Shown here in pieces: positions 1 through 52,343 of a stretch of DNA of 52,343 bases. Origin of the DNA: Patescibacteria group bacterium (GTDB taxonomy: Bacteria > Patescibacteriota > Patescibacteriia > Magasanikbacterales > GWA2-37-8). The stretch is from contig SCQK01000002.1 of assembly GCA_004321885.1 (NCBI GenBank), forward strand, positions 1-52,343, written 5' to 3'. The translations under genes were made by a program, and so were the position numbers. The notes beneath the pieces are model-generated. The model did no database searches. It saw only the letters and a program-made list of their open reading frames with translations, and was not told the origin of the DNA. How positions within the stretch are numbered: position 1 is the first letter of the stretch; each line of letters opens with the position of its first letter.

Positions 1-167
1 TGAAGCGCGCACAAGCCGCTGCGGCGGCGCGGCGCTATCTTCATGTACGAAGAAACAAACTTGCGCAAAGTGCCGATGTCCTTATAATCCACGGCCAGCC
101 TGTTATTCACGCAATAATAGCATTGCTTGCCTTTGAAAATGGTCGTCTGTGTTTTTGTCTTTAGCAT
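1..167 (-). CDS. rpsR: 30S ribosomal protein S18 (partial; start at 167, C-terminus runs off the window edge)
   Basis: Reverse-strand translation from ATG at 167..165 gives MLKTKTQTTIFKGKQCYYCVNNRLAVDYKDIGTLRKFVSSYMKIAPRRRSGLCA, matching the conserved S18 core (IDYKD..L..F.SE.GKI.PRR.TG). It lies downstream of ssb in the classical rpsF-ssb-rpsR order. Confidence 0.8.
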   Translation of the reverse strand, partial: MLKTKTQTTIFKGKQCYYCVNNRLAVDYKDIGTLRKFVSSYMKIAPRRRSGLCAL

Positions 168-186
168 ATCAGATATAATTTTTACT

Positions 187-630
187 TCAAAACGGAATAT
201 CCTCCACTCTTATTTCTTCTTCTATCACTTCGGCCGGCCCGGCTACAGGCCCCGCCTCTAGCGGAGCGGCCACGACCGGCGCCGGACCGGCACCCTCGCC
301 GCGCGGCCCGTCGAGCATTATCATGTTTTCCCCAATCACTTCGGTGCGGTAGCGCTTGAGGCCGTCCTGGCCCACCCAGTTGCGCGTTTGCATGCGGCCT
401 TCTATATACACCTTGCGCCCCTTGCGCAAATACTGGTTGGCTATTTCTCCCAACTTGGACCAGAGCACCACATTGTGAAACTCGGTCTGCTGCTGTTTTT
501 GCCCGTTGGCGTCTTTCCAAACCCGCCCGGTGGCCACGCCAAAGCTGGCGACCGACCGCCCGGTCGCGGTACTGCGCAACTCAGGGTCCTGCGTCAACCG
601 GCCTATAATCATCACGCGATTTAGGTCCAT
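187..630 (-). CDS. ssb: Single-stranded DNA-binding protein
   Basis: 147 aa with an OB-fold N-terminus (MIIGRLTQDPELR...), a Gly/Pro/Ala-rich linker and the canonical acidic C-terminal tail ending DIPF. It sits between rpsF and rpsR. Confidence 0.9.
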   Translation of the reverse strand: MDLNRVMIIGRLTQDPELRSTATGRSVASFGVATGRVWKDANGQKQQQTEFHNVVLWSKLGEIANQYLRKGRKVYIEGRMQTRNWVGQDGLKRYRTEVIGENMIMLDGPRGEGAGPAPVVAAPLEAGPVAGPAEVIEEEIRVEDIPF

Positions 631-645
631 AATAATGAATTAAAA

Positions 646-1110
646 TTACACCCCGGGAATTACGTCCCCGCCCAAAATCTCATCCAATTTTTTGTCAATA
701 TCCTTCAAATCCACCGGCCCCTTGCGCTCTTCGGCCAGCGGGCGAACGCCGTCTTCGCTTTTTTCCATCATAGTGGTAACCCCGGCTTCGCTGGTGGTGT
801 ACATAATTTTTTTAGCCGCCGTCACATTGGTCTTGAAATGAGCGACAATGGCGCGCAACAGATTCGTCTTCGCCTTCAGCTTGACTTCCAGCTCTTTCAC
901 AGCCGGCGCGACGGCCTCAAAAACTATGGCATAAAAATAGCCGTAGCGGATTTGCTTGATGGGATAGGCCAGGCGCATTTTGCCGATATTGTTTGTTTCC
1001 AGGTACTGGCCGTGCGCCTTGATCATTTCTACGATTTCCGCCAGCCGGGCGGCCGCCTCTTGGTCGTCCAAGGTGCCGGGCAGAACCAGTAATAACTCGT
1101 ATTTTTGCAT
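646..1110 (-). CDS. rpsF: 30S ribosomal protein S6 (with an extended acidic C-terminus)
   Basis: N-terminal MQKYELLLVL... followed by AYPI is typical of S6. The operon context is rpsF-ssb-rpsR. Confidence 0.85.
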   Translation of the reverse strand: MQKYELLLVLPGTLDDQEAAARLAEIVEMIKAHGQYLETNNIGKMRLAYPIKQIRYGYFYAIVFEAVAPAVKELEVKLKAKTNLLRAIVAHFKTNVTAAKKIMYTTSEAGVTTMMEKSEDGVRPLAEERKGPVDLKDIDKKLDEILGGDVIPGV

Positions 1111-1168
1111 ATGGGGGTAAATTTTATTTGTTGGCTTATATTACCATAACAATAAAAAAAGTCAACTA

Positions 1169-1196
1169 TTTAACGCCATCGGTTTTTATGATATAA
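1169..1196 (+). promoter_or_regulatory. Candidate sigma70-like promoter for the pil operon (TTAACG-16 nt-TATAAT) in the divergent rpsF/pilB intergenic region
   Basis: The hexamers ttaacg (1169-1174) and tataat (1191-1196) are 16 nt apart, and the -10 lies 24 nt upstream of the pilB ATG. This is sequence inspection only. Confidence 0.3.
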
Positions 1197-1219
1197 TAAT
1201 TCCAATTCTAACCACTTCT

Positions 1220-2941
1220 ATGCTCCCCATAAAAGTTTTGAAAAACGTCATCAAAAAATACAAGCTCGGCACGGCTGATGTTTGGCGCGCGGCCCAGGCC
1301 AAGGCCACCAAAATGAACAAAAATTTGGAAGACACGCTCATTGCCGACGGCACCGTGGACGAAACCGAACTCTACGAAAAAGCGGCCGACTATCTTAACC
1401 TGCCTTTTGTCGGCCTGAAAGGGCGCGAGATAAAAAAGGAAGTGCTGAACCTGATTCCCGGGCCCGTGGCCGGCACGCACCAGGTCATTGCTTTTGAAAA
1501 AGAAAAGACTGACTTGAAGCTGGCCATGACCGACCCCACAGACATCCAGACCATTGAATTCCTGCGGCGCAAAACCGGGCTGGAGCCAAAGGTTTACATC
1601 ACCTCTCCCGGAGACTTGAAAGAAGCCCTGCGGCGCTACCACAGCGAGTTAGAGGAAGACTTGAAGGTTATCCAAGATGTGTCGGGCGGCGGCCTCACGA
1701 GCAAAGACCTAAAAAAGGCGGCCGAAGAGGTTTCTATTATCAACGTGGTCAACAGCGTTTTGGAGCACGCGGTCTACGAGGGGGCTTCGGATATTCACAT
1801 CGAGCCGGGCGAAAAAGAAATCACGGTGCGCTACCGCATAGACGGCGTGTTAAAGCCCATCATGACCCTGCCGAAAAATATCCAAAACGGCATTATCGCG
1901 CGCGTCAAAATTTTGGCCAACCTGAAAATTGACGAACACATGATACCCCAGGACGGGCGCTTCAAAATTCAGATTCAGGATGAAAAGCTGGCGTTCCGCA
2001 CTTCGGTGATTCCGGTCTACGACGGCGAAAAAATCGTCTTGCGCCTGCTCCACGAGGGCGCCAAGCCCCTATCTTTGGACCAGCTTGGCTTTTTGGCCAA
2101 GGCGCAAAAATCGCTGGAAGAGGCCATCAAAAAACCGCACGGCATGGTACTCGTCACCGGCCCCACGGGCTCGGGCAAAACCACCACGCTTTACTCGGTG
2201 CTCGGCATCATCAACCGGCCCGGGGTAAACATCTCCACCATTGAAGACCCGATTGAGTACCGTATCGCCGGGGTCAACCAAAGCCAGATAAATCCCAAGG
2301 TGGGCTTTACCTTTGCCTCGGGCCTGCGCGCTTTTTTGCGCCAAGACCCAAACATCATCATGGTCGGCGAAATCCGCGACCAGGAAACCGCCGAAATCGC
2401 CATCCACGCGGCCATGACCGGCCATTTGGTGCTCTCCACCCTGCACACCAACGATGCCCCCACCACTGTGCCCCGCCTGATAGACATGGGCGTGCCCCCG
2501 TTTTTGGTGGCCTTTACCACGAACATTATCATCGCCCAGCGCCTGGTGCGCAAAATCTGCGCTTTTTGCAAAGAAGAATATTATCTGGATAAAGCCGCCG
2601 GCGACGAGCTGGGCAAGGTTTTTGACATCAAAAAACTCTCACAGCTTTTCAAAGACAACATATCCGACTACAAGGAAAAAGACCCGAATAAAATTGTCTT
2701 TTCCAAAGGCAAGGGTTGCCGCCGCTGCGGCGAAACCGGGTACAAGGGCCGCATGGGCATTTATGAAGTGATGGAAATAGACGAGGAGCTGACCAAAAAA
2801 ATCAACGCGCGGGCCAATGCCGACGAGATTAAGGCCTACGCGCGGACGCACGGCATGCTCACCATGCTGGAAGACGGCATTATCAAGGCCAAAATGGGGG
2901 TCACCTCCATCAGCGAAGTATTGCGCGTGACCAAAGAATAG
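1220..2941 (+). CDS. pilB: Type IV pilus assembly ATPase PilB (GspE family)
   Basis: 573 aa with an N-terminal GspII_E N-domain and a Walker A motif (GPTGSGKTTTLYS). The Asp box, Walker B/His box region and tetracysteine motif (CAFC...CRRCG) are present. It is followed by pilC. Confidence 0.9.
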   Translation: MLPIKVLKNVIKKYKLGTADVWRAAQAKATKMNKNLEDTLIADGTVDETELYEKAADYLNLPFVGLKGREIKKEVLNLIPGPVAGTHQVIAFEKEKTDLKLAMTDPTDIQTIEFLRRKTGLEPKVYITSPGDLKEALRRYHSELEEDLKVIQDVSGGGLTSKDLKKAAEEVSIINVVNSVLEHAVYEGASDIHIEPGEKEITVRYRIDGVLKPIMTLPKNIQNGIIARVKILANLKIDEHMIPQDGRFKIQIQDEKLAFRTSVIPVYDGEKIVLRLLHEGAKPLSLDQLGFLAKAQKSLEEAIKKPHGMVLVTGPTGSGKTTTLYSVLGIINRPGVNISTIEDPIEYRIAGVNQSQINPKVGFTFASGLRAFLRQDPNIIMVGEIRDQETAEIAIHAAMTGHLVLSTLHTNDAPTTVPRLIDMGVPPFLVAFTTNIIIAQRLVRKICAFCKEEYYLDKAAGDELGKVFDIKKLSQLFKDNISDYKEKDPNKIVFSKGKGCRRCGETGYKGRMGIYEVMEIDEELTKKINARANADEIKAYARTHGMLTMLEDGIIKAKMGVTSISEVLRVTKE

Positions 2942-2970
2942 CCTACTACATAATGTAGTAGGCAACAACT

Positions 2971-4077
2971 ATGCCAAAAAAGAAAAAGGAATTATCCTCC
3001 TTTGAAGAAAAACTAAACCGGTGGGTGGCCAGCCATTTGAGCCGTGTGCCGACAATGCAAAAGGTCTTGTTTGTCAGCCACCTGAAAACCATGACCAAAG
3101 CCGGTCTGTCTCTGATTGACTCGCTAAAGACTTTGGAGCAGGAAATTGAAAACAAAAAACTGAAAAAAATCGTGGGCGAAATAGCGTGCGGCGTGGAAGC
3201 GGGCAAGCAGTTGAGCGAGGTGCTGGCCGAATATTCCAAAGTCTTCCCTTCCATTTACGTCAGCATGATTGCCGCCGGCGAAAAGGCCGGCAAACTGGAA
3301 CACGCCCTGGAGCAGGTCTCTTTGCAGATGAAAAAAAATCACGAGCTCATCGCGCGCGTGCGCGGCGCCATGATTTACCCGGCTATCATTGTGCTGGCCA
3401 TGGCCGGCATTGCCACAGAAGTGGTGGTCTTCATTTTGCCCAAGCTGATGACGATGTTCAAAGAAATGGACGCCGAACTGCCCCTGGCCACGCGCGCGCT
3501 TATCGGACTCACCGACGCGGTGGCGCGATACGGGCTGTGGATGGCGCTGGGCCTGGCCGCTTTTATTGTTTTAGCGGCCTGGGCCGTAAAAAAACCGCGC
3601 GTGAAAAAAGTGGTGCACACTGTCAATCTCAAACTGCCCATCGCTGGCAAAATCATAAAAAAAATCAACCTGGCGCGCTTTACCATGACCATGTCTTCTT
3701 TGCTTGAAAGCACCATCCCCATTATTGAGGCCGCGCGCATCACCGCCGACGTGCTGGGCAATGTCATTTACAAGCGCAGTTTGATGGACGTTTCCGAGGC
3801 GCTCAAAAAAGGCGAAACCCTGTCCGAAATTTTAGCCCGCTACCCGGACATTTTCCCGCCCATGGTCACTGAAATGATAACGGTGGGCGAAAAATCGGGC
3901 AAAACCGAAGAGATGCTTTCTGAACTGTCCGACTATTACTCCAATGAGGTTGACGTCACCATGAAAAATTTCACCACCATCATCGAGCCGGCCATTATTC
4001 TGGTGCTGGGCCTGGCCGTGGCCGGCATAGCCGTGGCCGTTATCATGCCCATGTATTCCCTCACCCAAAACATTTAG
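2971..4077 (+). CDS. pilC: Type IV pilus inner-membrane platform protein PilC (GspF family)
   Basis: 368 aa with two repeated GspF-type domains and three TM segments. It lies immediately downstream of pilB. Confidence 0.85.
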   Translation: MPKKKKELSSFEEKLNRWVASHLSRVPTMQKVLFVSHLKTMTKAGLSLIDSLKTLEQEIENKKLKKIVGEIACGVEAGKQLSEVLAEYSKVFPSIYVSMIAAGEKAGKLEHALEQVSLQMKKNHELIARVRGAMIYPAIIVLAMAGIATEVVVFILPKLMTMFKEMDAELPLATRALIGLTDAVARYGLWMALGLAAFIVLAAWAVKKPRVKKVVHTVNLKLPIAGKIIKKINLARFTMTMSSLLESTIPIIEAARITADVLGNVIYKRSLMDVSEALKKGETLSEILARYPDIFPPMVTEMITVGEKSGKTEEMLSELSDYYSNEVDVTMKNFTTIIEPAIILVLGLAVAGIAVAVIMPMYSLTQNI

Positions 4078-4078
4078 T

Positions 4079-5185
4079 ATGTTCATCCGTAATCCTTTTG
4101 CCAATGCCTTTGGCATGGATATCAGCGACCTGTCCATCAAGCTGGTTCAGCTCGCGTCGTCTTCTTTGCTTGAACGCAAGAGCCTGAAGCTTAAAACCGC
4201 GCGCTCGGTGAGCCTGCCGCCGGGCCTGATTGTCAACGGCGAAATCCAGCAGCCCGAAATGGTGCGCAAAAAAATTTTGTATCTGCTTGGCAAAGAGCCA
4301 AAAGACAGCAAAAACAAACCAATTAGGGCCAGTTGGGTGGTGGCTAATCTGCCCGAATCAAAAACTTTTTTGAAGCTGATAGAGATAGCGAATGGCGAAG
4401 ACGAGCTGACTGAAGTTGATATAGCCAGCCAGGCGCGCAAACATCTGCCTTTTGAGCTGGAAGAGACCTACTTGGACTGGCAAATTTTGGAAAGCGTTGA
4501 GCCGGGCGTGTCGCGGGTGCTTATCGGCGCGTCGCCCAAACTGATAACCGATGCCTATACCTATCTTTTGGAAAGCGTGGGGCTGTGCGCGGTATCGCTG
4601 GAAATAGAAGCCGTGGCCGTAACGCGCGCCATGATAACGGCCGACAAAGATTACACCGGCCAGGCGCGCGCCATCCTGGACTTGGGCGCCACCAGGTCCA
4701 GCCTGATTGTTTACGACAAAAACAGCATCCAATTCAGCACCCTCTTGGGTTTTTCCGGCGAGCTGGTAACCACAGCCATCGAACAGGGCCTGCGCCTGGA
4801 AAGAGACGAAGCCGAAAAATTAAAAATCAAAAACGGGCTGTGTTATGACCGAGAAAATCCGCGCTACCTGATGAGCGTGGCTCCGACGGCAGAACAGCTG
4901 ATAAAAGAAATAAAAAACGCTTTTACTTTTTACAAAGCCCATTTTAGAAACACCAATAGCATCACCCATATCACCATGTGCGGCGGCATGTCCAACTGGG
5001 CCGGCATAGACAGCCTGATTTCTCGCAAACTGCGCGTCTCGGCGCGGCCCGGGCGCGCTTGGAAAAATCTTTTCAATCTCGGGATGTTTGAATATAATCA
5101 GGGAAAAAGCCTGGAGCTGGCCCCGGCCATTGGTTTGGCTTTGCGCGCGGCCAGCAATATTTTTGAAAATGGCGCGCGCATTTAG
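4079..5185 (+). CDS. pilM: Type IV pilus assembly protein PilM (actin-like ATPase fold)
   Basis: 368 aa with a PilM-like N-terminus (FGMDISDLSIKLVQL) and an actin/FtsA-like fold signature. Operon position is pilB-pilC-pilM. Confidence 0.8.
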   Translation: MFIRNPFANAFGMDISDLSIKLVQLASSSLLERKSLKLKTARSVSLPPGLIVNGEIQQPEMVRKKILYLLGKEPKDSKNKPIRASWVVANLPESKTFLKLIEIANGEDELTEVDIASQARKHLPFELEETYLDWQILESVEPGVSRVLIGASPKLITDAYTYLLESVGLCAVSLEIEAVAVTRAMITADKDYTGQARAILDLGATRSSLIVYDKNSIQFSTLLGFSGELVTTAIEQGLRLERDEAEKLKIKNGLCYDRENPRYLMSVAPTAEQLIKEIKNAFTFYKAHFRNTNSITHITMCGGMSNWAGIDSLISRKLRVSARPGRAWKNLFNLGMFEYNQGKSLELAPAIGLALRAASNIFENGARI

Positions 5186-5188
5186 AAT

Positions 5189-5776
5189 ATGATAATTGAC
5201 CTAAATCTATTACCGCCCCCCAAGAAAAACCGCCTGCGCTACATCGTGAGATTTATTTTTACCAAAGACATTTTGGAAATCACGCTTTTTGTCTGCGCCG
5301 TCATCGCCCTGTCGCTGATTTGGAGCTGGGTTGTTTTGCAGGAAAGCTTCACGCAACTGGCCCTGTCGGCCGCGGCCGTGGACCGCGAATTCGCTTCGTA
5401 CAATCAGGAAACAAAAAAACTAAACAAAACCATCAAAGGGCTCACTATGGCCAGCAAAGGTTACACGCCCGCCCTGCCCAAAATAATGGAACTGATAAAC
5501 AGCCTGCCCGGGGATATCAAATTAAATTATCTGCGCCTGGACAGAAAATCAGCCGCGCTAAATTTATCGGGCACAGCCAAAAGCCGAGCCGCCTTGCTCA
5601 ATTACCAAAAAATTTTAAGCTCTGTACCATGGGTGGAAAGAATTGATATACCGGTTTCCCAGCTTTTCCAAAAAGAAAACATCAATTTTGAAATTAAGGC
5701 CGGGCTCAAACTGCCCAAACTGCCGGGCGCCCCGGACGAACAAAGGCAGGCGGCGCCGGCCGAGGACGACATTTAA
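5189..5776 (+). CDS. pilN: PilN-like bitopic pilus assembly protein
   Basis: 195 aa with an N-terminal IDLNLLPP motif followed by a single TM helix and a periplasmic domain. It follows pilM. Confidence 0.7.
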   Translation: MIIDLNLLPPPKKNRLRYIVRFIFTKDILEITLFVCAVIALSLIWSWVVLQESFTQLALSAAAVDREFASYNQETKKLNKTIKGLTMASKGYTPALPKIMELINSLPGDIKLNYLRLDRKSAALNLSGTAKSRAALLNYQKILSSVPWVERIDIPVSQLFQKENINFEIKAGLKLPKLPGAPDEQRQAAPAEDDI

Positions 5777-5786
5777 CGATAGACTT

Positions 5787-6323
5787 ATGGCTTTGTTGGA
5801 ATCAACGACAAAAAGAATAATTTCGCTGGTAGGCGGCTTGTCTGTTTTGGCGGGCGCCATTGTGCTGGGCGTTATCTGGCCGGCGGTGAAGTCTATCAAA
5901 CAAACCACCGACGAAACATACCAGCTCCGCGCTTATCTGGAAAAAAGATACCAGCAATCTTTGCAGGCCCATGTTTCCAGGCGCAAATTCAAAGAAATCA
6001 AAGAGCAGACCGCCGAATTTCCGGAATATATATTCAAGGTCGGACAGGAATTGGCGCTCGTAACCGAACTGGAAAATTTGGCGGCCAGGCTGGGCGTGTC
6101 ACAGCAAATCACGAACAGTAATTTGGATAAAATCAGCGGTAATTCAGCCAGTGTGTCAGTGCGCGTCAGCGGCGACTACCGCGCTTTGCTGAATTACATC
6201 GCTGAAATAGACGCCATGAAATATTTTATCAGCATTGACCAATTGCAAATCGTGCCCAATTACGGCCAGGAAAAAATGAGCTATAACTTGGAATTATCCA
6301 TGCGCCTATATGCATCCAATTAA
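5787..6323 (+). CDS. pilO: PilO-like bitopic pilus assembly protein
   Basis: The ORF-track ORF 5643..6323 overlaps pilN, so the start is trimmed to the ATG at 5787 (MALLESTTKRIISLVGGLSVLAGAIVLGV...). It has a single TM helix plus a coiled-coil/periplasmic domain, as expected after pilN. Confidence 0.6.
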   Translation: MALLESTTKRIISLVGGLSVLAGAIVLGVIWPAVKSIKQTTDETYQLRAYLEKRYQQSLQAHVSRRKFKEIKEQTAEFPEYIFKVGQELALVTELENLAARLGVSQQITNSNLDKISGNSASVSVRVSGDYRALLNYIAEIDAMKYFISIDQLQIVPNYGQEKMSYNLELSMRLYASN

Positions 6324-6645
6324 CTTCAAATTCAGTCTGGAAAAAAGCGGCCGCTATGCCCACTGGCGCGTGCTTAATCTTATCATCGTCGGCCTGCTTC
6401 TGGGCGGCGCCATGTTTACCTTTTATTTCATCCAGCAAAACATCTTTTCTTCCATTGCCAATGCCAACGCTATCGTAGCCCTGCGCGCGAATGCGAGCGC
6501 CGACACGGTGAATTTACAGGCCTTCGCGGCGGCCAAAGATGCCATCGCTGAAAAAAAAATAAAAATAGAATTAAACACGGCCCTGCGCAATATTTTTTTC
6601 TATGCCGCGACTTCAACCAGAATCGCGAGCGGCACAAACCAGTGA
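6310..6645 (+). CDS. Small single-pass membrane protein of unknown function (possibly a pilus accessory protein)
   Basis: 111 aa ORF with one hydrophobic helix (LNLIIVGLLLGGAMFTFYFI). It is co-oriented with the pil operon and shows no recognisable domain. Confidence 0.4.
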   Translation: MHPINFKFSLEKSGRYAHWRVLNLIIVGLLLGGAMFTFYFIQQNIFSSIANANAIVALRANASADTVNLQAFAAAKDAIAEKKIKIELNTALRNIFFYAATSTRIASGTNQ

Positions 6646-7804
6646 ACAGAATAAATACTGGTTTGTCTTGGGCCGCGAACCGGAATTATCCGCGTCAGAA
6701 CTGGACGCGGTTCTTTGTTTGAACGGCCAATTTTCCATTAACCAAAACATCCTGATTGCGAATGCGGCTGTAAACGGCGAGCTGATAAACCGACTCGGCG
6801 GGACCATAAAAATCGGCCGGGAAATCGGAAGCGGTTTATCGGAAGAACAAATGATGGAGAAAATAATTGACGAACTAAAAACAATAGGCGGCAAAATCCA
6901 TTTTGGCTTGAGTTTTTACGGCCCTCCCCGGTTGCCGATGAAAACCTGGGGCCTACGAATCAAAAAAGAACTGACAAGCTCGGGCCTATCCGCGCGCTAT
7001 GTGGAAAACAAAACCCCGGTTTTGTCTTCGGTGACCGTGGCGAAAAATAATCTGCTTAAACGCGGGGCCGAATTTTTAATTTTTGGCGCGGGCGGTAAAT
7101 TTTCCCTTGCTAAAACCATCGCGGTCCAGCCGTTTGAAGAATTCAGCCGCCGCGATTATGGCCGCCCGGCACGCGACGACGTCAGCGGCATGCTGCCGCC
7201 GAAACTGGCCATGATGATGATAAATTTGACTGGCATCTCTCTCCCCTTGCTAAGGGGAGGGCTGGGGAGGGGTAAAATTTTGCTGGATCCTTTTTGCGGG
7301 TCGGGCACCATCCTGACCGAAGCCCTGCTTTTGGGATATGGCGACTTGGTTGGCAGTGATGTTTCCGCTAAAGCCGTGGCGGACACGTTAAAAAATATTG
7401 AATGGACGGCCAAAAATAAAAAGATAAACGTGTTTCAAAGCGACAGCGCGGACATCGGCAAACATCTCGCGCCCAACTCAATAGACGCCATTGTCACCGA
7501 ACCCTTTCTGGGCAAGCCATTGCGCGGCAATGAAAGCCGGGCCGATTTGGCCGGGCAGGCCGAAGAACTGCGACTTCTTTACGAAAAAGCCTTTCAACAA
7601 TTCCAAAAAATCATCAAACCGGGCGGCGTGGTGGTCTTCGCGAGCCCGAGATTTTTTTTCAAAAACGAAACAGTCAGGGTAAATTTTGAAACAAAAAAAT
7701 ACGGCTTTACGCCGGTTCCCTTTTTCAACAAACAAAACTTTCTTCTTTACCACCGGCCGGGCCAGCGCGTGGCGCGGGAAATCTGGCGGTTTGTTAAACG
7801 TTGA
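6602..7804 (+). CDS. THUMP-domain RNA methyltransferase (UPF0020, RlmL/Trm11-like class I SAM methyltransferase)
   Basis: 400 aa with a SAM motif LLDPFCGSGTILTEA and a catalytic TEPF (DPPY-like) motif. The N-terminal region is THUMP-like. Its start overlaps the upstream ORF by 44 nt and no alternative in-frame ATG is visible. Confidence 0.7.
   Translation: MPRLQPESRAAQTSEQNKYWFVLGREPELSASELDAVLCLNGQFSINQNILIANAAVNGELINRLGGTIKIGREIGSGLSEEQMMEKIIDELKTIGGKIHFGLSFYGPPRLPMKTWGLRIKKELTSSGLSARYVENKTPVLSSVTVAKNNLLKRGAEFLIFGAGGKFSLAKTIAVQPFEEFSRRDYGRPARDDVSGMLPPKLAMMMINLTGISLPLLRGGLGRGKILLDPFCGSGTILTEALLLGYGDLVGSDVSAKAVADTLKNIEWTAKNKKINVFQSDSADIGKHLAPNSIDAIVTEPFLGKPLRGNESRADLAGQAEELRLLYEKAFQQFQKIIKPGGVVVFASPRFFFKNETVRVNFETKKYGFTPVPFFNKQNFLLYHRPGQRVAREIWRFVKR
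7237..7276. repeat. Short palindromic element (CTCCCCTT-GCTA-AGGGGAG plus a GAGGGGTAAA tail) inserted in frame in the methyltransferase gene
   Basis: tctctccccttgctaaggggagggctggggaggggtaaa. It encodes ...SLPLLRGGLGRGK... directly before the LLDPFCGSGT motif, where homologues have a shorter loop. Related copies occur at 8212-8274 and 45172-45194. Confidence 0.6.
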
Positions 7805-8915
7805 CGTGAAAGTAACACACATCCCCATCACGGACTATATATTCTTTGCCCTCCAACCTTAACTTGCCGCTTTCTTTTATTTTTGACCAACCGCCGTACT
7901 GCACGAAGTCCTCCCAATTTGCCACATCGGCCTTGATAAAGCCCTTGATAAAATCCGTGTGAATCACCCCGGCCGCTTGCGGCGCTTTGGCGCCTTTTTT
8001 TACGGTCCAAGCGCGCGTTTCCGGTTCGCCGCTGGTTAAAAAAGTAATTAGTCCCAAAAGTTCATAACTCGCTTTAATCAATTTGTCCAAACCGGTTTCT
8101 TTCATACCCAACTCGCCCAGATACTGGCGCGCTTCATCAGGCGGCAGATCGGCCAATTCCGCTTCCAGCTTGGCGCAAATTTCTATTTGCGATGCGGTGG
8201 TCGTTGTCGATTCTCTCCCCTTTATAAGAGCTTGTCCCGAACTTGTTTCGAGAGGGGAGTGAGAGAGGGGTAAAGGCGCTTCATCGGTATTCACCACATA
8301 CAGCAAAGGCTTCATCGTCAGCAGATGCAATTCTTTCATCAATTCTGTCTCTTCCTCGTTATACTCCAACTCCCGCGCCGGTCTACTTTTTTGTAAAGTA
8401 TCATAAACTTTTTCCAGCAAAGCGATTTGATTTTGAAATTCCTTGGCCGCGGCGCCTTTTGCGGATTTTTTGAGCGTGTCCAGCCGTTTGGCCACGGTTT
8501 GCAAATCAGCCAACGCCAATTCGGTGTTGATAATTTCCGCGTCCTCGGCCGGGTTCACGCGGTTGTGCACATGGGCGACATTGGGGTCCGCGAAAGAGCG
8601 CACCACCTGCGCGATGGCGTCCACTTCGCGAATATGCGATAAAAATTTATTGCCCAAACCCTCGCCTTCGGAAGCGCCCTTTACCAAACCGGCAATATCC
8701 ACAAACTCCACGGCCGTGGGAATTATTTTTTTTGATTTAGAAATTTCGGCCAGTTTGGCTAAACGCTCGTCGGGTACCTCAACCACGCCCACATTGGGGT
8801 CTATGGTGCAAAAAGGATAATTTTGGACGTCCGCCTGCTTACTGCGAGTAAGGGCGTTGAACAAGGTTGACTTGCCCACGTTGGGCAGGCCCACTATACC
8901 GACGGAAAAAGACAT
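7794..8915 (-). CDS. ychF: Ribosome-binding ATPase YchF (Obg-family GTPase/ATPase)
   Basis: Start trimmed to MSFSVGIVGLPNVGKSTLFNALT (ATG at 8915), because the longer ORF-track start overlaps tRNA-Ser. The C-terminal TGS domain (IHTDFIKGFIKA...YIVRDGDV) is conserved. Confidence 0.9.
   Translation of the reverse strand: MSFSVGIVGLPNVGKSTLFNALTRSKQADVQNYPFCTIDPNVGVVEVPDERLAKLAEISKSKKIIPTAVEFVDIAGLVKGASEGEGLGNKFLSHIREVDAIAQVVRSFADPNVAHVHNRVNPAEDAEIINTELALADLQTVAKRLDTLKKSAKGAAAKEFQNQIALLEKVYDTLQKSRPARELEYNEEETELMKELHLLTMKPLLYVVNTDEAPLPLSHSPLETSSGQALIKGRESTTTTASQIEICAKLEAELADLPPDEARQYLGELGMKETGLDKLIKASYELLGLITFLTSGEPETRAWTVKKGAKAPQAAGVIHTDFIKGFIKADVANWEDFVQYGGWSKIKESGKLRLEGKEYIVRDGDVCYFHVNV
8212..8274. 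repeat. Palindromic element copy (CTCCCCTT...AGGGGAG...GAGAGGGGTAAA) in frame inside ychF
   Basis: tctctcccctttataagagcttgtcccgaacttgtttcgagaggggagtgagagaggggtaaa. It encodes PLPLSHSPLETSSGQALIKGRESTT in the variable loop between the G-domain and the TGS domain. It shares both ends with the copy at 7237. Confidence 0.55.
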
Positions 8916-8917
8916 AG

Positions 8918-9005
8918 CGGAGAGGGTGAGAATCGAACTCACGAGGCCATTCCTGGCCTACCGCATTTCGAGTGCGGCGCACTAGACCAACTATGCGACC
9001 TCTCC
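8918..9005 (-). tRNA. tRNA-Ser (anticodon CGA), type II with long variable arm
   Basis: Manual fold: acceptor GGAGAGG/CCTCTCC, 3-bp D stem, anticodon stem CCGCA/TGCGG with loop CTCGAAA, a long variable arm, T arm GTGAG-TTCGATT-CTCAC, and discriminator G. Confidence 0.8.
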
Positions 9006-9150
9006 AATGAATTTTTTAAATTTATCTAAATGTTTTTTATTATTTGTTCCAATAAGTTCAAAGTATGTTTTTACATCCGACAATGATCCTACCTTAACAC
9101 TCCACTTATTAAACCGCTCGGACAATATTCCGTATTTATTAAAAAATGAC

Positions 9151-9238
9151 TGGCGGAGGGTGCAGGACTCGAACCCGCAAGCCCCTTACGGGACCCCAGT
9201 TTTCAAGACTGGTGCCTTACCATTCGGCGCAACCCTCC
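9151..9238 (-). tRNA. tRNA-Ser (anticodon TGA), type II, CCA encoded
   Basis: Manual fold: acceptor GGAGGGT/ACCCTCC, D arm GCC-GAATGGTAA-GGC, anticodon stem CCAGT/ACTGG with loop CTTGAAA, a long variable arm, T arm GCGGG-TTCGAGT-CCTGC, and 3' GCCA. Confidence 0.8.
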
Positions 9239-9336
9239 GAAACGATCCGGTAAAATCCTAACATAAATCTACTAAATAATCAAGAAAAGACCAGTTGCCG
9301 GGCCTTTTTTAAAATTTTTACAATCCTCATTCTTCT

Positions 9337-10218
9337 TTATAATTTATTTATGCCTTCCTCTAAACCAATCGTCGGCTCCCAGCCCAGCAACTCCCGGGCG
9401 CGGCTGTTATCTGCTTCTATAAACCGCATTTCACCGGGCCTGGGAGGCAAATTCACAGTTGGCCAGCCTATCAATTCGGCTATTTCATTAACGCTGGTTT
9501 GCTTGCCTGAACCTATATTAATAGCTGCTCCATCCCTAACATCAGATTTCCAGGCCGCGATATTCGCTTCAACCACATCGGACACATACACATAATCACG
9601 GGTGGCCCGGCCATCGCCAACTACCGTCAATTTTTCACCTTCCTTTTTCTGGCGCAAGAAAATTGGGATCACCATCGGATAAGATCCGGTCGCCAATTTA
9701 CGCGGGCCAAACACGTTGAAATACCTTAGACTCACCGTGGCCAGCCGGAATAAATTATGAAATAACCGGCAATATTGCTCCCCAATGTACTTGTGTAATC
9801 CATACGGGCTCACCGGGCGCGGAACAAAGTCCTCTTTTATCGGTAGTGGCTGTTCGCCGTAGAGAGCGCAGGTGGAAGAGAAAATCACTTTCTTTACCCC
9901 GGCTTCTTTGGCCGCCTGCAAAACATTCAGCGTGCCCGTAACATTTATCTCATGCGTGGAAATCGGATCTTCTATGGAAACTTGCAAACGGGGATCGGCC
10001 GCTAAGTGAAAAACGGCTTCGGCTCCTTTGAAGAGCGGCTTCAATTTATTAAAATCCCTGATGTCGACTTTTTTAAACTCGGCTTTTTTATTAACGTATT
10101 CTTTTTTCCCGAGCATCAAATTATCAATCACCCTTACTTCGTGACCTTCGGAAATTAACCTGTCGGTTAGATGTGAGCCGATAAAGCCGGCGCCGCCGGT
10201 AACAATGTATTTTGACAT
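9337..10218 (-). CDS. NAD-dependent nucleotide-sugar epimerase/dehydratase (SDR; UDP-sugar 4-epimerase or UDP-glucuronate decarboxylase-like)
   Basis: 293 aa with a Rossmann motif (TGGAGFIGSHL) and a YxxxK active site (YGLHKY). It lies immediately downstream of ugd. Confidence 0.7.
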   Translation of the reverse strand: MSKYIVTGGAGFIGSHLTDRLISEGHEVRVIDNLMLGKKEYVNKKAEFKKVDIRDFNKLKPLFKGAEAVFHLAADPRLQVSIEDPISTHEINVTGTLNVLQAAKEAGVKKVIFSSTCALYGEQPLPIKEDFVPRPVSPYGLHKYIGEQYCRLFHNLFRLATVSLRYFNVFGPRKLATGSYPMVIPIFLRQKKEGEKLTVVGDGRATRDYVYVSDVVEANIAAWKSDVRDGAAINIGSGKQTSVNEIAELIGWPTVNLPPRPGEMRFIEADNSRARELLGWEPTIGLEEGINKL

Positions 10219-10225
10219 AAAAAAT

Positions 10226-11617
10226 TTATATCGCCTTAAAAAATGGACTGCCCACCGCGATTATATTAAATCCGGCCCTCTGCAAATCGTCATAACGGTT
10301 TTGCAACAGGCGCCGGCCGTCCATAATGAGCGGGTGTTTTTTTTGCGCCAGCAGATAATCGGCCAAACCGTGAAACACGGGCCAATCAGTAGCTATAATC
10401 AGCGCCTCGGCCCTGCCAACAGCCGCCAATTCGCTAGACGCATAGATTGCCTTGGGCTCTCTGGGATAAAGCGACTGAAAATTCGGCATCGCGGCCGGGT
10501 CGTAAAGAAAAAATTTTTTTACTTTGCTCCGCAAAAATTTAATTATCTCCGCGGCCGGCGAATGGCGCGCGTCATTAGTGTCTCTCTTGAAAGCCAAACC
10601 CAAAATCGCCACGCTCTTGCCCTGCCAATTAAAACCGGCTTCTTTTTCCGCGCGCGCTAAAAAAATTTTGAGCTGTCTTTTGTTCGCTTTGTCCACACTG
10701 TCTATCAGAGCAGTATTTTGCCCGGCCGCGCGCAACTGATGCGCCAGGGAGCGCGAATCTTTGATAAAACAACTGCCCCCGCAATACAGGCTGTTGTAAA
10801 AACCCCAGTCGCCCGCACCCAGCCTTTGATCGCCGGTCAGAATCTTTTTTAGATTTTCAAATTTTATGTCGGAAAAACTTTCGCTCACCCGGCCGGCCGC
10901 GTCAAAACACTGCATCAACTTGTTGTATAAATAATAATTGGCCAACAATTTACCCGCGGCCGCTTCTTTGGGATTCACCTCTATATATTGCACCGAAGCC
11001 GAATCGTAAAATCTTTGATAAACTTTTCTCATTATCTTGAAATCTCGCTCATGCCACGCTCCTATCACCACGCGCGAAGGCTTTAATGAGTCGCCGACGG
11101 CCTTGCCCGCGACCAAAAACTCGGGATTGCCCGCGACTCCAAAATTGACCGCGCCGGCTTTGGCAAAAATTTTTACAGTCGCATCCGCCGCCGCTATGGG
11201 CACGGTGCTTTTAATGACCACGACAATATATTTTGACTGTCGGCCGCGGTTTCGCCGCGCCATGGCTTGGGCCAGCTTTTCAACCGCGGCGTTAAAAAAA
11301 CACAGGTCGCTTTCACCGCTTTCACCCAGCTCGGGCGTGGGCAGACACAAAAAAATCGCGTCGCACTTGTCCAGAAAATGTCTCACCGCGCCATAATCAG
11401 CCGTAAAGGCTATTCTATCTTTATTGCGCGTCAAAATATCGGCCAGGCCTTTTTCAAAAAGGCGCGCCTCAATTTTTGCGTGGTCACCAGAACTCAACAT
11501 CCCTATTTTTTTTTCGTCGGTATCGTAAACCAGCACATCATGCCCGCTGTCGGCCGTAACAGCCGCGGAACAAGCGCCCACATAGCCGGCCCCGATATAC
11601 AGTATCCGCATAGACAT
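10226..11617 (-). CDS. ugd: UDP-glucose 6-dehydrogenase / nucleotide-sugar dehydrogenase
   Basis: 463 aa with N-terminal MRILYIGAGYVG, a central catalytic-Cys region and a C-terminal UDP-binding domain typical of the UDPG/GDP-mannose dehydrogenase family. Confidence 0.85.
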   Translation of the reverse strand: MSMRILYIGAGYVGACSAAVTADSGHDVLVYDTDEKKIGMLSSGDHAKIEARLFEKGLADILTRNKDRIAFTADYGAVRHFLDKCDAIFLCLPTPELGESGESDLCFFNAAVEKLAQAMARRNRGRQSKYIVVVIKSTVPIAAADATVKIFAKAGAVNFGVAGNPEFLVAGKAVGDSLKPSRVVIGAWHERDFKIMRKVYQRFYDSASVQYIEVNPKEAAAGKLLANYYLYNKLMQCFDAAGRVSESFSDIKFENLKKILTGDQRLGAGDWGFYNSLYCGGSCFIKDSRSLAHQLRAAGQNTALIDSVDKANKRQLKIFLARAEKEAGFNWQGKSVAILGLAFKRDTNDARHSPAAEIIKFLRSKVKKFFLYDPAAMPNFQSLYPREPKAIYASSELAAVGRAEALIIATDWPVFHGLADYLLAQKKHPLIMDGRRLLQNRYDDLQRAGFNIIAVGSPFFKAI

Positions 11618-11685
11618 TGAATTACTCTCCTTAATCTGCTAACATTAACTCAAATCGTATCACATAATAAAGGCAAAAACAAGGT

Positions 11686-12795
11686 ATGACGCAACCAAAA
11701 ATCCTGATAGTTATAACCAAAGCCGACATCGGCGGAGCCCAAATAGCGGCTCTGCATCTGGCCAAAGGGCTGAAAGCCAAGGGCCTGGCCGTCACCGCGG
11801 CCATCGGCGAGGGCTCTTTTTTGGCGGGCGAACTTAACCAAGCGAATATTCCGATAACGTTTATCAAAAACTTGAAGCGCAGTTTTAACCCCCTTAAAGC
11901 AATTTTTTCTTTTTTTGAATTTAAAAAAATCTTTGACAAAAACGTTTTTGACATTGCCCAGCTCAACAGCTCAAACTCGCTTTTGGCCGCGTTGGCGGCC
12001 AGGCTGGCCAAAAACAAGCCCAGGGTCGTGTTCACCTGGCACGGTTTGTCTTATCTGGACCCGGGCGCAAAAAAAAATTGGCTGATAAAAAAATTCTTTT
12101 CATTGGCTTTCAAAATTCTTCTGCATTTTGTTGATGAAAACGTCTTCGTTTGTCAAACCAACTTGGACCAGGTCAAAAAAACCAAGCTGGTAAAAACCGG
12201 CACAGTGATAAAAAACGGGGTAAAAATAGACGCCTTGGGAACAAAACAGGCGCGAGAATTTTTGGCCAACAAATTGAAAACGAATTTGAGCGGCCAGTTG
12301 CTCGTCGGTTCCATTGGCCGTCTATCCGAGCCGAAAAATTACGAATATTTTATAGAAGAGATGGCCGAGGTCAGAAAAATTCTGCCCGCAGCGGTTGGCG
12401 TCATCATCGGCGAAGGGCCCGAGCGCGCCAAATATGAAAATTTAATCAAAAAACTGGACTTGGCCAAAAATTTTTTTCTGGCCGGCGAAATCGCCCACGC
12501 CAGCCGCTATCTCCCGGCCTTTGATTTATTCATTCTCACTTCTTTGTACGAGGGCTCGTCCATCACTTTGGCCGAGGCCATGGCCTGCGGCGTGCCCATT
12601 GCCGCCAGCGCCACCGGCGGCACGCCCGAAACCGTGAGTGGCAAAGGGCAAATTTTTCCATTGCAAAAAGGGCGGCTCGCTCAAATTATCATGGCCGCAG
12701 CCAAACAGCCCAAACAAGAAAAAATGCCGGCGCAAGCCGACACCACTGTTGCCATGACTCTCGGGTATTTGAAGCTATTCAATCTTTCATCCTAA
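11686..12795 (+). CDS. Glycosyltransferase family 4 (GT-B, retaining)
   Basis: 369 aa with a C-terminal EX7E-type motif region (FILTSLYEGSSITLAEAMACGVPIAAS). Confidence 0.75.
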   Translation: MTQPKILIVITKADIGGAQIAALHLAKGLKAKGLAVTAAIGEGSFLAGELNQANIPITFIKNLKRSFNPLKAIFSFFEFKKIFDKNVFDIAQLNSSNSLLAALAARLAKNKPRVVFTWHGLSYLDPGAKKNWLIKKFFSLAFKILLHFVDENVFVCQTNLDQVKKTKLVKTGTVIKNGVKIDALGTKQAREFLANKLKTNLSGQLLVGSIGRLSEPKNYEYFIEEMAEVRKILPAAVGVIIGEGPERAKYENLIKKLDLAKNFFLAGEIAHASRYLPAFDLFILTSLYEGSSITLAEAMACGVPIAASATGGTPETVSGKGQIFPLQKGRLAQIIMAAAKQPKQEKMPAQADTTVAMTLGYLKLFNLSS

Positions 12796-13561
12796 AAAGA
12801 CTCGCTAAAAAGGCTTGCGCGCATCTTAAAATCCATTTCAAGCAGGCCATAAAAAAATTCGGGTACTGTCTTCTAAACCTGATAACCAGCTTAAAACTAT
12901 TTACTACTTGTTTTCTATTTTTTACGGCCGTTACGCCGCGCGGATTTAGCCGATATTTCAAGCCAAAAAAAGGCAGGTTCTTAAATTTATAAAACTGCCC
13001 GAGGCGCAGCCAAAGGCCGTAATCCTCAACATATTTTTCTTTCTCATCATACAGGCCGCATTTAACGGCGGCTTCTTTTTCCATCATTATTCCGGAATGC
13101 AAAAATTGATTTTTAATCAGTATTTTTTTTCTGATATCTCCGTCATTTTCGCTAAATTCAATTTTGCCGGCCGCCTCGCCCTTTTCGCTTGTCAACAACG
13201 CTTTTACCCCAACCAAGCCGTAATCCGGGTTATTGGCCAAAAATTCCGCCTGCTTTTTTATTTTATCATGGTCCAGCCATTCATCATCGCTGTCAATTCT
13301 GGCCAAAAACAAACCGCGCGCTTGTCTTACCCCATGGTTCAGCGCTCCCGCCAGACCGATGTGGTTTGAAAAATTAATTATTTTAATCCGCTTGTCAATT
13401 AAAGAAAATTTATCGGCTATTTCCAACGACCCGTCTGTTGAACCGTCGTTCAAAATTAAAATTTCCAAATCTTGATACGACTGGCTTAAAACGCTTTGGA
13501 TGCTTTTTTCTAAATAAGCTTCGCCGTTATAGACCGGCAAAAGCACGGTAACCGTCGGCAT
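12779..13561 (-). CDS. Glycosyltransferase family 2
   Basis: 260 aa with a GT-A N-terminus (VTVLLPVYNGEAYLEKSIQSVLSQ...LILNDGSTDGS) and DxD/DSDD motifs. Confidence 0.8.
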   Translation of the reverse strand: MPTVTVLLPVYNGEAYLEKSIQSVLSQSYQDLEILILNDGSTDGSLEIADKFSLIDKRIKIINFSNHIGLAGALNHGVRQARGLFLARIDSDDEWLDHDKIKKQAEFLANNPDYGLVGVKALLTSEKGEAAGKIEFSENDGDIRKKILIKNQFLHSGIMMEKEAAVKCGLYDEKEKYVEDYGLWLRLGQFYKFKNLPFFGLKYRLNPRGVTAVKNRKQVVNSFKLVIRFRRQYPNFFMACLKWILRCAQAFLASLFRMKD

Positions 13562-13565
13562 GCAA

Positions 13566-14426
13566 TTATATTTTTATCCACTCCGAAGGCAGTAAATCCC
13601 CGGCATCAATATCAGCGGCGACCAGCCAGCGGCCGGGCGCCACCACGATTTTTTTCTCATTCTGATTCAGCCAAGCCGCCCACCAGCTAAAAGTGCTGTT
13701 GGCGATTATTTGATGTTTGCACAAACTCATCAGCGCCAGCTCCTCGGCCGCTCTTAGCGATGGCCGGGAAACAAAAACCATCGGCTCATCAAATTTCAAA
13801 CTATCCTTGGCCCAGGCGATGTCATCCGAGAACACGAAAATTTTAAGCGGCGCGTATTTTTTCCTGACCTCGGCCAGCCCTTTTTGGTAATAATTTACAT
13901 CGCATAAGCCGTTCCAGTCCAAGCAGGAAGCGGCGTAATCGCCGCGGCGAATATGAACGGCGACCGCATTGGGCGTCTGCTCAATTTCTCTTGCCAGCGC
14001 CTGCGCTTCGCCGGAATATTCCCGCAAAACAAAATCAGCTAATAAAATGCCTCTGATAGAATCAAAATATTTATAACTCTGAAAATAACCGCTTAAAAAA
14101 ACGGCTTTTTTCTTTTTGAGCAGGCGCGAATTGAAGCGATAAAAATAATTTCTGTTCCAGCGGCCCCTTATTTTTTTCGCGAATTGATTAAGGCGAGCCA
14201 ACAGGCCGTTGCCCTGGGCCTTTTTTATTTCTTCAACGGTCGCTTTGTTCAAGTTCACCTTAAATCCGTCAATTTCCAAATCTCTCGGCGTCTCTCCGAT
14301 CCGGCTATGGCCAAACCACGACAGGTCAAATTTCAGCGGAGCGCCCCAATCCAAAGACAGGCGCCGGCCCAAGGCGTATTGAAACATCTGATTGCCCAGT
14401 CCGGCGCTTAGCCGCATTATTATCAT
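13566..14426 (-). CDS. Glycosyltransferase family 11 (alpha-1,2-fucosyltransferase-like)
   Basis: 286 aa with the hallmark GT11 motif I (GLGNQMFQYA) and the motif HIRRGDY. Confidence 0.75.
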   Translation of the reverse strand: MIIMRLSAGLGNQMFQYALGRRLSLDWGAPLKFDLSWFGHSRIGETPRDLEIDGFKVNLNKATVEEIKKAQGNGLLARLNQFAKKIRGRWNRNYFYRFNSRLLKKKKAVFLSGYFQSYKYFDSIRGILLADFVLREYSGEAQALAREIEQTPNAVAVHIRRGDYAASCLDWNGLCDVNYYQKGLAEVRKKYAPLKIFVFSDDIAWAKDSLKFDEPMVFVSRPSLRAAEELALMSLCKHQIIANSTFSWWAAWLNQNEKKIVVAPGRWLVAADIDAGDLLPSEWIKI

Positions 14427-14875
14427 GTCAGCAAATTATTTTTCCGCAAAAATTTGGCGTGAATGGGAATGGTTTTTTTCGGCAGTTTCTTAAAAAAATC
14501 AAACCGTGGCGCCTGGCCCCGGCCGGCCGGAAGCAAATTCTTCGGCCTGACCAAAAAAACCATACTGACCGTGTGTCTTTTTTTACCGGCCTGAACCTCG
14601 CGCAAAAATTCCATAAAGCCCAACAGCTTCACCGGTTCCACCGCCAAACCGGTTTCCTCTCGCGCGATTCTCTGGAGCGCCCGGCTGATTGTCTCGCGCC
14701 ACCTTAGCCGGCCGCCGGGCAAATGCCACTGATTTTTGTACGGCTCGATGGCGCGCCAAGTCAAAAGAACGCCGCGCTGATTTTTGACAACCAAATCAAC
14801 GCAAACCCGCGGCGCGCGGCTGTAAATAAAATTATAATCCTTGTCACTTAGCCAAGACTGTTTCCGCTTGTTCAT
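14423..14875 (-). CDS. Nudix hydrolase, GDP-mannose mannosyl hydrolase (Gmm/NudD)-like
   Basis: 150 aa with a modified Nudix box (HLPGGRLRWRETISRALQRIAREETGL) resembling the Gmm variant GGRxxxxETxxxAxxRxxxxELG. Confidence 0.65.
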   Translation of the reverse strand: MNKRKQSWLSDKDYNFIYSRAPRVCVDLVVKNQRGVLLTWRAIEPYKNQWHLPGGRLRWRETISRALQRIAREETGLAVEPVKLLGFMEFLREVQAGKKRHTVSMVFLVRPKNLLPAGRGQAPRFDFFKKLPKKTIPIHAKFLRKNNLLT

Positions 14876-17018
14876 ACTTATTTTTTTTGGCCGCCTCCAC
14901 CTGGGCCGCCACCCACTCGTACATTTTGGCCATGCCCTCGCGCAGGGACAGAGACGGAGCCCAGCCGAGCTTTTCCCGTATCAATTTATTGTCGGAATTG
15001 CGGCCGCGCACCCCCTCGGGCCCCGGGATATTTTTAATGGTTAATTTTTTTCCGGAAAAATCAATCACCATTTGCGTCAATCCGTTTATGGAAACCATTT
15101 CTTCAGACCCGATATTGAGCGGCCCGCCAAAATCAGAATCCATAAATCGGCGCACCCCCTCTAGGCAGTCGTCTATATAAAGAAAAGAGCGGGTCTGTTT
15201 GCCGTCGCCCCAAATCTCCACCACCCCGCCATCGGCAGCCTCGGCCACTTTGCGGCAAATGGCGGCCGGCGCTTTATCGCGCCCGCCTGTCCAGGCGGTT
15301 TCCGGCCCAAAGACATTGTGAAAACGGGCCACGCGCACCGGCAAACCATAATTGCGATTGTTGGCAAAATACAGCCGCTCGCTGAACAATTTTTCCCAGC
15401 CATAATCGCTGTCTGGCAGGGCCGGGTAAGCCGACTCTTCGGCGCAATTCGGGTTGGCCGGGTCCTGCTGATTAAAGCGCGGATAAATGCAGGCCGAAGA
15501 CGAATAAAAAATCTTTTTCGCGCCGGTTTTAGGCGCGAAATGCGCCATATTCAAATTTATCTGGGCCGAATTATGCATGACATCGGCGTCGTGTTCGCCC
15601 GTAAAAATATAGCCAGCTCCGCCCATATCAGCGGCCAACTGGTACACCTCGTCAAAATCCGCGGCCAAGACTTTTTGACACACCGCCGGGTCGCGCAAAT
15701 CGCCGAGCACAAATTCATCGGCCGCGGTCTGGCTGAACTCCGGATATTTCAAATCCACCCCGCGCACCCAAAAACCCTCGCCCTTTAATTTCTTCACCAG
15801 ATGACTGCCGATAAAACCGCCGGCCCCGCAAACCAAGGCTTTTTTGTTTGGCATAAATTTAATAGTTAAGTTTTTCGCGTAAAACTTTTTTACGATAAAA
15901 TTTTTTAATTTGATAGGCCAGTCCTTGTCCATGCACGGCTTTTCAAAAATCAGGTAGAAAATGCCGGTGATTAGTAAAATCGGAAGCGTCAGCAGTAGTA
16001 TCTGCAAAATGATATTAACCGCGTAACTGCTGGTTAAGCTCCAAAAAACAGTGGCATTGCCAAAGCCGGAGATGACGACCGTATGCGTCAGATACATAGA
16101 GTAGCACATCCCACCGATGCCGGCAATAATCTTGTTGCCCAGTATTTTCTTGAGCAAATCATCGGTCAAAAACAGATAAACCAAAAGAAATAACGACGTT
16201 AAAAAAATACTCTTGCCGATAAAATTATCAACGTCAATAAACACCAAAACGACAAAAGCCAGCCCGCTGGCGGCCAGCGCCAGTTTGAACGGAATCTTGG
16301 GCGCTGGTTCAGACACGTAAAAGTCGGCTATTAAAAATCCGATTAAAAAATAAAAAAGATAATTATAAAGCCAGATAAAGCCGATCTTGAAGTATAAATT
16401 CAAAAACGGAATCAAAAATATCAGAATAATGAGCAGGGGCCGCCTGATTTGTTTGCCCAGGCGAAAGACCTGGGCCAAAAGCGGGGCCACCAGATAAAAT
16501 TGCACCTCAATTTCCAATGTCCAGAGCAAAACCCCGAGCATGGAAAAGCCGGCCACCGGAATAACATTATGAAGATAGAAAAAATTTAAAATCAAGCCGG
16601 GCCACAACTCGGAAAAAGTATGCTCGCCTTTGATAAGATAAAGCAGAAAAAAAATAATCAGGGCCGCGAAATACGGCGGCTCCAGTCTGGTCAGGCGCCG
16701 TAGATAATATTTTCTTAAAACCGGCTTTTTCGCCGAGGCCAAAAAATGCTTGGCGAACGGCAGGGCCAGAATAAAACCGCTAAGCACGAAAAAAATCTGC
16801 ACGCCCTTGAATCCGTTTTTCAAAAAAATATCCAAAAGGCTGTTGACCGTATCATATTTCACGGGCGACTTGGTGAGGAAAAAATTGTTGATATGATAAA
16901 AAGTGACGATGGCGATGGCGATGAAGCGCACGCCGTCAACTTCCGGAATATAAAAATGCGACGTGGTGGTTCGCCTCAATCTGTCAAATAATTTATTCAA
17001 CGCAACGCGTCCATTCAT
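14844..17018 (-). CDS. Fusion: N-terminal acyltransferase-3 (OafA/NolL-like membrane O-acyltransferase) plus C-terminal NAD-dependent sugar epimerase (GDP-mannose-3,5-epimerase/CDP-sugar epimerase-like SDR)
   Basis: 724 aa single ORF. Residues 1-390 are polytopic with an acyltransferase-3 signature (VDGVRFIAIAIVTFYHI...). Residues 393 onward begin MPNKKALVCGAGGFIGSHL, with YxxxK (YGWEK) and a full SDR epimerase fold. An internal ATG at 15852 could make this two genes, but no stop separates the domains. Confidence 0.6.
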   Translation of the reverse strand: MNGRVALNKLFDRLRRTTTSHFYIPEVDGVRFIAIAIVTFYHINNFFLTKSPVKYDTVNSLLDIFLKNGFKGVQIFFVLSGFILALPFAKHFLASAKKPVLRKYYLRRLTRLEPPYFAALIIFFLLYLIKGEHTFSELWPGLILNFFYLHNVIPVAGFSMLGVLLWTLEIEVQFYLVAPLLAQVFRLGKQIRRPLLIILIFLIPFLNLYFKIGFIWLYNYLFYFLIGFLIADFYVSEPAPKIPFKLALAASGLAFVVLVFIDVDNFIGKSIFLTSLFLLVYLFLTDDLLKKILGNKIIAGIGGMCYSMYLTHTVVISGFGNATVFWSLTSSYAVNIILQILLLTLPILLITGIFYLIFEKPCMDKDWPIKLKNFIVKKFYAKNLTIKFMPNKKALVCGAGGFIGSHLVKKLKGEGFWVRGVDLKYPEFSQTAADEFVLGDLRDPAVCQKVLAADFDEVYQLAADMGGAGYIFTGEHDADVMHNSAQINLNMAHFAPKTGAKKIFYSSSACIYPRFNQQDPANPNCAEESAYPALPDSDYGWEKLFSERLYFANNRNYGLPVRVARFHNVFGPETAWTGGRDKAPAAICRKVAEAADGGVVEIWGDGKQTRSFLYIDDCLEGVRRFMDSDFGGPLNIGSEEMVSINGLTQMVIDFSGKKLTIKNIPGPEGVRGRNSDNKLIREKLGWAPSLSLREGMAKMYEWVAAQVEAAKKNKYEQAETVLAK

Positions 17019-18010
17019 AGCCCGACAATAGCCAGCAGTTTCTCCGCCGACCTTAGGTCGCTTAACTGCTCTTCCACATAGGCCCGGGGGTCAAAGCGCT
17101 TTAATACCCGCAAAAATTCCTCCAAAATCGCGGGCAATTCGGCAAAATCCGCAAAGGTCATGCCGCAACGCTCGTTTAGGTAAGGACAACTGATATTTTT
17201 CGCGCACCAAAAATAATTATTGTATTCATAACGCCCCCGGTCCCACACCAGGGTGGGCACGTTTCTGGCCCAGGCTTCCTGCAAGGCCAGGCCCTGGCTT
17301 TCGGACAAAGAAAAATAGAGCATGGCCTTGGCCTGATTCAGCTCGCGAAAATAATCTGCCTGCTTATAATCATCATAAAAAATAAACCCTACCGGGTATT
17401 TTATCTGCGCTCGCTCGGAAGTGAAAGCTTCGCTTTCGCTTCTCTCGCTTCGCTTGATAATAAATTTATAGGAAAGCGCGGCTAACGCGTTTTTGAGCGC
17501 TTGCAGTTCGCCGCCGGACAATGAATTTTTAACAAAAACTAAAATTTTCTCCCGCCGGTTGTTTGTTATTTCGGGCACGCGCACGCCGGCCGGCCAAACC
17601 TTAATTTTTTCAGACAAGCGCGGGCTGATGGACAGATAAAAATCCCTCACCCAGTCGGACGGCTGTAAAATCAGGTCAATTTCCGGCGCATTGATGATGC
17701 CCCCGCCATCATTAGGGGTAACAACCAAATTCGGGCCGGCCACTAACTTCTTAAATTTTTTTCTTTCTTTTATCGCCCACTGCAACGTTTCCAAACTGCC
17801 ATTGACAAAAACTGTGTCTTCCGGCTTTATCTCCGTTGATTTGACATTTAACAAATACGGGCGTTTAAGTTCGTCCAAACCGCGCAACAAACTATCCATG
17901 ACCGCGTCCGGCCCCCTTTTCACCCCAGCCAATCGCCGCAGAACGCGCCAATAAATCTCTTTGGAAAAAAGGCCGGCCTTGGGAGATTTTGTCAATATAA
18001 TTAGAGACAC
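17015..18010 (-). CDS. GT4-like glycosyltransferase (C-terminal GT-B domain with an EX7E motif)
   Basis: 331 aa with an ESQGLALQE motif (E-x7-E) followed by AWARNVPTLVWD, resembling the donor-binding GT4 signature. The N-terminal half is unassigned. Confidence 0.5.
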   Translation of the reverse strand: MSLIILTKSPKAGLFSKEIYWRVLRRLAGVKRGPDAVMDSLLRGLDELKRPYLLNVKSTEIKPEDTVFVNGSLETLQWAIKERKKFKKLVAGPNLVVTPNDGGGIINAPEIDLILQPSDWVRDFYLSISPRLSEKIKVWPAGVRVPEITNNRREKILVFVKNSLSGGELQALKNALAALSYKFIIKRSERSESEAFTSERAQIKYPVGFIFYDDYKQADYFRELNQAKAMLYFSLSESQGLALQEAWARNVPTLVWDRGRYEYNNYFWCAKNISCPYLNERCGMTFADFAELPAILEEFLRVLKRFDPRAYVEEQLSDLRSAEKLLAIVGL

Positions 18011-18011
18011 A

Positions 18012-20015
18012 CTATTTTTTTTGCTTTGTCAAAGAAGCCAAATCAAGCACAAAAATTTTACCATCGTCAAAAATTCTTTTTCTTGATTGCCCCAATTCTT
18101 TCAAATTATCGTTAAAATCAAAGGTTACCTTGGCGCCATTGCTTATCCAAATGTTGGTCGCGAGCCTAACAGTATCGCCGTATTTTGATTGGGGGAAAAC
18201 CTCGGTCGCGTAAGCAAAAATCACATATCTGATATCCTTTGCCAACAAATATCGCGCCAGCGCTTCGCCGCCCTGATACGAAGGCATGCCCGGTGGCAAA
18301 GACGCCCCGCCCGGCAAATCAATAATATAAATTTTATTGCGCCTAAAATCAAACAAAAAAGGCTTTTCGGTCCTGGCCAGGGCTGTTCGCGTCGGCGGAA
18401 CCGCCTCTTGCGCTTTTTGATAGCTAATCCTTTCCTCGGCCGTGGAAGTGAAGTCTCCGCTTATTCTCTGGCCGGCCAGCGCGATTTTCAAGGACACGAA
18501 CTGCCTGTCGGCCAGATGAGAACCAATTAATCCAAGATTATTTTTAATGGCCGGTAAAAAAGCCGACAAACCGGCCCCAAAAATAATGGCGCTCACGGCT
18601 AAAGCCACCCGCTCGTATTTCCAAGAAGTTAAATAACCCCGCCAATTTTCAGATTGGCCGGCAAAAATAACCAAAAGCAAAATAACGGCCGTATGAACTA
18701 TGGGAAAGGTATAATAAAAAACGCTAAGCCCGGCGGTGAGAAAGGCAATGGCCGCGACGGTCAAAACAGTGGCCCAAATAATCAATTTCAGACGGCGGCG
18801 CAACCCGTCGTTATGGGGCCCGGGCAGAGATTTCCAAACAAACAAGAGCAAAAAAAATAAAATAATAAACAGGACATTGGCCAGATTATATAATAATGTA
18901 AGCAAATTAGCGAAAGTGAGCCGTGAGTAAGGCAGGGCGTAGACCCCGTAAACAGAGCCGTGAAAGCCCTTGCCGAAAATCGGATAAAGCAGAGTGCCGG
19001 AAGACTGATACAATAAAATCATCCACGGCAACAATAAAACAAAGGCGGCTAAAGCGGAAACGAGCAGCGATTTGAGCGCGACTATTTTTTCCGCGCGCGA
19101 GACGGATTCGCGATAAGACAGCCAATGATAAAAAATAAAATAAAAAAAACCAATGACGATAACATTTGATTTTATGGAAGACAGCGCGGCGATGATAAGG
19201 GCGACAAACAGCGCACGCCGCCAAAATCCGGGCCGTTCGGATTTGGCTTCAAAAAATAACTGCCCGAAAACCAAAAGCAAGACCGTGGAGGTTATCTGTC
19301 CGGTAATATTGCACGAGGCCGCAGAAAACAGGGCCAAAGAACCGGTGGCCAAAGCGGCCGTTCTCCGGGACGCGCCGAATTTCCTGAACAATTCCCAGAC
19401 CAACAAAATTAAAACAAGCCAGCTGAGGCCGCGGTCAAATAAATTCAAATAATCATACGGCAAAACCGCCAACACAAATGTATCCAAAAAAGACTGCCCG
19501 CCCAAGGCCCCGGTGAGCCGCCGGTCGCTAAACGGCTGGGCGCCCAGGGCGCCGGTTTCCAGCATCTCGCCGCTGTAAACAAAATAGGCCTGGTAATCAT
19601 CAAGCGGGTTGGCAGGCGTGTAGGCCGCGACAATGTATTGATAAGACAGGATCAAGACAAGGCCGATAAAAAGCAGGGCAAAAATTTTATCTTTCTTAAA
19701 GTCGTTAAATAATTTTGCCATGTTGGCGCCAGTGACGCGCCAGCGGCGCAAAACAAAAAACAATAATAAAATGACGCCCAAACCTAAATAAATAATGACT
19801 GCTTTTGGCGAGACGGCCGAGAGCCAATTCATCACGCCGCCGACAATAAGGCTTAGCGCCAAACCAAGAGCGGCCTTAAATCCCAAACCGTGTTTTTGGC
19901 GCGGCCGCAACAAAGAAAGCGCGGCCCAGCCCCAGCCGAGCAGGGAAAAGAAAATAACCACCCCCCATAATAAAGAAAAAATTCCGGTCCTAAACATAGC
20001 TACGTTTTCAAACAC
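18012..20015 (-). CDS. Large polytopic membrane protein, putative GT-C fold glycosyltransferase (ArnT/PMT-like) or polymerase
   Basis: 667 aa with at least 12 predicted TM helices and a roughly 200-aa soluble C-terminal domain. It lies directly downstream of a DPM1-like GT2 polyprenyl-phosphate sugar synthase. Confidence 0.45.
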   Translation of the reverse strand: MFENVAMFRTGIFSLLWGVVIFFSLLGWGWAALSLLRPRQKHGLGFKAALGLALSLIVGGVMNWLSAVSPKAVIIYLGLGVILLLFFVLRRWRVTGANMAKLFNDFKKDKIFALLFIGLVLILSYQYIVAAYTPANPLDDYQAYFVYSGEMLETGALGAQPFSDRRLTGALGGQSFLDTFVLAVLPYDYLNLFDRGLSWLVLILLVWELFRKFGASRRTAALATGSLALFSAASCNITGQITSTVLLLVFGQLFFEAKSERPGFWRRALFVALIIAALSSIKSNVIVIGFFYFIFYHWLSYRESVSRAEKIVALKSLLVSALAAFVLLLPWMILLYQSSGTLLYPIFGKGFHGSVYGVYALPYSRLTFANLLTLLYNLANVLFIILFFLLLFVWKSLPGPHNDGLRRRLKLIIWATVLTVAAIAFLTAGLSVFYYTFPIVHTAVILLLVIFAGQSENWRGYLTSWKYERVALAVSAIIFGAGLSAFLPAIKNNLGLIGSHLADRQFVSLKIALAGQRISGDFTSTAEERISYQKAQEAVPPTRTALARTEKPFLFDFRRNKIYIIDLPGGASLPPGMPSYQGGEALARYLLAKDIRYVIFAYATEVFPQSKYGDTVRLATNIWISNGAKVTFDFNDNLKELGQSRKRIFDDGKIFVLDLASLTKQKK

Positions 20016-20018
20016 AAA

Positions 20019-20798
20019 TTAAACAACCGGCCGCTCATATTTTTCATAAGAACGCAAACCAGCCTTATGCAATAGATACTGGCAAACCGACTTCATTATT
20101 AAAGCCGCGTATTTTAGGCCGTTGACATAACAGATTTCATCGCCGTAATACGTCGGAATCGGCAATTCCACGATTTTTAGCCCGCGGTCCACGAATTGAA
20201 TGATAATCTCGCTGTCAAAATGATAATCGCCGGTATTTTTTTGAAAGTTAACCATTCGCAAAGCCTTGGTGGTATAGGCGCGATAGCCGGAGTGCCACTC
20301 GGACAGCCTGGCGCCGGTGGCCAAATTTTCCAAAAAAGTCAAAACCTTATTGCCGACGTATTTATAAAAAGGCATGCCCCCGCGCCGGGCCGCGCCTCTT
20401 ACAAGCATGCGCGAGCCAAAAACCGCGTCGGCCTTTTCCTCAATCAGCGGCGCCAAAATGGCCGGCAGCATCTCGGGCGCGTACTGCCCGTCGGCATGAA
20501 GCATCACCACGATATCATAGCCTTTTTTGATGGCGTAGGCATAGCCAAGCTTTTGATTGCCCCCGTATCCTTCGTTGGCTTGATTGCGGAAAATGCTTAA
20601 CTTGTCCAGGCCGGCTTTTTGCTTCCAATCCTCGGCCACCAGATTGGTGTTATCCGGCGAAGCATTGTCAAAAATCATAATTTCCTCCACTATATTTTTA
20701 ACGCCGGCCGGGATGCGGTCAAGCACTTTGGTGATGGTGGAAGCGGCGTTATAAGCCACAATCAGAATGGCGACTTTTTTTTGCATAAACAATGGCAA
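20019..20798 (-). CDS. GT2 polyprenyl-phosphate glycosyltransferase (dolichyl-phosphate mannose synthase / ArnC-like, soluble type)
   Basis: 259 aa with a GT-A N-terminus (VAILIVAYNAASTI...) and the motifs DNASPDNT and DADGQ. Confidence 0.7.
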   Translation of the reverse strand: MPLFMQKKVAILIVAYNAASTITKVLDRIPAGVKNIVEEIMIFDNASPDNTNLVAEDWKQKAGLDKLSIFRNQANEGYGGNQKLGYAYAIKKGYDIVVMLHADGQYAPEMLPAILAPLIEEKADAVFGSRMLVRGAARRGGMPFYKYVGNKVLTFLENLATGARLSEWHSGYRAYTTKALRMVNFQKNTGDYHFDSEIIIQFVDRGLKIVELPIPTYYGDEICYVNGLKYAALIMKSVCQYLLHKAGLRSYEKYERPVV

Positions 20799-20799
20799 T

Positions 20800-21699
20800 T
20801 TAATTGAGTAAACGACTATTTGGTTGCATTCTCGCCAGTATGTCGGAAAAAATATTTTCCAGACTATTAAATTGAAACTGAAATGTTTCTTGCGCCGCTT
20901 TTGAATTAGTGGAATTTAAGAGCGGCCGGCGGGCAACCTGCCCCAACAATTTCGTTTCCACCGGGATTATTAAGTCTTTGTTCCAGCCCATAAATTGACA
21001 AATTTTTACAGCAAAGTCATAGCGGCTCATGGATTCGTTGCCGGTAGCTAGAAACGTGCCGTTGAGCGCGGCGCTTAGCGTTTTTTTAAGCAACCGGCAA
21101 AAATCCATCACATAGGTGGGATTGCTGATTTGGTCCAAGGGCACGCGCATTTCCCGGCCCTCTTTCTGCTTGCGGTAGAGTTGCATAAAAAAATTCATGC
21201 CGTTGTCATCCCAGCCGTATATAACCGTGGGCCTAAGGATGATATGATTTTTTAAGGCCGACACTATTTTTTCTCCGGCCAGTTTGGTTTGGCCGTAATA
21301 TTGCAGGGGATTGGGGCAGGCGCTCTCGTCAAAATCGCCCTTGACACCGTCAAAAACATAATCCGAGGAGATAAAAATTATTTTCTTGTCATTTTGATTT
21401 GCCCATTCCGCTAACATCTTAACCGGGGCGATATTTTGCCTGTCGGTCAGCTCTTTTTCTTGCTCACATTTTTCCACATCAGAGAGCGCGGCCAGATGCA
21501 CGATTTCATCCGGATTAAAACCGCGCAAAACCTCAACCATAGCCTGTTTATCGCTGATGTCAACGACCGCGTCAACAACATTGCTTTTGCTGGCGCGGTC
21601 AACGCCAAAAACGTAGAAATTTTCATCTGACTTTAAAATTTTATACAGATTTTTTCCGACAAACCCGCCGGAACCGGTAATGAGTATTTTTTTAGCCAT
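20800..21699 (-). CDS. dTDP-4-dehydrorhamnose reductase-like SDR (RmlD-like)
   Basis: Start trimmed to MAKKILITGSGGFVGKNL (ATG at 21699). This start overlaps the rmlC-like stop in an ATGGCTAA arrangement. It is about 300 aa with an RmlD-like architecture. Confidence 0.6.
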   Translation of the reverse strand: MAKKILITGSGGFVGKNLYKILKSDENFYVFGVDRASKSNVVDAVVDISDKQAMVEVLRGFNPDEIVHLAALSDVEKCEQEKELTDRQNIAPVKMLAEWANQNDKKIIFISSDYVFDGVKGDFDESACPNPLQYYGQTKLAGEKIVSALKNHIILRPTVIYGWDDNGMNFFMQLYRKQKEGREMRVPLDQISNPTYVMDFCRLLKKTLSAALNGTFLATGNESMSRYDFAVKICQFMGWNKDLIIPVETKLLGQVARRPLLNSTNSKAAQETFQFQFNSLENIFSDILARMQPNSRLLN

Positions 21700-22147
21700 G
21701 TTTGATGTCCCAGTTGTAATTAATGTCTTTGGTAGACGGGTCAATGCGAATTATTTCATCCTGGTCGTGCGGCTCGGTGGCGCAATTGGCGACGATGGCT
21801 TCTTCCGAACCGACGCCCTTAAAACCATTCACCACTCCGGCCGGCACCCGCACCAGGCAATAATTCTTGTCGCCCATAAATATCTCCTGTATCTCGCCCC
21901 TTGTTTCGGAATCAGGCCTTTGGTCTGCCAAAACCAGTTTGATATTGCCGCGGACAACCGCGTAATGCAAAGCCATTATTTTGTGCAAATGCCAGGCCTT
22001 TACGGCCCCGGGATAAACAGTGGAAAAATAAATTTCCCCGAATTTTTCAAATTCCGGGTCGTCGTTTCTTAGCATGTGCATCACCGAGCCCCTTTCATCG
22101 CAAATTTTACTTAGCGGTTTGATGATGACGCCTTTAATCATACACAA
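21692..22147 (-). CDS. dTDP-4-dehydrorhamnose 3,5-epimerase-like cupin (RmlC family)
   Basis: 151 aa cupin with an RmlC-like core (GEIYFSTVYPGAVKAWHLHK...). Confidence 0.65.
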   Translation of the reverse strand: MCMIKGVIIKPLSKICDERGSVMHMLRNDDPEFEKFGEIYFSTVYPGAVKAWHLHKIMALHYAVVRGNIKLVLADQRPDSETRGEIQEIFMGDKNYCLVRVPAGVVNGFKGVGSEEAIVANCATEPHDQDEIIRIDPSTKDINYNWDIKHG

Positions 22148-22164
22148 AATTAGTGAATAAAAGT

Positions 22165-23226
22165 TTACGTTTTTGGTCCGCGTTTTTTTATGATAAAATA
22201 ATTTTGTTTTAGCATCTCCAAAATTTTTATTTTTTTAAGTGGCCGGTATAGCTTGGCCATAAATCTTTTCACAGCCGTCCGCCTTCTCGCACGCCGGCCC
22301 GCCAGTCTTTCGTTTTTTTCCAGCTCCAAGGCCTTGGCGGGATTAATTGTCCTACGTTTGGCCGCGGGGAGCGGCTGGTCTATAATATTTCTTAGAAAAT
22401 CTTCAAAACCTTGTTTCACTTTTTCAAAATCAGCGCCCGGCGCGACAATGGGCTGATTAATTATTTCTAAATACAGGTCGTCATCGTTGTCTATTTCTTT
22501 AACGCGCGCCACCACCCGGTCAAAACTCTCATAATTATGACAACTGATAAAACGGCGGTCGTTAAACTCGCGGCCGATCTCGGGGTTGCCCCAATAAATC
22601 GGAATGGTTCTGGCCGCGATGGAGCTGGCTATTTTCTCGGTAGTGTAGCCCAAGCGGGAAGAATTTTCAAAAGCAATGGAAAATTTATGCTTGGACTCAA
22701 AATCCAATTTGCTTTCAATTATTCCGCCGACATTATTCAAATAACGGCCGCCGGCGCTTATTTTTTTATACTGGCTCAGCTTATCAAAAAAATTTTTGCG
22801 CCTTTCATCGGCCAAATAATTGGAATACACAAAACTGCAAAATTCGGTTTTTTGGGCCAAATCGGCCCTGGTAAACGGCTCTGGTTTGGTAAAATCCGGG
22901 CCAATGCGAGCCGCCTCATTCTTGTCGTAGAATACCATGACATGATAAAGCGGATAGCGGTAGTATCTGTCTCCAAAAATCATGTAATCATAGCCGACGG
23001 CGTAGTCGCACAAATTAAAATTCGGGCTCACATTTTCGCCGGTATAAAATATCCTGACGCAATTATACTTCAAATATTTGTAGGACGACTCATTGTAAAA
23101 TACGTAATCCGGCTTTTCGGAAATTTCAACGTCGTAATATTTTATCAGTATTTTGTATATAAAATTATCGCGAAAATCCTGTTCGCTGTCGTCGTAGCCG
23201 CAAATTTTAACGCGTATTTTTCTCAC
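22165..23226 (-). CDS. Glycosyltransferase family 10 (alpha-1,3/4-fucosyltransferase-like)
   Basis: 353 aa containing the GT10 signature KFSIAFENSSRLGYTTEKI (consensus YxFxLxFENSxxxxYxTEK) and a FutA-like N-terminal motif (IFYTGENVSPNFNLCDYAVGYD). Confidence 0.75.
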   Translation of the reverse strand: MRKIRVKICGYDDSEQDFRDNFIYKILIKYYDVEISEKPDYVFYNESSYKYLKYNCVRIFYTGENVSPNFNLCDYAVGYDYMIFGDRYYRYPLYHVMVFYDKNEAARIGPDFTKPEPFTRADLAQKTEFCSFVYSNYLADERRKNFFDKLSQYKKISAGGRYLNNVGGIIESKLDFESKHKFSIAFENSSRLGYTTEKIASSIAARTIPIYWGNPEIGREFNDRRFISCHNYESFDRVVARVKEIDNDDDLYLEIINQPIVAPGADFEKVKQGFEDFLRNIIDQPLPAAKRRTINPAKALELEKNERLAGRRARRRTAVKRFMAKLYRPLKKIKILEMLKQNYFIIKKRGPKT

Positions 23227-23233
23227 AAAATTG

Positions 23234-24169
23234 TCATTTAATAATGGCGATTATTTGACTCAAATACCGCGGGTCAACGCAATCATCCGGATTTCTTTCA
23301 TGAATCTCGTTAAAATATTTATACTTTACCTTTTCTTGTTTCTCGGCCTTTCTTAAAAACATTTCGTATTCCATGTCAAGATGGCCAATATCAATAACCC
23401 GGTATCCCAATAAAAATAAATCATACGCCAATACCTTGGCAGTCGGACCCAAGGACAACAAAATTAACTTGTCTTTGCCGATTTTTGCCGCTTCATTTTT
23501 AATCGCTTCGTACTTATCAAAGGCGTTTTCGGGCGGACACAGTATTCTGTGCAATGATTTAACGCGACTAAACATATCGTTTCCCACGCCCAGCCGGCTT
23601 TTTGCGCCCTCAATTAGCGCCACGTCCTTCCCTTCCCAAATGAAAAATAATTTTTGAAAAGTATTCTGACAGCCGGATTTATCCTTAAAAGCCAGGTAAA
23701 AACGGGTCATATTCATGTTGCCGTATAGACGGTCGTAGGACAACAAACTCTTCCAGACATGCCCATACCTATACAAATGATGCATACTAAACCAAAAAGC
23801 GTAATCTTCCAGTCCGTTCAATTTTTCCCACATGCCCGGAATACAAATTAACAACCCGTCCAAATTTGATTGCAAAATCTGCTCCAGTCTCGCGGCTAAT
23901 TGCGCGTCCTGCTTTTGAAACCCCAAATCAATGCCGTCTAACAACGATATTTCGCCGTCGCCGAAACGGATAATCGAAAGATTTTTTTCAATTATCAAAT
24001 CAATGGTTTCATTAACAGACAGCACTTTGGGCCGTTGGCGATTTGGTCTGAAATAAATATTAAAATAATACAACACAAAAGCAATGACCGGGCCGATTTT
24101 GTGCCGAATGGCCAAAGGCGTCCTTTGCCGTATTTTTTGAAGAATAGATTGAAGCAAGGATTTTTTCAC
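23234..24169 (-). CDS. Putative GT-D type glycosyltransferase (DUF1792-like)
   Basis: 311 aa with an N-terminal TM helix and a DxE-type motif (IRFGDGEISLL) resembling the metal site of DUF1792/GT-D enzymes. The assignment is weak. Confidence 0.35.
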   Translation of the reverse strand: MKKSLLQSILQKIRQRTPLAIRHKIGPVIAFVLYYFNIYFRPNRQRPKVLSVNETIDLIIEKNLSIIRFGDGEISLLDGIDLGFQKQDAQLAARLEQILQSNLDGLLICIPGMWEKLNGLEDYAFWFSMHHLYRYGHVWKSLLSYDRLYGNMNMTRFYLAFKDKSGCQNTFQKLFFIWEGKDVALIEGAKSRLGVGNDMFSRVKSLHRILCPPENAFDKYEAIKNEAAKIGKDKLILLSLGPTAKVLAYDLFLLGYRVIDIGHLDMEYEMFLRKAEKQEKVKYKYFNEIHERNPDDCVDPRYLSQIIAIIK

Positions 24170-24789
24170 ACTGTTTTCAATTTTAAGTAAGAATTATTCC
24201 CGTCCCAAAAAACCAGGCGATAGCCAAACTGTTTTAAGAATTTGTAATTGCCGCCCTCCAGGCAAATAACAGCCGCCTGATACCTGCTCCAGTCATTGCT
24301 TTTCAACACGGCCTCTTCAAAATTTTCCACGTCAATCGTCATGAAATCCACTGTCCTTAGATTATTTTCCGCAAAAATTTCCCTGAGCGGCTTTAATTTT
24401 ATTTTTCTGCTTTTCGTAATCCCCCGCGCCGCGGCCAATTCTTTCACGCAGGTGGCGCCTGATGATTCGTTTTCATCGCCAAAATACTCAACCTCGCCCT
24501 CGCCCACGGCGCAGTTTAAATTAATATCTTCCAGTCTCTTTTCACAAAATAATTTATAACCGATAGGGCTTGGCTCAATATTTATCCCCCGCCAGCCTCT
24601 TTCATAAAATAATTTGGTGTTGCTGATTTTATCCGGATGATAAGCCCCGATATCTATGTAAGTTCCTTTTTCTTTATAGCCGGTCAGCCAGTCAATAACA
24701 TTATCCTCGTTTAATTGGGAATAAGAAAATTTGTTTTTGAATCCGAAAAGCCTCACTAAAATCCGGCCCAAATAATATTTTAGATTCAT
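24166..24789 (-). CDS. FkbM-family SAM-dependent methyltransferase (probable sugar O-methyltransferase)
   Basis: 207 aa with an FkbM-type motif (GTYIDIGAYHPD) and a class I MT fold. Confidence 0.65.
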   Translation of the reverse strand: MNLKYYLGRILVRLFGFKNKFSYSQLNEDNVIDWLTGYKEKGTYIDIGAYHPDKISNTKLFYERGWRGINIEPSPIGYKLFCEKRLEDINLNCAVGEGEVEYFGDENESSGATCVKELAAARGITKSRKIKLKPLREIFAENNLRTVDFMTIDVENFEEAVLKSNDWSRYQAAVICLEGGNYKFLKQFGYRLVFWDGNNSYLKLKTV

Positions 24790-25619
24790 ACAATATCTTT
24801 CAACATCCGTTCCTTTGACGCGCTGTAATCTTTTTCCATTGATTCCAAAGTCAAACCGTTTTCCAATTCATACAGCCGCATATAAACCATAAACCTATAG
24901 AAAGCATGTAATATCGCCACATTAAACCCCTTGACGCCGCTTCTAAAAAAACGCTTATAAAAAAGGAAAAAATACCTACACATCGCGCCCAGCATCAAAA
25001 AAACGCTAAACTTCTTTTTTTTCTCGAATTTATACCATGCCTCGCTTTCAGCGCAATAAAGATGCCTTGCGATATATTTACGCATATCATACAAACTATA
25101 ATGATGGATGGCGTATTTTTCTTCCATGGGCAAGGTCAGTATTTCATCTGCTGTGCCGGTAAACCGGCCAAACCCATGCAAATAATTGCCGGAAAAATCG
25201 ATGCTGTCCTTTTTAAAAAATCTGGGGTTATAGCCTTTATGGGCCGGGTATTTTGTTTCGCCCCACAAATAAGTAAACATCGGAACTCTCGCGTATTTAT
25301 ATTTATCCTGCAGGGAAATCTCGCGCATTTTCTCCAGTAGTTCAACCGGCAGCATATAATCCGCGCACCCCCAAAAAATCCAACTGCCGTCCTTGACATA
25401 TTGTCTGACAAATTGATACATTCGCTCATCTTCCGCCTCTATTATTTCGTGCGGTCTGGTGATAAATTTTGCTCCCAGCCCCTCGACAATCTCTTGGGTT
25501 CTGTCGTCGCTAGCATCGTCAAAAATTAGCACTGCGCCGTATTTGGTGAGATTACGGACAACATAGCCAATTCTTTTCTCCTCATTTTTGGTAAAAATTA
25601 CGAAAGCAATGTTTCTCAT
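24786..25619 (-). CDS. Glycosyltransferase family 2
   Basis: 277 aa with a GT-A N-terminus (IAFVIFTKNEEKRI...LIFDDASDDRT). Confidence 0.7.
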   Translation of the reverse strand: MRNIAFVIFTKNEEKRIGYVVRNLTKYGAVLIFDDASDDRTQEIVEGLGAKFITRPHEIIEAEDERMYQFVRQYVKDGSWIFWGCADYMLPVELLEKMREISLQDKYKYARVPMFTYLWGETKYPAHKGYNPRFFKKDSIDFSGNYLHGFGRFTGTADEILTLPMEEKYAIHHYSLYDMRKYIARHLYCAESEAWYKFEKKKKFSVFLMLGAMCRYFFLFYKRFFRSGVKGFNVAILHAFYRFMVYMRLYELENGLTLESMEKDYSASKERMLKDIV

Positions 25620-25645
25620 ATTGTAATGGAATGAAAAAAATAATT

Positions 25646-26539
25646 TTAAGCCGAAAAAAAATCCACAGTTTTCTGCAGGCCGTCGCGCCAGTTAATGACC
25701 GCCCGCCAATTAATCTTCTCATTAGCCGACAAATCGGCCCGGGAATCCATTATCTCATTTCCGCGATAATTCAATCTGCCGAATGCCAGCGCAGAACCGC
25801 TTTTGGTGATTCCTTTCAAATAGGCGACAGCCTCTTTGATGGAAACAGAACGGCCGTGGCCAATGCCAAACTCTTGATAATTTTCTAAAACCGGATAACT
25901 CTTAAAAACCTGAACAAACGCCCGGGCCACGTCATCCACGAATATAAAATCGCGTTTCTGGTCTCCGTTGGTCAACTCTATATTTTTAGCATTGGAGAGC
26001 AATTCTTTAATAATGGCGGGAATAAATTTTTTGGCGCTGTCGCCCGGACCGTACATTTGTTCTATTCTTAAATTAAAAAATTTGATTTTTATCTGCGGCG
26101 CGGCGTCTCTAACTATGGCCAAAAAATCCTTTTTGGTTTTAACATAAAAATGCTCATGGCTGGCAAAGCTCATTTTATCGTTAAAAAAAGTATCGGCGTT
26201 AATGAAACATTGGACTCCCGCCTGCTCACCCGCAAGCAAAAGTTGAAGGGGCAAAAGCAGATTAACTCCGGCGATTTCGTGCCAGGGTTCATCGTTTCGG
26301 CCGTAGCAAGTGGCCGTATGGATTATAGCGCTGATTTTATACTTAAAAAAACACTCTTTCAAATCATCTTCGCCTAAAAAAATTTTCACTAACCGCGGAT
26401 GATTCGCGAATGGTTTTAGGCGCTCGCCGGCAGAATTCCGGCGCACCAAAACAACCGCGCGACAGCCTTCGGCCAAAAACAATGCTGTCACTTTTGCTCC
26501 TAAAAAACCAGTGGCGCCGGTTATCAAAACTGTTTCCAT
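25646..26539 (-). CDS. NAD(P)-dependent nucleotide-sugar reductase/epimerase (SDR; CDP-abequose/paratose synthase-like size)
   Basis: 297 aa with a Rossmann motif (ITGATGFLGAKV) and an SDR core. Its size and context suggest a 4-ketoreductase acting on a CDP-4-keto-3,6-dideoxyhexose. Confidence 0.55.
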   Translation of the reverse strand: METVLITGATGFLGAKVTALFLAEGCRAVVLVRRNSAGERLKPFANHPRLVKIFLGEDDLKECFFKYKISAIIHTATCYGRNDEPWHEIAGVNLLLPLQLLLAGEQAGVQCFINADTFFNDKMSFASHEHFYVKTKKDFLAIVRDAAPQIKIKFFNLRIEQMYGPGDSAKKFIPAIIKELLSNAKNIELTNGDQKRDFIFVDDVARAFVQVFKSYPVLENYQEFGIGHGRSVSIKEAVAYLKGITKSGSALAFGRLNYRGNEIMDSRADLSANEKINWRAVINWRDGLQKTVDFFSA

Positions 26540-26540
26540 A

Positions 26541-27431
26541 TCATTTTTTTCTCCAGCCCATTTTTTTAAGAATCTTTTTTATCAATTCCTTGAAAGACAC
26601 CCAGCAGCCGCGAATTAAAAAGTAGGCATAAACTTTAGAGCGCGAAATCGGCAAGCCATATAAATTTGCTATCCAGAACACGGCTCGGGCCGTGCCCACG
26701 CTACGTTTATAATTATTCTCAAGCCCCTGGTACGAATCCCAGCGCAAATTATCATTGCGCGTTTTTATGAATGGCTCGGCCAACAAGGCAAACCGGCTGT
26801 TCTTAAAAGCCTGCAACAAGACAAAAAAATGGATGGTGCTGGTGCCGATATACTCATTTTTTGTTTCAAAATCCAGCCATGTTTTTCTAAGAAATAACTG
26901 CGTGGACATGCCGCCGAAAAAACCGACTAAATCAAGATAATTTTTAATTGACTTTACAAAATCGGCTAAGGTATCGTAAACCGCATCCTTTTCCAATTTT
27001 TGATTTGGCTGCGACAGGACCGGTTCTTTAAGCCAGTGGTCATAACCCCAGCAATTAAGCATAAAATAGGGGGCGCCGATGGTTTTAATTTTTTCAAGCA
27101 ATAACGCAAAACTGCCCGGGAAAAAACCATCATCATCGCCGATAGTCAAACAATACTGGCCCGAGCTTTGTTCAATGGCATTTAACAAATTCCGGTCAAA
27201 GCCCAGATTTTCTTGATTGCGCAAGTATCTGATATTGTCAAAATTTTCCTGGTAAGTTTTGACGACTGCCATGGTATTATCTGCACTGGCATTGTCGGAA
27301 ATAACAACTTCAACTTGCTCGCAAACTTCCTTATTATCAAATTGGCAAACAATACTGTTCAAAAGGTCTTTCAAACAGTCCGCTCTGTTGTATGTTGGAA
27401 CGCAAACGCTGATTATTTTATTGCCGGACAT
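26541..27431 (-). CDS. Glycosyltransferase family 2
   Basis: 296 aa with a GT-A N-terminus (ISVCVPTYNRADCL...VVISDNASADNT). Confidence 0.7.
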   Translation of the reverse strand: MSGNKIISVCVPTYNRADCLKDLLNSIVCQFDNKEVCEQVEVVISDNASADNTMAVVKTYQENFDNIRYLRNQENLGFDRNLLNAIEQSSGQYCLTIGDDDGFFPGSFALLLEKIKTIGAPYFMLNCWGYDHWLKEPVLSQPNQKLEKDAVYDTLADFVKSIKNYLDLVGFFGGMSTQLFLRKTWLDFETKNEYIGTSTIHFFVLLQAFKNSRFALLAEPFIKTRNDNLRWDSYQGLENNYKRSVGTARAVFWIANLYGLPISRSKVYAYFLIRGCWVSFKELIKKILKKMGWRKK

Positions 27432-28702
27432 AACTGAGGCTCTTTAATTCTTTTGTAATAGAGATACCAAAGCAGGACAACGATAATAAACATCTCCAAA
27501 GATTTGAAAGCAAAAAGCGTCATCATGGGCTGACTGCCGAAGATGGGAAAGAGCAGCCACTGGGATATGGACAAATAAAACAGGGCCTGTAAAAGAAAAT
27601 CATAAGCCGTAGACAAAGCCGGACGCATGTTCCAATAAGCGGTGAACATAAATAAATAATAAAGCCCATTATGCAGACCAGAAGCGGTGGGAAAAAATGA
27701 AACAAAAAACATTAAAGTCCCGAACTCCAGCAGAATTAAACTATTGTCGGCATCCGCTATTTTTTTTATCCTATTCATTCTATAGGTCAAGTAATAAAAT
27801 GCCGCGGAAATAATTAAAATAAGCGTCAGCGCAATAGTCTGCGCTTGGGAAAGGCTTAGTAAGTGATAGGTAAAACGATTATAAAACAGGCCCCCCAAAC
27901 TAGCGCTCCACCCGCCGGCATTGATTGAATCAGCGCCGAAACTGAACGTGGCGGCCATAAAATCCGTCAGCATGTCAAAACCAAACCACAACGTGAAAAA
28001 AGCCAGAAAAACCAGGGTGGAGTAAAAAACCGTTTTATTCTTGATGAAAAAATACGGCAGAAAAACTATCGGCATTAACTTGAACATGATGGCGGCGGCC
28101 AAAAGCAAGCCGGTAATTTTATATTTCTTTTTCAAATAGAACAGCAAACACAAGGAAAGCAAAAATATGACCGGCACATTTGTCTGCCCGTGGTCAAGAT
28201 GAAGAAAAAAGAACGGCGAAAATAAAAAAACCAAAGCGGCAATGATAAAATACCACATTTTCTTGCGCATGAAACTGCTTAAAATATAAATGGACCACAT
28301 AAACAGCGCTATCGTAAACATGCTATAGACAATCAGGGAAACATAAAAAGGAAGCAGGCTGAAAGGGATGAAAAAATAGGCCATGAGCGGGGGATAAACA
28401 AACTGAACAATAAAATGGGGCAGTGAAAGTTCGTTGGGATTGGGCTCGTTGGGCGAGGCGAAATAAAAATTCTTGCCCTGGCTCGCTTTCAAGCCAGCGT
28501 AATAGAAGAAATGATAATCTGAACCGCCGAGGCCGCGGCTAACGCTCGGCGAGAAAAGTTGGCGGTTGTCCAGTTGCAGGGGATACCAGCCGAAAACAGC
28601 CGTAATCACGAATAAAAAAACCAGCCCGCCCAAATAAAGGGCGAAAAACGGCGACCGTAGCCAGGTCTCTTTTGGCGATTCTTGATTTTCGTTAAGCATC
28701 AT
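27413..28702 (-). CDS. Polytopic membrane protein, putative GT-C-like glycosyltransferase (DUF2029/GT87-like) or O-antigen polymerase-like
   Basis: 429 aa with 10-12 TM helices and a conserved loop (SDYHFFYYAG). It lies downstream of gtrA/gtrB in the position of a GtrC-type transferase. Confidence 0.4.
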   Translation of the reverse strand: MMLNENQESPKETWLRSPFFALYLGGLVFLFVITAVFGWYPLQLDNRQLFSPSVSRGLGGSDYHFFYYAGLKASQGKNFYFASPNEPNPNELSLPHFIVQFVYPPLMAYFFIPFSLLPFYVSLIVYSMFTIALFMWSIYILSSFMRKKMWYFIIAALVFLFSPFFFLHLDHGQTNVPVIFLLSLCLLFYLKKKYKITGLLLAAAIMFKLMPIVFLPYFFIKNKTVFYSTLVFLAFFTLWFGFDMLTDFMAATFSFGADSINAGGWSASLGGLFYNRFTYHLLSLSQAQTIALTLILIISAAFYYLTYRMNRIKKIADADNSLILLEFGTLMFFVSFFPTASGLHNGLYYLFMFTAYWNMRPALSTAYDFLLQALFYLSISQWLLFPIFGSQPMMTLFAFKSLEMFIIVVLLWYLYYKRIKEPQLCPAIK

Positions 28703-30009
28703 ACGTAACCCCTTAAAAATTCATTAAAACATTCCACCACATACTCCAGCATCTCTTTGTTCAATCCCGGATAACAACCCACCCAAAAAGTGTTGTTCAT
28801 GATGAAATCAGTATTTTTTAAATCGCCGACAACGCGGTAATTGATTTTATTGTCTATAAAATATGGCTGCTTCAATAGATTGCCGGCGAACAAATAACGG
28901 GTGGCAATATTATATTCCTGCAAAAACCGTACCAGCTGGTCGCGATTAAACGGCGCGTCTTCTTTGACAGTCAGCAAAAAGCCAAACCAGCTTGGCTCGG
29001 CCTTTTCTTCCCACACAGGCAAAACAAAATATTTTTCGTATTTTTTCAGGCCATCATATAAAATCTGAAAATTTTCCCGGCGCCTCTGTATAAAATCGTC
29101 AAGCTTCTCCAACTGGGCCACGCCAATGGCGGCTTGCAGGTCAGTCGGCTTCAAGTTATACCCGATTTCCGAATAAATATACTTGTGGTCATAGCCAAAC
29201 GGCAACTGGCCCAATTGCCAGCCAAATCTCATGCCGCAGGTGTTATCATGCCCGGTTTTACAGCAGCAATCCCTGCCCCAGTCTCTGATAGACCTGATAA
29301 TTTTGTTGAGCAGAGGGTCGTTCGTAAACACGGCCCCGCCTTCACCCATAGTGATATGGTGCGCCGGGTAAAAACTCAAGGTCGCCAGATGTCCAAAAGT
29401 GCCGGTTCGCTGGCCGTTAAAAGTTGACCCGAGGGCGTCGCAGTTGTCTTCTATCAGCCACAAATCTTTTTCTTTGCATAACTTTACGACAGCGTCAAGA
29501 GCAAACGGGTTGCCCAGAGTATGGGCAATCATAATGGCCCTGGTTTTTGGGCCGAGGGCTTTTTTAATTTCTTCAATGCTCGCGTTATAAGTTCCCAATT
29601 CCACGTCAACAAAAACCGGAACCAAGCTATTTTGAATTATCGGATTGACAGTGCTGGGGAAACCCGCGGCCACTGTAATAACCTCATCGCCGTCTTTTAA
29701 TTTCTTATTCCCTAATCTGGGAGACCGCAAAGCCGCGACCGCCAAGAGGTTGGCCGACGACCCGGAGTTGGTAATATTCACATACGGCACTCCCAGCCAG
29801 CGGCCGAGCCTGGCTTCAAATAAGTCGGAAAATCTTCCCTCGGTCCACCAGCCATCTAGAACCGCTTCGGTCGCCAGCAAAATTTCTTTTTCGTCAAAAA
29901 CTTTTCCAGAAATGGGAATCGATGTTTCTCCAGGAATAAATTTTTTAAACGGAAATTTTTCCCTATACTCTTGAATCAGCCTACTCTTCAATTCTTCGTT
30001 CATAAACAA
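28699..30009 (-). CDS. ddhC: CDP-6-deoxy-D-xylo-4-hexulose 3-dehydrase (E1; PMP-dependent DegT-fold dehydrase with [2Fe-2S] site)
   Basis: 436 aa DegT/DnrJ/EryC1 fold in which the Schiff-base Lys is replaced by His (FYPAHHITMGEGGAVFT). A Cys cluster (RDWGRDCCCKTGHDNTC) follows. These features and the length (about 437 aa) are diagnostic of E1/RfbH rather than an aminotransferase. Confidence 0.85.
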   Translation of the reverse strand: MFMNEELKSRLIQEYREKFPFKKFIPGETSIPISGKVFDEKEILLATEAVLDGWWTEGRFSDLFEARLGRWLGVPYVNITNSGSSANLLAVAALRSPRLGNKKLKDGDEVITVAAGFPSTVNPIIQNSLVPVFVDVELGTYNASIEEIKKALGPKTRAIMIAHTLGNPFALDAVVKLCKEKDLWLIEDNCDALGSTFNGQRTGTFGHLATLSFYPAHHITMGEGGAVFTNDPLLNKIIRSIRDWGRDCCCKTGHDNTCGMRFGWQLGQLPFGYDHKYIYSEIGYNLKPTDLQAAIGVAQLEKLDDFIQRRRENFQILYDGLKKYEKYFVLPVWEEKAEPSWFGFLLTVKEDAPFNRDQLVRFLQEYNIATRYLFAGNLLKQPYFIDNKINYRVVGDLKNTDFIMNNTFWVGCYPGLNKEMLEYVVECFNEFLRGYV

Positions 30010-30370
30010 AACGTTTGTTTAGATAAAAAGCTATGAAAGCCATGGGCAGAATCAGAATTGCTCCGGAAACATAATTGCTTACGCCTTTTAAGTTAAGAAA
30101 ACAAAGAAAAACAAGATTGATTAAATAGGTAAAAGCGTAAACACCAACAAACTTAAAAAGTAAATCGCGACGGTAAGAGGCGAAGACCAGCCGGCCGACG
30201 GTCTGAAAATTGAACAAAACCCCCAAAATAGTGGCCAGGAGCGCGGCCAAAGCATAATGCAGGCCGAAAAAAATCATAAGAGCAAAAACTCCATAGCCAA
30301 AAATTGTGTTTATTCCGCCGACCGCTAAAAAACGGATGAATTTATTCTCAAAAATTCGCCTCAAATTCAT
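29981..30370 (-). CDS. gtrA: GtrA-family small membrane protein (lipid-linked sugar flippase subunit)
   Basis: 129 aa with 4 TM helices and a GtrA signature (FIRFLAVGGINTIFGYGVFALM). Confidence 0.75.
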   Translation of the reverse strand: MNLRRIFENKFIRFLAVGGINTIFGYGVFALMIFFGLHYALAALLATILGVLFNFQTVGRLVFASYRRDLLFKFVGVYAFTYLINLVFLCFLNLKGVSNYVSGAILILPMAFIAFYLNKRFVYERRIEE

Positions 30371-31305
30371 ACATTAAAATTTATTCTTTCCTTTTCAATC
30401 ACCAGCGGCCGGTTTTTTACCTGGGTGTAAATGGCCGCGATATATTCCCCCAAAATGCCGACGAAAAAAAGCTGCATTGAGCCGAGAAAAAAGAACCCAA
30501 TGATAAGCGGCGCCAATCCCAACTGGAATCTCTGCCAATAAATTAACTTATAAATTAAATAGGCGAGGCCGAGCGCGAAACTTAGGGCCGATAGGACAAA
30601 GCCAATAAAGCTGGCCAACCGCAAAGGCAATTTAGAGTGATTGACAAAACCCAGCATGGCCACGCCGTACATGGTATACCAATTCCTGCCTTTTGATTTT
30701 CCTTTCTTTCTTTCATTCTGCGTGTATTTGAGCTCGGCATGCTGGAAGCCAACCTCGTTAATCATGCCGCGAAAATAAGGATCCGGATCGTCAAATTTTC
30801 TGATGGCTTCAATAAACTCCCGGTCATAAAGCCCGAAGCCGTGAAAATTTCTAATCTGTTCAATATCCGCGATTTTCTTGATTAAAAAATAATACAGCTT
30901 GCGGATATTAAACATTATGCCGCCCTCCTCGCTTTTATTTTTTATGCCGACAACGACCTTGTAGCCCTCTTCCCATTTTTTGATAAAATCCTTCATCAGG
31001 GCAGGCGGGTCCTGCAAATCGGAGACCAGCGATATAACCGCGTCACCCCTGGCCTGCAGCAAAGCGTGATGCAGGGAAGAGGCATGAAAATTGCGCGAGT
31101 TAACTATAATTTTTACATGCTTGTCTGCTTGCGCGATGCCTTTTAGTATGTTCACGGTCTCATCCGTGGAAGCGTTATCAATAAAAAGATGCTCGTAGTC
31201 GTACTGGGGCAGCTGGGCGAAAATTTCTCTAACTTGCAGATAGACATCCTTAATATTTTCTTCTTCGTTGTACGCGGGGGTGACCACGCTGATTAATTTT
31301 GCCAT
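30367..31305 (-). CDS. gtrB: GtrB/ArnC-type polyprenyl-phosphate glycosyltransferase (GT2 with C-terminal TM helices)
   Basis: 312 aa with a GT-A domain (ISVVTPAYNEEENI...DNASTDET) and two C-terminal TM helices. It lies upstream of gtrA. Confidence 0.8.
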   Translation of the reverse strand: MAKLISVVTPAYNEEENIKDVYLQVREIFAQLPQYDYEHLFIDNASTDETVNILKGIAQADKHVKIIVNSRNFHASSLHHALLQARGDAVISLVSDLQDPPALMKDFIKKWEEGYKVVVGIKNKSEEGGIMFNIRKLYYFLIKKIADIEQIRNFHGFGLYDREFIEAIRKFDDPDPYFRGMINEVGFQHAELKYTQNERKKGKSKGRNWYTMYGVAMLGFVNHSKLPLRLASFIGFVLSALSFALGLAYLIYKLIYWQRFQLGLAPLIIGFFFLGSMQLFFVGILGEYIAAIYTQVKNRPLVIEKERINFNV

Positions 31306-31313
31306 AAAATTTT

Positions 31314-32360
31314 TCAGATAAAACTTTTTATCGTCCGGTAAAAACCGTCGCGCACGCTAAACCGGCATTGATAGCCAAGCTTTTGAATTTTTGCAATTGA
31401 CAGTGTGGGTCTGACTTTATTCTTGTTTTCCAAATAGTCTTTGCCGGCCGCGCGCTTTTCGTAAATCACCTTTAATTTTTTTTCCGGCCACATCGCCACG
31501 AGCAAATTCGCCAATTCGCCTATGGATATTCGCCCGTTTTCATTGCCCACATTATAACTTTCACCCCGCTTGCCGTTTAATAGCACGTTAAAAAACCCGG
31601 CGGTAGCGTCGGCAATATAACAGAAAGTGCGCACCGGCGAGCCGTCGCTTTTAATCACTATGTCTTTATTACGAACGACATTTGAAACAAACTCGGCAAA
31701 AACCCTTTTATCATTTTCCAAGTCTATTGTGGGGCCGTAGGTGTGTTCGGGCCTGACGGCCACGGCCGGCACCTGGTACTGGTGATGCCAGCACTGGCAC
31801 ATATTTTCACCCATGCGCTTGCTTTCGCCATAACAGCTTCTGATGTCCATCTGATTCAAATACCCGCTGTCTTCTTCGCTGATGAGCGGCTTGTCCATGG
31901 TCCCGCAAACTTCCCCGCTGCTAAAAAATAAAAATCCCTTGGATTTCTTGGCTCTGGCCAATTCCAACAAATTTTTGGTGCCAAAAACATTCGGGGCTAT
32001 CACTCCAACCGGGTCAATGCCGTAAAACTGGGAACTGGCCGGACTGGCGGCGTGGATGATATAATCAATGCTTCCTTCAAAATCCAATTTTTCGGTGATG
32101 TCGTCGCATCTTATATAAAAAAACGGCGAATCCAAAAAATCGCCAAATCTCTTTTTGGCTTTTTTCAAATTTCGGCAGAGGGCAATAATTTTTAAATTCA
32201 AGCCGGGAATTTTTTCGCTTAAAAACGCCAACATGAAAACCATATAAGACGCCAGCATCCCATTCGCTCCGGTAACCAAAACCGTGGCGTTTTTAAACTT
32301 CTCCCAATCTAAACCGCTTTGGTAAATAATTTCTAAATCTTCTTTAATGATATCATTCAT
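31314..32360 (-). CDS. NAD-dependent nucleotide-sugar epimerase/dehydratase (SDR)
   Basis: 348 aa with a Rossmann fold (VLVTGANGMLASYM) and a YxxxK site (YGESK). Confidence 0.6.
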   Translation of the reverse strand: MNDIIKEDLEIIYQSGLDWEKFKNATVLVTGANGMLASYMVFMLAFLSEKIPGLNLKIIALCRNLKKAKKRFGDFLDSPFFYIRCDDITEKLDFEGSIDYIIHAASPASSQFYGIDPVGVIAPNVFGTKNLLELARAKKSKGFLFFSSGEVCGTMDKPLISEEDSGYLNQMDIRSCYGESKRMGENMCQCWHHQYQVPAVAVRPEHTYGPTIDLENDKRVFAEFVSNVVRNKDIVIKSDGSPVRTFCYIADATAGFFNVLLNGKRGESYNVGNENGRISIGELANLLVAMWPEKKLKVIYEKRAAGKDYLENKNKVRPTLSIAKIQKLGYQCRFSVRDGFYRTIKSFI

Positions 32361-32361
32361 G

Positions 32362-33522
32362 TTAATATATTTTGACTATTTCATTTTTTAGCTTCAATTC
32401 ATCTTTTATTTGGCGTGCCACCTCTTCCTGATAAGAAAAAGTTGAGATTAAAATGGGGGCGTTTTCTTTGATTTCTCGCGGAGACTTGATTTCAACCCCG
32501 TTGATTTTCTTTCCGTGATATTTGACGTTTGAATCCACGAAATACAATACCTTGGCCAGGTCCAGGCCGGCGCCCACCAGGCGCTGGGTGTGCGTGCCCA
32601 CGCCCCAAATGATTATTTTTTCGTGCTTGCCCAAAACTTCGCTCAAAAACTTGTTCACCTCGATGTCCAGTTGCGCGCATTTTGATATGTAGTCGCCGAG
32701 TTTCTTCTCGGTAATATCATCTTTGACAATTTCAGACTTAAGTTGAGGGGAAAACTTTGCTAAAACAAAAATGTCCGGGTCTATCGTCTGATTGACCGTG
32801 TTTTCATTTTTTTGCATTTCCACGATTTCAAAACCAAACTTCCCCAACAAATTTTTTAAGGACACATCGCTGAAATAATCAATATGCTCTATGCTGAACT
32901 GCTGAAACGGGGTAAAAATATACGAATCAAAACGCGTCGCGTCCGGCACCTCCACAAACAACAGACCGCCTTCGTTTAATAATGACTGAATTTTATCCAC
33001 GGAGCCGCTAAAATCCACCAGGTGCTCCAATACAGCTGACAAAATTATTACGTCAAATTTGTTCTCCGCGCTAAAATTGGAAATTGTGTCAGCGACGGCG
33101 TCAATGCCGTAGAGTTCCTTTACTGTTTTGACGCAAGTCGGCGAAGGGTCAATGCCCAAAAGATTGACGTAGCCTTTTTCCTTGAGCATATTGAGCAGAC
33201 AGCCAGTGGAGCATCCAATGTCCACTATTTTGGCGCGCTTGTCTTTGAGATGGGGAACCAAAAAATCAATAATCTTTTTAAAATATTTTTGGTAATCCTC
33301 CGAAACAACGCCATCCTTATAATTAAACTCCCACTTGGACATTATTTCATAGTATTTATTAAATTCCTCTTGTCCGGGAATATTATCAGCAAAAACAAAA
33401 CCGCATTTTTGGCACACCACAACATCATAGCCGTCCATTATGGCAATGGCTTTATTGCCGAAATTCTGTCTAAAAAATTTTTTCTTTCCCTCGGATAAAC
33501 AAATCGGACAAGGCCTAAGCAT
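32362..33522 (-). CDS. NDP-hexose C-methyltransferase-like (TcaB9/TylC3 architecture: Zn-ribbon plus SAM-MT plus C-terminal domain)
   Basis: 386 aa with an N-terminal Cys4 zinc ribbon (CPICLS...CQKCGFVF), a class I SAM motif (IVDIGCSTGCLL) and a C-terminal C-methyltransferase-like domain. Confidence 0.55.
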   Translation of the reverse strand: MLRPCPICLSEGKKKFFRQNFGNKAIAIMDGYDVVVCQKCGFVFADNIPGQEEFNKYYEIMSKWEFNYKDGVVSEDYQKYFKKIIDFLVPHLKDKRAKIVDIGCSTGCLLNMLKEKGYVNLLGIDPSPTCVKTVKELYGIDAVADTISNFSAENKFDVIILSAVLEHLVDFSGSVDKIQSLLNEGGLLFVEVPDATRFDSYIFTPFQQFSIEHIDYFSDVSLKNLLGKFGFEIVEMQKNENTVNQTIDPDIFVLAKFSPQLKSEIVKDDITEKKLGDYISKCAQLDIEVNKFLSEVLGKHEKIIIWGVGTHTQRLVGAGLDLAKVLYFVDSNVKYHGKKINGVEIKSPREIKENAPILISTFSYQEEVARQIKDELKLKNEIVKIY

Positions 33523-33524
33523 AT

Positions 33525-34544
33525 TTAAGATTGATAATGTTGTTTTAACCTTTCAGCAGCGCTGTTTAAGTTATCCTCCGGGAACAATCTGTATTTAACA
33601 ATATTGCAGTCCGCGCATGGCCCGCCCAAGATTTTGGCTCCTTCCAGCATTGTCCTTCTAAATTTTTGAAAGACAGGACCATTCCAGATTTCGGTTACTG
33701 ATTCTTTGTTGCAATCGCCCATAATGCCCGGATAATCCCAAGAATAGCAAGGAACAACCTTTCCGTCCGGATTGATTTGCATGTGAAAAAAAGGCTGGGG
33801 GCAAATTTTAACTTCCGAAACAGGCAGGCCAAACTGGGTTAGGTTCATTTCTTTGGCGCCGGGCATTTCTTCGTAATTCACACCGGCGTGGATGGGCACG
33901 GTATGCTCAACGGCTATAGAATCGCAAATGTCTCCAAAAATATCATAAAATTTTTCTTCGTCTTCTTTGTTGTCCAAAGCCGTGTCCACGATTTTGAAAT
34001 AGGCGTGCGCTTGGCCCTTGTGCTCGTAAAAATATCGTAAATTTCCCACGAATTTTTCAAAATCCAAATTAGCTTGGGAAATTTCTTGATATTTTTCCGC
34101 CGTAGTGCCCTGCAAAGAAACCACCAGCCGGTTCAACCCGGCAACGAGCAAGGCGTCGCTCATTTGCGGGGTAAGCAAAGAGGCGTTGGTTAAAATTTCA
34201 ATAACATTCGCTATCTTTTTTTCGGCCGTGTAGCGCACCATTTCCACAATGTCTTTATGCAAAAGCGGCTCGCCGATGCCGACAAAACGGATAACCTTGA
34301 TTTTGCCGGGGAATTTGGCCATGTCATCCACGCATTTTTTGTACAAACTTAAATCCATCATTATTTTATCGGAAATAAACCCGCGCTTGGAAGGCTCCAC
34401 TGAAAAAATACAATAACAACACTTAAAAACACAGGCGTAAATGGGGAAAATTTGTACAGCAAAAGGCGTGTCCAAAGGAAGCGCTTCCGAGAGTGGAGTT
34501 CTTTTGCCTCCCGGGGCTTGTCCACCTATATTTTTTGCTTTCAT
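33525..34544 (-). CDS. Radical SAM enzyme with C-terminal SPASM/twitch domain
   Basis: The CX3CX2C motif (CVFKCCYC) and a C-terminal Cys-rich auxiliary cluster region (PCYSW...GGPCADC) are present. The start is trimmed to MKAKNIGG (ATG at 34544), which overlaps the upstream gene stop as ATGA. Confidence 0.7.
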   Translation of the reverse strand: MKAKNIGGQAPGGKRTPLSEALPLDTPFAVQIFPIYACVFKCCYCIFSVEPSKRGFISDKIMMDLSLYKKCVDDMAKFPGKIKVIRFVGIGEPLLHKDIVEMVRYTAEKKIANVIEILTNASLLTPQMSDALLVAGLNRLVVSLQGTTAEKYQEISQANLDFEKFVGNLRYFYEHKGQAHAYFKIVDTALDNKEDEEKFYDIFGDICDSIAVEHTVPIHAGVNYEEMPGAKEMNLTQFGLPVSEVKICPQPFFHMQINPDGKVVPCYSWDYPGIMGDCNKESVTEIWNGPVFQKFRRTMLEGAKILGGPCADCNIVKYRLFPEDNLNSAAERLKQHYQS

Positions 34545-36211
34545 ACCAAGGGCGCTAACGCGAATTGCTCGGCGTATTTTTTCCAAAATGCCGATTGAGA
34601 AACTATGGCATTATATTTTGACCTGTATTCATCGTACTTATCCGCCTGGTTCATCATTTTATAACATTTGGCCGCGAAATAATAAGCAAAGGCATGGTCG
34701 TCTCTCGCTTGAATCGTGTTGGCAAAACCCTTCAGGGCCGTGGCATAATTGCCCAGCCGGAATTCCGTGTTGAGCGCGAAATTAAGTTCCAGATTCATGG
34801 TATAGGCTTTTTCCTGAATATATTCCGGGGTAAAATCATCGGTCCCGATAACCGCTCTCTTAAAATCACAGCTCATGTAATCCCCCTTGATAAAATTTTT
34901 CTGCAGGCACGTATCCAGCATTTCACTGCCCACCAGGGGCGTGGCCATGCTGATTCTAAACCAGGAGGCGTTAAGCGTTTTCAAAAAAGCCAGGGCATCT
35001 TCAATATCCTGTTTGGTTTCCCCGGGCAAACCGATGAGTATGGACACGTCCGAAGCAATGCCCAGCGCGCGACAATCGCGCAGAACCCGCGACACTATGG
35101 AGAGATTAAGCGGCTTGTGCATAATCTCGCGCAGGACCCGTTCACTGCCCGATTCCACTGACAGTATCAAATTATCCATGCCGGTGCTTTTTAGCGCTTC
35201 CAGCATTTTATAATCCAGCGCGTACAAGGCCAAAGAAGACGGGAAAAAAGACGTAAGCTTCAACTCGTTTAAGATATTCACGATTTCAAAAGCCCTGTGC
35301 CTGTTCACCAGCAAATGGTCGTCAAAAAACACCGCGGTCTGGGCGCCGTACTCGTCCCGCAGGCGCATCAAGTCCTCGCGCACTCTTTTCAAACTGTGAA
35401 AGCGCACGACCCGGCCGTGCACGGTGTGCGAAGCGCAAAAACAGCATTTATGCGGGCATCCCCGCGACGTCATTATGGGCATGCCTTTTTTTTGCCGTTC
35501 TTTTTCCAGGGGAAACAGGCCCAACAGCGAATGCTCGCGGTAATCATCCGCGTTGAGAATGCTGAAATCATAAAATGGAATTTCATCCAAATCTTCAATA
35601 AAATCAAACTGGAACATCTGGTTGTTTTCGGCTTTTTCCCTCGTAATCCAGCTAAGATGATTGCGCAGTAATGCTTTTTTATCCCCGGCTTTGACCAGCG
35701 CGAGCAGGGGTTTTTCCGCCTCGCCATAGCAAATCGCGTCAAAGCAGTCGCTGGCCTTAAACATTTCCCGGTACATATTGGTTGGCACCCCGCCGCCGGC
35801 CATGAGCATAGACGCGGGGAAAATTTTGCGCGCCGTTGCCGCCAAATCCAGCATATTGTAATAGGCCGGGGCAAACAGCGCGGATATGCCAACCATGGTG
35901 GGAGCGAAATCTTTCCACTCTGGCGCGGAAAGAGTTTCAAAAAATAATTCGGCAAAAGAATTATAATTAAAACTTTCTATTTTATTCAAAACCACGTTAA
36001 AATCCAGCAGCCTGACTTCCACCGGCGCGTTTTTTTTCAAATAAGCGCTCAGCGAAATAAGCCCGATAGGCATTTCGGTAAGCACGCTACCGTAGTTTCC
36101 CGTCCTTTTTTGCACGACGCGCTCATTAAAAGCGGGCCGAACAAAACTTTCAAACTTAATGTAAGGCGGGACGATAAATAAAATTCGTTCCATAGTAATA
36201 GACTTATTCAT
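34541..36211 (-). CDS. Cobalamin-binding (class B) radical SAM enzyme
   Basis: It has an N-terminal B12-binding Rossmann-like domain and a radical SAM core (SRGCPHKCCFCAS). The start could be MNKS (36211), MERIL (36193), or the annotated 36262. Length is about 555-573 aa. Confidence 0.7.
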   Translation of the reverse strand: MNKSITMERILFIVPPYIKFESFVRPAFNERVVQKRTGNYGSVLTEMPIGLISLSAYLKKNAPVEVRLLDFNVVLNKIESFNYNSFAELFFETLSAPEWKDFAPTMVGISALFAPAYYNMLDLAATARKIFPASMLMAGGGVPTNMYREMFKASDCFDAICYGEAEKPLLALVKAGDKKALLRNHLSWITREKAENNQMFQFDFIEDLDEIPFYDFSILNADDYREHSLLGLFPLEKERQKKGMPIMTSRGCPHKCCFCASHTVHGRVVRFHSLKRVREDLMRLRDEYGAQTAVFFDDHLLVNRHRAFEIVNILNELKLTSFFPSSLALYALDYKMLEALKSTGMDNLILSVESGSERVLREIMHKPLNLSIVSRVLRDCRALGIASDVSILIGLPGETKQDIEDALAFLKTLNASWFRISMATPLVGSEMLDTCLQKNFIKGDYMSCDFKRAVIGTDDFTPEYIQEKAYTMNLELNFALNTEFRLGNYATALKGFANTIQARDDHAFAYYFAAKCYKMMNQADKYDEYRSKYNAIVSQSAFWKKYAEQFALAPLV

Positions 36212-37304
36212 TCTCAAACAATCGCGGGTCTTCGTGAAACGGCTTCCGTGTTTTGTCTTCATCCGTAAAAACCTCGGCGCACGGCACCGGCAATGGCTTG
36301 CCGTAAACGCGCGGCTCCAGATATTTTTTCATGAATGCGCGGTCTTCGGCAATGGTGCAGGTGTCCACGTACTCGCCGAAATACTTGATGTCAAACCCGC
36401 GCTTAATAATGTCTTTCAGCGGCTCTTGCAAAACATTGCCGATGGACACGTGAATGTAGGGGCAGGGCAAAACATCGCCGTATTGGGTGACGGAAAACAT
36501 GCCTTTCAAAGCAATACAGCCCATATTCAAGCCATAGGCCGGGGTCAAATGCGTGAAGACCTTGTATTTTTTTTCCAGCTCGCGCATATAGGCCATGTCT
36601 TTTTTATCCACCAGGCCGTCATATTTTCTTTCCCAGTTGCCCACGGGCTTGGCATAGCTGACAAATACGCCAATGCCCTTATCAGTAAAGTATTCCAAAA
36701 ATTTTATGAACTCATCGGAATACAAACGGTCTTTCCAAACAACGGTCTGCATAAAAACATCCAGCCCGGCGGTCTTGGCATTATCCACCGCTTTCAGCAC
36801 GCGCTCGTATGCGCCGGGCGCGTGCCGAAACTCATCATGGCTTTTGGCGTCAAAGCTGTCCAGGCTGATTTGCATGCGGTCCACGCCAATGCTTTTGAGA
36901 TGCTTGGCGCGCTCTGCGGTCAGCAGAAAGCCGTTGCTGTCGCAGTTGATGTAAAATTTTTGCGGGTCAATGGCCGCCACCAGGGCGTCAAAATCCTTGA
37001 AAACGAGCGGCTCGCCGCCAGTGATGGTTACCCGCGCCAAACCCAGCTCGTCGGCCTGCCGAAAGAGCTCGCGCACGTCCGCGATGGTCATCTCGCGGGC
37101 GCCGTCGCTGCGGCTCTGAAATCTTTTGATGGAGCAATGCTCGCACTTGAAATTGCAGGTGTAATTGTATTGAAATTGAATAATGGCAATGCTTTCGCCG
37201 CGCCTAATTTTTTCGTCAAATTTCAAAATTTTTTCGTAGACGAGCGGCTTATTTTCTTTCAGATAATTGCGCTTGCCCTGTTCACGCTGGGAAAGTTGCT
37301 CCAT
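36204..37304 (-). CDS. Radical SAM enzyme with SPASM domain
   Basis: 366 aa with CX3CX2C (CNFKCEHC) and C-terminal auxiliary-cluster cysteines (CPYIH...C...C). Confidence 0.7.
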   Translation of the reverse strand: MEQLSQREQGKRNYLKENKPLVYEKILKFDEKIRRGESIAIIQFQYNYTCNFKCEHCSIKRFQSRSDGAREMTIADVRELFRQADELGLARVTITGGEPLVFKDFDALVAAIDPQKFYINCDSNGFLLTAERAKHLKSIGVDRMQISLDSFDAKSHDEFRHAPGAYERVLKAVDNAKTAGLDVFMQTVVWKDRLYSDEFIKFLEYFTDKGIGVFVSYAKPVGNWERKYDGLVDKKDMAYMRELEKKYKVFTHLTPAYGLNMGCIALKGMFSVTQYGDVLPCPYIHVSIGNVLQEPLKDIIKRGFDIKYFGEYVDTCTIAEDRAFMKKYLEPRVYGKPLPVPCAEVFTDEDKTRKPFHEDPRLFENE

Positions 37305-37312
37305 AATCGTAA

Positions 37313-37375
37313 TGAGTGAACAAAATTGTTTTGAATATCAAAACAATTTTTGAACGAATTAGATTATATGCCTAA
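37313..37375. promoter_or_regulatory. Two perfect hairpins in the ddhB-rSAM intergenic spacer (13-bp stem AAAATTGTTTTGA/TCAAAACAATTTT and TATATGCCT-AA-AGGCATATA)
   Basis: Seen directly in the sequence. The first hairpin lies about 20 nt upstream of the rSAM start codon on the minus-strand mRNA. Confidence 0.4.
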
Positions 37376-38350
37376 AGGCATATATTTTTTATTGTTAATT
37401 TTGTTTTGATACCAGGCAAATGTTTCTTTGATTCCTTCCGCAAACGGGTAGCGCGATTGCCAACCCAACACCTTGGCCGCTTTTTCAAAATTAAGGCTCT
37501 GCTCGGGAATTTCATTTTTTTGATTGTTCAAAATTTCGTGTTTAATTTTTACGCCGATAATGTCGGAAATTTTGGCCACCAAATCCAAAACCGAAAAATT
37601 CTGGCCCGAGCTGAAGTTAAACGCCTCGCCCCTGGCCGCGGCAATGTTTTCGGCCAGGCAAAGATAGCCGTCCACCACGTCTGGCGCGTACACATAATCC
37701 CTCTTAAAATGCCCGTCGCTGCGGATTTGTAAAACTGAATTTTCCAGCGCGGCTTTCATTATCCCCGGGATAATGCGGTTGAAATTCAAATCACCGGGCC
37801 CGTAGATATTGCCGAACCGGCTCACAGTGGCCGGCAGGCCGTAGGTTTTGGCGTATGTTTGCGCGAGCAAATCAGCGCAGGATTTGGACGCGTCATAAGG
37901 ATGATCGCCGGCCAGGGCCTGATTTTCCTCGGCCAAAAGGCAGTGCTTGCCATAGGCCTTGTCGCTGGAAGCCACTATCACGGCGCGGGTAGAGGGCGAT
38001 AAACGCGCGGCTTCCAAGATATTGACCGTGCCCATGATATTTGTATCCAATGTTTCGTAAGGATTAACATAGGCCGTGGGCACGATGGGCTGGGCCGCCA
38101 CGTGAAAAATATAATTTATTTCATGCTTGGAAATTAAATCAAACATCCTTTCCTTGTCTTTCAAGTCTCCGTACGAGCAAACCACCTGCTCATCCAATTT
38201 TTCCGAATAAAACAAAGACAACGGATCGCGGCTGCGGCACAAACAAACGATTTTAGCGGGCTTTAATGCCAACAGCCGGCTCACCAGATGCGCACCGACC
38301 AGTCCGGCGCCGCCGGTAACAAAAATATTTTGTCCGGTTAAATGCGACAT
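37364..38350 (-). CDS. ddhB: CDP-glucose 4,6-dehydratase-like SDR
   Basis: 328 aa with a Rossmann fold (IFVTGGAGLVGAHL) and a YxxxK site (YDASK). It lies immediately downstream of the cytidylyltransferase. Confidence 0.65.
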   Translation of the reverse strand: MSHLTGQNIFVTGGAGLVGAHLVSRLLALKPAKIVCLCRSRDPLSLFYSEKLDEQVVCSYGDLKDKERMFDLISKHEINYIFHVAAQPIVPTAYVNPYETLDTNIMGTVNILEAARLSPSTRAVIVASSDKAYGKHCLLAEENQALAGDHPYDASKSCADLLAQTYAKTYGLPATVSRFGNIYGPGDLNFNRIIPGIMKAALENSVLQIRSDGHFKRDYVYAPDVVDGYLCLAENIAAARGEAFNFSSGQNFSVLDLVAKISDIIGVKIKHEILNNQKNEIPEQSLNFEKAAKVLGWQSRYPFAEGIKETFAWYQNKINNKKYMPLGI

Positions 38351-39162
38351 AGAGGATTTGTTTTTGTTTCATGCCAAACTTTCCAAAACGGGTCTTTGTG
38401 CCACAGCTCGTTCATGTCCTCCACTTCCTTATACGTATCCATGCATTTCCACTTGCCCTGATGCGCGTAAATAGAAAGCTGACCTGCCCTGGCCAGGGGA
38501 GCAAAGATTGATTCAATCATGCTATTTTCAGTCAACAAGTCAAAGATGTCTTTCTTGAATATCATAAAGCCGCCGTTGACATAATCAGAATCGCCCGACC
38601 GCACTTCATTGTAATCAGTCACCTTGTGCTGAAAAAAACCGCGCAATTTTTTGGTCTGATGGTCTATGTCCAGCATGCCAAAGCGCGAAGTGAGCTTGAT
38701 GCCGGTAATGGTGCCCAAAGTATTCTGATTTTTATGAAAATTGAGCAAATCCTGGATATTGATGTCTCCTACCCCGTCGCCATAGGTTACCATAAATTCT
38801 TCATCGCCGTCCAGATATGGCCGCAGGCGGCGCACGCGCTCGCCGGTCAGGCTCTCGGGGCCGGTTTCGGCGAAGGTTATTTTGAAATGGTCGCAATCAT
38901 TGTTGTGAAAGGTGACTTCGTGATTGTGAGTGTCCAGCGTAAAATCATTCGCCAGACTGCGCCAATTCAAAAAATACTGCTTGATCATATCGCCCTTGTA
39001 GCCCAGCGCCAGAATAAATTCATTGAAGCCGTAATGGGCGTATATTTTCATGATATGCCACAATATCGGCTTGCCGCCCACCAAAACCAGCGGCTTTGGC
39101 TTAAATTCCGTTTCCTCCTTCATGCGCGTGCCTATGCCGCCGCATAAAATAATGGTTTTCAT
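38338..39162 (-). CDS. ddhA: Glucose-1-phosphate cytidylyltransferase
   Basis: 274 aa with N-terminal MKTIILCGGIGTRMKEETEFKPKPLVLVGGKPILWHIMKIYAHYG, closely matching RfbF/DdhA. Confidence 0.85.
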   Translation of the reverse strand: MKTIILCGGIGTRMKEETEFKPKPLVLVGGKPILWHIMKIYAHYGFNEFILALGYKGDMIKQYFLNWRSLANDFTLDTHNHEVTFHNNDCDHFKITFAETGPESLTGERVRRLRPYLDGDEEFMVTYGDGVGDINIQDLLNFHKNQNTLGTITGIKLTSRFGMLDIDHQTKKLRGFFQHKVTDYNEVRSGDSDYVNGGFMIFKKDIFDLLTENSMIESIFAPLARAGQLSIYAHQGKWKCMDTYKEVEDMNELWHKDPFWKVWHETKTNPLCRI

Positions 39163-39174
39163 ACAAAATTACGG

Positions 39175-40062
39175 TTAAAATTCCACCCAGCTATTGGCAA
39201 AAACGCTGTCATATTTATTAAAATTATTCCAATTCTTGGGAGCGATAACTATTTTGGCGCGGTTGGTATTTAGCCAGGCCGCCCACCAGCTAAATGTGCT
39301 GGACGACATAATACTGTGTTTGCACAAACTCATCAGACGTAGGTCAAGATAGGAATTTTTGCCAATATTATTGTCAACAATGACGCACTGCGCCGGTATT
39401 TTTAAATTTGCTTTGGCCCAACTGGGGTCATCGGAAAAAATAAAAAAAACCGGCTCGCTTACTTTTTTTAATATATATTCACAAGCCTCCTGACAATAGC
39501 GCAAATCCCGCTTTTGCGCAAATGCCGCCTTGGCCGGGTCGCCCTGAATATGGTCGCCGCGGCGGATATGAAGAAAAACCGAATTAGTGGCGGCTATCAT
39601 GTTGGCCAATTCTTTGTTTTTCCCGGCGAGCGGCTCCTGGAAAGAAAAATCCCGCCTGATAGCATCGGCCGCGTCCGCGAAATAATTTTCATGGGCCCAA
39701 ATACCGGACAGATAGGCCTTTTTTCCCAAACCCAAAATTTTAGGCTCAAAGCATTTGGGAGCAGCCTCTTCTATCACATAGCCGCGCTCAAAAATTTTCG
39801 CCAGTTTGTTCAATAAAAAAGCTATGACAAACGCCAAATTATTAAAATAAAAAGCGACCCTGGATAAAAAAGTAAAATTTGCTTTAAGATTAAAAATACC
39901 CAGCCCATAACTGCGAAAAGTAAAATCTTTTCTCGGCAAACGATGCAATAAAAAAGTCAGGTCAAGTTTTAATTTAACACCCCGCTTCAAAGCCAAGCGC
40001 CGGGCGCAAGCGTATTGAAACATCTGATTGCCAAGCCCGCCGATAAGTTTAACTGTTATCAT
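39175..40062 (-). CDS. Glycosyltransferase family 11 (alpha-1,2-fucosyltransferase-like), second copy
   Basis: 295 aa with GGLGNQMFQYA and HIRRGDH motifs. Confidence 0.75.
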   Translation of the reverse strand: MITVKLIGGLGNQMFQYACARRLALKRGVKLKLDLTFLLHRLPRKDFTFRSYGLGIFNLKANFTFLSRVAFYFNNLAFVIAFLLNKLAKIFERGYVIEEAAPKCFEPKILGLGKKAYLSGIWAHENYFADAADAIRRDFSFQEPLAGKNKELANMIAATNSVFLHIRRGDHIQGDPAKAAFAQKRDLRYCQEACEYILKKVSEPVFFIFSDDPSWAKANLKIPAQCVIVDNNIGKNSYLDLRLMSLCKHSIMSSSTFSWWAAWLNTNRAKIVIAPKNWNNFNKYDSVFANSWVEF

Positions 40063-40070
40063 ATAATTGA

Positions 40071-40895
40071 CTATACCCCCGCGATGGATCCCGACTCAGT
40101 CGGGATGACAATCGGCTTCACAAACCAAAAACAACCACAGCCATAATCCTGGCTGTCGGCCAATGCTTTGGGCGGATTGATTACCAGCTCGCCGTCGCCG
40201 GCGCGCGGTATCAAAGCAAATTCTTTAAGCTCCAGTTCCTTAAAATATTCTTTGACCTGCTCGTAACTGTAAATGCGATGCGCGTTAAACATTATCTTTG
40301 GTTTGCCAATCGGCGCCACAAACAGCAAGACGCCGCCCGGGGCCAAGACCCTTTTTAATTCGGAAATCGCCTTCAAATCACCATCATAATCCAGTTTATC
40401 GCCATAGCGCCCCAGGCCAACATGCTCTATCACGTGCATACAGGAAAGCGATTCAATTTCATTGTCCTTAAACGGCAATTTTGAGACATCGGCCTGGCCG
40501 CAGGTGAGGCCCGACAGCGCCAAGGGCGCGGGGCGAAAATCATAAAAGCGCACGGGCACAAAAGCCGAAACCAAAGCACAAAAATACAGGCTGGAAGAAA
40601 TGTCAACGTGAAAAGCCGGCCTGGCGGCGGCCAATACTCGCGCGGCCCAGGCCGTGTGATAAATATAGTGCCGGTCAAAGCCGGTTTGGGCCGTGGCTTC
40701 GCCGATGATGGGCAGAAGGTCTTTCCAGCCAACGGCCAAACGCGGCGCTTTGCCTGCCAAAGAACGAAAGTAAAACCAATCGCGGAAAAACCTCGGATAG
40801 AGCAAAAATCTCTTTAAGCCGTAAATTTTTAAAAGCAAATTAGCCAACATTCTGGGCATTCGGTGGTAAATTTTTTTCAGCCATTCCCTGTTCAT
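40071..40895 (-). CDS. Class I SAM-dependent methyltransferase
   Basis: 274 aa with a methyltransferase fold and a Methyltransf_11-like motif region (VLAPGGVLLFVAP). Confidence 0.5.
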   Translation of the reverse strand: MNREWLKKIYHRMPRMLANLLLKIYGLKRFLLYPRFFRDWFYFRSLAGKAPRLAVGWKDLLPIIGEATAQTGFDRHYIYHTAWAARVLAAARPAFHVDISSSLYFCALVSAFVPVRFYDFRPAPLALSGLTCGQADVSKLPFKDNEIESLSCMHVIEHVGLGRYGDKLDYDGDLKAISELKRVLAPGGVLLFVAPIGKPKIMFNAHRIYSYEQVKEYFKELELKEFALIPRAGDGELVINPPKALADSQDYGCGCFWFVKPIVIPTESGSIAGV

Positions 40896-42259
40896 ACCGA
40901 GGGTCTTTTAAGCAAAAATCCGAATAAAATTGACCGGGCGTGCGGCCTGGTTTTTTTGAAAAATAATATGGACAAGGGTATTAGCGAGTAAGAAATCAAT
41001 GTCGCCAGGGCCGCGCCGCTTGTGCCATACCGCGGTATGAAAAGCAAATTCAAGAGCACATTGGCCAGCATGCCGATGCAATTTATATAGAGCGAAACGC
41101 GGGTCAAATTTTCCACCAGCAAGTACTGGTTGATGACCGTGCCCAGCGACACGGCAAAACCGGCCCAGATATAAATTTTCAGCACCGAGACTGACTCCAA
41201 AAACTGCGAGCCGTATAAAATTTTGATAACCGGCTCGGCAAAAAAATACAGCGGTAAAATCACCAAAAAAGAAACGTAAATAATCAGCGAATACAGCATG
41301 GCCAGCCGGCGCCGGTAAATCAGCTCATCGGTTTTTTTGGCGTTGACTATGGCCGGAAAAATAGAGCCCACGATAATGACCGGAACAAAGTACCAAAATT
41401 CCGACAAACGCACCCCGGCGTCGTACAAACCCACGGCCGCAGCGCTCATCATATTCTTTAGCATCACCTGGTCAATCCTGGAATAGGCAAAGGCGAAGGC
41501 GCTCGCCAGCATCAGGGGCCACGAATCTTTCAACATGGCCACAGCCAAAAAACGATTAAACGACCAATTGAAAATGGACAGACCCTGTTTTTTGTATAGA
41601 ACAATATAACTGACGGCGTAAACAACGGATTCCAGCACAAACACGCCCACGAAATAAATAAGCTTTAATTTTAGAAATATAAACAACAGCTTGACGCCGG
41701 ATAAAAACAGGCCGATAAAAACGGCGTTGAGAGTGGCTTTTTTTGACAAGACCTTGGCCTGAAAATGATAATAAATAATCTGAAAGGACTGGAAAATAAA
41801 CGACAGCGAGGCGAAAATAATCAGCAGATTCGTATAAAAATCATTGTTGGTGAACTGAATAAAAAAAATAATGAGCAGTATAGCCGCGGCCGCGCCGGCG
41901 AATCTTAAAAACAAGGCGCTGCCGAATAATTCATTTTGTTTTTCCGGGGTTTTGACCAGCTCGCGCAGAAGAATATTGTCCACTCCCAGATTGGTGATAA
42001 AAGAAAACAAGCCGACAAAACTTAACACATAAGAGAGCAGGCCGTAATTGTGTGGGCCCAGATAGCGCACCACGTAAACGCTGACAAAAAAAGATATAAA
42101 CAGGCCGGCAATTTTGCCCACGAAATTCCAGGAAGTATTTAAAAAATATCTCTTAAATCCGTCCGAAACAACGGCGGCGGAAAAATGGGCGGGCGCCACT
42201 CGCTTCACGACGGCTAAAACCATTTTTTCTATTTTCTCAAAAAACATAGACCCTACCAA
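40892..42259 (-). CDS. wzx: Wzx-type polysaccharide/O-unit flippase (MOP superfamily)
   Basis: 455 aa with 12-14 TM helices and typical polysaccharide biosynthesis protein features. Confidence 0.7.
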   Translation of the reverse strand: MVGSMFFEKIEKMVLAVVKRVAPAHFSAAVVSDGFKRYFLNTSWNFVGKIAGLFISFFVSVYVVRYLGPHNYGLLSYVLSFVGLFSFITNLGVDNILLRELVKTPEKQNELFGSALFLRFAGAAAAILLIIFFIQFTNNDFYTNLLIIFASLSFIFQSFQIIYYHFQAKVLSKKATLNAVFIGLFLSGVKLLFIFLKLKLIYFVGVFVLESVVYAVSYIVLYKKQGLSIFNWSFNRFLAVAMLKDSWPLMLASAFAFAYSRIDQVMLKNMMSAAAVGLYDAGVRLSEFWYFVPVIIVGSIFPAIVNAKKTDELIYRRRLAMLYSLIIYVSFLVILPLYFFAEPVIKILYGSQFLESVSVLKIYIWAGFAVSLGTVINQYLLVENLTRVSLYINCIGMLANVLLNLLFIPRYGTSGAALATLISYSLIPLSILFFKKTRPHARSILFGFLLKRPSV

Positions 42260-42498
42260 TTTTTTGTTTTTTCAACGGTTTTTCTTTTAACTTTCTGATA
42301 CAAGTCAGTGGCTCTTTCATCTATGGTCGGAGACAACATTTTGAGAAGCACGTGCCCCAAGATGCGGTACTGCTTGCCGATTTTGTTGGCGCGCAGCAAC
42401 CCGCGCTTGATTAAGCGCTTCATGGTGCTGTTGCTGATTTTGAGGAGCTGTTGGGTTTCGCTGGTGGTATAAACCTCGTTTGGTTTGATTTCCGACAT
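42253..42498 (-). CDS. Small helix-turn-helix DNA-binding protein (excisionase/MerR-superfamily HTH)
   Basis: Start trimmed to MSEIKPNEVYTTSETQQLLKISNSTMKRLIKRGLLRANKIGKQYRI, an HTH_17/excisionase-type motif. It is the first gene of the long minus-strand block and overlaps the wzx start. Confidence 0.55.
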   Translation of the reverse strand: MSEIKPNEVYTTSETQQLLKISNSTMKRLIKRGLLRANKIGKQYRILGHVLLKMLSPTIDERATDLYQKVKRKTVEKTKNW

Positions 42499-42508
42499 AC
42501 CGATTGTC

Positions 42509-42528
42509 ATTCCTGCGCAAGCAGGAAT
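42509..42528. promoter_or_regulatory. Perfect 8-bp inverted repeat ATTCCTGC-GCAA-GCAGGAAT 11-30 nt upstream of the HTH gene start (candidate operator or leader hairpin)
   Basis: Seen directly in the sequence. Confidence 0.4.
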
Positions 42529-42656
42529 CCAGTTAAAAATATTTCTCCAGCCATAGTATACCATCAGGTGTCTTTGGGTGTCAAACGATGCCAGTAGGAC
42601 TTATCCACAAGCAGGAGAAACTTGACCAAAATCGTAATATTTGAGAACATACTGTC

Positions 42657-43448
42657 ATGAAACTCACCATTTTAGGGTCTGGAACAGACGCGTCGCATCT
42701 GGCCGGGATTGCCAACCGCTTCCCGCCGGGTTTTTTGGTTGAGTGGAATGAACACAAACTGCTGATTGAATGCAGTGAAGGCATTCGCTTTCGCCTGGAA
42801 AAAATCGGGGTGGACTACGCCGACATCAGGCATCTGGCCATTAGCCACGCGCACCCCGACCACTACGCCCTGCCGCAATTTCTGCAATCGGTCTGGAATA
42901 AAATCATGTGGAGCGGAAAAAATTACGACCATGAACTGGAAATTTTTTGCACCAAAGATATAGCGGACAATTATAATAAACTGTGGAATTTGTATCGGCC
43001 CGGAGAAGATTACCTGCCCAAGCCAAAGTTGATTTTTAAGCCGATGTCTAATGGCGAACAATATGAATTAGGCGGGGCAAAATTGTCGGCCGCCAATGTT
43101 TCGCACAGCAAGATGGACGCGCTGGCCTTTCGTCTGGAATTAAACAACCGCGCGCTGGTTTATTCGGGCGATACCGATGATTGCCTGGGCATAAGAAAAA
43201 TCGCGAAAGACGCTGATATTTTTATTTGCGAATGTTCAGCGCTGATTGGCGCTGAAAAAACATCGCTGACCACGCATTTAAATCCGTTTCAAATTGGCGC
43301 GATTGCGCGCGACTCGGCTGTAAAAAAATTAATATTAACGCATTATTCCGGTTTAAATAGCGACGAGGAAATGACCAATGAATGCCGGCGGGCCGGGTTC
43401 AAAGGCGAGATAACCATAGGAAAAGATTTTCAGACCTTTGAAATATAA
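42657..43448 (+). CDS. MBL-fold metallo-hydrolase (RNase Z/beta-lactamase-like)
   Basis: 263 aa with the motif HAHPDH. Confidence 0.7.
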   Translation: MKLTILGSGTDASHLAGIANRFPPGFLVEWNEHKLLIECSEGIRFRLEKIGVDYADIRHLAISHAHPDHYALPQFLQSVWNKIMWSGKNYDHELEIFCTKDIADNYNKLWNLYRPGEDYLPKPKLIFKPMSNGEQYELGGAKLSAANVSHSKMDALAFRLELNNRALVYSGDTDDCLGIRKIAKDADIFICECSALIGAEKTSLTTHLNPFQIGAIARDSAVKKLILTHYSGLNSDEEMTNECRRAGFKGEITIGKDFQTFEI

Positions 43449-43455
43449 TCTTTAT

Positions 43456-43490
43456 AAAAAAACTTCCACTGATTAAGGTGGAAGTTTTTT
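43456..43490. terminator. Bidirectional rho-independent terminator (A-run, stem AACTTCCAC/GTGGAAGTT, loop TGATTAAG, T-run)
   Basis: A perfect 9-bp stem flanked by A7 and T6. It separates the MBL gene from the GC-rich cassette. Confidence 0.75.
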
Positions 43491-43496
43491 AAATAC

Positions 43497-43565
43497 TTTC
43501 ATCAGACCACTCGCCAACCGTGCACCCTTGTGGTGTATGGCTAACGAGTAGGTGGCCTGATGAAG
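43497..43565. repeat. About 70-nt structured element with terminal inverted repeats TTCATCAGACCAC...GTGGCCTGATGAA
   Basis: Seen directly in the sequence, at the boundary of the GC-rich cassette just downstream of the SDR stop. Confidence 0.35.
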
Positions 43566-43597
43566 AAAGAACAACGCGCCGCCCACTCGCGGGGATT

Positions 43598-44320
43598 CTA
43601 CCGGACCAACGAATTCTGAGCAACGAGACCTCCGTCCACCACGATCTCTTGGCCGACGATATAGGAGGCCGCGGGTGATGCCATGAAAGTGACCACCGTG
43701 GCGACCTCTTTCGGATTCGCGAACCGGCCGATCGGAATCTTCTTCCCCCAATCGGAAAGTTCGGTCTCGCTCATGCGCATCGTGCCACCGGTGTCGCGAG
43801 TAGCGCCGGGGGCGACTGCGTTCACACGGATTCCGAAGGGCGCCAGCTCCACGGCGCGGCATCGCATATACCCGACGAGACCGCACTTGGACACGTCATA
43901 CGCGCAATCGCCGGCAAAGGCGACCCGCGAATGCACCGAAGTGATGAAGATGATTACGCCAGCACGGCGCTTCTTCATTCCCGGAATCACCGCTTCGGTG
44001 ACGTTACGCGTGCCGTTCAGGTTGGTAGCAATGACATTTTCCCAGTCATCGCCGCTGGTGATGGCGGCGTTGTTGACCAGGATGTCAAGGTGTCTCGTCT
44101 CCAGGCCGGAAACCTGGGTCTTGTCGCGAATGTTCACGCGCTCGTATGTCGCGCGCATACTTGCGTATGCTTCCTGCGTGACTTCATCCGCGGGCGGAGC
44201 AAGAATGTCAAAGTTTAACACTCTTGCCCCCAGGGACAAGAACTCATTTACGACGGCGGCGCCGATTCCCCGCGAACCACCGGTGACCAAAACCGTCTGT
44301 CCGCTGAACTGCTTCGTCAT
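43598..44320 (-). CDS. Short-chain dehydrogenase/reductase (classical SDR, FabG-like)
   Basis: 240 aa with TGGSRGIGAAV and YxxxK (YDVSK) motifs. Its GC content and codon usage (AAG/GAG/TTC/AAC) are distinct from neighbouring genes. Confidence 0.8.
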   Translation of the reverse strand: MTKQFSGQTVLVTGGSRGIGAAVVNEFLSLGARVLNFDILAPPADEVTQEAYASMRATYERVNIRDKTQVSGLETRHLDILVNNAAITSGDDWENVIATNLNGTRNVTEAVIPGMKKRRAGVIIFITSVHSRVAFAGDCAYDVSKCGLVGYMRCRAVELAPFGIRVNAVAPGATRDTGGTMRMSETELSDWGKKIPIGRFANPKEVATVVTFMASPAASYIVGQEIVVDGGLVAQNSLVR

Positions 44321-44344
44321 TTCTTCTCTCCGTGATAGAGTAGG

Positions 44345-44995
44345 TCAGAGCTTGACCCCATTTTCCAGGTACACCAGCTCGATGGACTGGCTGTCCGATG
44401 TTTGACAGGCTCGTAAGGCCAAGGGAGCGTAATAAAGACGGTGGTTTTCCTGCATATTGGCAGGCAAGCGATTGGCTGAGAACCATCGTCTGGTTTCGTC
44501 TTCCTTCGGCTCCTCATCGAACCATACCAGGTTGATCCACGAGATGCTCGGGATTCCGTATCCGTGATTGCCCCGGGCTATATCCCAGACCTCGGCGATG
44601 CGGACGAAATGAATGCCTTTCGTGCCGTTGAACTCGAGTCGATCAGCCGTTTCCTGTTCCGTCTCCCACGGACGCAAGTACGAACCGATGAAGTGCCACT
44701 CGTTTTGGAAGCATTCTTTTGCCGAGCGGAGACGCATGAAGAACTCAAACTCGCCCGATCGATTGCGCCGCATCGGAATCGCTTCGAACGCGATATTATT
44801 CGATTTCCGGGCGATGGAGAGCCAGAACTCGTGCCCAAACGCCCCCTTGGTTGGCACGATATCAATCAGTTGGGCCACCGTTTGTTTGAACAGCTGGGGG
44901 TCAGCTTGCCACACCTCCTCGAGCAAGCGCTTGGCGACCAGCGCCTTCAATTTCAGAGCATCACTCTGAACCACTACAATCTCTTTTCCGCTCAT
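44345..44995 (-). CDS. Divergent Gmm-like Nudix-fold protein with N-terminal extension
   Basis: 216 aa. The segment EWHFIGSYLRPWETEQETADRLEFNGTKGI aligns with the modified Nudix boxes of the two Gmm-like proteins in this window (GWHFPGGLLRFRESFDERIQAVAWKELGI). It is GC-rich like the adjacent SDR. Confidence 0.4.
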   Translation of the reverse strand: MSGKEIVVVQSDALKLKALVAKRLLEEVWQADPQLFKQTVAQLIDIVPTKGAFGHEFWLSIARKSNNIAFEAIPMRRNRSGEFEFFMRLRSAKECFQNEWHFIGSYLRPWETEQETADRLEFNGTKGIHFVRIAEVWDIARGNHGYGIPSISWINLVWFDEEPKEDETRRWFSANRLPANMQENHRLYYAPLALRACQTSDSQSIELVYLENGVKL

Positions 44996-45137
44996 CGTTT
45001 CACCCCGATGTTCGTTGTGTTGTAAATGATTTTGGTCAAAGCCAAAATCATCTCACCCTAACATACACCGATAAAAAAATCAAGGCCTTGAGCCCTGATT
45101 TTGCGATTTTGACTGAATTCTGTTTTACCCCCTCCCT

Positions 45138-45168
45138 GTCACCACACCAAAATTTTTGGTGTGGTGAC
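45138..45168. repeat. Perfect 31-nt palindrome GTCACCACACCAAAA-T-TTTTGGTGTGGTGAC
   Basis: Seen directly in the sequence, in the intergenic region between the two Nudix genes. Confidence 0.6.
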
Positions 45169-45171
45169 AAG

Positions 45172-45194
45172 CCTCCCCCTTGTCAAGGGGGAGG
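45172..45194. repeat. Intergenic copy of the CTCCCCCTT-GTCA-AGGGGGAG palindromic element
   Basis: cctcccccttgtcaagggggagg. It is related to the in-frame elements at 7237 and 8212. Confidence 0.6.
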
Positions 45195-45197
45195 AAT

Positions 45198-45653
45198 TCA
45201 TCCCATCACCCTCTGCCAAAATCCCCTGTGCCCGTCAATAATATTCTTGGGCATGGTTTTGAAAAATCTGCCTTTTTTCGGCTTCATAATAGTCCGGCAC
45301 TCAAACACCAGCGACACTGTGTGCCCGCGCGAACCCTGGCTGCAATCATTGGCAAACAAAAATTTGGAATCGCTGACATTAATCCCCAGCTCTTTCCAGG
45401 CCACGGCCTGGATGCGTTCGTCAAAGCTCTCGCGAAAGCGCAGAAGACCGCCCGGGAAATGCCAGCCGCGCCACCACTGGTCGTCGCGCCAGGTGAGCAA
45501 CACGCCCCGCGGACTCTTTATCACCAGCTCTACGGCCGCAAAAGTTACTACGCCGAGCAGAGCTTCAAAAACCGGCTGTGGCAGGCCCTCGTGAGGGTTG
45601 TCTATTTTTTTCAGCAGGACGCAAAGCTGTTTTAATTCTTTCGCGTTTAACAT
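45198..45653 (-). CDS. Nudix hydrolase, GDP-mannose mannosyl hydrolase (Gmm)-like, second copy
   Basis: 151 aa with motifs VLLTWRD and GWHFPGGLLRFRESFDERIQAVAWKELG, paralogous to 14423..14875. Confidence 0.6.
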   Translation of the reverse strand: MLNAKELKQLCVLLKKIDNPHEGLPQPVFEALLGVVTFAAVELVIKSPRGVLLTWRDDQWWRGWHFPGGLLRFRESFDERIQAVAWKELGINVSDSKFLFANDCSQGSRGHTVSLVFECRTIMKPKKGRFFKTMPKNIIDGHRGFWQRVMG

Positions 45654-45690
45654 ACGATACCAGTATACATTTTTTTATTTAAAAAAACAA

Positions 45691-46734
45691 TCAACGCGCG
45701 CGAACCATAATAACAATGGCAAAAAAAAGAAAAATTACGGCGGCAATCATCCGCGCGCGGGGCTTGCCGCCAATGCCTTTCCATTCTCCGGAAATAAAGC
45801 CGGCGCCCTGGCCGCCCAAGATCTGCATGGCCTGGGCAATACCCACTCCCACCGAAGCCCCGACCGCTCCCAAAGCCACCATGCCCAGACCCTGCAAAGC
45901 AAAAGCGACAATCAGTTGCGAACCTATCAGAAGAGCCAGCGCGGCCTCGGATTTTTTTTGAAAAAAAACCGACCAAGACCTTTTTCTTATGATCAGCCAA
46001 ACCGGATAGGCCAAATTTATCACGGCGCCGCCGACAAATCCGCCGGCCCAGACGCCAAAATTGGCGGATATAACTCCGGCGCCCTGGGCTTTCATGGCCG
46101 CGATAATCGGCCCCTGGCTGTAGACAAAAGCCAGCGACGGACCCACTGAAAGCGCTCCGGCGATGATGGCCATTACCAGTCCGCCGCGAAAACTACCCGC
46201 TGGCGCGCAGACAACCGTTGGATATTTTTCAGACCGCTGATTTGCGATTTTTTCCCGGCCAAAGCCGGCCAACGCCGCCAAAAACACGCCGCCCAGCATT
46301 ATCGCCACGCCCGAAAGCACGGTTAGCCCGGCCAGAGAAAAAATATCCGGGGAATTTTCAAATAATCCGGTGCCTTTGAAAATCATGGGCAATATCACGG
46401 CCAGAGAAGCGCCCACGCCCGTCAGTATGGCGCCGGTCAAAGACAAACCAATGCGCTCGGCACAGCGGCCGGCCAGTACATTGGCCACTCCCCAGCCCAC
46501 CGCGAAAAGATTGGAAATAATTAGAGGCTTCCAGCCGACCGCGGCATAAGCGGCCCACGGATTGCCCACCCCGGCCAGCACCACTACCCATGGGATAATA
46601 AAAAGCGGCAACATACCGATAAACCAGTAGTGCTCAAACTTGTACTGGCGCATTTTTTTCATCGGCCACAAGGCGCTGCCGGTGCCCAGGCCGGCGATGG
46701 CGGAAAGCGCGACTCCTGAAAATATGGAAGACAT
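45691..46734 (-). CDS. DMT-superfamily sugar:proton symporter (RhaT-like)
   Basis: 347 aa with 10 TM helices and an RhaT-like repeat organisation. Confidence 0.5.
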   Translation of the reverse strand: MSSIFSGVALSAIAGLGTGSALWPMKKMRQYKFEHYWFIGMLPLFIIPWVVVLAGVGNPWAAYAAVGWKPLIISNLFAVGWGVANVLAGRCAERIGLSLTGAILTGVGASLAVILPMIFKGTGLFENSPDIFSLAGLTVLSGVAIMLGGVFLAALAGFGREKIANQRSEKYPTVVCAPAGSFRGGLVMAIIAGALSVGPSLAFVYSQGPIIAAMKAQGAGVISANFGVWAGGFVGGAVINLAYPVWLIIRKRSWSVFFQKKSEAALALLIGSQLIVAFALQGLGMVALGAVGASVGVGIAQAMQILGGQGAGFISGEWKGIGGKPRARMIAAVIFLFFAIVIMVRAR

Positions 46735-46817
46735 AAGTGTATTAAAGAATATCGTAAAACGGCCATTACCGGCTGATTGGCGGAATAATAATGACGATAG
46801 GGGCGGCCCTCATCGTG

Positions 46818-48542
46818 CTAAGCAGAAGATGAATTTACATATGGTATTTCCGCGTACAGGCCGGCGGACCATTTCTCGGGCATTTTTTGATCGGGATCAA
46901 TCATCAGCTCGCAGACAATCGGCCCGTCAAAATCCATAACTTTTTTTACCTTGTCCAACTCGCTGTCATTGTTAATCCGCTCAAAGGCAATGCCCCAGGC
47001 CGGAATTAGTTTGCTGAAATCCGGAATGCTCACTCCTGTCTCTGGGTCTGAAGCAAAAATCTTTTTAAAGAAATGCGTGTGCGTGGCCCGGATGGAATAA
47101 TAGCCATTGTTGTTGACAATAAAAATTTTAAGCGGCAGTTTGTGATGAACCACGGTTTGCAATTCCTGTAAATTCATCATTATGGAACCGTCGCCTTCAC
47201 TGCAGATGACGGCCTGGCGGCCACGCGCGATGCTGGCGCCAATGGCCATGGGCAGGCCCGAACCCATATGACCCAAACCGGCGTTGGTGAGAAACCGCTG
47301 GCCGCGGGAAACTTTAAGCGCCTGGTGAGGGGTAAGCGAAGCCATGCCATTGGCCGTGGTGATATCCAAACCTGGATTCCGGCTCCCGGGCCGGAATGAC
47401 ATGTTGCATGCGCCTATCTCGCGCCAAAATTTGTAGACATTCAAATATTTCGGGTCGCAGGCCAAATCAGCGGGATTGAGCGGCTCCACTTTCACGTCCC
47501 AGCGATTGAGGGTGATGTCTTGTTTGTATAATTCATCTAAAAATACTTTGGCATCGCAATGCACAGCCAAATCCACGGATAATTGTTTACGTTTCATTTC
47601 ATTGTCATCAATATCAACCATTATTTTTTTTGCGTTCGGCGCGAATTTATTGTAGTCCCATGAAACTTGCGTGAGTTGCATACGCTCGCCCACGATAAGC
47701 AGAAGGTCGCAGTTGTCTGCCGCGTAATTGGCGGCTTTGTTACCCGGCATTCCCTGCCTGCCCAAATAATAGGGATAGTCGTAAGTGACTAAATCATCAG
47801 CCGTAAAAATTGGCGTAACCGCGTTGATTTTAAATTTATCCAAAGACTTCCACAAAATTTCTTCGCCCCCGGCCAGACGTATGCCATTGCCGGCGATGAG
47901 CAGGGGGCGTTTGGCTTCGCGTAAAAGTGTGACGATTTTTTCCATTGTCGCGCGCTCCAGCGAACCTGGATTCCAGCTCTCGGGCTGGAATGATAAAAGT
48001 GTGTCCGGGTCAATTTCCGCGGCCTGCACGTCCAAAGGAATTTCCACAAACACCGGGCCGGGCCGGCCGTGGGTAGCTAAATACAGGGCTTTTTCCAGAT
48101 GATAGCGAATTTCATTTTCATTTTCCACGGTTACGGCGTACTTGCAAACCGGCTTGGCAATATCAATGACGTTTAATTCCTGAAAGCCGATGGCGCGCAC
48201 TACTGGTTGTCCGTTGGCATCGCGAGGCGTGATGTCCGCTCGCTTCACTTGTCCGGCAACAACAAACATCGGGATACTGTCCAGCCAGGCCCCGGCCATG
48301 CCGGTTACCGCGTTGGTGCCGCCCGGGCCCGTGGTTACCAGAGCGACCCCCGGAGAATTTTTTATCCTGCCATAGCCCTCGGCCGCGATGGCCACTGCCT
48401 GCTCGTGATGACAACAGTAAGATTTGAGGTTTGACCGGCCCAGTGAATCCACCAGGTGCATAATGCCGCCGCCCGAAACCAAAAAGACCGAGTCAGCCAC
48501 TTTTTGTTCAATAAATTGCCAGACGTAGTCGGATAGTTTCAT
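46818..48542 (-). CDS. Thiamine-diphosphate-dependent enzyme of the acetolactate-synthase/YerE family
   Basis: 574 aa with three ThDP-enzyme domains: an N-terminal Pyr domain (VFLVSGGGIMHL...GPGGTNAVTGMAGAW), a central domain, and a C-terminal PP domain with GDGS...NN ThDP-binding motif (GDGSIMMNLQEL...NNNGY). Confidence 0.75.
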   Translation of the reverse strand: MKLSDYVWQFIEQKVADSVFLVSGGGIMHLVDSLGRSNLKSYCCHHEQAVAIAAEGYGRIKNSPGVALVTTGPGGTNAVTGMAGAWLDSIPMFVVAGQVKRADITPRDANGQPVVRAIGFQELNVIDIAKPVCKYAVTVENENEIRYHLEKALYLATHGRPGPVFVEIPLDVQAAEIDPDTLLSFQPESWNPGSLERATMEKIVTLLREAKRPLLIAGNGIRLAGGEEILWKSLDKFKINAVTPIFTADDLVTYDYPYYLGRQGMPGNKAANYAADNCDLLLIVGERMQLTQVSWDYNKFAPNAKKIMVDIDDNEMKRKQLSVDLAVHCDAKVFLDELYKQDITLNRWDVKVEPLNPADLACDPKYLNVYKFWREIGACNMSFRPGSRNPGLDITTANGMASLTPHQALKVSRGQRFLTNAGLGHMGSGLPMAIGASIARGRQAVICSEGDGSIMMNLQELQTVVHHKLPLKIFIVNNNGYYSIRATHTHFFKKIFASDPETGVSIPDFSKLIPAWGIAFERINNDSELDKVKKVMDFDGPIVCELMIDPDQKMPEKWSAGLYAEIPYVNSSSA

Positions 48543-48545
48543 ACA

Positions 48546-49460
48546 CTAGAAAATAAGAAATTCAATCGCTTTATATACGCGGTCAACTGGTGATAACTCG
48601 GCATCCAACAATATATACGGCGGCTGATCCGGATTTTGTTTTTGGCCGGCAAACTCGTCAGAATTGGTAAAGCTGTAGGGGAAGCTCAACAGGCCTTCAT
48701 CATTGCCGAGCGGCATATCCCCAAAAGTGGCCACTTCATCTTCTTTAAAACCCAGTATCTTCAGCACGGTTTTAATGGCCACGGTCTTGCTGTCTTCATG
48801 CAGTTTTTTTGTCATGTGCACATAGGTATCATCGCCGGCGGCCGCGGTGAGCTCATTGCCCAATTCGGCGTTAAGCTCAGCCACCAGCTGGGCATGAATT
48901 GTTTTGTCTTTGGGCAAAACAAAAGTTACCTTGGCCTGCTCGGTGAAAAATTCCCCGTCAGCCGGGCGGCAGACGTCAATCATTTCAGCCGGCACATAGC
49001 CCTCCCAGCTATCCAACAAAAATTTTCTAAATGTCTCAATGCCTTTCTCGGCCAAGTCAGCGCGAGTGATGCCCAGATTGGCGTAGACTTTTTTCCCGAT
49101 TTCCACCGCTTTCAAAATTTGCGGCATTTCCAGGCCGTGATTATATATCTCAATCAACTGGTCTTTTTTTACCTCGTACAATGTGGTGCTATTGCCCCCG
49201 GCCACAAAGCTGGGCACAGACACATTTTCTTTATTCAACAGCTCCTGCAAGGGCGGCACCAACACCTTGATGGCTGTGGCCGCGCGCGCGGAAATAAAAG
49301 CCACTGATTTGTTTTTCTTTAAAATTTTATCCACCAACTCAAAAACCTGGGGCTGTTTGTGCGTGGCATCGCCGAGCGTGCCATCGTAATCCAAGCCGAA
49401 CAATTTGATTTTTGTTTTTGCTTCCTCTAATTTGACCTGCGCGATTTCGGAGTGATTCAT
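48546..49460 (-). CDS. HAD-superfamily phosphatase (HAD-IIB, sugar-phosphate phosphatase-like)
   Basis: 304 aa with motif I DYDGTL and motif IV GDMPLGNDEG. Confidence 0.65.
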   Translation of the reverse strand: MNHSEIAQVKLEEAKTKIKLFGLDYDGTLGDATHKQPQVFELVDKILKKNKSVAFISARAATAIKVLVPPLQELLNKENVSVPSFVAGGNSTTLYEVKKDQLIEIYNHGLEMPQILKAVEIGKKVYANLGITRADLAEKGIETFRKFLLDSWEGYVPAEMIDVCRPADGEFFTEQAKVTFVLPKDKTIHAQLVAELNAELGNELTAAAGDDTYVHMTKKLHEDSKTVAIKTVLKILGFKEDEVATFGDMPLGNDEGLLSFPYSFTNSDEFAGQKQNPDQPPYILLDAELSPVDRVYKAIEFLIF

Positions 49461-49464
49461 AACT

Positions 49465-49585
49465 TTAGCTCAAGTAAGCGCCGTCTGGATGTGCTCGCAG
49501 CGGCTTGTGGCGCCCAGAGCGCCACGCCCGAGCCCTCGCGGGCGAGGAAAGCGAGAGCACATCAAGACGGCGCGAACGAGAAAAT
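49465..49585. ncRNA. GC-rich, highly structured intergenic element with nested inverted repeats (GCGCCGTCTGGATGTGCTCGC ... GCGAGAGCACATCAAGACGGCGC). It is a candidate structured RNA or REP-like element
   Basis: A long imperfect inverted repeat encloses two inner hairpins (TGGCGC-CCAGA-GCGCCA and GCCCTCGCGGGC). Its GC content is far above the flanking sequence, and no coding potential is apparent. Confidence 0.35.
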
Positions 49586-51144
49586 TAAAGTACCCAATAA
49601 GTTAAAATTGTTTTACGATTTTTGTTTTGCGCGATGCTTTCGTCGGCGTAGTAAGAATCATCCTTATAGTGAGTGGTGGAAATTTCTTCAAACACGCAGC
49701 CGTTTTTGGTGGAAAACCCGTGCGCTAAATCGCGCTCTATCGTCACAATATCGCCGGGCCCGCTTTCTTTGATGACGCCGTTTAGGTCAAAAATCGCGTC
49801 GCCCCACAAGATATGAAAGGTCTCTTCTTTTAATTTATGCGAGTGCACCGGGTGTTTTTGGCCGGGCAGAAGTACAATCAATTTTTTGCAATATTCGCGG
49901 TTGAAACAATTTATCAGGCTGGCGCCGTATTCGTAGAATTTTTCTATGCCATAATGATGCGACAGCTCAAATTCCCACTTGTTTGATACCGGGATATTGG
50001 CGTTTTTGAGCAGCTGGTTGATTTGGGAAATGGCGGTATAAACCTGCTCGCGCAATTCCAGACAATTTACGTCCGCGGCCATGATGGGCTCGTTTTTCTT
50101 GAAGTCGCGGCTGGCCGTAAACACCGTGTATTTGGACAGGTCGTTGGCCAAAACCTGCCCGGCCATGTTGGGAAACGCGAAAAAAGAATTTTTGATGTCC
50201 ACGCGCTCGCCCGGCCTGATATCGCCGGCCGCGAACACTCCGCGCTGAAACTGGCGGATGTCGGCCAGCTCCTGGGGCGCGAAATCATGGCGCCTCCCGG
50301 AAACGCCGCAAGCGCGAAACGCCTCGGCCGCGGCTTCCAGCCATTTTTGTACCTGGTCTGGCGTGGCTGAATAGCCGTTTACGGAATACTTTTCGCTTTT
50401 AGCCGAGACATGCTTTTCAAAAGTGCCGGCGCCTTTGGCCACGGCCAGCTTTACCGCGTCAAAATTGTCGGCGTGTTCGTGGGTGGAAAAACCAATGGTT
50501 ATTTCCGGGTACCGCTCGCGCAACAAAGTAATCTGATTGAATTGCAGCTGCTCGTGGGGGGTGGGATACTGCCCGATGCAGTGCTCCAGCGCGAATTTTT
50601 TATTGCGGTTGATGAAAAAACTCACCACGCGGTCAATTTTTTCCAAAGCCGCGCCGCCGGTGGAGGCGATAATCGGCTTATCGGTTTTGGCAATGGCCTC
50701 CAAAAGCGTCCAGTCGGTAAAAGAACAGCTGGCGACTTTAATAATATCATAGCCGTGGCGCGCCACATTTTCCACGGACTTTTCGTCAAAAGGCGTGCAC
50801 ATGGAAATGAAGCCCAGCTTGTCGGCCTCGCTCTTTAATATCAAAAATTCCTCGCCCGTCAACCGCGCCTCGGAAAATCTTTTGATATATTTCAAATCCA
50901 TCCGCTCTTTATAATCCGGATGGATAAAAGTGTCCAGGTCGCGATACTGGAACTTGAACGCGAACCGGAAACCCAAATCCGGAGCAATAAAATTTTTACA
51001 GACCTCGCCAATCTCCCTGATTATTTTCAAGCCAAACTCCACATCGCCCATGTGGTTGTTGGCCAGCTCAAAAATAAAAAGAGGCGCCGCCGTTCCTCCT
51101 CTTTGCGCGAAAATCGCGTCAATTTTTTCCGCCATAATATACAT
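49585..51144 (-). CDS. NeuB-family nonulosonate (sialic-acid-like) synthase fused to a C-terminal cupin domain
   Basis: 519 aa. Residues 1-350 carry a NeuB/SpsE PEP-condensing TIM barrel plus SAF domain. Residues 400-519 form a cupin fold (HSHKLKEETFHILWGDAIFDLNG...). The start overlaps the fcl stop as TAATG. Confidence 0.65.
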   Translation of the reverse strand: MYIMAEKIDAIFAQRGGTAAPLFIFELANNHMGDVEFGLKIIREIGEVCKNFIAPDLGFRFAFKFQYRDLDTFIHPDYKERMDLKYIKRFSEARLTGEEFLILKSEADKLGFISMCTPFDEKSVENVARHGYDIIKVASCSFTDWTLLEAIAKTDKPIIASTGGAALEKIDRVVSFFINRNKKFALEHCIGQYPTPHEQLQFNQITLLRERYPEITIGFSTHEHADNFDAVKLAVAKGAGTFEKHVSAKSEKYSVNGYSATPDQVQKWLEAAAEAFRACGVSGRRHDFAPQELADIRQFQRGVFAAGDIRPGERVDIKNSFFAFPNMAGQVLANDLSKYTVFTASRDFKKNEPIMAADVNCLELREQVYTAISQINQLLKNANIPVSNKWEFELSHHYGIEKFYEYGASLINCFNREYCKKLIVLLPGQKHPVHSHKLKEETFHILWGDAIFDLNGVIKESGPGDIVTIERDLAHGFSTKNGCVFEEISTTHYKDDSYYADESIAQNKNRKTILTYWVL

Positions 51145-52103
51145 TATTTTAAGTTACAATTTGATTGATACCAATCATAGGTCGTTTTGAGTCCTTGGTC
51201 AAGCTCTATTTTGTGCCGCCAGCCCAGGGCCCGGATGCGGGAAATATCCAGTGTCCTCCGGAAAACGCCGTCCGGCTTGGCCGGGTCCCATTCAATTTTT
51301 CCCTCATAGCCCGTAATTTTTTGAATCAGCTCGGCCAAATCCTTTATCGTGATATCCTGGCCCATGCCCAGATTCGCGAAAATTTCTCCCCGCTCGTTCT
51401 GTTCTTTGGTCGGATTAAAATGCTCCATTAAAAATATACAGCCGTCGGCCATATCGTCCGCGTGCAAAAATTCCCGCCAGGGCGCGCCCGTGCCCCAGAG
51501 CGTCACTTTTTTTTCTCCACTTGTTTTGGCCTCGTGAAATTTGCGCAGCAGGGCCGGAATCACGTGCGAATTTTGCAAATCAAAATTATCGCCGGGCCCG
51601 TACAAGTTGGCCGGCATCACCGCGATAAAATTAGCGCCGTATTGGCGGTTATAACTCTGGCACATTTTCAGCCCGGCAATTTTGGCGACAGCGTAAGGTT
51701 CGTTGGTCGGCTCCAGCGGCCCGGACAGCAGATATTCCTCTTTTATCGGCAACTGGCAAACCTTTGGGTAGATGCAGGCCGAACCCAAAAACAAAAGCTT
51801 CCTTACATTATATATATAGGAAGCGTGAATGACGTTGTTTTGTATGGCCAGATTATTATAAATAAAATCAGCCGGATAGGTGTTGTTGGCGCCGATGCCG
51901 CCCACCTTGGCCGCGGCCAAAAAAACGTATTCCGGTTTTTCAGCCGCAAAAAAATCATTGACCGCTTTTTGCTCGCGCAAATCCAATTCTTGATGGGTTT
52001 TTAACAAAAAATTGCCAAAGCCCTCGGCCCGCAAACGGCTAACCAAAGCCGAACCCACCAATCCGCGGTGTCCGGCAACATAAACTTTGGCATTTTTTTC
52101 CAT
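51144..52103 (-). CDS. fcl: GDP-L-fucose synthase (GDP-4-keto-6-deoxy-D-mannose 3,5-epimerase/4-reductase)
   Basis: Start trimmed to MEKNAKVYVAGHRGLVGSALVSRL (ATG at 52103), because the longer ORF runs through tRNA-Ala. Fcl-specific motifs include FLGSACIYPK. Confidence 0.85.
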   Translation of the reverse strand: MEKNAKVYVAGHRGLVGSALVSRLRAEGFGNFLLKTHQELDLREQKAVNDFFAAEKPEYVFLAAAKVGGIGANNTYPADFIYNNLAIQNNVIHASYIYNVRKLLFLGSACIYPKVCQLPIKEEYLLSGPLEPTNEPYAVAKIAGLKMCQSYNRQYGANFIAVMPANLYGPGDNFDLQNSHVIPALLRKFHEAKTSGEKKVTLWGTGAPWREFLHADDMADGCIFLMEHFNPTKEQNERGEIFANLGMGQDITIKDLAELIQKITGYEGKIEWDPAKPDGVFRRTLDISRIRALGWRHKIELDQGLKTTYDWYQSNCNLK

Positions 52104-52104
52104 G

Positions 52105-52177
52105 TGGACCTCAGGGGGATCGAACCCCTTACCTCTTCCGTGCCACGGAAGCGCTCTACCAAATGAGCTAGAGGCCC
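52105..52177 (-). tRNA. tRNA-Ala (anticodon GGC)
   Basis: Manual fold: acceptor GGGCCTC/GAGGTCC with a G3:U70 pair, D arm GCTC-ATTTGGTA-GAGC, anticodon stem CTTCC/GGAAG with loop GTGGCAC, T arm AGGGG-TTCGATC-CCCCT, and discriminator A. The G3:U70 pair is the alanine identity element. Confidence 0.8.
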
Positions 52178-52235
52178 TCATTTCTCCTAAATACTATTAG
52201 AAAATGTTTGCTTTGTCAAACAGATGTACAGTTAA

Positions 52236-52252
52236 CACCATAGGGTAACATA
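52236..52252. promoter_or_regulatory. Perfect palindrome CTGTTCAC-TGT-GTGAACAG upstream (minus-strand sense) of tRNA-Ala/fcl
   Basis: Seen directly in the sequence. Approximate position near 52235-52255. Confidence 0.3.
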
Positions 52253-52343
52253 TGGTAGTATCAAGGGTTACACCTGTTCACTGTGTGAACAGTAATAATC
52301 GCTTAACCATATGGCCTATCCAATGGCAGCTGGTCGTCGGGAA

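Follow-up and report, generated by a model that had tools for sequence, protein, structure and literature searches.

The closest described systems to the repeats analyzed here are the class II intrastrand triplex motifs, which the ITxF definition describes as a 5' pyrimidine-rich block, a purine-rich block and a reverse-Hoogsteen 3' block on one strand, with stem lengths of 6-15 nt, no more than one mismatched triplet in stems above 7 nt, and loops of 1-6 nt (PMC4666352). Motifs of this class are very abundant in Cyanobacteria (PMC4666352); the PIT elements are those of Hoyne et al. 2000, as cited in PMC4666352. In its single-stranded form TM_ECO adopts a stable triplex in vitro, as demonstrated by CD and NMR (Holder et al. 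2015, NAR, PMC4666352), whereas neither duplex DNA nor DMS footprinting in vivo gave any sign of a triplex (Holder et al., PMC4666352). TM_ECO lacks promoter or terminator activity, is tied to local genomic instability, is reported to occur exclusively between genes in E. coli K-12 and is associated with neither phage nor transposase (PMC4666352); Holder et al. connect motifs of this kind with slippage and with changes that accompany repair (PMC4666352). Two further types of dispersed repeat are relevant. REPs and REPINs bear an unpaired tag, GTAG or CGTC, at one end of the stem-loop and have a linked RAYT gene (PMC3116915, PMC3733652), and the Rickettsia palindromic elements (RPEs; Ogata et al. 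2000, as cited in the following two papers) are about 105-146 bp long (PMC3184786) and bear a CGTC end tag (PMC3733652).

We analyzed a window of 52,343 nt, the whole stretch of DNA presented, and found three elements, termed copies A, B and C. In our assessment they are very probably copies of a dispersed triplex-motif repeat of the PIT/BoxC/TM class that is not E. coli BoxC by sequence. The elements, their parts and the two genes that host copies A and B are as follows.

6602 to 7804, plus strand: host gene 1, a THUMP-type SAM-dependent methyltransferase (PF01170, UPF0020/RMKL-like)
7239 to 7274, plus strand: copy A, a canonical 36-nt class II triplex motif with an AAA tail after it
7239 to 7248, plus strand: copy A pyrimidine arm CTCTCCCCTT, then loop gct at 7249-7251
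7252 to 7261, plus strand: copy A purine arm AAGGGGAGGG, then loop ctg at 7262-7264
7265 to 7274, plus strand: copy A mirror (reverse-Hoogsteen) arm GGGAGGGGTA
7794 to 8915, minus strand: host gene 2, ychF, a ribosome-binding ATPase (Pfam PF01926 and PF06071)
8213 to 8271, plus strand: copy B, a degenerate or expanded triplex motif of 59 nt, antisense to ychF
8213 to 8221, plus strand: copy B pyrimidine arm CTCTCCCCT, then a 31-nt loop 1 at 8222-8252
8253 to 8261, plus strand: copy B purine arm AGGGGAGTG, then loop 2 at 8262
8263 to 8271, plus strand: copy B mirror arm GAGAGGGGT
45126 to 45195, minus strand: copy C, a non-coding triplex motif of 70 nt
45195 to 45185, minus strand: copy C pyrimidine arm TCCTCCCCCTT, then loop gac
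45181 to 45171, minus strand: copy C purine arm AAGGGGGAGGC, then loop 2 of 34 nt
45136 to 45126, minus strand: copy C mirror arm GGGAGGGGGTA
45137 to 45169, unstranded: a perfect 15-bp hairpin GTCACCACACCAAAA/TTTTGGTGTGGTGAC nested in copy C loop 2

Each element is built from a pyrimidine arm, a complementary purine arm and a third block, the mirror image of that purine arm, in which G corresponds to G and A to either A or T. The conserved unit runs from a C/T-rich arm through a 3-nt loop, a G/A-rich arm and a 3-nt turn to the mirror block, and is usually followed by TAAA. It is because the third block mirrors the purine arm that we place the elements in the G/C-rich class II intrastrand triplex motif class; judged from the order of their blocks, their architecture is that of a class II purine-motif intrastrand triplex, the triplex fold itself being predicted. 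The original prediction had described a palindromic element, a description that holds for two of the three blocks. A three-block triplex scan of the 52 kb returned exactly three sites, copies A, B and C, with stems of 10, 9 and 11 nt, respectively, and one mismatch each; the loops were 3/3 nt in copy A, and extended loops were allowed for copies B (loop 1 of 31 nt) and C (loop 2 of 34 nt). All three thus show the block order and the stem and mismatch values of the class II definition, and the loops of copy A lie within its 1-6 nt range, whereas loop 1 of copy B (31 nt) and loop 2 of copy C (34 nt) exceed it. The motifs are also commoner than in scrambled sequence within the window: in 100 dinucleotide-preserving shuffles, performed on the window only, the three sites found with extended loops compare to a mean of 0.00, and the single site with canonical loops to a mean of 0.01. 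A separate hairpin scan of the 52 kb turned up three C-rich/G-rich hairpins of this type and no more. Rfam at gathering thresholds reported three tRNAs in the window and nothing else, so the elements are covered by no known RNA family, and a general repeat search of the window did not report the family because its copies are too short and contain indels.

To tell a mirror from a direct repeat without bias, viral contigs were scanned for the hairpin CCCCTCCTT-N3-5-AAGGAGGGG alone, which leaves the third block free. A perfect 9/9 mirror, GGGGWGGTW, lay 2-7 nt downstream in 44 of the 157 hairpin-orientations and an 8/9 mirror in 21 more, and a perfect direct repeat was present in 0 of the same 157. 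A second arm, AGGGGAAGG, gave 12 perfect mirrors (GGATGGGGA/T and variants), but it is less discriminating because six orientations also score as perfect direct repeats. Among the related loci examined, the mirror outscored the direct repeat in 137 cases as opposed to 29.

Copies A and B share their ends, as originally proposed, and do so in the same plus-strand orientation: TCTCTCCCCTT (11 nt) occurs exactly at 7238-7248 and 8212-8222, and GAGGGGTAAA (10 nt) at 7267-7276 and 8265-8274. Both lie in frame inside open reading frames and encode the peptides quoted earlier, which read (S)LPLLRGGLGRG(K) for copy A in the sense direction of the methyltransferase and PLPLSHSPLETSSGQALIKGRE for copy B in YchF. 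The copy A hairpin has a predicted energy of -7.8 kcal/mol (ViennaRNA, Watson-Crick pairs only), and its G tract (GGGG A GGG CTG GGG A GGGG) would also permit a G-quadruplex. The initial 14 nt of copy B, CTCCCCTTTATAAG, are the most frequent cyanobacterial form, and copy B lacks four G3 runs. Its fold shows no gain in stability over shuffles (z about 0), and because its hairpin is no more stable than shuffled sequence, copy B may be a decaying relic. The third copy, predicted as non-coding sequence at 45172-45194, is real, but its extent and strand were wrong, as the full element runs from 45195 to 45126 on the minus strand. It begins directly past the stop codon (45198-45200) of a minus-strand ORF at 45198-45653, its two hairpins together have an energy of -28.4 kcal/mol (z = -7.3), and it is flanked on either side by GAATTC (45115-45120 and 45194-45199), which may be chance. 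The nested hairpin of copy C is a secondary insertion or expansion within the element; neither this inner hairpin nor the loop of copy B has a second copy in the window or in the related loci examined. Copies B and C are most plausibly derived forms.

The sites occupied by copies A and B are loops that appear tolerant of extra residues. In the methyltransferase, which different sources name Trm11-like or DNA methyltransferase, the insert lies between helix 200-209 and strand 226-229, directly before motif I (DPFCGSGT). This loop has 5 residues in 118 of 119 orthologues and 14 here, copy A adding 9. In YchF, the insert occupies a variable loop between strand 204-209 (LYVVNTDE) and strand 243-246 (IEICAK); the protein has 373 residues, as compared to 356-359 in typical relatives, with the excess in this loop, and an alignment with 120 relatives shows that copy B adds 14. 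The exact YchF product has no database record under either start codon. The alignments therefore bear out the claim that the loops are lengthened relative to orthologues, and they put the extra residues exactly on the elements; the relatives compared share at most 77% protein identity, a distance at which the boundaries are approximate and the difference in length may reflect gain or loss, with or without a target-site duplication. AlphaFold models show that the inserts sit in poorly ordered surface loops: the methyltransferase has a mean pLDDT of 91.6 and its sole internal dip at residues 211-220 (mean 63), and the values for YchF residues 211-240 (56/45/36) are the minimum of that model. The case that had been named as contrary to the proposal, orthologues with the peptide but without the nucleotide motif, did not occur; the one methyltransferase orthologue with a similar peptide (P0229) has a triplex motif of its own. 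Nor, within the window, did the second contrary case arise, a motif that is not over-represented. In the YchF proteins of P0087 and P0111 (358 residues), a full motif (TTPSPILGQEG) lies in a loop of normal length, and in P0087 and P0021 the motif fills the loop with little or no net change in length, so that replacement or an origin in situ fits these cases as well as insertion does. Motifs with differing arms occupy the YchF loop in different lineages.

The 36-nt module extends well beyond the window and is not confined to this lineage. Copy A shares 33 of its 36 bases with Chamaesiphon copies (L031, L079 and L100), differing from them at three positions, all in loop 1. The module is abundant in Cyanobacteria and occurs also in Nitrospirota, Planctomycetota, Bacteroidetes, Deltaproteobacteria and viral contigs; a scan for it identified at least 119 genome stretches, mostly cyanobacterial among the matches listed. 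Across 111 copies of 36 nt, arm positions show 95-100% conservation, including those that the search pattern left open, and loop 1 has 23 variants. Cyanobacterial copies are mostly intergenic, as 17% lie within ORFs of at least 150 codons, compared to 75% of random positions. Related elements also lie in frame in further CPR genes. Coding copies elsewhere are found in methyltransferase (L001, and two in L253) and YchF genes (two in L002, and in L252 and L253), as well as in a Nitrospirae cobalamin operon (L037) with at least nine. Across the structural class, the in-frame hosts are methyltransferase, YchF, QueA, a UvrD-type helicase and cobalamin enzymes. A composite of two motifs, about 100 nt long, is shared by the YchF gene of L002 and the QueA gene of L261, which lie on different contigs with unrelated flanks; the two versions are identical at about 96 of 103 positions and have inverted triplex motifs at their ends and sharp boundaries. 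That two unrelated genes carry so similar a composite indicates that it is a discrete mobile unit. Inverted motif pairs are present in L002, L261 and L040.

Several searches bear on the wider distribution. Comparison of the copy A region with phage records by BLAST gave chance matches only, and the low-complexity filter probably interferes with such a search; the tail GGTTTGCCGTCGAYYGAG had two chance matches on viral contigs, neither with the motif. Four of six metagenome matches were chance, and a literature search with the raw sequence or the inserted peptide yielded no pertinent paper. Contigs that are classed as viral often carry related motifs.

Of the described systems, PIT, BoxC and TM_ECO resemble these elements most fully. 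They share the order of blocks, stems of 9-11 nt, loops of about 3 nt, a unit of about 36-37 nt and abundance in Cyanobacteria, together with fixed arms, free loops, many dispersed copies, some of them in inverted pairs, and no transposase nearby. The differences from TM_ECO are that its arm is CCCTCNCCC rather than CYCTCCCCTT, that it is intergenic whereas two of the three window copies lie in frame within conserved genes, and that the loops of copies B and C far exceed the published 1-6 nt. The strict BoxC/TM_ECO pattern, CCCTCNCCC N3-6 GGGNGAGGG N3 GGGNGAGGG, occurs 0 times in the window and 6 times in the related loci examined. By sequence, the window elements are a separate family within the BoxC/TM_ECO structural class. 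With RPEs, to which the original prediction had likened them, they share behavior only, as dispersed structured repeats that stand in frame in conserved protein genes, with orthologues lacking them, and are tolerated at the surface. That much of the likeness stands. Membership does not, because RPEs are long imperfect palindromes of Rickettsia that have no mirror third block, whereas the present units measure 36, 59 and 70 nt, have the mirror block, occur across phyla, and are found here in a Patescibacteria / Magasanikbacteria-like MAG; inspection of the flanks revealed neither a GTAG nor a CGTC tag at the window elements. REPs and REPINs are likewise G/C-rich stem-loops of 20-40 nt that are highly repeated, at times in inverted pairs, occasionally within ORFs, and are targets for insertion of other elements, but REPs have no mirror third block, and the window has neither the tag nor a RAYT gene. 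As regards MITEs, solitary units have no terminal inverted repeats past the hairpin and copies A and B have no flanking duplication, but copy C lies between two GAATTC sites and the composite of L002 and L261 ends in inverted triplex motifs. In Nostoc, triplex modules are carried inside MITEs that have terminal inverted repeats. The SDRs of Nostoc, reportedly described by Elhai et al. in Genome Res in 2008 (as cited in PMC5861425 and PMC3116915), are said to be mobile repeats of 21-27 nt in Nostocaceae that nest in MITEs and in each other, and the Nostoc loci carry triplex modules within MITEs just as SDRs are carried. SDRs are reported to be confined to Nostocaceae (PMC5861425), whereas the triplex module spans phyla.

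Other explanations of the elements were weighed against these data. The elements could be hairpin-only repeats of the REP/REPIN or RPE type, moved by a RAYT or an IS200-IS605 TnpA-like tyrosine transposase, with the G-rich block a passenger or a cleavage/guide segment. The elements do behave like REPs and RPEs, which likewise have copies within ORFs (PMC3733652, PMC3184786). The inverted pairs noted above recall REPINs, and the Nostoc modules lie inside MITEs. The reverse complement of the element, moreover, reads TTTAC-N16-hairpin, an arrangement that loosely recalls the left ends of IS608-type elements. Against this, besides the missing tags, there is no transposase or Y1_Tnp protein among the approximately 50 ORFs of the window (52 kb of genome), and TM_ECO has no transposase association (Holder et al.). 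Across many arms the third block co-varies as the mirror of the purine arm with A replaced by A or T, which is predicted by a reverse-Hoogsteen strand and not by copying or guide pairing, and we regard the hairpin-only account as unlikely. An origin in place or by repair copying, through slippage, template switching or gene conversion, in which the loop is replaced rather than lengthened, would suit the P0087 and P0111 proteins with their full motif in a loop of normal length, the lineage-specific arms of the YchF loop motifs and the link to slippage and repair in Holder et al. Copying of a template cannot make a mirror repeat, however, so de novo slippage is an improbable source; the near-identical 100-nt composite in two unrelated genes, with its sharp boundaries, looks like insertion of a preformed unit, and the protein loops that hold copies A and B are in fact longer than usual. 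Taken together, we think it quite unlikely that the elements arose in place or by repair copying.

A G-quadruplex element, in which four G tracts are conserved and the C-rich arm is incidental, is accommodated by copy A and by the cyanobacterial consensus (GGGGAGGGTTAGGGTGGGG), both of which satisfy G3+N1-7 x4. Yet the C-rich arm is equally conserved and is in every case the complement of the first G block, many family members have G tracts interrupted by arms like AAGGAGGGG / GGGGTGGTT or GGAGAGG, and copy B falls short of four G3 runs, all of which make this reading very improbable. Finally, the inserts might be low-complexity Pro/Gly loops that were selected or converged for a function in the protein, with the symmetry of the DNA a by-product, since both are P/L-rich and then G/R-rich and both lie in surface loops. 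One DNA unit, however, is translated in more than one frame and from both strands (as LPLLRGGLGRG in sense and as PLPLSHSPL...KGRE in antisense), copy C is non-coding, the cyanobacterial copies are mostly intergenic, the 33 of 36 nt shared with the Chamaesiphon copy reflect conservation of the DNA, and AlphaFold confidence is lowest at the inserts. We give this possibility hardly any credence.

A dispersed triplex-motif repeat of the PIT/BoxC/TM class therefore remains the preferred reading, and a mechanism consistent with it can be outlined. The hairpin would form, and the third block would bind antiparallel to the purine arm in the major groove through G.G:C, A.A:T and T.A:T triplets. The elements were presumably inserted as DNA, with no role at the level of the protein; they would persist in frame because 36 nt is a multiple of three and three of the six frames are free of stops, and selection would leave only the insertions in tolerant loops. 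When single-stranded, in the course of replication or repair, they may fold and promote polymerase pausing and local instability, from which the enlarged loops in copies B and C would follow. Their spread could occur through a trans-acting or repair-linked process. A broader proposal, which we put forward tentatively and hold to be doubtful, is that triplex-motif repeats are a cross-phylum mobile family, possibly phage-carried, that routinely colonizes essential coding sequence in CPR/Patescibacteria and groundwater Nitrospirae; structure-specific dispersal would recognize the triplex or hairpin, not terminal inverted repeats, and the stop-poor 36-nt design would allow in-frame persistence.

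Intrastrand triplex motifs (BoxC/PIT/TM) were recognized decades ago, and the E. coli copies were described as strictly intergenic and unlinked to mobile DNA. The setting described here is new, in that a repeat of the triplex class stands in frame within essential genes of an uncultured CPR bacterium, whose genome carries a module that differs little from cyanobacterial copies. Sharply bounded filled sites provide concrete material for the question of mobility, and the elements offer a simple explanation for part of the odd Pro/Gly-rich loop insertions that inflate protein annotation in uncultured bacteria and confuse it. They are also natural test cases for the stalling of replication or transcription by such structures inside genes. 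If the cross-phylum proposal were true, these repeats would be the first mobile elements with a triple-helix fold as their defining feature and would represent a general source of protein loop insertions in uncultured bacteria.

Exact searching of the window found the 11-mer TCTCTCCCCTT exactly twice, at 7238 and 8212, and the 10-mer GAGGGGTAAA exactly twice, at 7267 and 8265, all on the plus strand. The first TCTCTCCCCTT/GAGGGGTAAA pair lies inside the methyltransferase ORF and the second inside the ychF ORF, which bears out the original prediction of near-identical ends in these two genes. The third copy that had been placed at 45172-45194 stands as a hairpin but not in its extent, since it is only part of a longer minus-strand copy.

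Host genes and repeat copies in the window (position, strand, description)
6602-7804, plus strand, methyltransferase ORF matching PF01170 and other SAM-methyltransferase models
7794-8915, minus strand, ychF ORF matching the YchF families PF01926 and PF06071
7239-7274, plus strand, copy A, in frame in the methyltransferase gene, blocks CTCTCCCCTT-gct-AAGGGGAGGG-ctg-GGGAGGGGTA
8213-8271, plus strand, copy B, in frame and antisense to ychF
45126-45195, minus strand, copy C, non-coding, blocks TCCTCCCCCTT-gac-AAGGGGGAGGC-(34 nt with a perfect 15-bp hairpin)-GGGAGGGGGTA-aaa

Alignment of relatives confirmed that the extra residues in both host proteins coincide with the elements. Before LLDPFCGSGT the window methyltransferase reads ISLPLLRGGLGRGK, where 118 of 119 relatives have five residues (e.g. 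TPLNS). The window YchF is 373 aa long as compared to a typical 356-359 aa among 120 relatives, and its surplus residues form the loop between LYVVNxDE and QIEIxAK. In AlphaFold models built on these alignments, both inserts are the least confident internal segments: methyltransferase residues 211-220, located between helix 200-209 and strand 226-229, have a pLDDT of 63 (mean for the model, 91.6), and YchF residues 211-240, located between strands 204-209 and 243-246, score 56/45/36. Copy A is stop-free in three of its six frames, and a canonical unit measures 36 nt, so that a good part of the insertions that hit a tolerant loop would spare the gene. In some YchF relatives a motif occupies a loop of ordinary length, a finding as compatible with replacement as with insertion.

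The window comes from an uncultured Patescibacteria (CPR) bacterium, and the proteins closest to its YchF, at up to 77% identity, bear the names Candidatus Magasanikbacteria or Patescibacteria. The window YchF product is absent from the protein collection under both the ATG (373 aa) and GTG (382 aa) starts, the neighboring methyltransferase is present (P0121), and the GTG-start ORF (7794-8942, minus strand) would run into tRNA-Ser 8917-9005; the gene may have been skipped or flagged in annotation because of its insert. Besides the two host genes, there are genes in the window for SSB, ribosomal protein S6 and type IV pilus proteins, together with two tRNA-Ser, one tRNA-Ala and a long cluster for glycan synthesis. 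Two family-11 glycosyltransferase paralogues in this cluster (13566-14426 and 39175-40062) are ~25.6 kb apart, with 73-81% DNA identity over shared stretches (13665-13733 / 39268-39336).

The copies follow a common plan that consists of a C/T arm, a loop, a complementary G/A arm, a short turn, a second G-rich block and TAAA. This second G block mirrors the purine arm, with either A or T corresponding to each A. Mirror and direct repetition were distinguished by scanning viral contigs for the bare hairpin CCCCTCCTT-N3-5-AAGGAGGGG, with the downstream sequence left unspecified. In these contigs, a perfect GGGGWGGTW was located 2-7 nt downstream in 44 of 157 hairpin-orientations and an 8/9 match in 21 more, and a perfect direct repeat in none of the 157. 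Discrimination was weaker for a second asymmetric arm, AGGGGAAGG, as it yielded 12 perfect mirrors (GGATGGGGA/T and variants) and also a perfect direct repeat in 6 orientations. At other loci compared, each of the dissimilar arms AGAGGGG, AAAGAGGGG, TGGGAGAAGGGG and AAGGGGAAGG precedes a mirror of itself. Copying processes do not yield a mirror with G.G, A.A and T.A correspondence; such a pattern characterizes a purine-motif (reverse-Hoogsteen) triple helix that would form from one strand. Copy A may alternatively fold as a G-quadruplex.

The triple-helix reading places the elements in a known class. Class II intrastrand triplex motifs, which comprise a 5' pyrimidine block, a purine block and a 3' reverse-Hoogsteen block, have been catalogued across 5,246 genomes (Holder et al. 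2015, PMC4666352). Their E. coli family, TM_ECO, is the same as BoxC and the PIT element of Hoyne et al. 2000, and has the pattern CCCTCNCCC N3-6 GGGNGAGGG N3 GGGNGAGGG (PMC4666352). Single-stranded TM_ECO forms a stable triplex in vitro, and the triplex went undetected in duplex DNA and by in vivo footprinting; the family is without promoter or terminator activity, is unassociated with transposases, phages or plasmids, and is linked to local sequence instability (PMC4666352). A scanner built on the criteria of that study (PMC4666352) retrieved exactly copy A from the window with canonical loops (arm length k=10, one mismatched triplet, loops of 3 and 3 nt), and exactly A, B (k=9, loop 1 of 31 nt) and C (k=11, loop 2 of 34 nt) with loops of up to 40 nt. 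These numbers exceed chance, as 100 dinucleotide-preserving shuffles gave means of 0.01 and 0.00, respectively. The strict TM_ECO pattern has no match in the window, so the window elements share the structural class of TM_ECO but form a separate sequence family. The proposed likeness to Rickettsia palindromic elements holds for behavior but not for membership, the elements being, as judged from sequence, new members of the PIT/BoxC/TM class of intrastrand triplex-motif repeats. Whereas TM_ECO is always intergenic in E. coli K-12 (PMC4666352), copies A and B are in frame inside genes, and the literature searched does not describe this in-frame setting in essential genes of uncultured bacteria, CPR or others.

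Triplex motifs are very abundant in Cyanobacteria (PMC4666352). Scanning genomes, one per species, for CTCCCCTT-N2-32-AGGGGAG-N3-9-GGGGTAAA returned at least 119 stretches. Among the matches listed, whose phylum proportions are no census, nearly all are cyanobacterial (Nostoc, Microcoleus, Chamaesiphon, Tychonema, Scytonema and others), with one or few each from Nitrospirota, Planctomycetota, Bacteroidetes, Deltaproteobacteria, Pseudobdellovibrionaceae and Marinomonas; one viral contig matched. Conservation across phyla is at the DNA level. In the 111 exact 36-nt copies among the matches listed, the pattern-free arm positions are 95-100% conserved, loop 1 occurs in 23 variants, and the third-block A/T position is T in 100 and A in 11. 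Copy A is identical to three Chamaesiphon copies (L031, L079, L100) at 33/36 positions, all three differences being in loop 1. The first 14 nt of copy B, CTCCCCTTTATAAG, are the commonest cyanobacterial form among the matches listed, which suggests that B derives from the canonical unit and then gained or diverged ~26 nt inside loop 1. A Microcoleus locus (L089, 1081-1254) holds a tandem array of a 69-bp repeat with one motif per unit, and a Chamaesiphon locus (L040, 1408-1460) holds a fully symmetric form, TTTACCCCACCCCAGCC-CTCCCCTTGGCAAGGGGAG-GGCTGGGGTGGGGTAAA, with the third block on both sides; either strand can be taken as a motif, or the whole as a single 25-bp hairpin. Viral-classed contigs (L144/L145, L202, L220/L247, L245) carry 6-8 one-arm-type hairpins each, most with a mirror block; possible phage carriage of the class is worth noting because TM_ECO is reported to be unassociated with phages, although these IMG/VR contigs may include host DNA.

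Coding copies also occur elsewhere, and other hairpin-repeat families have inserts in the same YchF loop and in several methyltransferase loops (IPAASGNPVPIESSGFPIKLGMT, VIPTEVEESLSSSLRDPSATLGMT, SLPADEAG, LSLRGATSDVAIPKQ...GIATPSKGR, HSERHAYRQAGSE, MLKQVQHDK).

Repeat-bearing YchF and methyltransferase relatives (locus or protein, description)
L001, methyltransferase, LPPLLRGGSGGF, copy A's loop but arms that differ
L002, YchF, two motifs, one on each strand
L252 and L253, YchF, TTPSPLLGQEG and TTPSPILGQEG, running antisense to the gene as copy B does
L253, methyltransferase, a pair of motifs
P0001/P0016, P0007/P0010/P0030, P0015, P0038, P0040, P0073, YchF with other-family inserts, loop aligned to window 8190-8290
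P0151, P0193, P0203, P0216, P0235, P0240, methyltransferases with other-family inserts

In a groundwater Nitrospirae MAG (JACQZF010000032; L037, 1205-7594), a cobalamin-biosynthesis operon contains at least nine in-frame motifs; 5 of its 6 genes of at least 250 aa carry 1-3 each, and the peptides include ITPPIPPLVRGGEGG, ENPPIPPLEKGGKGG and NPLSPPFRKGGMGG. Judged by sequence, the motif-bearing genes are probably CbiA-, CobD-, CobQ- and CobC-like. Motifs fall in ORFs of at least 150 codons in 17% of the cyanobacteria-dominated genome hits among the matches listed (75% for random positions) and in 57-63% of cases in viral contigs (81-83% for random positions). As these shares differ, the intragenic habit depends on lineage.

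The CPR inserts in L001 and L002 share a tail, TTTGCCGTCGAYYGAG, located 3' of the third block, and when metagenomes were scanned for the motif joined to this tail, two matches proved genuine (L261, L259). A ~100-nt composite of the L002 ychF (3492-3588), comprising a triplex motif, a TTGCCG-N19-CGGCAA core and a second, inverted motif, recurs in L261 (~1100-1198) with ~96/103 identity, in frame inside QueA (PF02547) and between flanks unrelated to L002. In L259 (~3040-3125), the motif and L002-type tail are fused to a different, 'RDPSSPRGSLGMT'-type hairpin repeat in a UvrD-type helicase; this helicase has a further insert, VIPAQERESRQ...FVGNDKSGN. The recurrence of the L002/L261 composite is the strongest indication that preformed units are inserted into genes, an indication that comes from a composite relative and not from copies A to C themselves. 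In the window, the elements are without tags, solitary units are without terminal inverted repeats, and no transposase is nearby or among the ~50 ORFs scanned over 52 kb. In Nostoc, MITE-like elements (L034, L058, L062, L066, L023, L061, L076) have terminal inverted repeats gctacggtgtacacacaagtc / gacttgtgtgtacaccgtagc and two triplex motifs of different sequence, one per orientation. They are inserted in loop 1 of other motifs, e.g. CCCTCTCCTTTATAAG|MITE|CTTTATAAGGAGAGGGATTGAGGGTGAGGTAAA (L034), and the insertion into loops is precise in L034, L062 and L066; tandem multiplication of motifs is seen in L076 and L061.

Copy C has GAATTC on both sides (45115-45120 and 45194-45199), either by chance or as a 6-bp target duplication; the GAATTC on the right overlaps the stop codon of a minus-strand ORF (45198-45653). 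Downstream of copy C, minus-strand 45070-45102 (AAATCAGGGCTCAAGGCCTTGATTTTTTT) forms a terminator-like hairpin followed by T7, so that the copy lies in 3' untranslated sequence, after the stop codon and before the probable terminator.

The copies are read in different frames and on both strands, and copy C is non-coding. We propose that they serve no function in the protein and are DNA of a selfish or structure-prone kind, which selection would confine to open frames and tolerant loops. As single strands, they would fold into a hairpin with a third strand and, by analogy with TM_ECO, might promote pausing and local rearrangement; this proposal fits the expanded loops of B and C, as well as the Nostoc MITEs inserted precisely into motif loops. 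It appears to be common for CPR genes to be colonized in frame by small repeats of several unrelated kinds.

Follow-up and report, generated by a model that had tools for sequence, protein, structure and literature searches.

Shared precursor modules and replaced transferases in a probably newly placed cell-surface glycan locus of a Patescibacteria bacterium

Enzymes of the YerE type attach acyl branches, derived from alpha-keto acids, to CDP-4-keto-3,6-dideoxyglucose (PMC9306805). The locus described here, with its lineage-specific placement, is of a familiar variable-locus type, namely a hypervariable O-antigen-like glycan locus, and it is notable mainly for its host, a CPR bacterium with a tiny genome, and for a probable acyl-branched dideoxy-sugar pathway. 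The analysed stretch of DNA (the window) makes up an entire 52,343-bp contig of a metagenome-derived Patescibacteria genome, and the host is an uncultured Patescibacteria (CPR) bacterium, a relative of Magasanikbacteria. The best named matches of its YchF protein were from Patescibacteria or Magasanikbacteria, and in a neighbour-joining tree of YchF (a single gene, without support values) the window nests among the relatives that share the ychF junction, the all-against-all identity within this set being 64-76%. The locus would take up roughly 4-6% of the genome, when the genome size is borrowed from the contigs of relatives. We consider it likely that the region is a cell-surface glycan locus, composed of shared precursor modules and replaced transferases, that was newly placed at the tRNA-Ala/ychF junction.

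The closest counterparts were found in glycan loci of other Patescibacteria, located at different chromosomal sites. Five of these loci (L036, L038, L040, L041 and L042) carry orthologs, with 51-77% identity, of the precursor genes and their companions: RfbF/G/H, the GtrA/GtrB-like pair, one SPASM radical-SAM (rSAM) enzyme, the HTH_17 protein, NUDIX, the ThDP enzyme, HAD, NeuB-cupin and the Ugd-epimerase pair. The divergence of the precursor genes from their CPR orthologs matches that of YchF. In that comparison, orthologs were lacking only for glycosyltransferases, Wzx and membrane proteins (a 667-aa protein included), for the B12-binding rSAM and for the second SPASM rSAM. L040 keeps the gene order GT2-GtrA-RfbH-GT-C, as do L036 and L038 except that no GtrA is called there; identities are 63-77% apart from the GT-C gene (only 26%, E 1e-6). 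The order of the modules is shuffled among the window, L036, L038 and L040. The compositionally distant L043 (GC 0.31) repeats the set of RfbF/G/H, NeuB-cupin, ThDP enzyme, NUDIX, GT2, B12-rSAM and SPASM rSAM. The Ugd-epimerase pair terminates a glycan gene run in CPR relatives (62-63% and 51-52% identity), where a convergent Bac_transf gene comes after it, directly in L041 and past three intervening genes in L042; this gene is absent from the window.

Between the tRNA anchors the window holds 42 sugar-related genes across 42,767 bp (97.7% coding), and all ORFs in this interval with a Pfam or NCBIfam match belong to glycan pathways or are plausibly associated with them. Domain content and gene order support the proposal of the first-pass annotation that this is a glycan locus with a co-directional, operon-like block of about 30 kb; the unidirectional minus-strand run from 42498 to 12779 was recovered, with 30 genes instead of the 28 that had been counted. 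The overlapping or near-abutting junctions that had been noted are there as well: 25 of the 29 overlap or lie at most 10 nt apart (15 overlaps, seven of which are of the 4-nt ATGA type, and 10 at 0-10 nt), and the other four measure 12, 17, 26 and 59 nt. At the head of the block lies a promoter-like TTGACA-18-TGgTATACT with an extended -10 (42555..42584, minus strand), which ranked at the top of the scan (11/12 matches) and is followed by a hairpin in the 5'UTR. The position of this site, 42584-42555, makes the longer ORF start at 42564 unlikely; the original start of the first gene at 42498 was right, in agreement with both the promoter-like site and the 81-aa ortholog in L038. A terminator-like hairpin with T-run (12723..12744, minus strand) is located about 35 nt past the stop codon that closes the block, and another terminator-like hairpin (9308-9285) follows the epimerase gene at 9337-10218. 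Transcription of the block would probably start mainly at one promoter, in front of the HTH_17 gene, and stop at a terminator after 12779; the block is a candidate single transcript only, since terminator-like sites overall are no more numerous than in shuffled sequence and further promoter-like sites are present within the block.

The first gene of the block (42253..42498) encodes an HTH_17 (excisionase/MerR-type) DNA-binding protein (Pfam HTH_17; TIGR01764 excise domain), probably a regulator, whose 68% ortholog (81 aa) is found inside the CPR glycan locus L038, before ABC-transporter genes. It is followed on the minus strand, like all genes of the block, by the genes for a Wzx-type flippase with about 11 TM segments (40892-42259), a DUF268/SAM methyltransferase (40071-40895) and a GT11 alpha-1,2-fucosyltransferase-like protein (39175-40062), which were assigned with Pfam and have no orthologs in the loci of the relatives. 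A glucose-1-P cytidylyltransferase (RfbF-like; 38338-39162) and a CDP-glucose 4,6-dehydratase (RfbG-like; 37364-38350), with 62-77% orthologs in L036 and L038, scored under the curated NCBIfam cutoffs (TIGR02623, 265 bits against 300; TIGR02622, 195 bits against 278). Three radical-SAM genes come next (Pfam, NCBIfam): an upstream SPASM gene (36204-37304; 60% identity to a gene of L040), a B12-binding class B gene (34541-36262) and a SPASM/twitch gene (33525-34586). The B12-binding enzyme has no relative above 47% identity among 1.8 billion representatives; its homolog in L043, with 45% identity (42% by local tblastn), is located in a locus that has the same sugar genes. After a Methyltransf_23 SAM methyltransferase (32362-33522) and an SDR epimerase/reductase (31314-32360; 49% identity to a gene of L036), both found with Pfam, 27413..31305 constitutes a polyprenyl-phosphate-sugar module. 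It comprises a GtrB/PgfS/ArnC-like GT2 with two C-terminal TM segments (30367-31305; PgfS 177 bits, ArnC 110 bits), GtrA (29981-30370; Pfam GtrA), an RfbH/E1 dehydrase (28699-30009; NF011936, 690 bits, exceeding the cutoff of 423) and a GT-C-type membrane glycosyltransferase (27413-28702; Pfam GT87).

The adjoining transferase cassette (22165..27431; Pfam), which varies between lineages, encodes a GT10 alpha-1,3-fucosyltransferase-like protein, a GT-D, an FkbM methyltransferase, a GT2, an SDR epimerase and another GT2. No close ortholog of this cassette occurs in any of the compared loci, the SDR and one GT2 finding only 24-30% matches, and its GC content is the lowest (0.40-0.44; GC3 0.47-0.49). 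Pfam further assigned an RmlC-like cupin (21692-22147), an RmlD-like reductase (20800-21744; under the curated cutoff of TIGR01214 with 193 bits against 224) and a GT2 (20019-20798). The next two genes encode a 667-aa protein with about 11 predicted TM segments and a soluble C-terminus (18012-20015), which has no match in Pfam, NCBIfam or PDB, and a 331-aa protein with a faint GT1-like match (17015-18010); they are candidates for a polymerase or ligase, and for a transferase. The AF2 models for the segment 17015..20015 were unusable (pLDDT 45 and 34). The block ends with an Acyl_transf_3 fused to an Fcl-like SDR (14844-17018), a Gmm-like NUDIX (14423-14875), a second GT11 (13566-14426; the two GT11 proteins of the locus are 36% identical) and a GT2 (12779-13561), assigned with Pfam and NCBIfam. 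Beyond it, a GT4/GT1-family glycosyltransferase (11686..12795, plus strand; Pfam Glycos_transf_1 and Glyco_transf_4) is convergent with the block, and a UDP-glucose 6-dehydrogenase (Ugd; 10226-11617, minus strand; Pfam, and TIGR03026 with 242 bits, exceeding the cutoff of 190) and a UDP-sugar epimerase-type SDR (9337-10218, minus strand; Pfam) form the left end.

To the right of the block, and divergent from it, lies the gene for a metallo-beta-lactamase-fold protein (42657..43448, plus strand; Pfam Lactamase_B_2) that has no ortholog among the compared loci. All remaining genes are on the minus strand. The sub-block of highest GC encodes a FabG-like SDR (43598-44320; Pfam), a 216-aa protein of unknown function (44345-44995), a NUDIX-like protein (45198-45653; Pfam; 69% identity to an L040 protein) and a RhaT-like permease with 10 TM segments (45691-46734; Pfam, TM count). 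Next to it, a YerE-like ThDP-dependent carboligase (46818..48542; Pfam TPP_enzyme N/M/C; 74% ortholog in L040) contains the ThDP motif GDGS..NNN and has 8rph (JanthE, YerE-like) as its best PDB match, with 347 bits versus 231 for acetolactate synthase. A HAD-IIB phosphatase-like protein (48546..49460; Pfam Hydrolase_3, NCBIfam HAD-SF-IIB; 56% ortholog in L040) lies beside a NeuB/SpsE-like PEP-condensing synthase fused to a lyxose/mannose-isomerase-like cupin (49585..51144; Pfam NeuB and Cupin_2), which matches 3g8r (358 bits) and, with its cupin part, 7nzo in the PDB and has orthologs in L040 (70%) and L043 (44%). The rightmost gene encodes a GDP-L-fucose-synthase-like SDR (Fcl-like; 51144..52103), with 474 bits under the GDPFucSynFcl cutoff of 500 (NCBIfam) and 52-61% orthologs in L036, L038 and L040.

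Judged by domain content, Ugd and the epimerase would supply UDP-GlcA, the Fcl-like SDR and the Gmm-like NUDIX a GDP-fucose-type 6-deoxyhexose, RmlC/D a 6-deoxy-L-sugar as another precursor, and RfbF, RfbG and RfbH CDP-4-keto-3,6-dideoxyglucose. The CDP sugar would probably be elaborated by the YerE-like carboligase with an alpha-keto-acid donor, which the NeuB-cupin synthase and the HAD phosphatase may provide; to our knowledge, the known systems for such a donor employ class-II aldolases. Further modification of the CDP sugar would fall to reductases, SAM methyltransferases and the three radical-SAM enzymes. Some ten cytoplasmic glycosyltransferases (GT2, GT4, two GT11, GT10 and GT-D), joined by O-acetyl- and methyltransferases, would then build an oligosaccharide on a polyprenyl carrier for export by the Wzx flippase. 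By a second route, the GtrB-like GT2, GtrA and GT-C proteins would load one sugar onto polyprenyl phosphate and transfer it outside the membrane. Pfam and NCBIfam searches of the window recovered neither an initiating phosphoglycosyl transferase (Bac_transf or MraY-type) nor a recognisable Wzy/Wzy_C polymerase or ligase; Gmd and the E3 (RfbI) reductase are missing as well, so that the contig does not encode a complete pathway.

ARAGORN and Rfam bore out the tRNA genes that had been described as flanking the locus: tRNA-Ser(cga) (8917-9005), which abuts the ATG of ychF, and tRNA-Ser(tga) (9151-9238) are the left-hand anchors, and tRNA-Ala(GGC) (52104-52177; Rfam 58.7 bits) is the right-hand anchor; all three are minus-strand genes. 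The 3' end of tRNA-Ala(GGC) directly adjoins the start codon (ATG) of the first gene in the locus. The conserved flank gene ychF (7794..8915, minus strand, ATG at 8915; Pfam) opens the order ychF-MTase-pilMN-T2SSF-T2SSE-rpsF (pilMN-like genes in the window), which has identical synteny in the relatives. In all eight relatives the distance from tRNA-Ala(GGC) to the downstream ychF is between 6 nt and 2.1 kb, and no glycan genes occur between the two; cargo carried in this slot by relatives is small and variable, 0.4-2.1 kb. The window tRNA-Ala aligns with the pre-ychF tRNA-Ala of seven relatives (L044 was left out of the alignment). Since the gap in the window is 43,188 nt, with the two tRNA-Ser genes included in the junction, the placement is derived, and comparison with related genomes, which the first-pass annotation had suggested, thus showed that the position of the locus is not conserved.

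The GC content is 0.510 in the flank (1-8900) and 0.474 (9337-22150), 0.425 (22165-34586), 0.483 (34541-38350), 0.458 (38338-43450) and 0.516 (43473-52100) along the locus. These block values (0.425-0.516) and the raised SD in 1-kb windows (0.039 in the locus versus 0.021 in the flank, with binomial sampling predicting 0.016) uphold the GC mosaicism that had been claimed; the profile is not uniform. The earlier estimates were slightly low for 24-34 kb (38-42%; per-gene values are 0.385-0.456) and approximate for the rSAM genes (about 50%; computed 0.477 and 0.504), and had missed the highest-GC sub-block at 43.5-46.7 kb (0.53-0.59). GC skew, also proposed as a check, is negative throughout, without a switch at the borders.

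That the mosaic reflects gene function only, with AT-rich, low-expression transferase and membrane genes in a single vertically inherited unit, is unlikely, although the GC minimum falls in the membrane and transferase genes, the AT-skew peaks coincide with polytopic membrane genes, and the glycan locus of one relative shows the same dip (0.370 versus 0.425 in its core). This dip makes the mosaic a trait of the locus type and not a proof of multiple donors. Gene function alone does not account for a transferase part that differs almost wholly between relatives in which the precursor genes are kept, for the shuffled module order, for the absence of the locus from the junction in eight relatives, or for a difference at third positions, beyond the amino-acid level (GC3 of 0.52 in ortholog-less versus 0.58 in conserved genes; Mann-Whitney p=0.008). 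Modular assembly is supported by the precursor modules shared with CPR loci and by the lower GC of the transferase, flippase and membrane genes without orthologs; the 'different sources' of the first-pass annotation hold partly at most, as CPR orthologs at YchF-like divergence and a GC3 of the conserved genes that moved towards the host value about as far as that of YchF argue against foreign donors. The same two observations weigh against an integrase-mediated island at the 3' end of tRNA-Ala(GGC), i.e. a foreign glycan cluster that has since lost its integrase. Such an event would suit the start of the inserted DNA right at the tRNA-Ala 3' end, where the relatives are empty, the small variable cargo of their slot, the mosaic composition and the excisionase-family HTH_17 gene; the 68% ortholog of HTH_17 inside another CPR glycan locus, however, marks it as a component of the locus. 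Pfam and NCBIfam revealed no domain of an integrase, recombinase or transposase in the locus, in line with the earlier view that any mobility is not recent. The 3' end of tRNA-Ala has no direct-repeat copy, even at 2-3 mismatches, border repeats are absent, and plasmid and phage collections gave no match. We thus regard this origin as quite improbable; of the idea that the tRNAs are island insertion or boundary sites, the flanking position and the non-conserved placement stand; against it speak the missing integrase and tRNA-Ala repeat, the lack of any tRNA in the roughly 16-21 kb sampled around the glycan loci of relatives, and the coincidence of the right-hand bracket with the contig end.

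An intragenomic translocation or inversion, which moved a native locus together with the tRNA-Ser pair and acquired nothing, overlaps with our preferred explanation and is a tentative possibility. Homologous glycan loci do sit elsewhere in the chromosomes of relatives; on one 778,751-bp contig ychF is at about 696 kb and an RfbH glycan locus at 36-57 kb, a distance of approximately 650 kb (about 130 kb if the contig were a closed circle). The Ugd-epimerase end resembles the locus end of relatives with the Bac_transf gene missing, which suggests a breakpoint, and the right-hand part of the locus has a core-like GC of 0.516. On the other hand, none of the sampled glycan loci of relatives adjoins a tRNA-Ser gene, the low-GC transferase cassette is without orthologs, and one contig cannot separate rearrangement from insertion. 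A chimera of the assembly or binning, in which the locus and the ychF-pilus flank stem from different populations, is extremely unlikely. The contig is metagenomic and ends 166 nt past tRNA-Ala, and tRNA genes, being conserved repeats, can mislead an assembler into a false join; yet a mis-join at tRNA-Ser would require a tRNA-Ser-ychF junction from another genome, which was not seen in the relatives (tRNA-Ala precedes ychF in these), the flank has the same GC (0.51) as the right-hand third of the locus (0.516), and the best relatives of flank and locus genes belong to the same lineage, with similar identity. Our preferred reading is a lineage-typical, cassette-variable locus in which the precursor modules are common to CPR and the transferase, flippase and membrane genes would have been replaced, and which probably reached the otherwise near-empty tRNA-Ala(GGC)-ychF junction through either insertion or rearrangement, no site-specific recombinase being recognisable.

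The 361-aa antisense ORF that had been noted in the rSAM region exists (36234-37319, plus strand); it has no Pfam match and is therefore spurious. The right-hand bracket, tRNA-Ala, coincides with the contig end, its distance from the terminus being only 166 nt. Within this distance, upstream of tRNA-Ala, lies a promoter-like TTGACA-17-TAGTAT (52191..52219, minus strand), a function suggested by its sequence; TTGACA also occurs upstream of tRNA-Ala in L034, L035 and L037, and TTTACA in L001, a few alignment columns apart and not in one register.

Between the two tRNA-Ser genes (tRNA-Ser(cga), 8917-9005, and tRNA-Ser(tga), 9151-9238) and tRNA-Ala(ggc) (52104-52177), all three on the minus strand, called by ARAGORN and Rfam, and the only RNA families that Rfam recovered in the window, we found 42 ORFs at a coding density of 97.7%, with no unassigned gap of more than about 200 nt. 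Only two of the 42 genes (11686-12795 and 42657-43448) are on the plus strand. The first-pass annotation had described a unidirectional block of 28 genes; a single minus-strand run does extend from 42498 down to 12779, but it holds 30 genes. They are packed as tightly as had been noted: 15 of the 29 junctions overlap (seven by the 4-nt ATGA type), another 10 are spaced by 0-10 nt and the last 4 by 12-59 nt. The 361-aa antisense ORF that had been reported is present as well; the antisense ORFs, this one included, had no Pfam matches and were treated as spurious. Taken with the comparisons below, these genes make up an O-antigen-like, hypervariable locus for surface glycans, which is of a known kind but in an unusual host (CPR) and at a derived position between tRNA-Ala and ychF. 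Literature searches turned up nothing specific on glycan islands of CPR bacteria or Magasanikbacteria.

The genes were identified with Pfam and NCBIfam. From tRNA-Ala inwards, the right-hand part (52.1 to 43.6 kb, all minus strand) encodes: an Fcl-like SDR (51144-52103; 474 bits, cutoff 500), a NeuB/SpsE-like synthase fused to a cupin, a HAD-IIB phosphatase, an acetolactate-synthase-like ThDP enzyme, a RhaT-like permease, a NUDIX-like protein followed by a 216-aa protein without a firm family (possibly a second NUDIX-like protein), and a FabG-like SDR (43598-44320). After a divergent MBL-fold gene (42657-43448, plus strand) the block itself encodes on the minus strand, in order of transcription: HTH_17, Wzx, a methyltransferase, GT11, an RfbF-like cytidylyltransferase, an RfbG-like 4,6-dehydratase, a SPASM radical-SAM (rSAM) enzyme, a B12-binding rSAM enzyme, a SPASM/twitch rSAM enzyme, Methyltransf_23, an SDR (31314-32360), a GtrB/PgfS/ArnC-like GT2, GtrA, RfbH, a GT87-like GT-C, GT2, an SDR (25646-26539), GT2, an FkbM methyltransferase, GT-D, GT10 (with FucT_N), an RmlC-like cupin, an RmlD-like reductase, GT2, a 667-aa protein (about 11 TM, no family), a 331-aa protein (faint GT1 match), an Acyl_transf_3-SDR fusion, a Gmm-like NUDIX protein, GT11 and GT2. 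A convergent GT4 gene (11686-12795, plus strand), Ugd and an epimerase-type SDR make up the left end. The glycosyltransferases were tallied as six GT2, two GT11 and one each of GT4, GT10, GT-D and GT-C, and the nucleotide-sugar genes of the cluster are Ugd, RfbF/G/H, the RmlD/C-like pair and the Fcl-like gene.

The assignments differ in strength. The flippase (40892-42259) matched Pfam Polysacc_synt at 86 bits (cutoff 28) and has about 11 TM segments, and its match to NCBIfam Wzx_EPS was only weak; RfbH scored 690 bits to NF011936, above the cutoff of 423, and the RfbF-like and RfbG-like proteins had these as their best NCBIfam families, yet below the curated cutoffs (265 vs 300 and 195 vs 278 bits, respectively). 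Neither Pfam nor NCBIfam gave a match to Wzy_C, an O-antigen polymerase, Wzz or Gmd anywhere in the window, and none of the 42 genes encodes an initiating phosphoglycosyl transferase (WbaP/Bac_transf or WecA/MraY-type), the gene for which may lie on another contig. Candidates for polymerase or ligase and for a transferase are the 667-aa and 331-aa proteins, encoded by adjoining genes (17015-20015). The former (18012-20015) has about 11 TM helices and a soluble C-terminus of roughly 170 aa and matched nothing in Pfam (even at E=1), NCBIfam or the PDB; the latter is soluble and its GT1-like match is faint (E 0.005). Alignment-free AlphaFold2 models of both were too poor for use (pLDDT 45 and 34, respectively). 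We also considered the 667-aa protein as the counterpart of a Wzy_C-TPR protein of the relatives and rejected this, as the two have no similarity. In the adjacent 724-aa fusion protein (14844-17018), an Acyl_transf_3 membrane O-acyltransferase with about 8 TM segments is followed by an Fcl-like SDR domain at the C-terminus; in L036, a glycan locus of another CPR genome, the acyltransferase is a stand-alone, unfused 381-aa gene.

As in Wzx/Wzy-type O-antigen and capsule clusters, nucleotide-sugar genes, many glycosyltransferases and a Wzx form one co-directional cluster, and as there the locus lies between conserved housekeeping anchors. In contrast to those clusters, the window has no recognised Wzy, Wzz, WaaL or initiating transferase, and a second route (GtrA/GtrB/GT-C) and three radical-SAM enzymes are embedded in it. 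LPS synthesis is generally not expected in CPR bacteria. The rfb cluster of Salmonella enterica uses rfbF/G/H/I for CDP-3,6-dideoxyhexoses; homologs of RfbF/G/H are common to both, whereas the window has no recognised RfbI. No Fer2, FAD_binding_6 or NAD_binding_1 protein that could be an E3 reductase (RfbI/AscD) was found in the window, nor was the reductase found in the CPR glycan loci L036, L038 and L040. The GT10 (FucT_N) gene and the two GT11 genes recall the Lewis-antigen synthesis of Helicobacter pylori, and from their families alpha-1,3- and alpha-1,2-fucosylated epitopes are predicted; unlike there, no Gmd was found on this contig. The two GT11 genes are not a recent duplication: their proteins are only 36% identical and the apparent DNA repeats are conserved motifs.

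The first-pass annotation had taken the tRNA genes for the borders of an island, and the synteny comparison agrees that the locus is not at the same place in relatives. In all eight relatives compared around ychF at the DNA level, tRNA-Ala(GGC) lies just upstream of ychF, at 6 nt (L044), about 15 nt (L001), 24 nt (L015), 138 nt (L002), 405 nt (L034), 1.05 kb (L037), 1.9 kb (L014) and 2.1 kb (L035), compared with 43,188 nt in the window; the gene order is unchanged in a ninth related locus, compared by gene order without DNA. Since the longer intervals carry small unrelated ORFs, the junction is a small variable slot. The window's tRNA-Ala gene aligns with those of seven relatives (L044 left out), and TTGACA occurs upstream of them in the window, L034, L035 and L037 (TTTACA in L001), in registers that are not all shared. 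The left flank (ychF, methyltransferase, pilMN-like, T2SSF, T2SSE, rpsF) has the same gene order in all these relatives, several of which are on contigs of 0.73-0.96 Mb. In a neighbour-joining tree of YchF, a single gene treated without support values, the window nests among the eight relatives and L015 branches first; because of this topology we take the tRNA-Ala/ychF adjacency to be ancestral and the 43-kb interval to be derived. YchF identities are 64-76%, the relatives being as far from each other as from the window, and the best other matches are at most 77% identical, the named ones belonging to Patescibacteria or Candidatus Magasanikbacteria.

The surroundings of the junction have features of their own. 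On the left, 1220-7804 encodes T2SSE, T2SSF, PilM, PilN-like and T2SSM-like proteins and a small ORF, which form a type IV pilus/T2SS-like assembly cluster; a UPF0020/N6_N4-type methyltransferase gene comes next, and the order is strictly kept in all related CPR loci examined. In the relatives, the gene upstream of tRNA-Ala always encodes a secreted-looking protein of 650-1120 aa with CarboxypepD_reg/SdrD_B-type repeats (L014 4338-7709, L034 1487-4564, L035 5068-7767, L037 3197-6397, L044 6693-9812, L001 3418-5358), preceded in L037 and L044 by giant LVIVD-repeat proteins; a surface-protein neighbourhood beside the pilus genes is conserved in the relatives. Two of the tRNA genes abut the start codon of the gene downstream: tRNA-Ala ends at 52104 and the ATG of the fcl-like gene is 52103-52101, so that the start codon abuts the tRNA 3' end, with the acceptor-stem GAGG placed 5 nt upstream of the ATG like a Shine-Dalgarno sequence (52101-52113); the end of tRNA-Ser(cga), at 8917/8918, comes just before the ychF ATG at 8915 (8913-8920); and in L001, L015 and L044 only 6-24 nt separate tRNA-Ala from the start of ychF. 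Such tRNA ends abutting start codons suggest that the normal ychF message is transcribed together with a tRNA and released from the shared precursor by processing.

Glycan loci with matching genes were found at other chromosomal sites in L036, L038 and L040; L036 is part of a 778,751-bp contig and lies, in contig coordinates, about 650 kb from the ychF of that genome (or about 130 kb, should the contig be a closed circle), and L040 is part of a 963-kb contig. To the orthologs in these three, identities are: RfbH 70-77%, RfbG 62-77%, RfbF 67-71%, the GtrB-like GT2 66-69%, GtrA 63%, the upstream SPASM rSAM enzyme 60%, HTH_17 68%, NUDIX 69%, the ThDP enzyme 74%, NeuB-cupin 70%, HAD 56% and the Fcl-like protein 52-61%. 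Ugd (62-63%) and the epimerase (51-52%) have theirs in two further CPR loci, L041 and L042. The divergence of the precursor genes equals that of YchF itself. On the other hand, no orthologs were found in the compared loci for the GT2 (apart from the GtrB-like one), GT10, GT11 and GT-D genes, nor for Wzx, the 667-aa protein, the B12-rSAM enzyme and the second SPASM rSAM enzyme; a few of the non-conserved genes had weak, family-level matches (24-36%) only, and the GT-C has a positional counterpart in the relatives that is merely 26% identical. For the B12-rSAM enzyme (34541-36262) a search of 1.8 billion cluster representatives returned no relative above 47% identity, the only named one being cyanobacterial, and the 650-aa B12-rSAM genes of L038 and L040 are not detectably orthologous to it. 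The Fcl-like gene does not correspond to the epimerase domain that is fused to NeuB-cupin in L040; its ortholog there is a separate gene (17936-18892). The locus is thus composed of stable precursor modules and exchangeable transferase/flippase cassettes, as in O-antigen-like loci. The proposal of modules from different sources is only partly supported: the transferase/flippase cassettes, which are without orthologs, may fit it, but the precursor genes look native and have diverged as YchF has.

The base composition follows the same division. The first-pass annotation had noted GC mosaicism, and a sliding-window computation does show a heterogeneous, non-uniform profile: the GC content is 0.510 for 1-8900, 0.474 for 9337-22150, 0.425 for 22165-34586, 0.483 for 34541-38350, 0.458 for 38338-43450 and 0.516 for 43473-52100, and 1-kb windows vary with a standard deviation of 0.039 across the locus, against 0.021 for the flank, where binomial sampling would give 0.016. 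The first figures hold roughly, although 24-34 kb had been put slightly too low; the two rSAM genes given as about 50% came to 0.48-0.50. The GC skew is negative all along the window, without an inflection at the locus borders. Not in that account is the highest-GC sub-block, at 43.5-46.7 kb (0.53-0.59, above the 0.51 of the core flank), which contains the FabG-like SDR, the 216-aa protein, the NUDIX-like protein and the RhaT-like permease. The mean third-position GC (GC3) of non-conserved genes is 0.52, vs 0.58 for conserved genes (Mann-Whitney p=0.008), and the lowest-GC stretch (22.2-27.4 kb) consists of non-conserved genes, except for one unassigned SDR. The GC3 of YchF is 0.56 in the window and 0.35-0.43 in relatives, that of RfbH 0.53 and 0.39-0.45, and that of the ThDP enzyme 0.58 and 0.39; the conserved sugar genes are shifted toward the GC-richer host much as YchF is. 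The lower GC and higher turnover of transferase/flippase genes relative to precursor genes are likewise found in O-antigen clusters. In the genome of one relative, too, the glycan locus (0.370) is below the core (0.425), with a doubled window-to-window standard deviation in the locus. A more recent origin at lower GC is possible for the transferase/flippase cassettes and would agree with the typical CPR GC of 0.37-0.41.

The locus may have been placed by insertion or, alternatively, by rearrangement. A tRNA-linked island agrees with its start at the 3' end of tRNA-Ala and with its absence from that site in 8 of 8 relatives, but neither an integrase nor att repeats accompany it. Domain searches of all window ORFs found no transposase or integrase, in line with the first reading, and no ORF of the 97.7%-coding region has a tyrosine/serine integrase or other recombinase domain; the last 23 or 14 nt of tRNA-Ala occur once in the window, even with 2-3 mismatches allowed in the search for attL/attR; no border or direct repeats flank the locus; and megablast against plasmid and phage collections gave no match. 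On the right-hand side these searches reached 166 nt past tRNA-Ala, where the contig, all of which is in the window, ends. With tRNA-associated or "flexible" glycan islands the locus shares its place directly 3' of a tRNA gene, its absence in relatives, its heterogeneous composition and its surface-glycan cargo, and it differs from them in having no integrase, flanking direct repeats or mobility genes and in that much of the cargo is lineage-native. HTH_17 belongs to an excisionase family and was considered as a mobile-element remnant; its 68% identical ortholog inside L038, directly ahead of ABC-transporter genes, rules against this, and it is better read as a regulator of the locus.

In relatives the Ugd-epimerase pair closes a glycan gene run, with a convergent Bac_transf gene directly after it in L041, and in L042 with three unrelated genes between Ugd and the epimerase and Bac_transf after the epimerase, whereas in the window both tRNA-Ser genes and then ychF come next after the pair; the replacement of the Bac_transf neighbour suggests a breakpoint on this side. 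Around the relatives' glycan loci, each sampled over 16-22 kb, no tRNA gene was found. A chimeric assembly, in which glycan genes and ychF would come from different populations, is unlikely.

Expression of the block was considered from motif scans. The best promoter-like site, TTGACA-18-TGgTATACT (42584-42555), lies about 50 nt before the ATG of HTH_17 (42498), and at the other end of the block its last stop codon is followed by a hairpin and T-run (12744-12723); a second hairpin follows the epimerase gene (9308-9285). One long transcript is a plausible prediction. Terminator-like sites were overall no commoner than in shuffled sequence, and promoter-like sites occur inside the block too (52 found vs 29 expected for 9-28 kb). 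The HTH_17 leader (42500-42555) contains a perfect 8-bp hairpin, ATTCCTGC-ttgc-GCAGGAAT, whose 3' arm includes the only AGGA before the ATG at 42498; the hairpin may thus regulate the block at the level of translation or of transcription.

The genomes of CPR bacteria (Patescibacteria) are very small, and the cells are thought to live on the surface of host cells, which makes surface display central to their biology. A 43-kb glycan locus is a large investment in such genomes; it would be roughly 4-6% of the relatives' contigs of 0.73-0.96 Mb. Precursors that are kept and transferases that are swapped follow the evolutionary logic of O-antigen loci, and would point to diversifying selection on the surface, e.g. 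by phage or host recognition. Current understanding is not overturned by this; a known locus type is extended to a poorly known lineage.

The least familiar element here is a probable acyl-branched, radical-SAM-modified dideoxy-sugar pathway with delivery via GtrB/GtrA/GT-C. Three-component polyprenyl-phosphate-sugar systems are known as GtrABC of enterobacterial phages, ArnC/ArnT and Pgf of Streptococcus mutans. As there, a GT2 with C-terminal TM segments (30367-31305; PgfS 177 bits, ArnC 110 bits, 2 TM), a small flippase-type GtrA (29981-30370) and a polytopic GT-C (27413-28702; GT87 85 bits vs cutoff 25, about 10 TM) are found side by side; here, however, RfbH is interposed between GtrA and GT-C, an order that is kept across CPR loci, and the GT-C is highly diverged.

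The ThDP enzyme carries the ThDP motif and has as its best solved relative JanthE (8rph, 347 bits, vs 231 for acetolactate synthase), which has been described as a YerE-like enzyme (PMC12188165); by this similarity it is predicted to be a YerE-like carboligase. Enzymes of the YerE type add acyl branches from alpha-keto acids to CDP-4-keto-3,6-dideoxyglucose, and their clusters combine CDP-sugar genes with the ThDP enzyme, an aldolase, a reductase and sometimes a methyltransferase, the products being yersiniose, erwiniose, caryophyllose and gastriose (PMC9306805). The CDP-4-keto-3,6-dideoxyglucose genes and ThDP carboligase are common to both, and SDR reductases and SAM methyltransferases are also present here, to which the window adds a B12-rSAM and two SPASM rSAM enzymes. 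None of the SDRs at 43598-44320, 31314-32360, 25646-26539 and 51144-52103 could be assigned as a YerF-like side-chain reductase, and no aldolase or citrate-lyase family, class-II included, had a match in the window. Beside the ThDP enzyme lie instead the HAD phosphatase and the NeuB/SpsE-like synthase (3g8r, 358 bits), the cupin part of which is lyxose/mannose-isomerase-like, and by position NeuB-cupin and phosphatase would take the aldolase role; this may represent a variant route to acyl-branched sugars in which a NeuB-type synthase stands in for the aldolase.

This NeuB-cupin/HAD/ThDP trio (46818-51144) is adjacent also in L040 (2959-8152). L043, a compositionally distant locus (GC 0.31) of a different kind of organism that holds the nearest B12-rSAM homolog on a long contig (45% identity), has NeuB-cupin adjoining a YerE-like ThDP enzyme (2328-5699), with RfbF/G/H-type genes alongside, as in the window and L040, and a NUDIX-like protein, Methyltransf_23, GT2 and a SPASM rSAM enzyme. 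Because the set recurs in the window, L040 and L043, one sugar is suggested as its joint target, the right-hand part (45-52 kb) then working together with the middle part (27-39 kb). Tentatively, and with considerable doubt, we propose that the recurring set (RfbF/G/H, YerE-like ThDP enzyme, NeuB-cupin, HAD phosphatase, NUDIX, B12-dependent and SPASM rSAM enzymes, methyltransferase, GtrB-like/GtrA/GT-C) makes an undescribed branched dideoxyhexose; as a separate point, the tRNA-Ala(GGC)/ychF junction would be a slot of this lineage that takes up cargo independently of a recombinase. The product would be a 3,6-dideoxyhexose whose acyl branch is long, polyhydroxylated and C-methylated; NeuB, in place of an aldolase, would supply the branch donor as an ulosonic acid, and polyprenyl phosphate would carry the sugar to a wall-associated glycan or glycoprotein surface of the epibiotic CPR cell. 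The locus is in this respect a lead toward a new branch of acyl-branched, radical-SAM-modified deoxysugar biosynthesis. In L038, a split transketolase (N and C halves, 6403-8182) stands where L036 (2380-4152) and L040 (6479-8152) have a ThDP (acetolactate-synthase-like) enzyme, and would offer a different cassette for two-carbon transfer beside the same CDP-sugar genes.

Follow-up and report, generated by a model that had tools for sequence, protein, structure and literature searches.

The closest described relatives of the locus considered here are the three-component glycosylation systems, reportedly reviewed by Mann and Whitfield in 2016. In the Gram-positive systems CsbB/GtcA/YfhO, GacI/GacL, PgfS/PgfM1 and GtrB/PgtC2, a GT2 synthase and a GT-C enzyme act in extracytoplasmic glycosylation of teichoic acids, rhamnan and Ser/Thr-rich proteins. 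The GtrA/GtrB/Gtr* system for O-antigen glucosylation in Shigella and Salmonella is a three-component system, and the pentofuranose system encoded by ORF12-15 of Citrobacter youngae employs a GT136 GT-C enzyme together with a MATE/MOP flippase instead of GtrA (PMC11127046).

The DNA analysed here (the window, 52,343 bp) is one complete contig of a Patescibacteria (CPR) MAG, and statements of absence in this text cover this contig. Patescibacteria are commonly taken to have neither an outer membrane nor LPS, which renders moot the contrast with classical O-antigen synthesis drawn in an earlier sequence-only reading. The ORF map and Pfam reveal a single co-directional glycan operon of 29 genes on the minus strand (12779..42259), with intergenic gaps of ≤59 bp throughout and many overlaps, which contains both modules discussed below; the five ORFs named in that reading were all recovered on the minus strand, at the coordinates given for each below. 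The operon encodes at least 8 to 9 cytoplasmic glycosyltransferases (GTs) of the Leloir type (three GT2, two GT11, GT10, GT-D and GT1-like by Pfam), as well as methyltransferases, three radical-SAM enzymes, a CDP-hexose pathway, RmlC/D-like enzymes and an acyltransferase-epimerase fusion. Its first gene (40892..42259, minus strand; PF01943, PF13440; NCBIfam Wzx_EPS, 7.5e-18) encodes a MOP-superfamily flippase, in agreement with the earlier claim of a Wzx, and this protein may export a lipid-linked oligosaccharide, the lipid-sugar donor of module 1, or both. A convergent GT4 glycosyltransferase gene (11686..12795, plus strand; Pfam GT4/GT1) is situated at the operon end.

We regard it as fairly probable that the locus contains two three-component extracytoplasmic glycosylation modules, which decorate the glycan of this one large surface-glycan operon. 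A cytoplasmic GT2 (312 aa and GtrB-like in module 2, 259 aa and DPM1-like in module 1) would transfer one sugar from a nucleotide sugar to polyprenyl monophosphate, and the lipid-linked sugar would be flipped by the GtrA candidate in module 2, and by GtrA or the MOP flippase in module 1. A GT-C enzyme (GT87 in module 2, a 667-aa protein in module 1), with its catalytic Asp predicted to sit in the first long outer loop in both cases, would then pass the sugar on to an extracytoplasmic acceptor. The acceptor is probably a heteroglycan, made on a lipid carrier by the ~8-9 Leloir GTs of the operon and exported by the MOP flippase, and the modules would furnish it with sugars in side branches or at the termini. 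The gene for its initiating phosphoglycosyltransferase (PGT) would lie in another part of the genome. The architecture proposed earlier for both modules, a polyprenyl-phosphate-monosaccharide synthase paired with an extracytoplasmic GT-C transferase, is supported by family and fold assignments.

Module 2 is a textbook three-component set of a GtrB-like synthase, GtrA and a GT87 GT-C enzyme. The synthase, a GtrB/PgfS/ArnC-type GT2 of 312 aa (30367..31305, minus strand), matches Synechocystis GtrB (5eke) over its full length (residues 5-303, E 3e-48) and ArnC with E values of 1e-24 to 1e-26; its top NCBIfam match is PgfS (7e-52, full length, below cut-off), and two C-terminal TM helices are present at 233-285. 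The flippase candidate (29981..30370, minus strand) is a GtrA-family protein (PF04138 GtrA_DPMS_TM, E 9e-14) with four hydrophobic segments, the gene of which overlaps its neighbours by 4 nt and 29 nt. The transferase (27413..28702, minus strand; 429 aa), labelled a DUF2029 protein by NCBI, belongs to GT87 (PF09594, 85.4 bits against a cut-off of 25). Its invariant residues are G60, D62 and Y67, of which D62 lies in the predicted first outer loop.

Between GtrA and the GT87 enzyme lies an RfbH/E1-type PMP-dependent NDP-4-keto-6-deoxyhexose 3-dehydrase (28699..30009, minus strand; NCBIfam RfbH, 690 bits against a cut-off of 423), which carries SFYPAHHITMGEGG, where the Schiff-base Lys is replaced by His, and a CCC...C cluster. 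No obvious E3 reductase partner was found in the window. The block of GT2, GtrA, RfbH-like DegT-family enzyme and GT-C is kept in three CPR genomes, and the GT-C partner within it is swapped, being GT87 in two of them and an MptA_B-family enzyme in the third; such an exchange within a conserved block is typical of three-component systems. The RfbH-like dehydrase probably shapes the sugar that module 2 transfers. Since an enzyme of this type is conserved within the module, that sugar is probably a 3-deoxygenated 6-deoxyhexose, possibly C-branched. Like the Gtr systems, module 2 unites its three parts in one block, namely a GtrB-type synthase whose C-terminal part has two TM helices, together with GtrA and a GT-C enzyme that varies. 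In contrast to those systems, which are carried by prophages and modify LPS, it is part of a Patescibacterium's primary glycan operon, its GT-C enzyme belongs to GT87 rather than to a Gtr* family, the dehydrase is inserted between GtrA and GT-C, and its sugar is unlikely to be glucose.

Comparison with ArnC/ArnT (with ArnE/F), which serve aminoarabinose transfer to lipid A, likewise reveals both shared and divergent features. ArnC is a PDB sequence match of both GT2s, and this locus, like the Arn one, has a DegT-family enzyme of aminotransferase fold. Nevertheless, the enzyme here is a dehydrase (His for Lys) and not an aminotransferase, and the host has no lipid A. The 667-aa protein of module 1 has no PMT_2/ArnT Pfam match, and it differs further from ArnT in its identity of 14% and in three extra N-terminal TM helices that it appears to possess. 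The Gram-positive systems share with this locus a monoderm envelope and, through PgfS, the top NCBIfam match of the 312-aa GT2, whereas the GT-C partners here belong to GT87 and to an unclassified family rather than being YfhO-like.

GT87 is also the family of PimE, and this bears on a reading in which the GT-C enzymes build the chain of a membrane-anchored lipoglycan, as PimE and MptA/B do in the mycobacterial PIM/LM/LAM pathway. An MptA_B-family enzyme takes the place of the 429-aa protein in one CPR relative, as noted above, and AftA, AftB, AftD and EmbA occur among the fold matches of the 667-aa protein. The similarity of the 429-aa protein to PimE (9dm5) is low, however (E 2.8e-6 over ~140 aa), each synthase is accompanied by one GT-C enzyme only, and phosphatidylinositol-mannoside or lipid-anchor genes are not found in the window, so that we give this reading little credence.

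The synthase of module 1 is a DPM1/AglJ/PpgS-like GT2 of 259 aa (20019..20798, minus strand; PF00535, E 1e-18), for which no TM helix is predicted. AglJ (2e-21), Dol-P-hexose transferase and PpgS are its top NCBIfam matches, all below the equivalog cut-offs, and its sole PDB sequence matches are Dol-P-Man synthase (5mlz, 1.5e-9) and ArnC. As a control, two other GT2s from the window were searched against the PDB, and they match ordinary GT2s rather than Dol-P-Man synthase or ArnC. Judged by its sequence, the protein is predicted to be a polyprenyl-phosphate sugar synthase, and the earlier identifications of GtrB, GtrA and a DPM1-like GT2 are all borne out by these matches. A gap of 3 nt separates the stop of its gene from the start of that for the 667-aa protein. 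No dedicated small flippase adjoins module 1; that the operon's Wzx could fill this role has a precedent in the MATE/MOP flippase of the Citrobacter system. That system is further comparable in drawing its GT-C enzyme from a formerly unclassified family, but it uses a synthase of the phosphoribosyltransferase type instead of a GT2, transfers a pentofuranose and belongs to a Gram-negative O-antigen. Directly upstream of module 1 are genes for an RmlD-like reductase (PF04321, E 4e-58; TIGR01214, 193 bits, below cut-off) and an RmlC-like epimerase (PF00908, E 1e-10) at 20800..22147 (minus strand), and similar genes stand upstream of a homologous GT2/GT-C pair in a related locus. These enzymes are candidates for making the module 1 sugar, which would be a 6-deoxyhexose.

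A TM-less GT2 paired with GT-C is also the arrangement of mycobacterial PpgS (Rv3631)/Rv3779 and Ppm1/PimE; the likeness extends to PpgS as one of the top matches of the 259-aa GT2 and to the GT87 membership of the module 2 GT-C enzyme. The differences are that every score here falls far short of its equivalog threshold, that neither Rv3779 nor PimE resembles the 667-aa protein in sequence, and that the mycobacterial acceptor (arabinogalactan or PIM) is absent.

The transferase of module 1 (18012..20015, minus strand) is a polytopic protein of 667 aa (661 aa from the first ATG) with ~14 TM helices and no match in Pfam or NCBIfam. Its structure model is confident and adopts the GT-C fold, with ArnT, ALG12, PIG-M, Pmt4 and AglB at the top of the fold matches and Pmt2 and DPY19 among the others. 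The C-terminal domain (~505-667) is alpha/beta and predicted to be extracytoplasmic; searched alone, it matches the soluble domains of AftD, AglB, DPY19 and PglB. An invariant DD (139-140) lies in the predicted long outer loop, and in the model D139/D140, R165/R166, N236, K282 and the 340-350 motif lie on the same face as the C-terminal domain. An hhalign comparison with a GT87 set gave no match. On the strength of the model, we assign the protein as a GT-C enzyme of a new, unclassified and widespread family.

The family comprises ~2,600 representative sequences from CPR, cyanobacteria, Acidobacteria and PVC bacteria. A small GT2 gene lies directly upstream of the gene for the ~660-aa protein in the window and at six related loci, and of 78 genomes, 42 have a polyprenyl-P-type GT2 no more than 6 kb from a family member (37 of them within 2 kb); the other 36 loci have none within 6 kb, several of them with short flanks. 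A small 4-TM TMEM234-/GtrA-like protein stands alongside in 25 of the GT2-linked genomes, giving the cyanobacterial triad, and one Acidobacteriota genome has a family member within an array of PMT_2 GT-C paralogs.

A further reading is a PGT-independent pathway that resembles N-glycosylation by archaeal Agl (AglJ, AglD, AglS, AglB), where Dol-P-linked chemistry runs without a PGT. The 259-aa GT2 would initiate on polyprenyl monophosphate, Leloir GTs would extend, the MOP flippase would export, and the 667-aa GT-C enzyme would transfer the entire oligosaccharide to protein or wall. STT3A, AglB and STT3B are the best full-length Foldseek matches of the 667-aa model, and both its TM part and its C-terminal domain, which is like the AglB/PglB/STT3 soluble domains, find AglB; AglJ is the best family match of the GT2, the contig has no PGT, and the operon has no other ligase or OTase. 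The AglJ score, however, is far under the family cut-off (76 vs 325 bits), the WWDxG motif is missing from the 667-aa protein and all 51 relatives, and the host belongs to the bacterial CPR. The cyanobacterial relatives are encoded in triads pared down to a synthase, a small flippase and the GT-C enzyme, with no GTs for extension, which fits monosaccharide transfer, and the syntenic operon of a close CPR relative has a Bac_transf PGT. Such a pathway is quite improbable here.

That PGT bears on how the acceptor glycan of the two-module reading would be initiated. Of the ORFs of ≥120 aa on the contig, none matches a Bac_transf or WecA-type PGT, Wzy_C or Wzz, and tblastn with the relative's PGT and a CPR Wzy_C protein gave no match in the window, so the earlier claim that PGT, Wzy and Wzz are missing holds for the contig. 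LCP ligase and O-oligosaccharyltransferase are likewise absent from it. As the modules share their operon with ~8-9 Leloir-type GTs and a MOP flippase, a lipid-linked oligosaccharide that needs an initiating enzyme is almost certainly built here. In the relative, a 55%-identical Falkowbacteria locus, the Bac_transf PGT lies at the end of the syntenic operon (5228-6598, opposite strand), a place occupied in the window by the convergent GT4 gene. That the genome encodes its PGT outside this contig is more likely than that it can do without one.

A large polytopic protein of no known family, in a Wzx cluster otherwise without Wzy, might itself be a divergent Wzy-type polymerase or WaaL/PglL-type ligase, since Wzy sequences are notoriously divergent; in that case the operon would amount to an ordinary Wzx/Wzy cluster. 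We consider this extremely improbable. The 667-aa protein has no Wzy_C or other polymerase Pfam match, its gene is recurrently and tightly linked to polyprenyl-P-sugar synthases, the Wzy_C search of the window found nothing, and Wzy, WaaL and SEDS proteins are absent from the top fold matches. Thus the two large membrane proteins, for which a Wzy or O-antigen ligase identity had been the contrary outcome, are classified as GT87 (429 aa) and GT-C fold (667 aa).

Besides decoration of an existing polymer, the sequence-only reading had proposed O-glycosylation of pilin or S-layer, relying on a type IV pilus operon said to lie at a distance of 2 kb. In fact the pil genes (PilB, PilC, PilM, PilN and PilO-like; 1220-6323, plus strand) stop 11,689 bp short of module 1, and the outermost sugar gene is 3,014 bp away from them, with a methyltransferase and the housekeeping YchF in between. 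No pilin gene and no pilin-type class III signal motif was detected in any frame of the window, and 91 related loci are all without pil genes in their flanking DNA. The pilin link is unsupported, because the pil genes lie 11.7 kb away and the window lacks a pilin gene. More broadly, one or both modules could, in the manner of PMT, PgfM1/PgtC2 or TfpW, act directly on proteins of the surface (pilin, S-layer or Ser/Thr-rich ones): in streptococci, Ser/Thr-rich stretches of proteins are glycosylated by GT-C enzymes that receive their donor from GtrB/PgfS-type synthases, PgfS leads the NCBIfam matches of the 312-aa GT2, Pmt4, Pmt2 and DPY19 are among the 667-aa fold matches, a pil assembly operon shares the contig, and pilin glycosylation is suspected in CPR. 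Direct protein O-glycosylation nevertheless seems rather unlikely, given that both modules are co-transcribed with a full glycan-building GT set, that the pil genes are on the other strand, and that fold matches to glycan- or lipid-directed enzymes (ArnT, AftA/B, ALG12) are just as good.

As a whole, the locus represents a system of known kind in which one GT-C family is new. That family, to which one of the two predicted transferases belongs, is widespread and so far without a name or prior study.

The window corresponds exactly to one whole 52,343-bp contig of a MAG labelled as a Patescibacteria group bacterium, and its proteins match those under locus tags EPN28_* (TAN34162-TAN34192) at 100%. 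The ORF listing and Pfam scans reveal the housekeeping genes for S6 and SSB, a block of type IV pilus assembly genes, and sugar-metabolism genes that continue without interruption from 9337 to the contig end. Twenty-nine minus-strand genes, running from 42259 down to 12779 with gaps of at most 59 bp and many 4-nt overlaps, constitute one operon-like array, and the region of interest (18012-31305) occupies its middle. The G+C content is ~0.50 in the flanks and 0.40-0.45 across 22-34 kb.

The sequence-only reading saw in this region two modules in which lipid-linked monosaccharide donors serve GT-C membrane transferases, and this use of donors is well supported by the GtrB/DPM1-like synthases, a GT87 enzyme and a GT-C fold. 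Residues 5-303 of the 312-aa GT2 of module 2 (30367-31305, minus strand) match the Synechocystis GtrB structure (5eke/5ekp) at E 3e-48, and the enzyme also matches ArnC at E 1e-24 to 1e-26. It possesses two C-terminal TM helices, as is typical of GtrB, and its top NCBIfam match is PgfS, at full length and under the equivalog cut-off. The gene that follows encodes GtrA (29981-30370; PF04138, E 9e-14). The 429-aa transferase of the same module (27413-28702) scores 85.4 bits against PF09594 (GT87/DUF2029; cut-off 25) over residues 101-310, shows a weak match to the solved PimE 9dm5 (E 2.8e-6) and falls short of the NCBIfam mannosyltransferase equivalog (26 versus 413 bits). Asp62, situated in the loop after TM1 of this protein, is invariant. 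The synthase of module 1, a 259-aa GT2 (GT2_259; 20019-20798, minus strand), has no TM helix. Its only sequence relatives in the PDB are the P. furiosus Dol-P-Man synthase (E 1.5e-9) and ArnC, and its top NCBIfam matches are AglJ, Dol-P-hexose transferase and PpgS, each under its cut-off. The DPM1-like assignment is specific, because two other GT2s of the window, used as controls, have chondroitin synthase, GalT1 and heparosan synthase as their leading matches and show no match to DPMS or ArnC. Both modules contain a GT2 of the DPM1/GtrB/ArnC type of polyprenyl-phosphate sugar synthases.

The gene for the 667-aa transferase of module 1 (18012-20015, minus strand) starts 3 nt after that of GT2_259. 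The protein has no match in NCBIfam or in Pfam (even at E 10), and a PDB sequence search with the profile of its family returned one spurious designed binder and nothing else. The AF2 model, obtained from an alignment of 51 relatives with pLDDT 89.3 and pTM 0.92, comprises ~14 TM helices followed by an alpha/beta domain at the C terminus. The best 17 Foldseek matches of the model are all GT-C enzymes, at TM-scores of only ~0.4. As modelled, the protein would adopt the GT-C fold, with an N-terminal TM module, a long first outer loop and juxtamembrane helices, and an acidic motif is present in the first long outer loop, as in GT-C transferases. The model helices place all invariant polar residues, Asp139, Asp140, Arg165, Arg166, Asn236 and Lys282, together with the segment GTLLYPxxGKG at 340-350, on the C-terminal-domain side of the membrane; the short loops on the opposite side hold twice as much Lys plus Arg. 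Because of this arrangement, we infer that the loop bearing the Asp pair (133-190, with two short helices) is the putative catalytic outer loop. The canonical GT-C core may be preceded by three additional TM helices.

Comparison with known transferase families does not assign the 667-aa protein to any of them. Alignment with four PMT_2 paralogs by hhalign is borderline (74% probability, E 2.9e-5, residues 234-452); by sequence, the protein does not qualify as a member of PMT_2/ArnT (GT83) or PMT (GT39), and its relation to PMT_2 would be that of a distant superfamily member at most. No relation to a GT87 set was detected by hhalign. Neither the protein nor any of the 51 relatives has the WWDxG motif of STT3/AglB/PglB (GT66), and membership in that family is rejected on this ground. 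An identity as Wzy or O-antigen ligase (Wzy_C) is rejected on fold, with no Wzy, WaaL, SEDS or MOP protein among the top structural matches. Both large membrane proteins, regarded as GT-C-like from the sequence, have retained that assignment, the 429-aa protein as a GT87 member and the 667-aa protein by its predicted fold, with no match of either to Wzy or a ligase. A DUF8201 tag on a few relatives of the 667-aa protein is a weak precomputed match that hmmscan did not reproduce. The extra domains of long relatives are extracellular beta-propellers or CHB_HEX_C, with one borderline match to DUF6541, and no Rosetta-stone fusion to a GT2 was found among these proteins. A literature search on DUF8201 and DUF6541 yielded nothing relevant.

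The 667-aa family is large. A profile search of 1.84 billion representatives recovered 2,640 members at E <=1e-3 and 1,457 at E <=1e-30, nearly all full length (620-690 aa), with ~2,600 clusters at 50% identity. Among GTDB representatives, the family is present in many filamentous cyanobacteria, in CPR lineages (Falkow-, Magasanik-, Sacchari-, Gracili- and Parcubacteria), and in Acidobacteriaceae, Planctomycetota, Verrucomicrobiota, Nitrospirae, Chloroflexota and others. Linkage was counted in 78 loci, where all ORFs of 90 aa or more were matched to a reference panel. A polyprenyl-P-type GT2 is situated within 6 kb of a family member in 42 of the 78 loci and within 2 kb in 37, and a small 4-TM protein resembling TMEM234 or GtrA is additionally present in 25 loci. 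In cyanobacteria, the arrangement is a fixed triad in which a 392-aa GT2+GT2_TM_C protein and a TMEM234-like protein of 130 aa accompany the family member; the top PDB matches of this GT2 are again DPMS, ArnC and GtrB. Close CPR relatives (loci L001, L002, L011, L015, L016 and L019) have a TM-less GT2 of 231-258 aa directly before the family member, and one Acidobacteriota genome holds the family member within an array of PMT_2 GT-C paralogs. Such synthases are few in any one genome, and by a rough estimate the probability of one lying within 2 kb by chance would be under ~1%. The observed linkage therefore argues strongly for the use of polyprenyl-P-monosaccharide donors by the family. Three-component systems of this type are already known and widespread; what is new is the GT-C family, which is unclassified, occurs widely and has a conserved context of synthase, flippase and transferase.

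The triad was observed in loci L003, L010, L017, L029-L035 and ~20 more from cyanobacteria (Microcoleus, Tychonema, Coleofasciculus and other Oscillatoriales), with a divergent GT2+GT2_TM_C gene, a GT-C member of 640 aa and, often close by, a second family paralog and a methyltransferase. It is an uncharacterised, highly conserved surface-modification system, carried also by the culturable Hydrococcus rivularis NIES-593. We also note that TM-less GT2s of 231-235 aa precede large Pfam-less proteins of 418-429 aa or 887-933 aa in CPR glycan loci (L006:17045-19846; L008:14622-19988; L013:18641-19897; L071:11253-12542). These partners may be further unclassified GT-C-type enzymes, and the pair of synthase and membrane transferase seems to be a recurrent CPR building block. 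CPR-like homologues of module 1, with 52% identity and the same gene order, also occur in contigs binned as Methanoregula sp. or 'Gammaproteobacteria' (L016/L011 on JALOBP010000091.1, L049 and L056), which points to mis-binning or horizontal transfer.

Module 2 includes a DegT-fold protein (28699-30009, minus strand) between GtrA and GT87, which scores 690 bits against the RfbH equivalog (cut-off 423). The Schiff-base (PLP-binding) Lys of aminotransferases is replaced in it by His-His, and the AHH in its SFYPAHHITMGEGG motif and a CCCx9C cluster are what we take to be the signature of E1-type 3-dehydrases. Score, His for Lys and Fe-S Cys cluster agree in identifying an RfbH/E1-type CDP-4-keto-6-deoxyglucose 3-dehydrase, and no E3 reductase partner was found within the window. 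The GT2-GtrA-DegT-GT-C block recurs in other CPR genomes: loci L006 and L007 have a GT87 72% identical to that of the window, L008 has two GT87 copies, one of them fused to an FkbM methyltransferase, and L012, a 963-kb CPR contig, has an MptA_B-family GT-C in its place. A constant synthase and flippase with an exchangeable GT-C is a hallmark of three-component systems (PMC11127046).

Upstream of this block, CPR relatives share a conserved set of epimerase, NeuB::cupin, HAD, TPP enzyme and NUDIX genes, which the window carries at 45.2-52.2 kb. There (45198-52181; compare L006, L007, L012 and L013), the set consists of an SDR epimerase, a NeuB::cupin fusion of 519 aa with thousands of relatives, a HAD phosphatase, an acetolactate-synthase-like TPP-dependent enzyme of 574 aa, a NUDIX protein and a RhaT-like DMT transporter. 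Together these genes may make an unusual sugar, possibly a branched or higher-carbon one; their TPP enzyme may resemble YerE of yersiniose synthesis. Inserted between this set and GtrB in the window are ~13 kb with Wzx, CDP-hexose pathway and radical-SAM genes. This stretch, at 31314-44320 between the NUDIX/RhaT genes and GtrB, is missing from the syntenic locus L006 and has the appearance of a cassette that varies within the glycan locus or was inserted into it. It holds an SDR, Wzx, a DUF268 methyltransferase, a GT11, cytidylyltransferase-like and 4,6-dehydratase-like genes, three radical-SAM enzymes (one B12-binding), a methyltransferase, an epimerase and an MBL-fold gene on the opposite strand.

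The sugars transferred can be approached through the neighbouring genes. Cytidylyltransferase-like (38338-39162) and CDP-glucose-4,6-dehydratase-like (37364-38350) genes, both under their equivalog cut-offs, are present. The window also has a C-methyltransferase-like gene and, among its three radical-SAM enzymes, one that depends on B12. With low confidence, the RfbH-type dehydrase probably feeds module 2, and together these genes tentatively suggest that the module 2 sugar is a 3,6-dideoxy hexose, possibly C-branched or methylated. That the donor itself is a polyprenyl-phosphate-linked 3,6-dideoxy or C-branched hexose we consider rather unlikely; to our knowledge, no such donor has been described. 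For module 1, the RmlD- and RmlC-like genes that precede it in the window and in the CPR locus L001 suggest, again at low confidence, a 6-deoxyhexose.

The operon encodes at least eight cytoplasmic GTs, all on the minus strand, namely GT2 enzymes at 12779, 24786 and 26541, GT11 at 13566 and 39175, GT10 at 22165, GT-D at 23234 and a weak GT1-like match at 17015, along with several methyltransferases and a MOP/Wzx flippase. By Pfam, a GT4 gene (11686-12795) is convergent with the operon. The simplest reading is that a heteroglycan would be built on a lipid in the cytoplasm, then flipped across the membrane and decorated outside by both modules. The GT-D enzyme (DUF1792; 23234-24169, Pfam E 1.6e-82) is encoded between an FkbM methyltransferase and the GT10 fucosyltransferase; its family was originally described in the glycosylation of a streptococcal serine-rich adhesin. 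An unusual fusion of 724 aa (14844-17018, minus strand) joins a 10-TM Acyl_transf_3 membrane O-acetyltransferase (25-355) to a nucleotide-sugar reductase, a GDP-L-fucose-synthase-like SDR (391-706), and is followed by a NUDIX gene and a GT11 fucosyltransferase-family gene. For the flipping of the lipid-linked monosaccharides, GtrA is the adjacent candidate in module 2. Module 1 has no adjacent small flippase; the only other candidates are GtrA, ~9 kb upstream, and the MOP flippase (40892-42259). Since a MATE/MOP protein has been proposed as the lipid-sugar flippase of the Citrobacter GT136 system (PMC11127046), the 'Wzx' of the operon is not necessarily an oligosaccharide flippase.

Pfam scans and tblastn, both covering the contig, detected no initiating phosphoglycosyltransferase (PGT), Wzy, Wzz, LCP or Wzy_C-type ligase on it. 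Among the Wzx/Wzy-pathway components (PGT, Wzx, Wzy and chain-length regulator), the contig carries the MOP/Wzx protein only. A Bac_transf PGT of a relative and a CPR Wzy_C protein gave no tblastn match in the window, and in two long CPR contigs no PGT was found in the 10 kb that precede the NeuB::cupin orthologue, where one of the two has a Wzy_C+TPR protein. In the Falkowbacteria locus L009 (55% identity), a Bac_transf PGT is convergent with the last operon gene, at the position held by GT4 in the window. An operon of this type is therefore consistent with initiation in the conventional way, by a PGT that this genome probably encodes elsewhere. A PGT-independent, bacterial counterpart of archaeal Agl, in which the AglJ-like GT2 of module 1 would start the glycan on a polyprenyl monophosphate and the 667-aa protein would attach it, appears very improbable. 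Were it true, the 667-aa protein would found a new class of GT-C oligosaccharyltransferases without WWDxG, and the finished glycan would go to an S-layer protein, a pilin or the CPR cell wall. Locus L012 (3975-6020) encodes a Wzy_C+TPR protein of 681 aa just upstream of the conserved sugar genes, as well as an LTD-domain protein of 914 aa. This Wzy_C protein may act as a ligase or as an O-oligosaccharyltransferase of the PglL type, and tblastn found no equivalent in the window.

A rival to the decoration of a flipped heteroglycan is that the modules glycosylate protein. Such O-glycosylation by a GtrB-type synthase and a GT-C does exist in monoderm bacteria (PMC12041528), and pilin glycosylation in CPR has so far been predicted only (PMC11623550). 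The preference for pilin or S-layer protein in the sequence-only reading drew on a pilus operon 2 kb away. The pil genes (1220-6323, plus strand) actually end 11.7 kb from the region and 3.0 kb from the nearest sugar gene, on the other strand, with YchF and a methyltransferase in between. A search for the class III signal motif of pilins, strict and loose, in all six frames of the window revealed no motif and no pilin gene. Inspection of the flanks of 91 related loci found no pil genes, a weak test in that these flanks span 6-10 kb and the pil distance in the window is 11.7 kb. With pilin gene and motif absent and the pil genes distant, that preference is not sustained, and protein O-glycosylation by the modules is retained as a minority rival. 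Apart from the pilus distance, the sequence-only observation is essentially correct. The pil set consists of assembly genes only (PilB, PilC, PilM, PilN and a T2SSM_b/PilO-like gene, the PilN and PilO-like ORFs overlapping by 134 nt as listed); no prepilin peptidase, PilT or pilin was found on the contig.

Little has been explored of the surface chemistry of CPR bacteria, which live on host cells. This bacterium, with its small genome, spends at least 30 kb on a surface glycan with two predicted extracytoplasmic decoration steps, and the conserved CPR block of NeuB::cupin, HAD, TPP enzyme, GtrB, GtrA, RfbH-like protein and GT-C hints at an unusual lipid-linked deoxysugar donor. The 667-aa family has no usable Pfam, NCBIfam or literature annotation, and one characterised member could found a new CAZy family, as happened with GT136. 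The linkage of the family recurs especially in CPR and in mat-forming cyanobacteria (Microcoleus, Tychonema and Coleofasciculus), and a characterised member could explain surface modification in these ecologically important cyanobacteria.

Follow-up and report, generated by a model that had tools for sequence, protein, structure and literature searches.

The GT10 fucosyltransferase of Helicobacter pylori, FucT/FutA (PDB 2NZW, 2NZX, 2NZY and 5ZOI), is a soluble protein with a two-domain GT-B architecture, a catalytic Glu within the sequence YTGEN, a FENS...Y.TEK signature and a basic, helical C-terminal tail, and its gene is one of a scattered set of LPS genes. GT10 proteins are also present in gut Bacteroidales and Lachnospiraceae. 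Bacterial GT11 transferases, such as E. coli O55 WbgN, have the Pfam domain PF01531 with the motifs GLGNQMFQYA, HxRRGD and STFSWW, and are encoded within Wzx-type clusters beside genes for GDP-L-sugar supply. In the colanic-acid system of E. coli, the GDP-fucose cassette has the order gmd-fcl-gmm(wcaH)-manC. Besides GDP-L-Fuc, GT11 enzymes use GDP-L-Col and GDP-L-Gal as donors; both FUT2 and WbgN, which is natively a colitosyltransferase, transfer L-Gal from GDP-L-Gal (PMC11987014). The surface glycans of Patescibacteria (CPR) are essentially unstudied, and by searching the literature for fucose or fucosyltransferase together with Patescibacteria or CPR we found no paper on such enzymes in this lineage. 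A recent perspective on Patescibacteria biology does not mention glycans.

A glycan cluster bordered by tRNA genes

The window analyzed here is 52,343 nucleotides long and is the whole of contig SCQK01000002.1, from a Patescibacteria (CPR) MAG (GCA_004321885.1). It contains a glycan cluster of ~43 kb (9.3-52.1 kb) located between tRNA genes, with 12 glycosyltransferases and a Wzx flippase, and the flanks contain genes for SSB, ribosomal protein S6, type IV pilus assembly and YchF. An initial annotation, made from the sequence alone, had recognized a GT10 gene, two GT11 genes and fcl by their literal motifs. The identities and coordinates of all four are borne out by Pfam, NCBIfam and PDB scores, and the suggestion that they contribute to a surface glycan with several L-sugar residues is supported. 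We consider it probable that the set is part of a Wzx-dependent surface-glycan cluster that is an expanded form of a module recurrent among CPR bacteria. Apart from the GT10, GT11, fcl and epimerase genes described below, the main features of the cluster are:

8917-9238, minus strand: two tRNA-Ser genes, left border of the cluster
9337-11617, minus strand: UDP-glucose 6-dehydrogenase family enzyme and SDR epimerase (UDP-uronic acid supply)
11686-13561: GT4 (plus strand) and GT2 (minus strand), conserved in CPR clusters as the downstream end of the core
17015-18010, minus strand: divergent GT4-like GT-B glycosyltransferase (weak Pfam GT1 match, E = 0.005)
18012-20015: membrane protein of 667 aa
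20019-22147, minus strand: RmlC-like, RmlD and GT2 genes (domain searches)
23234-24169, minus strand: GT-D fold glycosyltransferase of the SP_1767 family, directly upstream of GT10 (PF08759, 277 bits)
24166-24789, minus strand: FkbM-family methyltransferase (PF05050, 61 bits)
28699-30009, minus strand: RfbH, CDP-6-deoxy-4-keto-hexose 3-dehydrase (NF011936, 690 bits; cut-off 423)
37364-39162, minus strand: RfbG-like CDP-glucose 4,6-dehydratase and RfbF-like glucose-1-phosphate cytidylyltransferase
40071-40895, minus strand: DUF268 methyltransferase (Pfam)
40892-42259, minus strand: Wzx-type flippase with 11 TM segments (PF01943 and PF13440)

The GT-D protein passes the cut-off of TIGR03728 (301.4 bits, compared to 290.75), and the RfbG-like and RfbF-like proteins score slightly below theirs (195 bits with TIGR02622 and 265 bits with TIGR02623, respectively). 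The profile of the GT4-like family matches PDB structure 2JJM with an E-value of 8e-4. In most CPR loci this GT4-like gene directly follows GT10, but here it has been displaced by an insertion: the gene for the 667-aa membrane protein, together with the RmlC-like, RmlD and GT2 genes, parts GT10 from its usual downstream neighbor. The 667-aa protein has no Pfam match even at E ≤ 10, and when considered as a possible Wzy_C-TPR relative it proved to be unrelated to the Wzy_C-TPR proteins of sister loci.

Added O-methylation of the glycan had also been proposed. FkbM, DUF268 and class I methyltransferases are all present, but the class I enzyme (32362-33522) has a C-methyltransferase C-terminal domain and lies among radical-SAM and CDP-deoxyhexose genes, so its role is more likely to be in CDP-sugar tailoring than in O-methylation of fucose.

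The GT10 protein

22165-23226, minus strand: GT10 glycosyltransferase, 353 aa, GTG start (Pfam, PDB match, AF2 model)
22633-22671, minus strand: GT10 signature FENSSRLGYTTEK, aa 186-198 (literal motif)

Membership of CAZy family GT10 was defined by the Pfam domains PF00852 and PF18025, both above their curated gathering thresholds: FucT_N scores 101.2 bits (cut-off 27.2; E = 4e-29) and Glyco_transf_10 scores 65.3 bits (cut-off 23.9). No NCBIfam model matches this protein or the two GT11 proteins. With YTGEN at aa 61-65, GT10 fits the alpha-1,3-FucT pattern of a FxxxFENSxxxxYxTEK motif plus an N-domain catalytic Glu (E95 in H. pylori). In the PDB it is matched best by the FucT of H. pylori (2NZW, E = 3.7e-44), and in the alignment residues E64, R143, N188, Y194, E197 and K198 correspond to E95, R195, N240, Y246, E249 and K250 of the H. 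pylori enzyme. These six catalytic or donor-binding residues are kept across 34 CPR homologs, a few of which show E/D and K/R replacements. The AF2 model of the protein (pLDDT 84.6, pTM 0.80) has the two-Rossmann GT-B fold and is superposable on solved GT10 structures; its Foldseek matches are 2NZX (E = 2e-22, TM 0.66-0.69), followed by FUT9, FUT13 and FUT11. We predict that the protein is an inverting alpha-1,3/4 L-fucosyl (or L-galactosyl) transferase in a Patescibacteria-specific clade. Its family membership, and the adjacency of Gmd-Fcl at seven orthologous loci, suggest that it would transfer L-fucose from GDP-beta-L-fucose in alpha-1,3 or alpha-1,4 linkage.

Among solved structures, then, H. 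pylori FucT is nearest to this GT10 in both sequence and fold, and the two proteins are alike in being soluble and in having a basic, helical C-terminal tail, which is conserved among the CPR proteins. The likeness has limits. Sequence identity to the H. pylori enzyme is only 28-30%, and the tail has the conserved pattern LY(R/Q)PFKK...LE..K..YF instead of a heptad-repeat region. The fut genes of the window have no poly-C/G slippage tracts, their longest homopolymers being A/T runs of 7-8 nt. The gene lies in a Wzx cluster with a GT-D partner, whereas the H. pylori gene is among scattered LPS genes. In a neighbor-joining tree the CPR GT10 sequences are monophyletic, and the window protein lies closer to GT10s of gut anaerobes than to the H. 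pylori fragment, from which it is distant. The closest non-CPR relatives are those of gut Bacteroidales and Lachnospiraceae (41-53% identity, similar length), from which the CPR proteins form a separate clade; their loci have Gmd nearby in 7 of 37 cases and Fcl in 6 of 37, but GT-D in none and an adjacent GT11 in one.

Two GT11 proteins

13566-14426, minus strand: GT11a, 286 aa, ortholog of the core GT11 of CPR clusters, downstream of GME and NUDIX genes (PF01531, 114.7 bits)
39175-40062, minus strand: GT11b, 295 aa, a second and divergent GT11 (PF01531, 118.3 bits)

Both proteins score above the gathering threshold of PF01531 (23.9 bits), so the GT11 assignments, like that of GT10, pass their Pfam cut-offs. 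Both contain GLGNQMFQYA, HIRRGD and STFSWWAAWL, but they are only 36% identical to each other. They have no PDB match by sequence. GT11a is most similar (60% identity) to its closest orthologs, the GME-adjacent GT11 proteins of two other CPR loci (L012 and L014). GT11b, which is preceded by the DUF268 methyltransferase and Wzx genes, has few close relatives in CPR (73-47% identity), beyond which its matches form a broad swarm at 40-45%. The GT11 tree groups proteins by their type of neighborhood. These genes resemble those of WbgN-type enzymes in lying within a Wzx-type cluster that includes GDP-L-sugar supply genes, but GT11a is paired with GME and not with gmd/fcl or colitose genes.

Fcl and the supply of GDP-fucose

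51144-52103, minus strand: Fcl, GDP-L-fucose synthase, 319 aa (NF047922, PDB)
52104-52177, minus strand: tRNA-Ala(GGC), which ends 1 nt ahead of the start codon of fcl and forms the right border of the cluster

Fcl matches the NCBIfam model NF047922 over positions 2-304 of 308 (473.9 bits, E = 2e-142), which is slightly under the equivalog cut-off of 500 bits; the Fcl of a sister genome, which follows a true Gmd, is also below this cut-off (462 bits). The window protein is 67% identical to that sister Fcl, and aligns along its whole length with the GDP-fucose synthase of E. coli (1BWS; 390 bits, residues 5-315). All 17 PDB matches with E ≤ 1e-40 are GDP-fucose synthases, with 1BWS on top. The start codon at 52103 is correct as originally annotated; a longer ORF extending to 52181 was rejected because it overruns the tRNA-Ala gene.

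The sister cluster, from Hainich groundwater, is the closest to the one in the window (60-86% protein identity). It has the order Gmd-Fcl-HTH-Wzx-DUF268-GT11b, with Gmd (573 bits; cut-off 415) directly upstream of Fcl. In the window gmd is absent: the best score with TIGR01472 is 57.8 bits, compared to a cut-off of 415, and a tblastn search for gmd or a remnant of it hit only an SDR paralog with 25% identity. Profile scans of the contig found neither manB/manC nor an initiating phosphoglycosyl transferase. The contig ends 166 nt beyond tRNA-Ala, and a Logan contig of 2.7 kb that contains fcl likewise breaks off immediately after the tRNA, ~150 nt upstream of fcl. Because both assemblies stop about 150-170 nt past the tRNA, gmd may be located on another contig. 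Two candidates for a gmd gene from the same genome were set aside: TAN32666.1 belongs to the same submission batch, but in accession number it precedes TAN34183.1, a protein of the window contig, by ~1500, which points to another MAG, and P0243 is from a different sample. With the sister Gmd as query, the matches were a flat swarm of Patescibacteria Gmd proteins (71-78% identity), and Gmd is widespread in Patescibacteria. Compared to the colanic-acid cassette, the window has an Fcl ortholog and a Gmm-like NUDIX protein, and gmd and fcl are adjacent in the sister genome, but the window has no gmd or manC, its fcl and NUDIX genes are 36 kb apart, and NUDIX follows GME.

A fused GDP-mannose 3,5-epimerase

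14423-14875, minus strand: NUDIX hydrolase, weakly like GDP-mannose mannosyl hydrolase (PF00293, 63 bits; 1RYA, E = 2.7e-8)
14844-15860, minus strand: GME (GDP-mannose 3,5-epimerase) domain, C-terminal half of a 724-aa fusion protein (2C59 match)
15861-17018, minus strand: Acyl_transf_3 membrane O-acyltransferase domain with ~8 TM segments, N-terminal half of the same protein (PF01757, 110.5 bits)

The SDR half of the 724-aa protein scores 102 bits with NF047922 and was considered as a possible Fcl paralog, but a PDB search identified it as GME: it matches Arabidopsis GME (2C59) at 335 bits (E = 5e-99). In the alignment to 2C59 it keeps all eight of the residues S143, C145, Y174, K178, N203, K217, R243 and R306, which comprise the SDR triad (S143/Y174/K178) and the Cys145-Lys217 acid/base pair as well as R243, R306 and N203 (PMC8787198). 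The window protein differs from Arabidopsis GME and from the GM35E enzyme of Methylacidiphilum fumariolicum in being fused to an N-terminal Acyl_transf_3 domain. That known bacterial GM35E is linked to LPS (PMC8787198), and the window GME lies in a CPR glycan cluster. Judging by its sequence, the domain is predicted to supply GDP-L-galactose/GDP-L-gulose, and its position beside GT11a makes GDP-L-galactose a second possible donor, as an alternative to GDP-fucose.

The core of the cluster recurs in CPR genomes

To place the window in context we made a census of gene order within 10 kb of GT10 in 43 CPR species (GTDB representative genomes) and at 37 non-CPR loci. A GT-D gene is present at 37 of the 43 CPR loci, usually directly upstream of GT10, and at none of the non-CPR loci; GT11 is present at 30 CPR loci compared to 1 of 37, although this contrast is partly biased because the peptide patterns used in the locus scan came from the CPR clade itself. 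When only the 28 CPR loci whose flanks both reach at least 9 kb are counted, 23 have GT11. Wzx occurs at 24 of the 43 CPR loci, the GT4-like gene at 22-24, and DUF268 together with GT11 at 18. The recurring order is GT2, GT2, (FkbM), GT-D, GT10, GT4-like, (DUF268 methyltransferase or GME), GT11, GT2, (GT4, UGDH). The related clusters come from groundwater and sediment MAGs, for several of which the taxonomy labels are unreliable (for example, L009 is titled Gammaproteobacteria). Relatives of these proteins in NCBI have already been automatically named GT10 or alpha-1,2-fucosyltransferase. Since the cluster recurs in many groundwater Patescibacteria, the set is ordinary for the lineage, and not unusual as had been proposed.

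Nucleotide-sugar supply cassettes are interchangeable between the CPR clusters. By best-assignment BLAST, Gmd-Fcl pairs are in or beside the cluster at 7 of the 43 CPR loci, and GDP-L-sugar supply genes at 11; counts from locus-built Fcl and Gmd HMMs were discarded because these models cross-match other SDRs at 1e-10. Gmd-Fcl immediately follows GT10 at four loci (L022, L023, L030 and L054). The pairing of GME with GT11 is seen also at L012, L014 and L024, the last with the order Gmd-GME-GT11-Fcl. Two SDR genes beside GT-D in Magasanikbacteria (L004) were ruled out as Gmd and Fcl; they encode a CDP-tyvelose 2-epimerase (508 bits) and an SDR that resembles paratose synthase.

Proposed pathway and alternatives

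Building on the family membership, catalytic residues, fold, synteny and phylogeny described above, we infer donors, linkages, the order of steps and the final carrier from family chemistry. GDP-D-mannose would feed two branches: Gmd (absent from the contig) and Fcl would make GDP-beta-L-fucose from it, and the GME domain in the 724-aa fusion protein would make GDP-beta-L-galactose. The GT2, GT4 and GT-D enzymes would build a lipid-linked oligosaccharide, and the inverting GT-B enzymes GT10 (alpha-1,3/4) and GT11a and GT11b (alpha-1,2) would attach L-sugars to it at the cytoplasmic face of the membrane. In GT10, E64 would be the base, and R143 and K198 would bind the diphosphate. From the gene neighborhoods, GT11b may belong to the fucose branch, as suggested by the Gmd-Fcl-to-GT11b order of the sister genome, whereas the order GME-NUDIX-GT11a would put GT11a in the L-galactose branch. 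Neighborhood is a weak guide to donors, however, since at most CPR loci there is no supply gene within 10 kb. Methyl- and acetyl-transferases would decorate the unit, and Wzx would then flip it outward.

Of the alternatives to this scheme, the one that fares best, although we think it less likely than not, is that the three "fucosyltransferases" include one or more, GT11a being the likeliest, that in vivo would use GDP-L-Gal or another GDP-beta-L-sugar, supplied via the fused GME, instead of GDP-fucose. A GME with all its catalytic residues is encoded two genes upstream of GT11a, the GME-GT11 pairing at three other loci includes the closest orthologs of GT11a, WbgN and FUT2 provide a precedent for L-Gal transfer, and the GME route is independent of the Gmd that is absent from the contig. 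On the other hand, the GME-adjacent subclade is nested in a large DUF268-adjacent clade with no obvious change of motif, Fcl is in the same cluster, the neighborhood is circumstantial, and we did not find a natively L-galactose-specific bacterial GT11 in the literature.

It is unlikely that the glycan is O-linked to a protein (type IV pilin, S-layer or another surface protein) instead of being a free polysaccharide. The cluster adjoins pilB-pilC-pilM-pilN-pilO-like genes, but this adjacency was not seen at the other loci inspected. The GT-D partner belongs to the SP_1767 family, whose NCBIfam name is 'glyco_access_1' and which is linked to glycosylation of serine-rich adhesins, and related loci have large Wzy_C (O-antigen-ligase-type) and TPR proteins beside GT10 or Gmd, but the window itself yielded neither Wzy_C nor a protein of the oligosaccharyltransferase type. 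Pilin glycosylation in Saccharibacteria, which would also favor a protein carrier, is a prediction only (PMC11623550).

We give still less credence to a dead fucose branch, in which fcl would be an orphan after a rearrangement that removed gmd and only other sugars would be used. The fcl start codon abuts tRNA-Ala at the point where the sister genome has gmd, the window contains no gmd remnant, and a NeuB/HAD/TPP/RhaT block is placed differently from the sister genome, indicating local rearrangement. Against this, Fcl is a complete and well-conserved protein, both GT10 and GT11b are intact and retain their catalytic residues, the two assemblies end just past the tRNA, and Gmd is common in the phylum.

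Least probable of all is the parallel drawn in the initial annotation with the H. pylori FutA/FutB/FutC enzymes, which would add alpha-1,3/4- and alpha-1,2-fucose to Gal-GlcNAc (LacNAc) to make mimics of Lewis x/y (or b). In its favor, the window has the same three families of enzyme, and co-clustering of GT10 with GT11 is the enzymatic prerequisite for a difucosylated epitope. Against it, besides the differences between the GT10 proteins noted above, there is no GT25 (PF01755) or recognizable LacNAc-forming enzyme among the 50 ORFs of the cluster and left flank (Pfam, E ≤ 0.01), although the GT2 enzymes of the cluster could still make a LacNAc backbone; GME beside GT11a suggests L-galactose, and the bacterium is an environmental CPR organism with no animal host to mimic.

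Implications

We therefore return to the preferred reading, a Wzx-dependent surface-glycan cluster built around a recurrent CPR module. As a single locus it is a predictable member of families that are already annotated, but the type of cluster is little studied. A more far-reaching version, which we put forward as speculative, is that the module is lineage-specific and vertically maintained, that through it L-fucose and/or L-galactose in alpha linkage, in many cases with methyl or acetyl groups, is placed on the surface of the ultra-small episymbiont or on its pili, that the GME-coupled GT11a subclade may be a native bacterial GT11 L-galactosyltransferase, and that the epitope may act in host attachment or phage evasion. 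Devoting ~43 kb to one glycan cluster is a heavy investment in the surface for a genome of about 1 Mb; for comparison, a complete Wolfebacteria genome (L010) is 984 kb. The GT10, GT11 and GME genes of CPR bacteria are a source of new candidate L-fucosyl and L-galactosyl transferases for glycan synthesis, and the GT-D/GT10/GT11 core is a target for probing how episymbionts recognize their hosts or escape phage.

Identity of the fucosyltransferase and sugar-nucleotide genes

Genes of the window relevant to fucosylation
13566-14426 (-), GT11 glycosyltransferase (GT11a)
14844-17018 (-), 724-aa fusion of Acyl_transf_3 (~8 TM helices) with an SDR half (GDP-mannose 3,5-epimerase, GME)
22165-23226 (-), GT10 glycosyltransferase, GTG start, 353 aa
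23234-24169 (-), SP_1767-family glycosyltransferase (GT-D)
39175-40062 (-), GT11 glycosyltransferase (GT11b)
51144-52103 (-), GDP-L-fucose synthase (Fcl)
52104-52177 (-), tRNA-Ala(GGC), 1 nt from the fcl ATG

The GT10 protein (TAN34183.1, annotated as 'hypothetical protein EPN28_00380') passes both Pfam models for this family, FucT_N (101.2 bits; cut-off 27.2) and Glyco_transf_10 (65.3 bits; cut-off 23.9), and it contains YTGEN at residues 61-65 and FENSSRLGYTTEK at residues 186-198. Its top relative of solved structure is the Helicobacter pylori alpha-1,3-fucosyltransferase 2NZW (E = 3.7e-44), in whose alignment E64, R143, N188, Y194, E197 and K198 correspond to H. pylori E95, R195, N240, Y246, E249 and K250; these six positions are kept across 34 homologs. 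An AlphaFold2 model (pLDDT 84.6, pTM 0.80) matches 2NZX, 2NZW and 2NZY with TM scores of 0.66-0.69, followed by human FUT9, plant FUT13 and FUT11. Signature, catalytic residues and fold thus all uphold the GT10 assignment. The protein ends in a basic tail of two helices with the conserved pattern LY(R/Q)PFKK...LE..K..YF.

Both GT11 assignments hold as well: the two proteins score 114.7 and 118.3 bits against PF01531 (cut-off 23.9) and share GLGNQMFQYA, HIRRGD and STFSWWAAWL. They are only 36% identical to each other, and judging by their relatives they have different histories. GT11a clusters with the GME-adjacent GT11 proteins of loci L012 and L014 (60% identity), inside a large DUF268-GT11-GT2 clade of Patescibacteria (CPR). 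GT11b clusters with a Desulfosporosinus sequence and the Fcl-adjacent GT11 proteins of L020 and L024; its close relatives are few (73-47% identity), and beyond them lies a swarm of sequences at 40-45% from cyanobacteria, methanogens and Firmicutes.

The fcl assignment also stands. Fcl scores 473.9 bits against NF047922, just below the 500-bit cut-off, and its PDB matches at E <= 1e-40 are exclusively GDP-fucose synthases, led by a full-length match to 1BWS (390 bits). A longer fcl reading frame, extending to 52181, was rejected because it reads through the tRNA-Ala gene.

The initial annotation had made the fucosylation reading depend on a gmd gene elsewhere in the genome. The contig has none: the top TIGR01472 score in the window is 57.8 (cut-off 415), and TBLASTN of it with a CPR Gmd recovers a 25% identical SDR paralog alone. 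Gmd is abundant among Patescibacteria, and the closest relative of the window has it beside Fcl. This sister cluster, from Hainich groundwater (L089, L090 and L014; 60-86% protein identity), has the order Wzy_C-TPR, Gmd, Fcl, HTH, Wzx, DUF268, GT11b ortholog, RfbF, RfbG and on, with scores of 573 bits for Gmd and 462 bits for Fcl. The sister genome has gmd where the window has tRNA-Ala. The NCBI and Logan assemblies both stop ~150-170 nt past this tRNA gene, whose position beside fcl may be due to rearrangement, or to assembly having broken off at a repeated tRNA.

A GDP-mannose 3,5-epimerase beside GT11a

Missing from the initial gene list was the GME in the 724-aa protein. We considered its SDR half as Fcl-like (102 bits), a candidate ruled out by a PDB search in which it matches Arabidopsis GME 2C59 (335 bits, E = 5e-99). 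It keeps S143, C145, Y174, K178, N203, K217, R243 and R306, eight residues with known catalytic roles (PMC8787198), and is on sequence grounds a genuine GDP-mannose 3,5-epimerase. After the GME domain come a NUDIX hydrolase with weak similarity to GDP-mannose mannosyl hydrolase and then GT11a. Because the GT11 enzymes WbgN and FUT2 accept GDP-L-Gal besides GDP-L-Fuc and GDP-L-Col (PMC11987014), L-galactose would be a real alternative donor for GT11a, independent of Gmd. The same fusion occurs in Magasanikbacteria loci L004 and L012; its parts are two genes in L005, and GME stands alone in L014 and L090.

The surrounding glycan cluster

The cluster spans 9.3-52.1 kb, between two tRNA-Ser genes and the tRNA-Ala gene, and consists almost entirely of minus-strand glycan synthesis genes, in an order identical in an independent Logan assembly of SRR8426592. 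It encodes 12 glycosyltransferases (GT4, five GT2, two GT11, GT10, GT-D, GT4-like and a GT87-like GT-C), a Wzx flippase, GtrA and the Acyl_transf_3 domain, and FkbM, DUF268 and class I methyltransferases. Precursor supply comprises UGDH with an SDR; RmlC-like/RmlD; RfbF/RfbG/RfbH (RfbH 690 bits; cut-off 423), accompanied by three radical-SAM enzymes and one that resembles C-methyltransferases; and NeuB-cupin, HAD, a TPP enzyme and Fcl. Genes of the left flank include those for SSB, ribosomal protein S6, PilB, PilC, PilM, PilN, a PilO-like protein and YchF. GC content is ~0.41 in the centre (22000-34000) and 0.50-0.53 in the flanks, consistent with swapping of cluster segments among CPR lineages.

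Other features of the cluster
18012-20015 (-), 667-aa protein, ~11 TM helices and a soluble C-terminal domain
27413-31305 (-), PgfS/ArnC-like GT2, GtrA, RfbH and GT87-like GT-C: a polyprenyl-phosphate-sugar side-branch module, 60-82% identical to L014 and L090
32362-33522 (-), methyltransferase with a C-methyltransferase C-terminal domain, after the radical-SAM trio
33525-37304 (-), radical-SAM trio (SPASM, B12-binding, SPASM types) beside RfbF and RfbG
44345-44995 (-), 216-aa ORF with no Pfam match, next to the following ORF; putative coding
45198-45653 (-), second, weak NUDIX ORF (22.7 bits), overlapped by plus-strand ORFs; putative coding
46818-51144 (-), NeuB-cupin fusion (519 aa), HAD phosphatase and TPP-dependent enzyme (574 aa), between fcl and a RhaT-like permease

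The radical-SAM/methyltransferase block, 79-80% conserved in L089, suggests an unusual C-alkylated CDP-deoxyhexose. The NeuB-cupin/HAD/TPP block, located elsewhere in the sister genome, may belong to an ulosonic-acid or branched-sugar pathway. The 667-aa protein, a candidate polymerase or ligase, has no Pfam match even at E <= 10, shows no relation to the Wzy_C-TPR proteins that sister loci encode, and has weak orthologs in L008 and L020 only.

GT10 and GT11 are regularly combined in Patescibacteria

A search at E < 1e-5 yields 3339 homologs of GT10. The top 120 are ~350 aa long and 54-66% identical to it, and where an organism is named for these it is nearly always from a Patescibacteria lineage. 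Among GTDB species representatives, 80 GT10 loci were found. Forty-three are from CPR (53-64% identity), including complete Wolfebacteria CP011209 and Magasanik-, Paceibacteria-, Kaiser-, Taylor-, Falkow- and Gracilibacteria; the other 37 are mainly from gut Bacteroidales and Clostridia (41-53%). In a neighbor-joining tree rooted on H. pylori, the 43 CPR sequences (the window and the 42 loci whose GT10 coverage sufficed) group as a single clade.

Loci with each feature within 10 kb of GT10 (CPR, n = 43; non-CPR, n = 37)
GT-D: CPR 37/43; non-CPR 0/37
GT11: CPR 30/43 (23/28 with both flanks at least 9 kb); non-CPR 1/37
Wzx: CPR 24/43; non-CPR 1/37
RfbH: CPR 23/43; non-CPR 4/37
GT4-like: CPR 22-24/43; non-CPR 0/37
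DUF268: CPR 18/43; non-CPR 0/37
Fcl: CPR 8/43; non-CPR 6/37
Gmd: CPR 7/43; non-CPR 7/37
GME: CPR 5/43; non-CPR 0/37

The usual CPR order is [RfbF< RfbG<] RfbH> Wzx> GT2> GT2> (FkbM) GT-D> GT10> GT4-like> DUF268> GT11> GT2> (GT4 UGDH SDR). Because of these counts and this shared order, the gene set, described initially as unusual, is instead the norm of the CPR clade. The window has an expanded form of the module: RmlC/RmlD/GT2/667-aa genes are inserted after GT10, and GT11 is present twice. Gmd>Fcl directly follows GT10 in four loci; in L024, Gmd>GME>GT11>Fcl are consecutive genes. Locus L009 (CAYHSR010000032.1), titled 'uncultured Gammaproteobacteria', has GT2, FkbM, GT-D and GT10 proteins 63-79% identical to those of the window and is probably a mis-binned CPR contig.

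Most CPR loci combine GT10 with CDP-3,6-dideoxyhexose genes (as RfbH indicates), and the Magasanikbacteria cluster L004 encodes, at 4618-6543, a CDP-tyvelose 2-epimerase, which matches PDB 9RL0 at 508 bits, and an SDR resembling paratose synthase.

Relation to Lewis antigen synthesis

The parallel drawn with the Helicobacter FutA/FutB/FutC system finds no backing here beyond family membership. Pfam scans of the cluster ORFs found no GT25/LacNAc enzyme, GT10 is devoid of heptad repeats, the fut genes have no poly-C/G tracts, and the lineage is environmental. In the library searched, we found no paper linking Patescibacteria/CPR with fucosyltransferases or GDP-fucose. Patescibacteria genomes are described in general terms as having many glycosyltransferases, and gmd and rmd as being among the auxiliary genes of their phages (PMC12911398); glycosylation of Saccharibacteria pilins is a prediction (PMC11623550).

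The enzyme families were thus correctly named, and the locus is a further member of families already known; neither the Helicobacter analogy nor the claimed rarity stands. Of greater interest are two features that we infer from these comparisons: a lineage-wide GT-D/GT10/GT11 module, and the pairing of GME with GT11.
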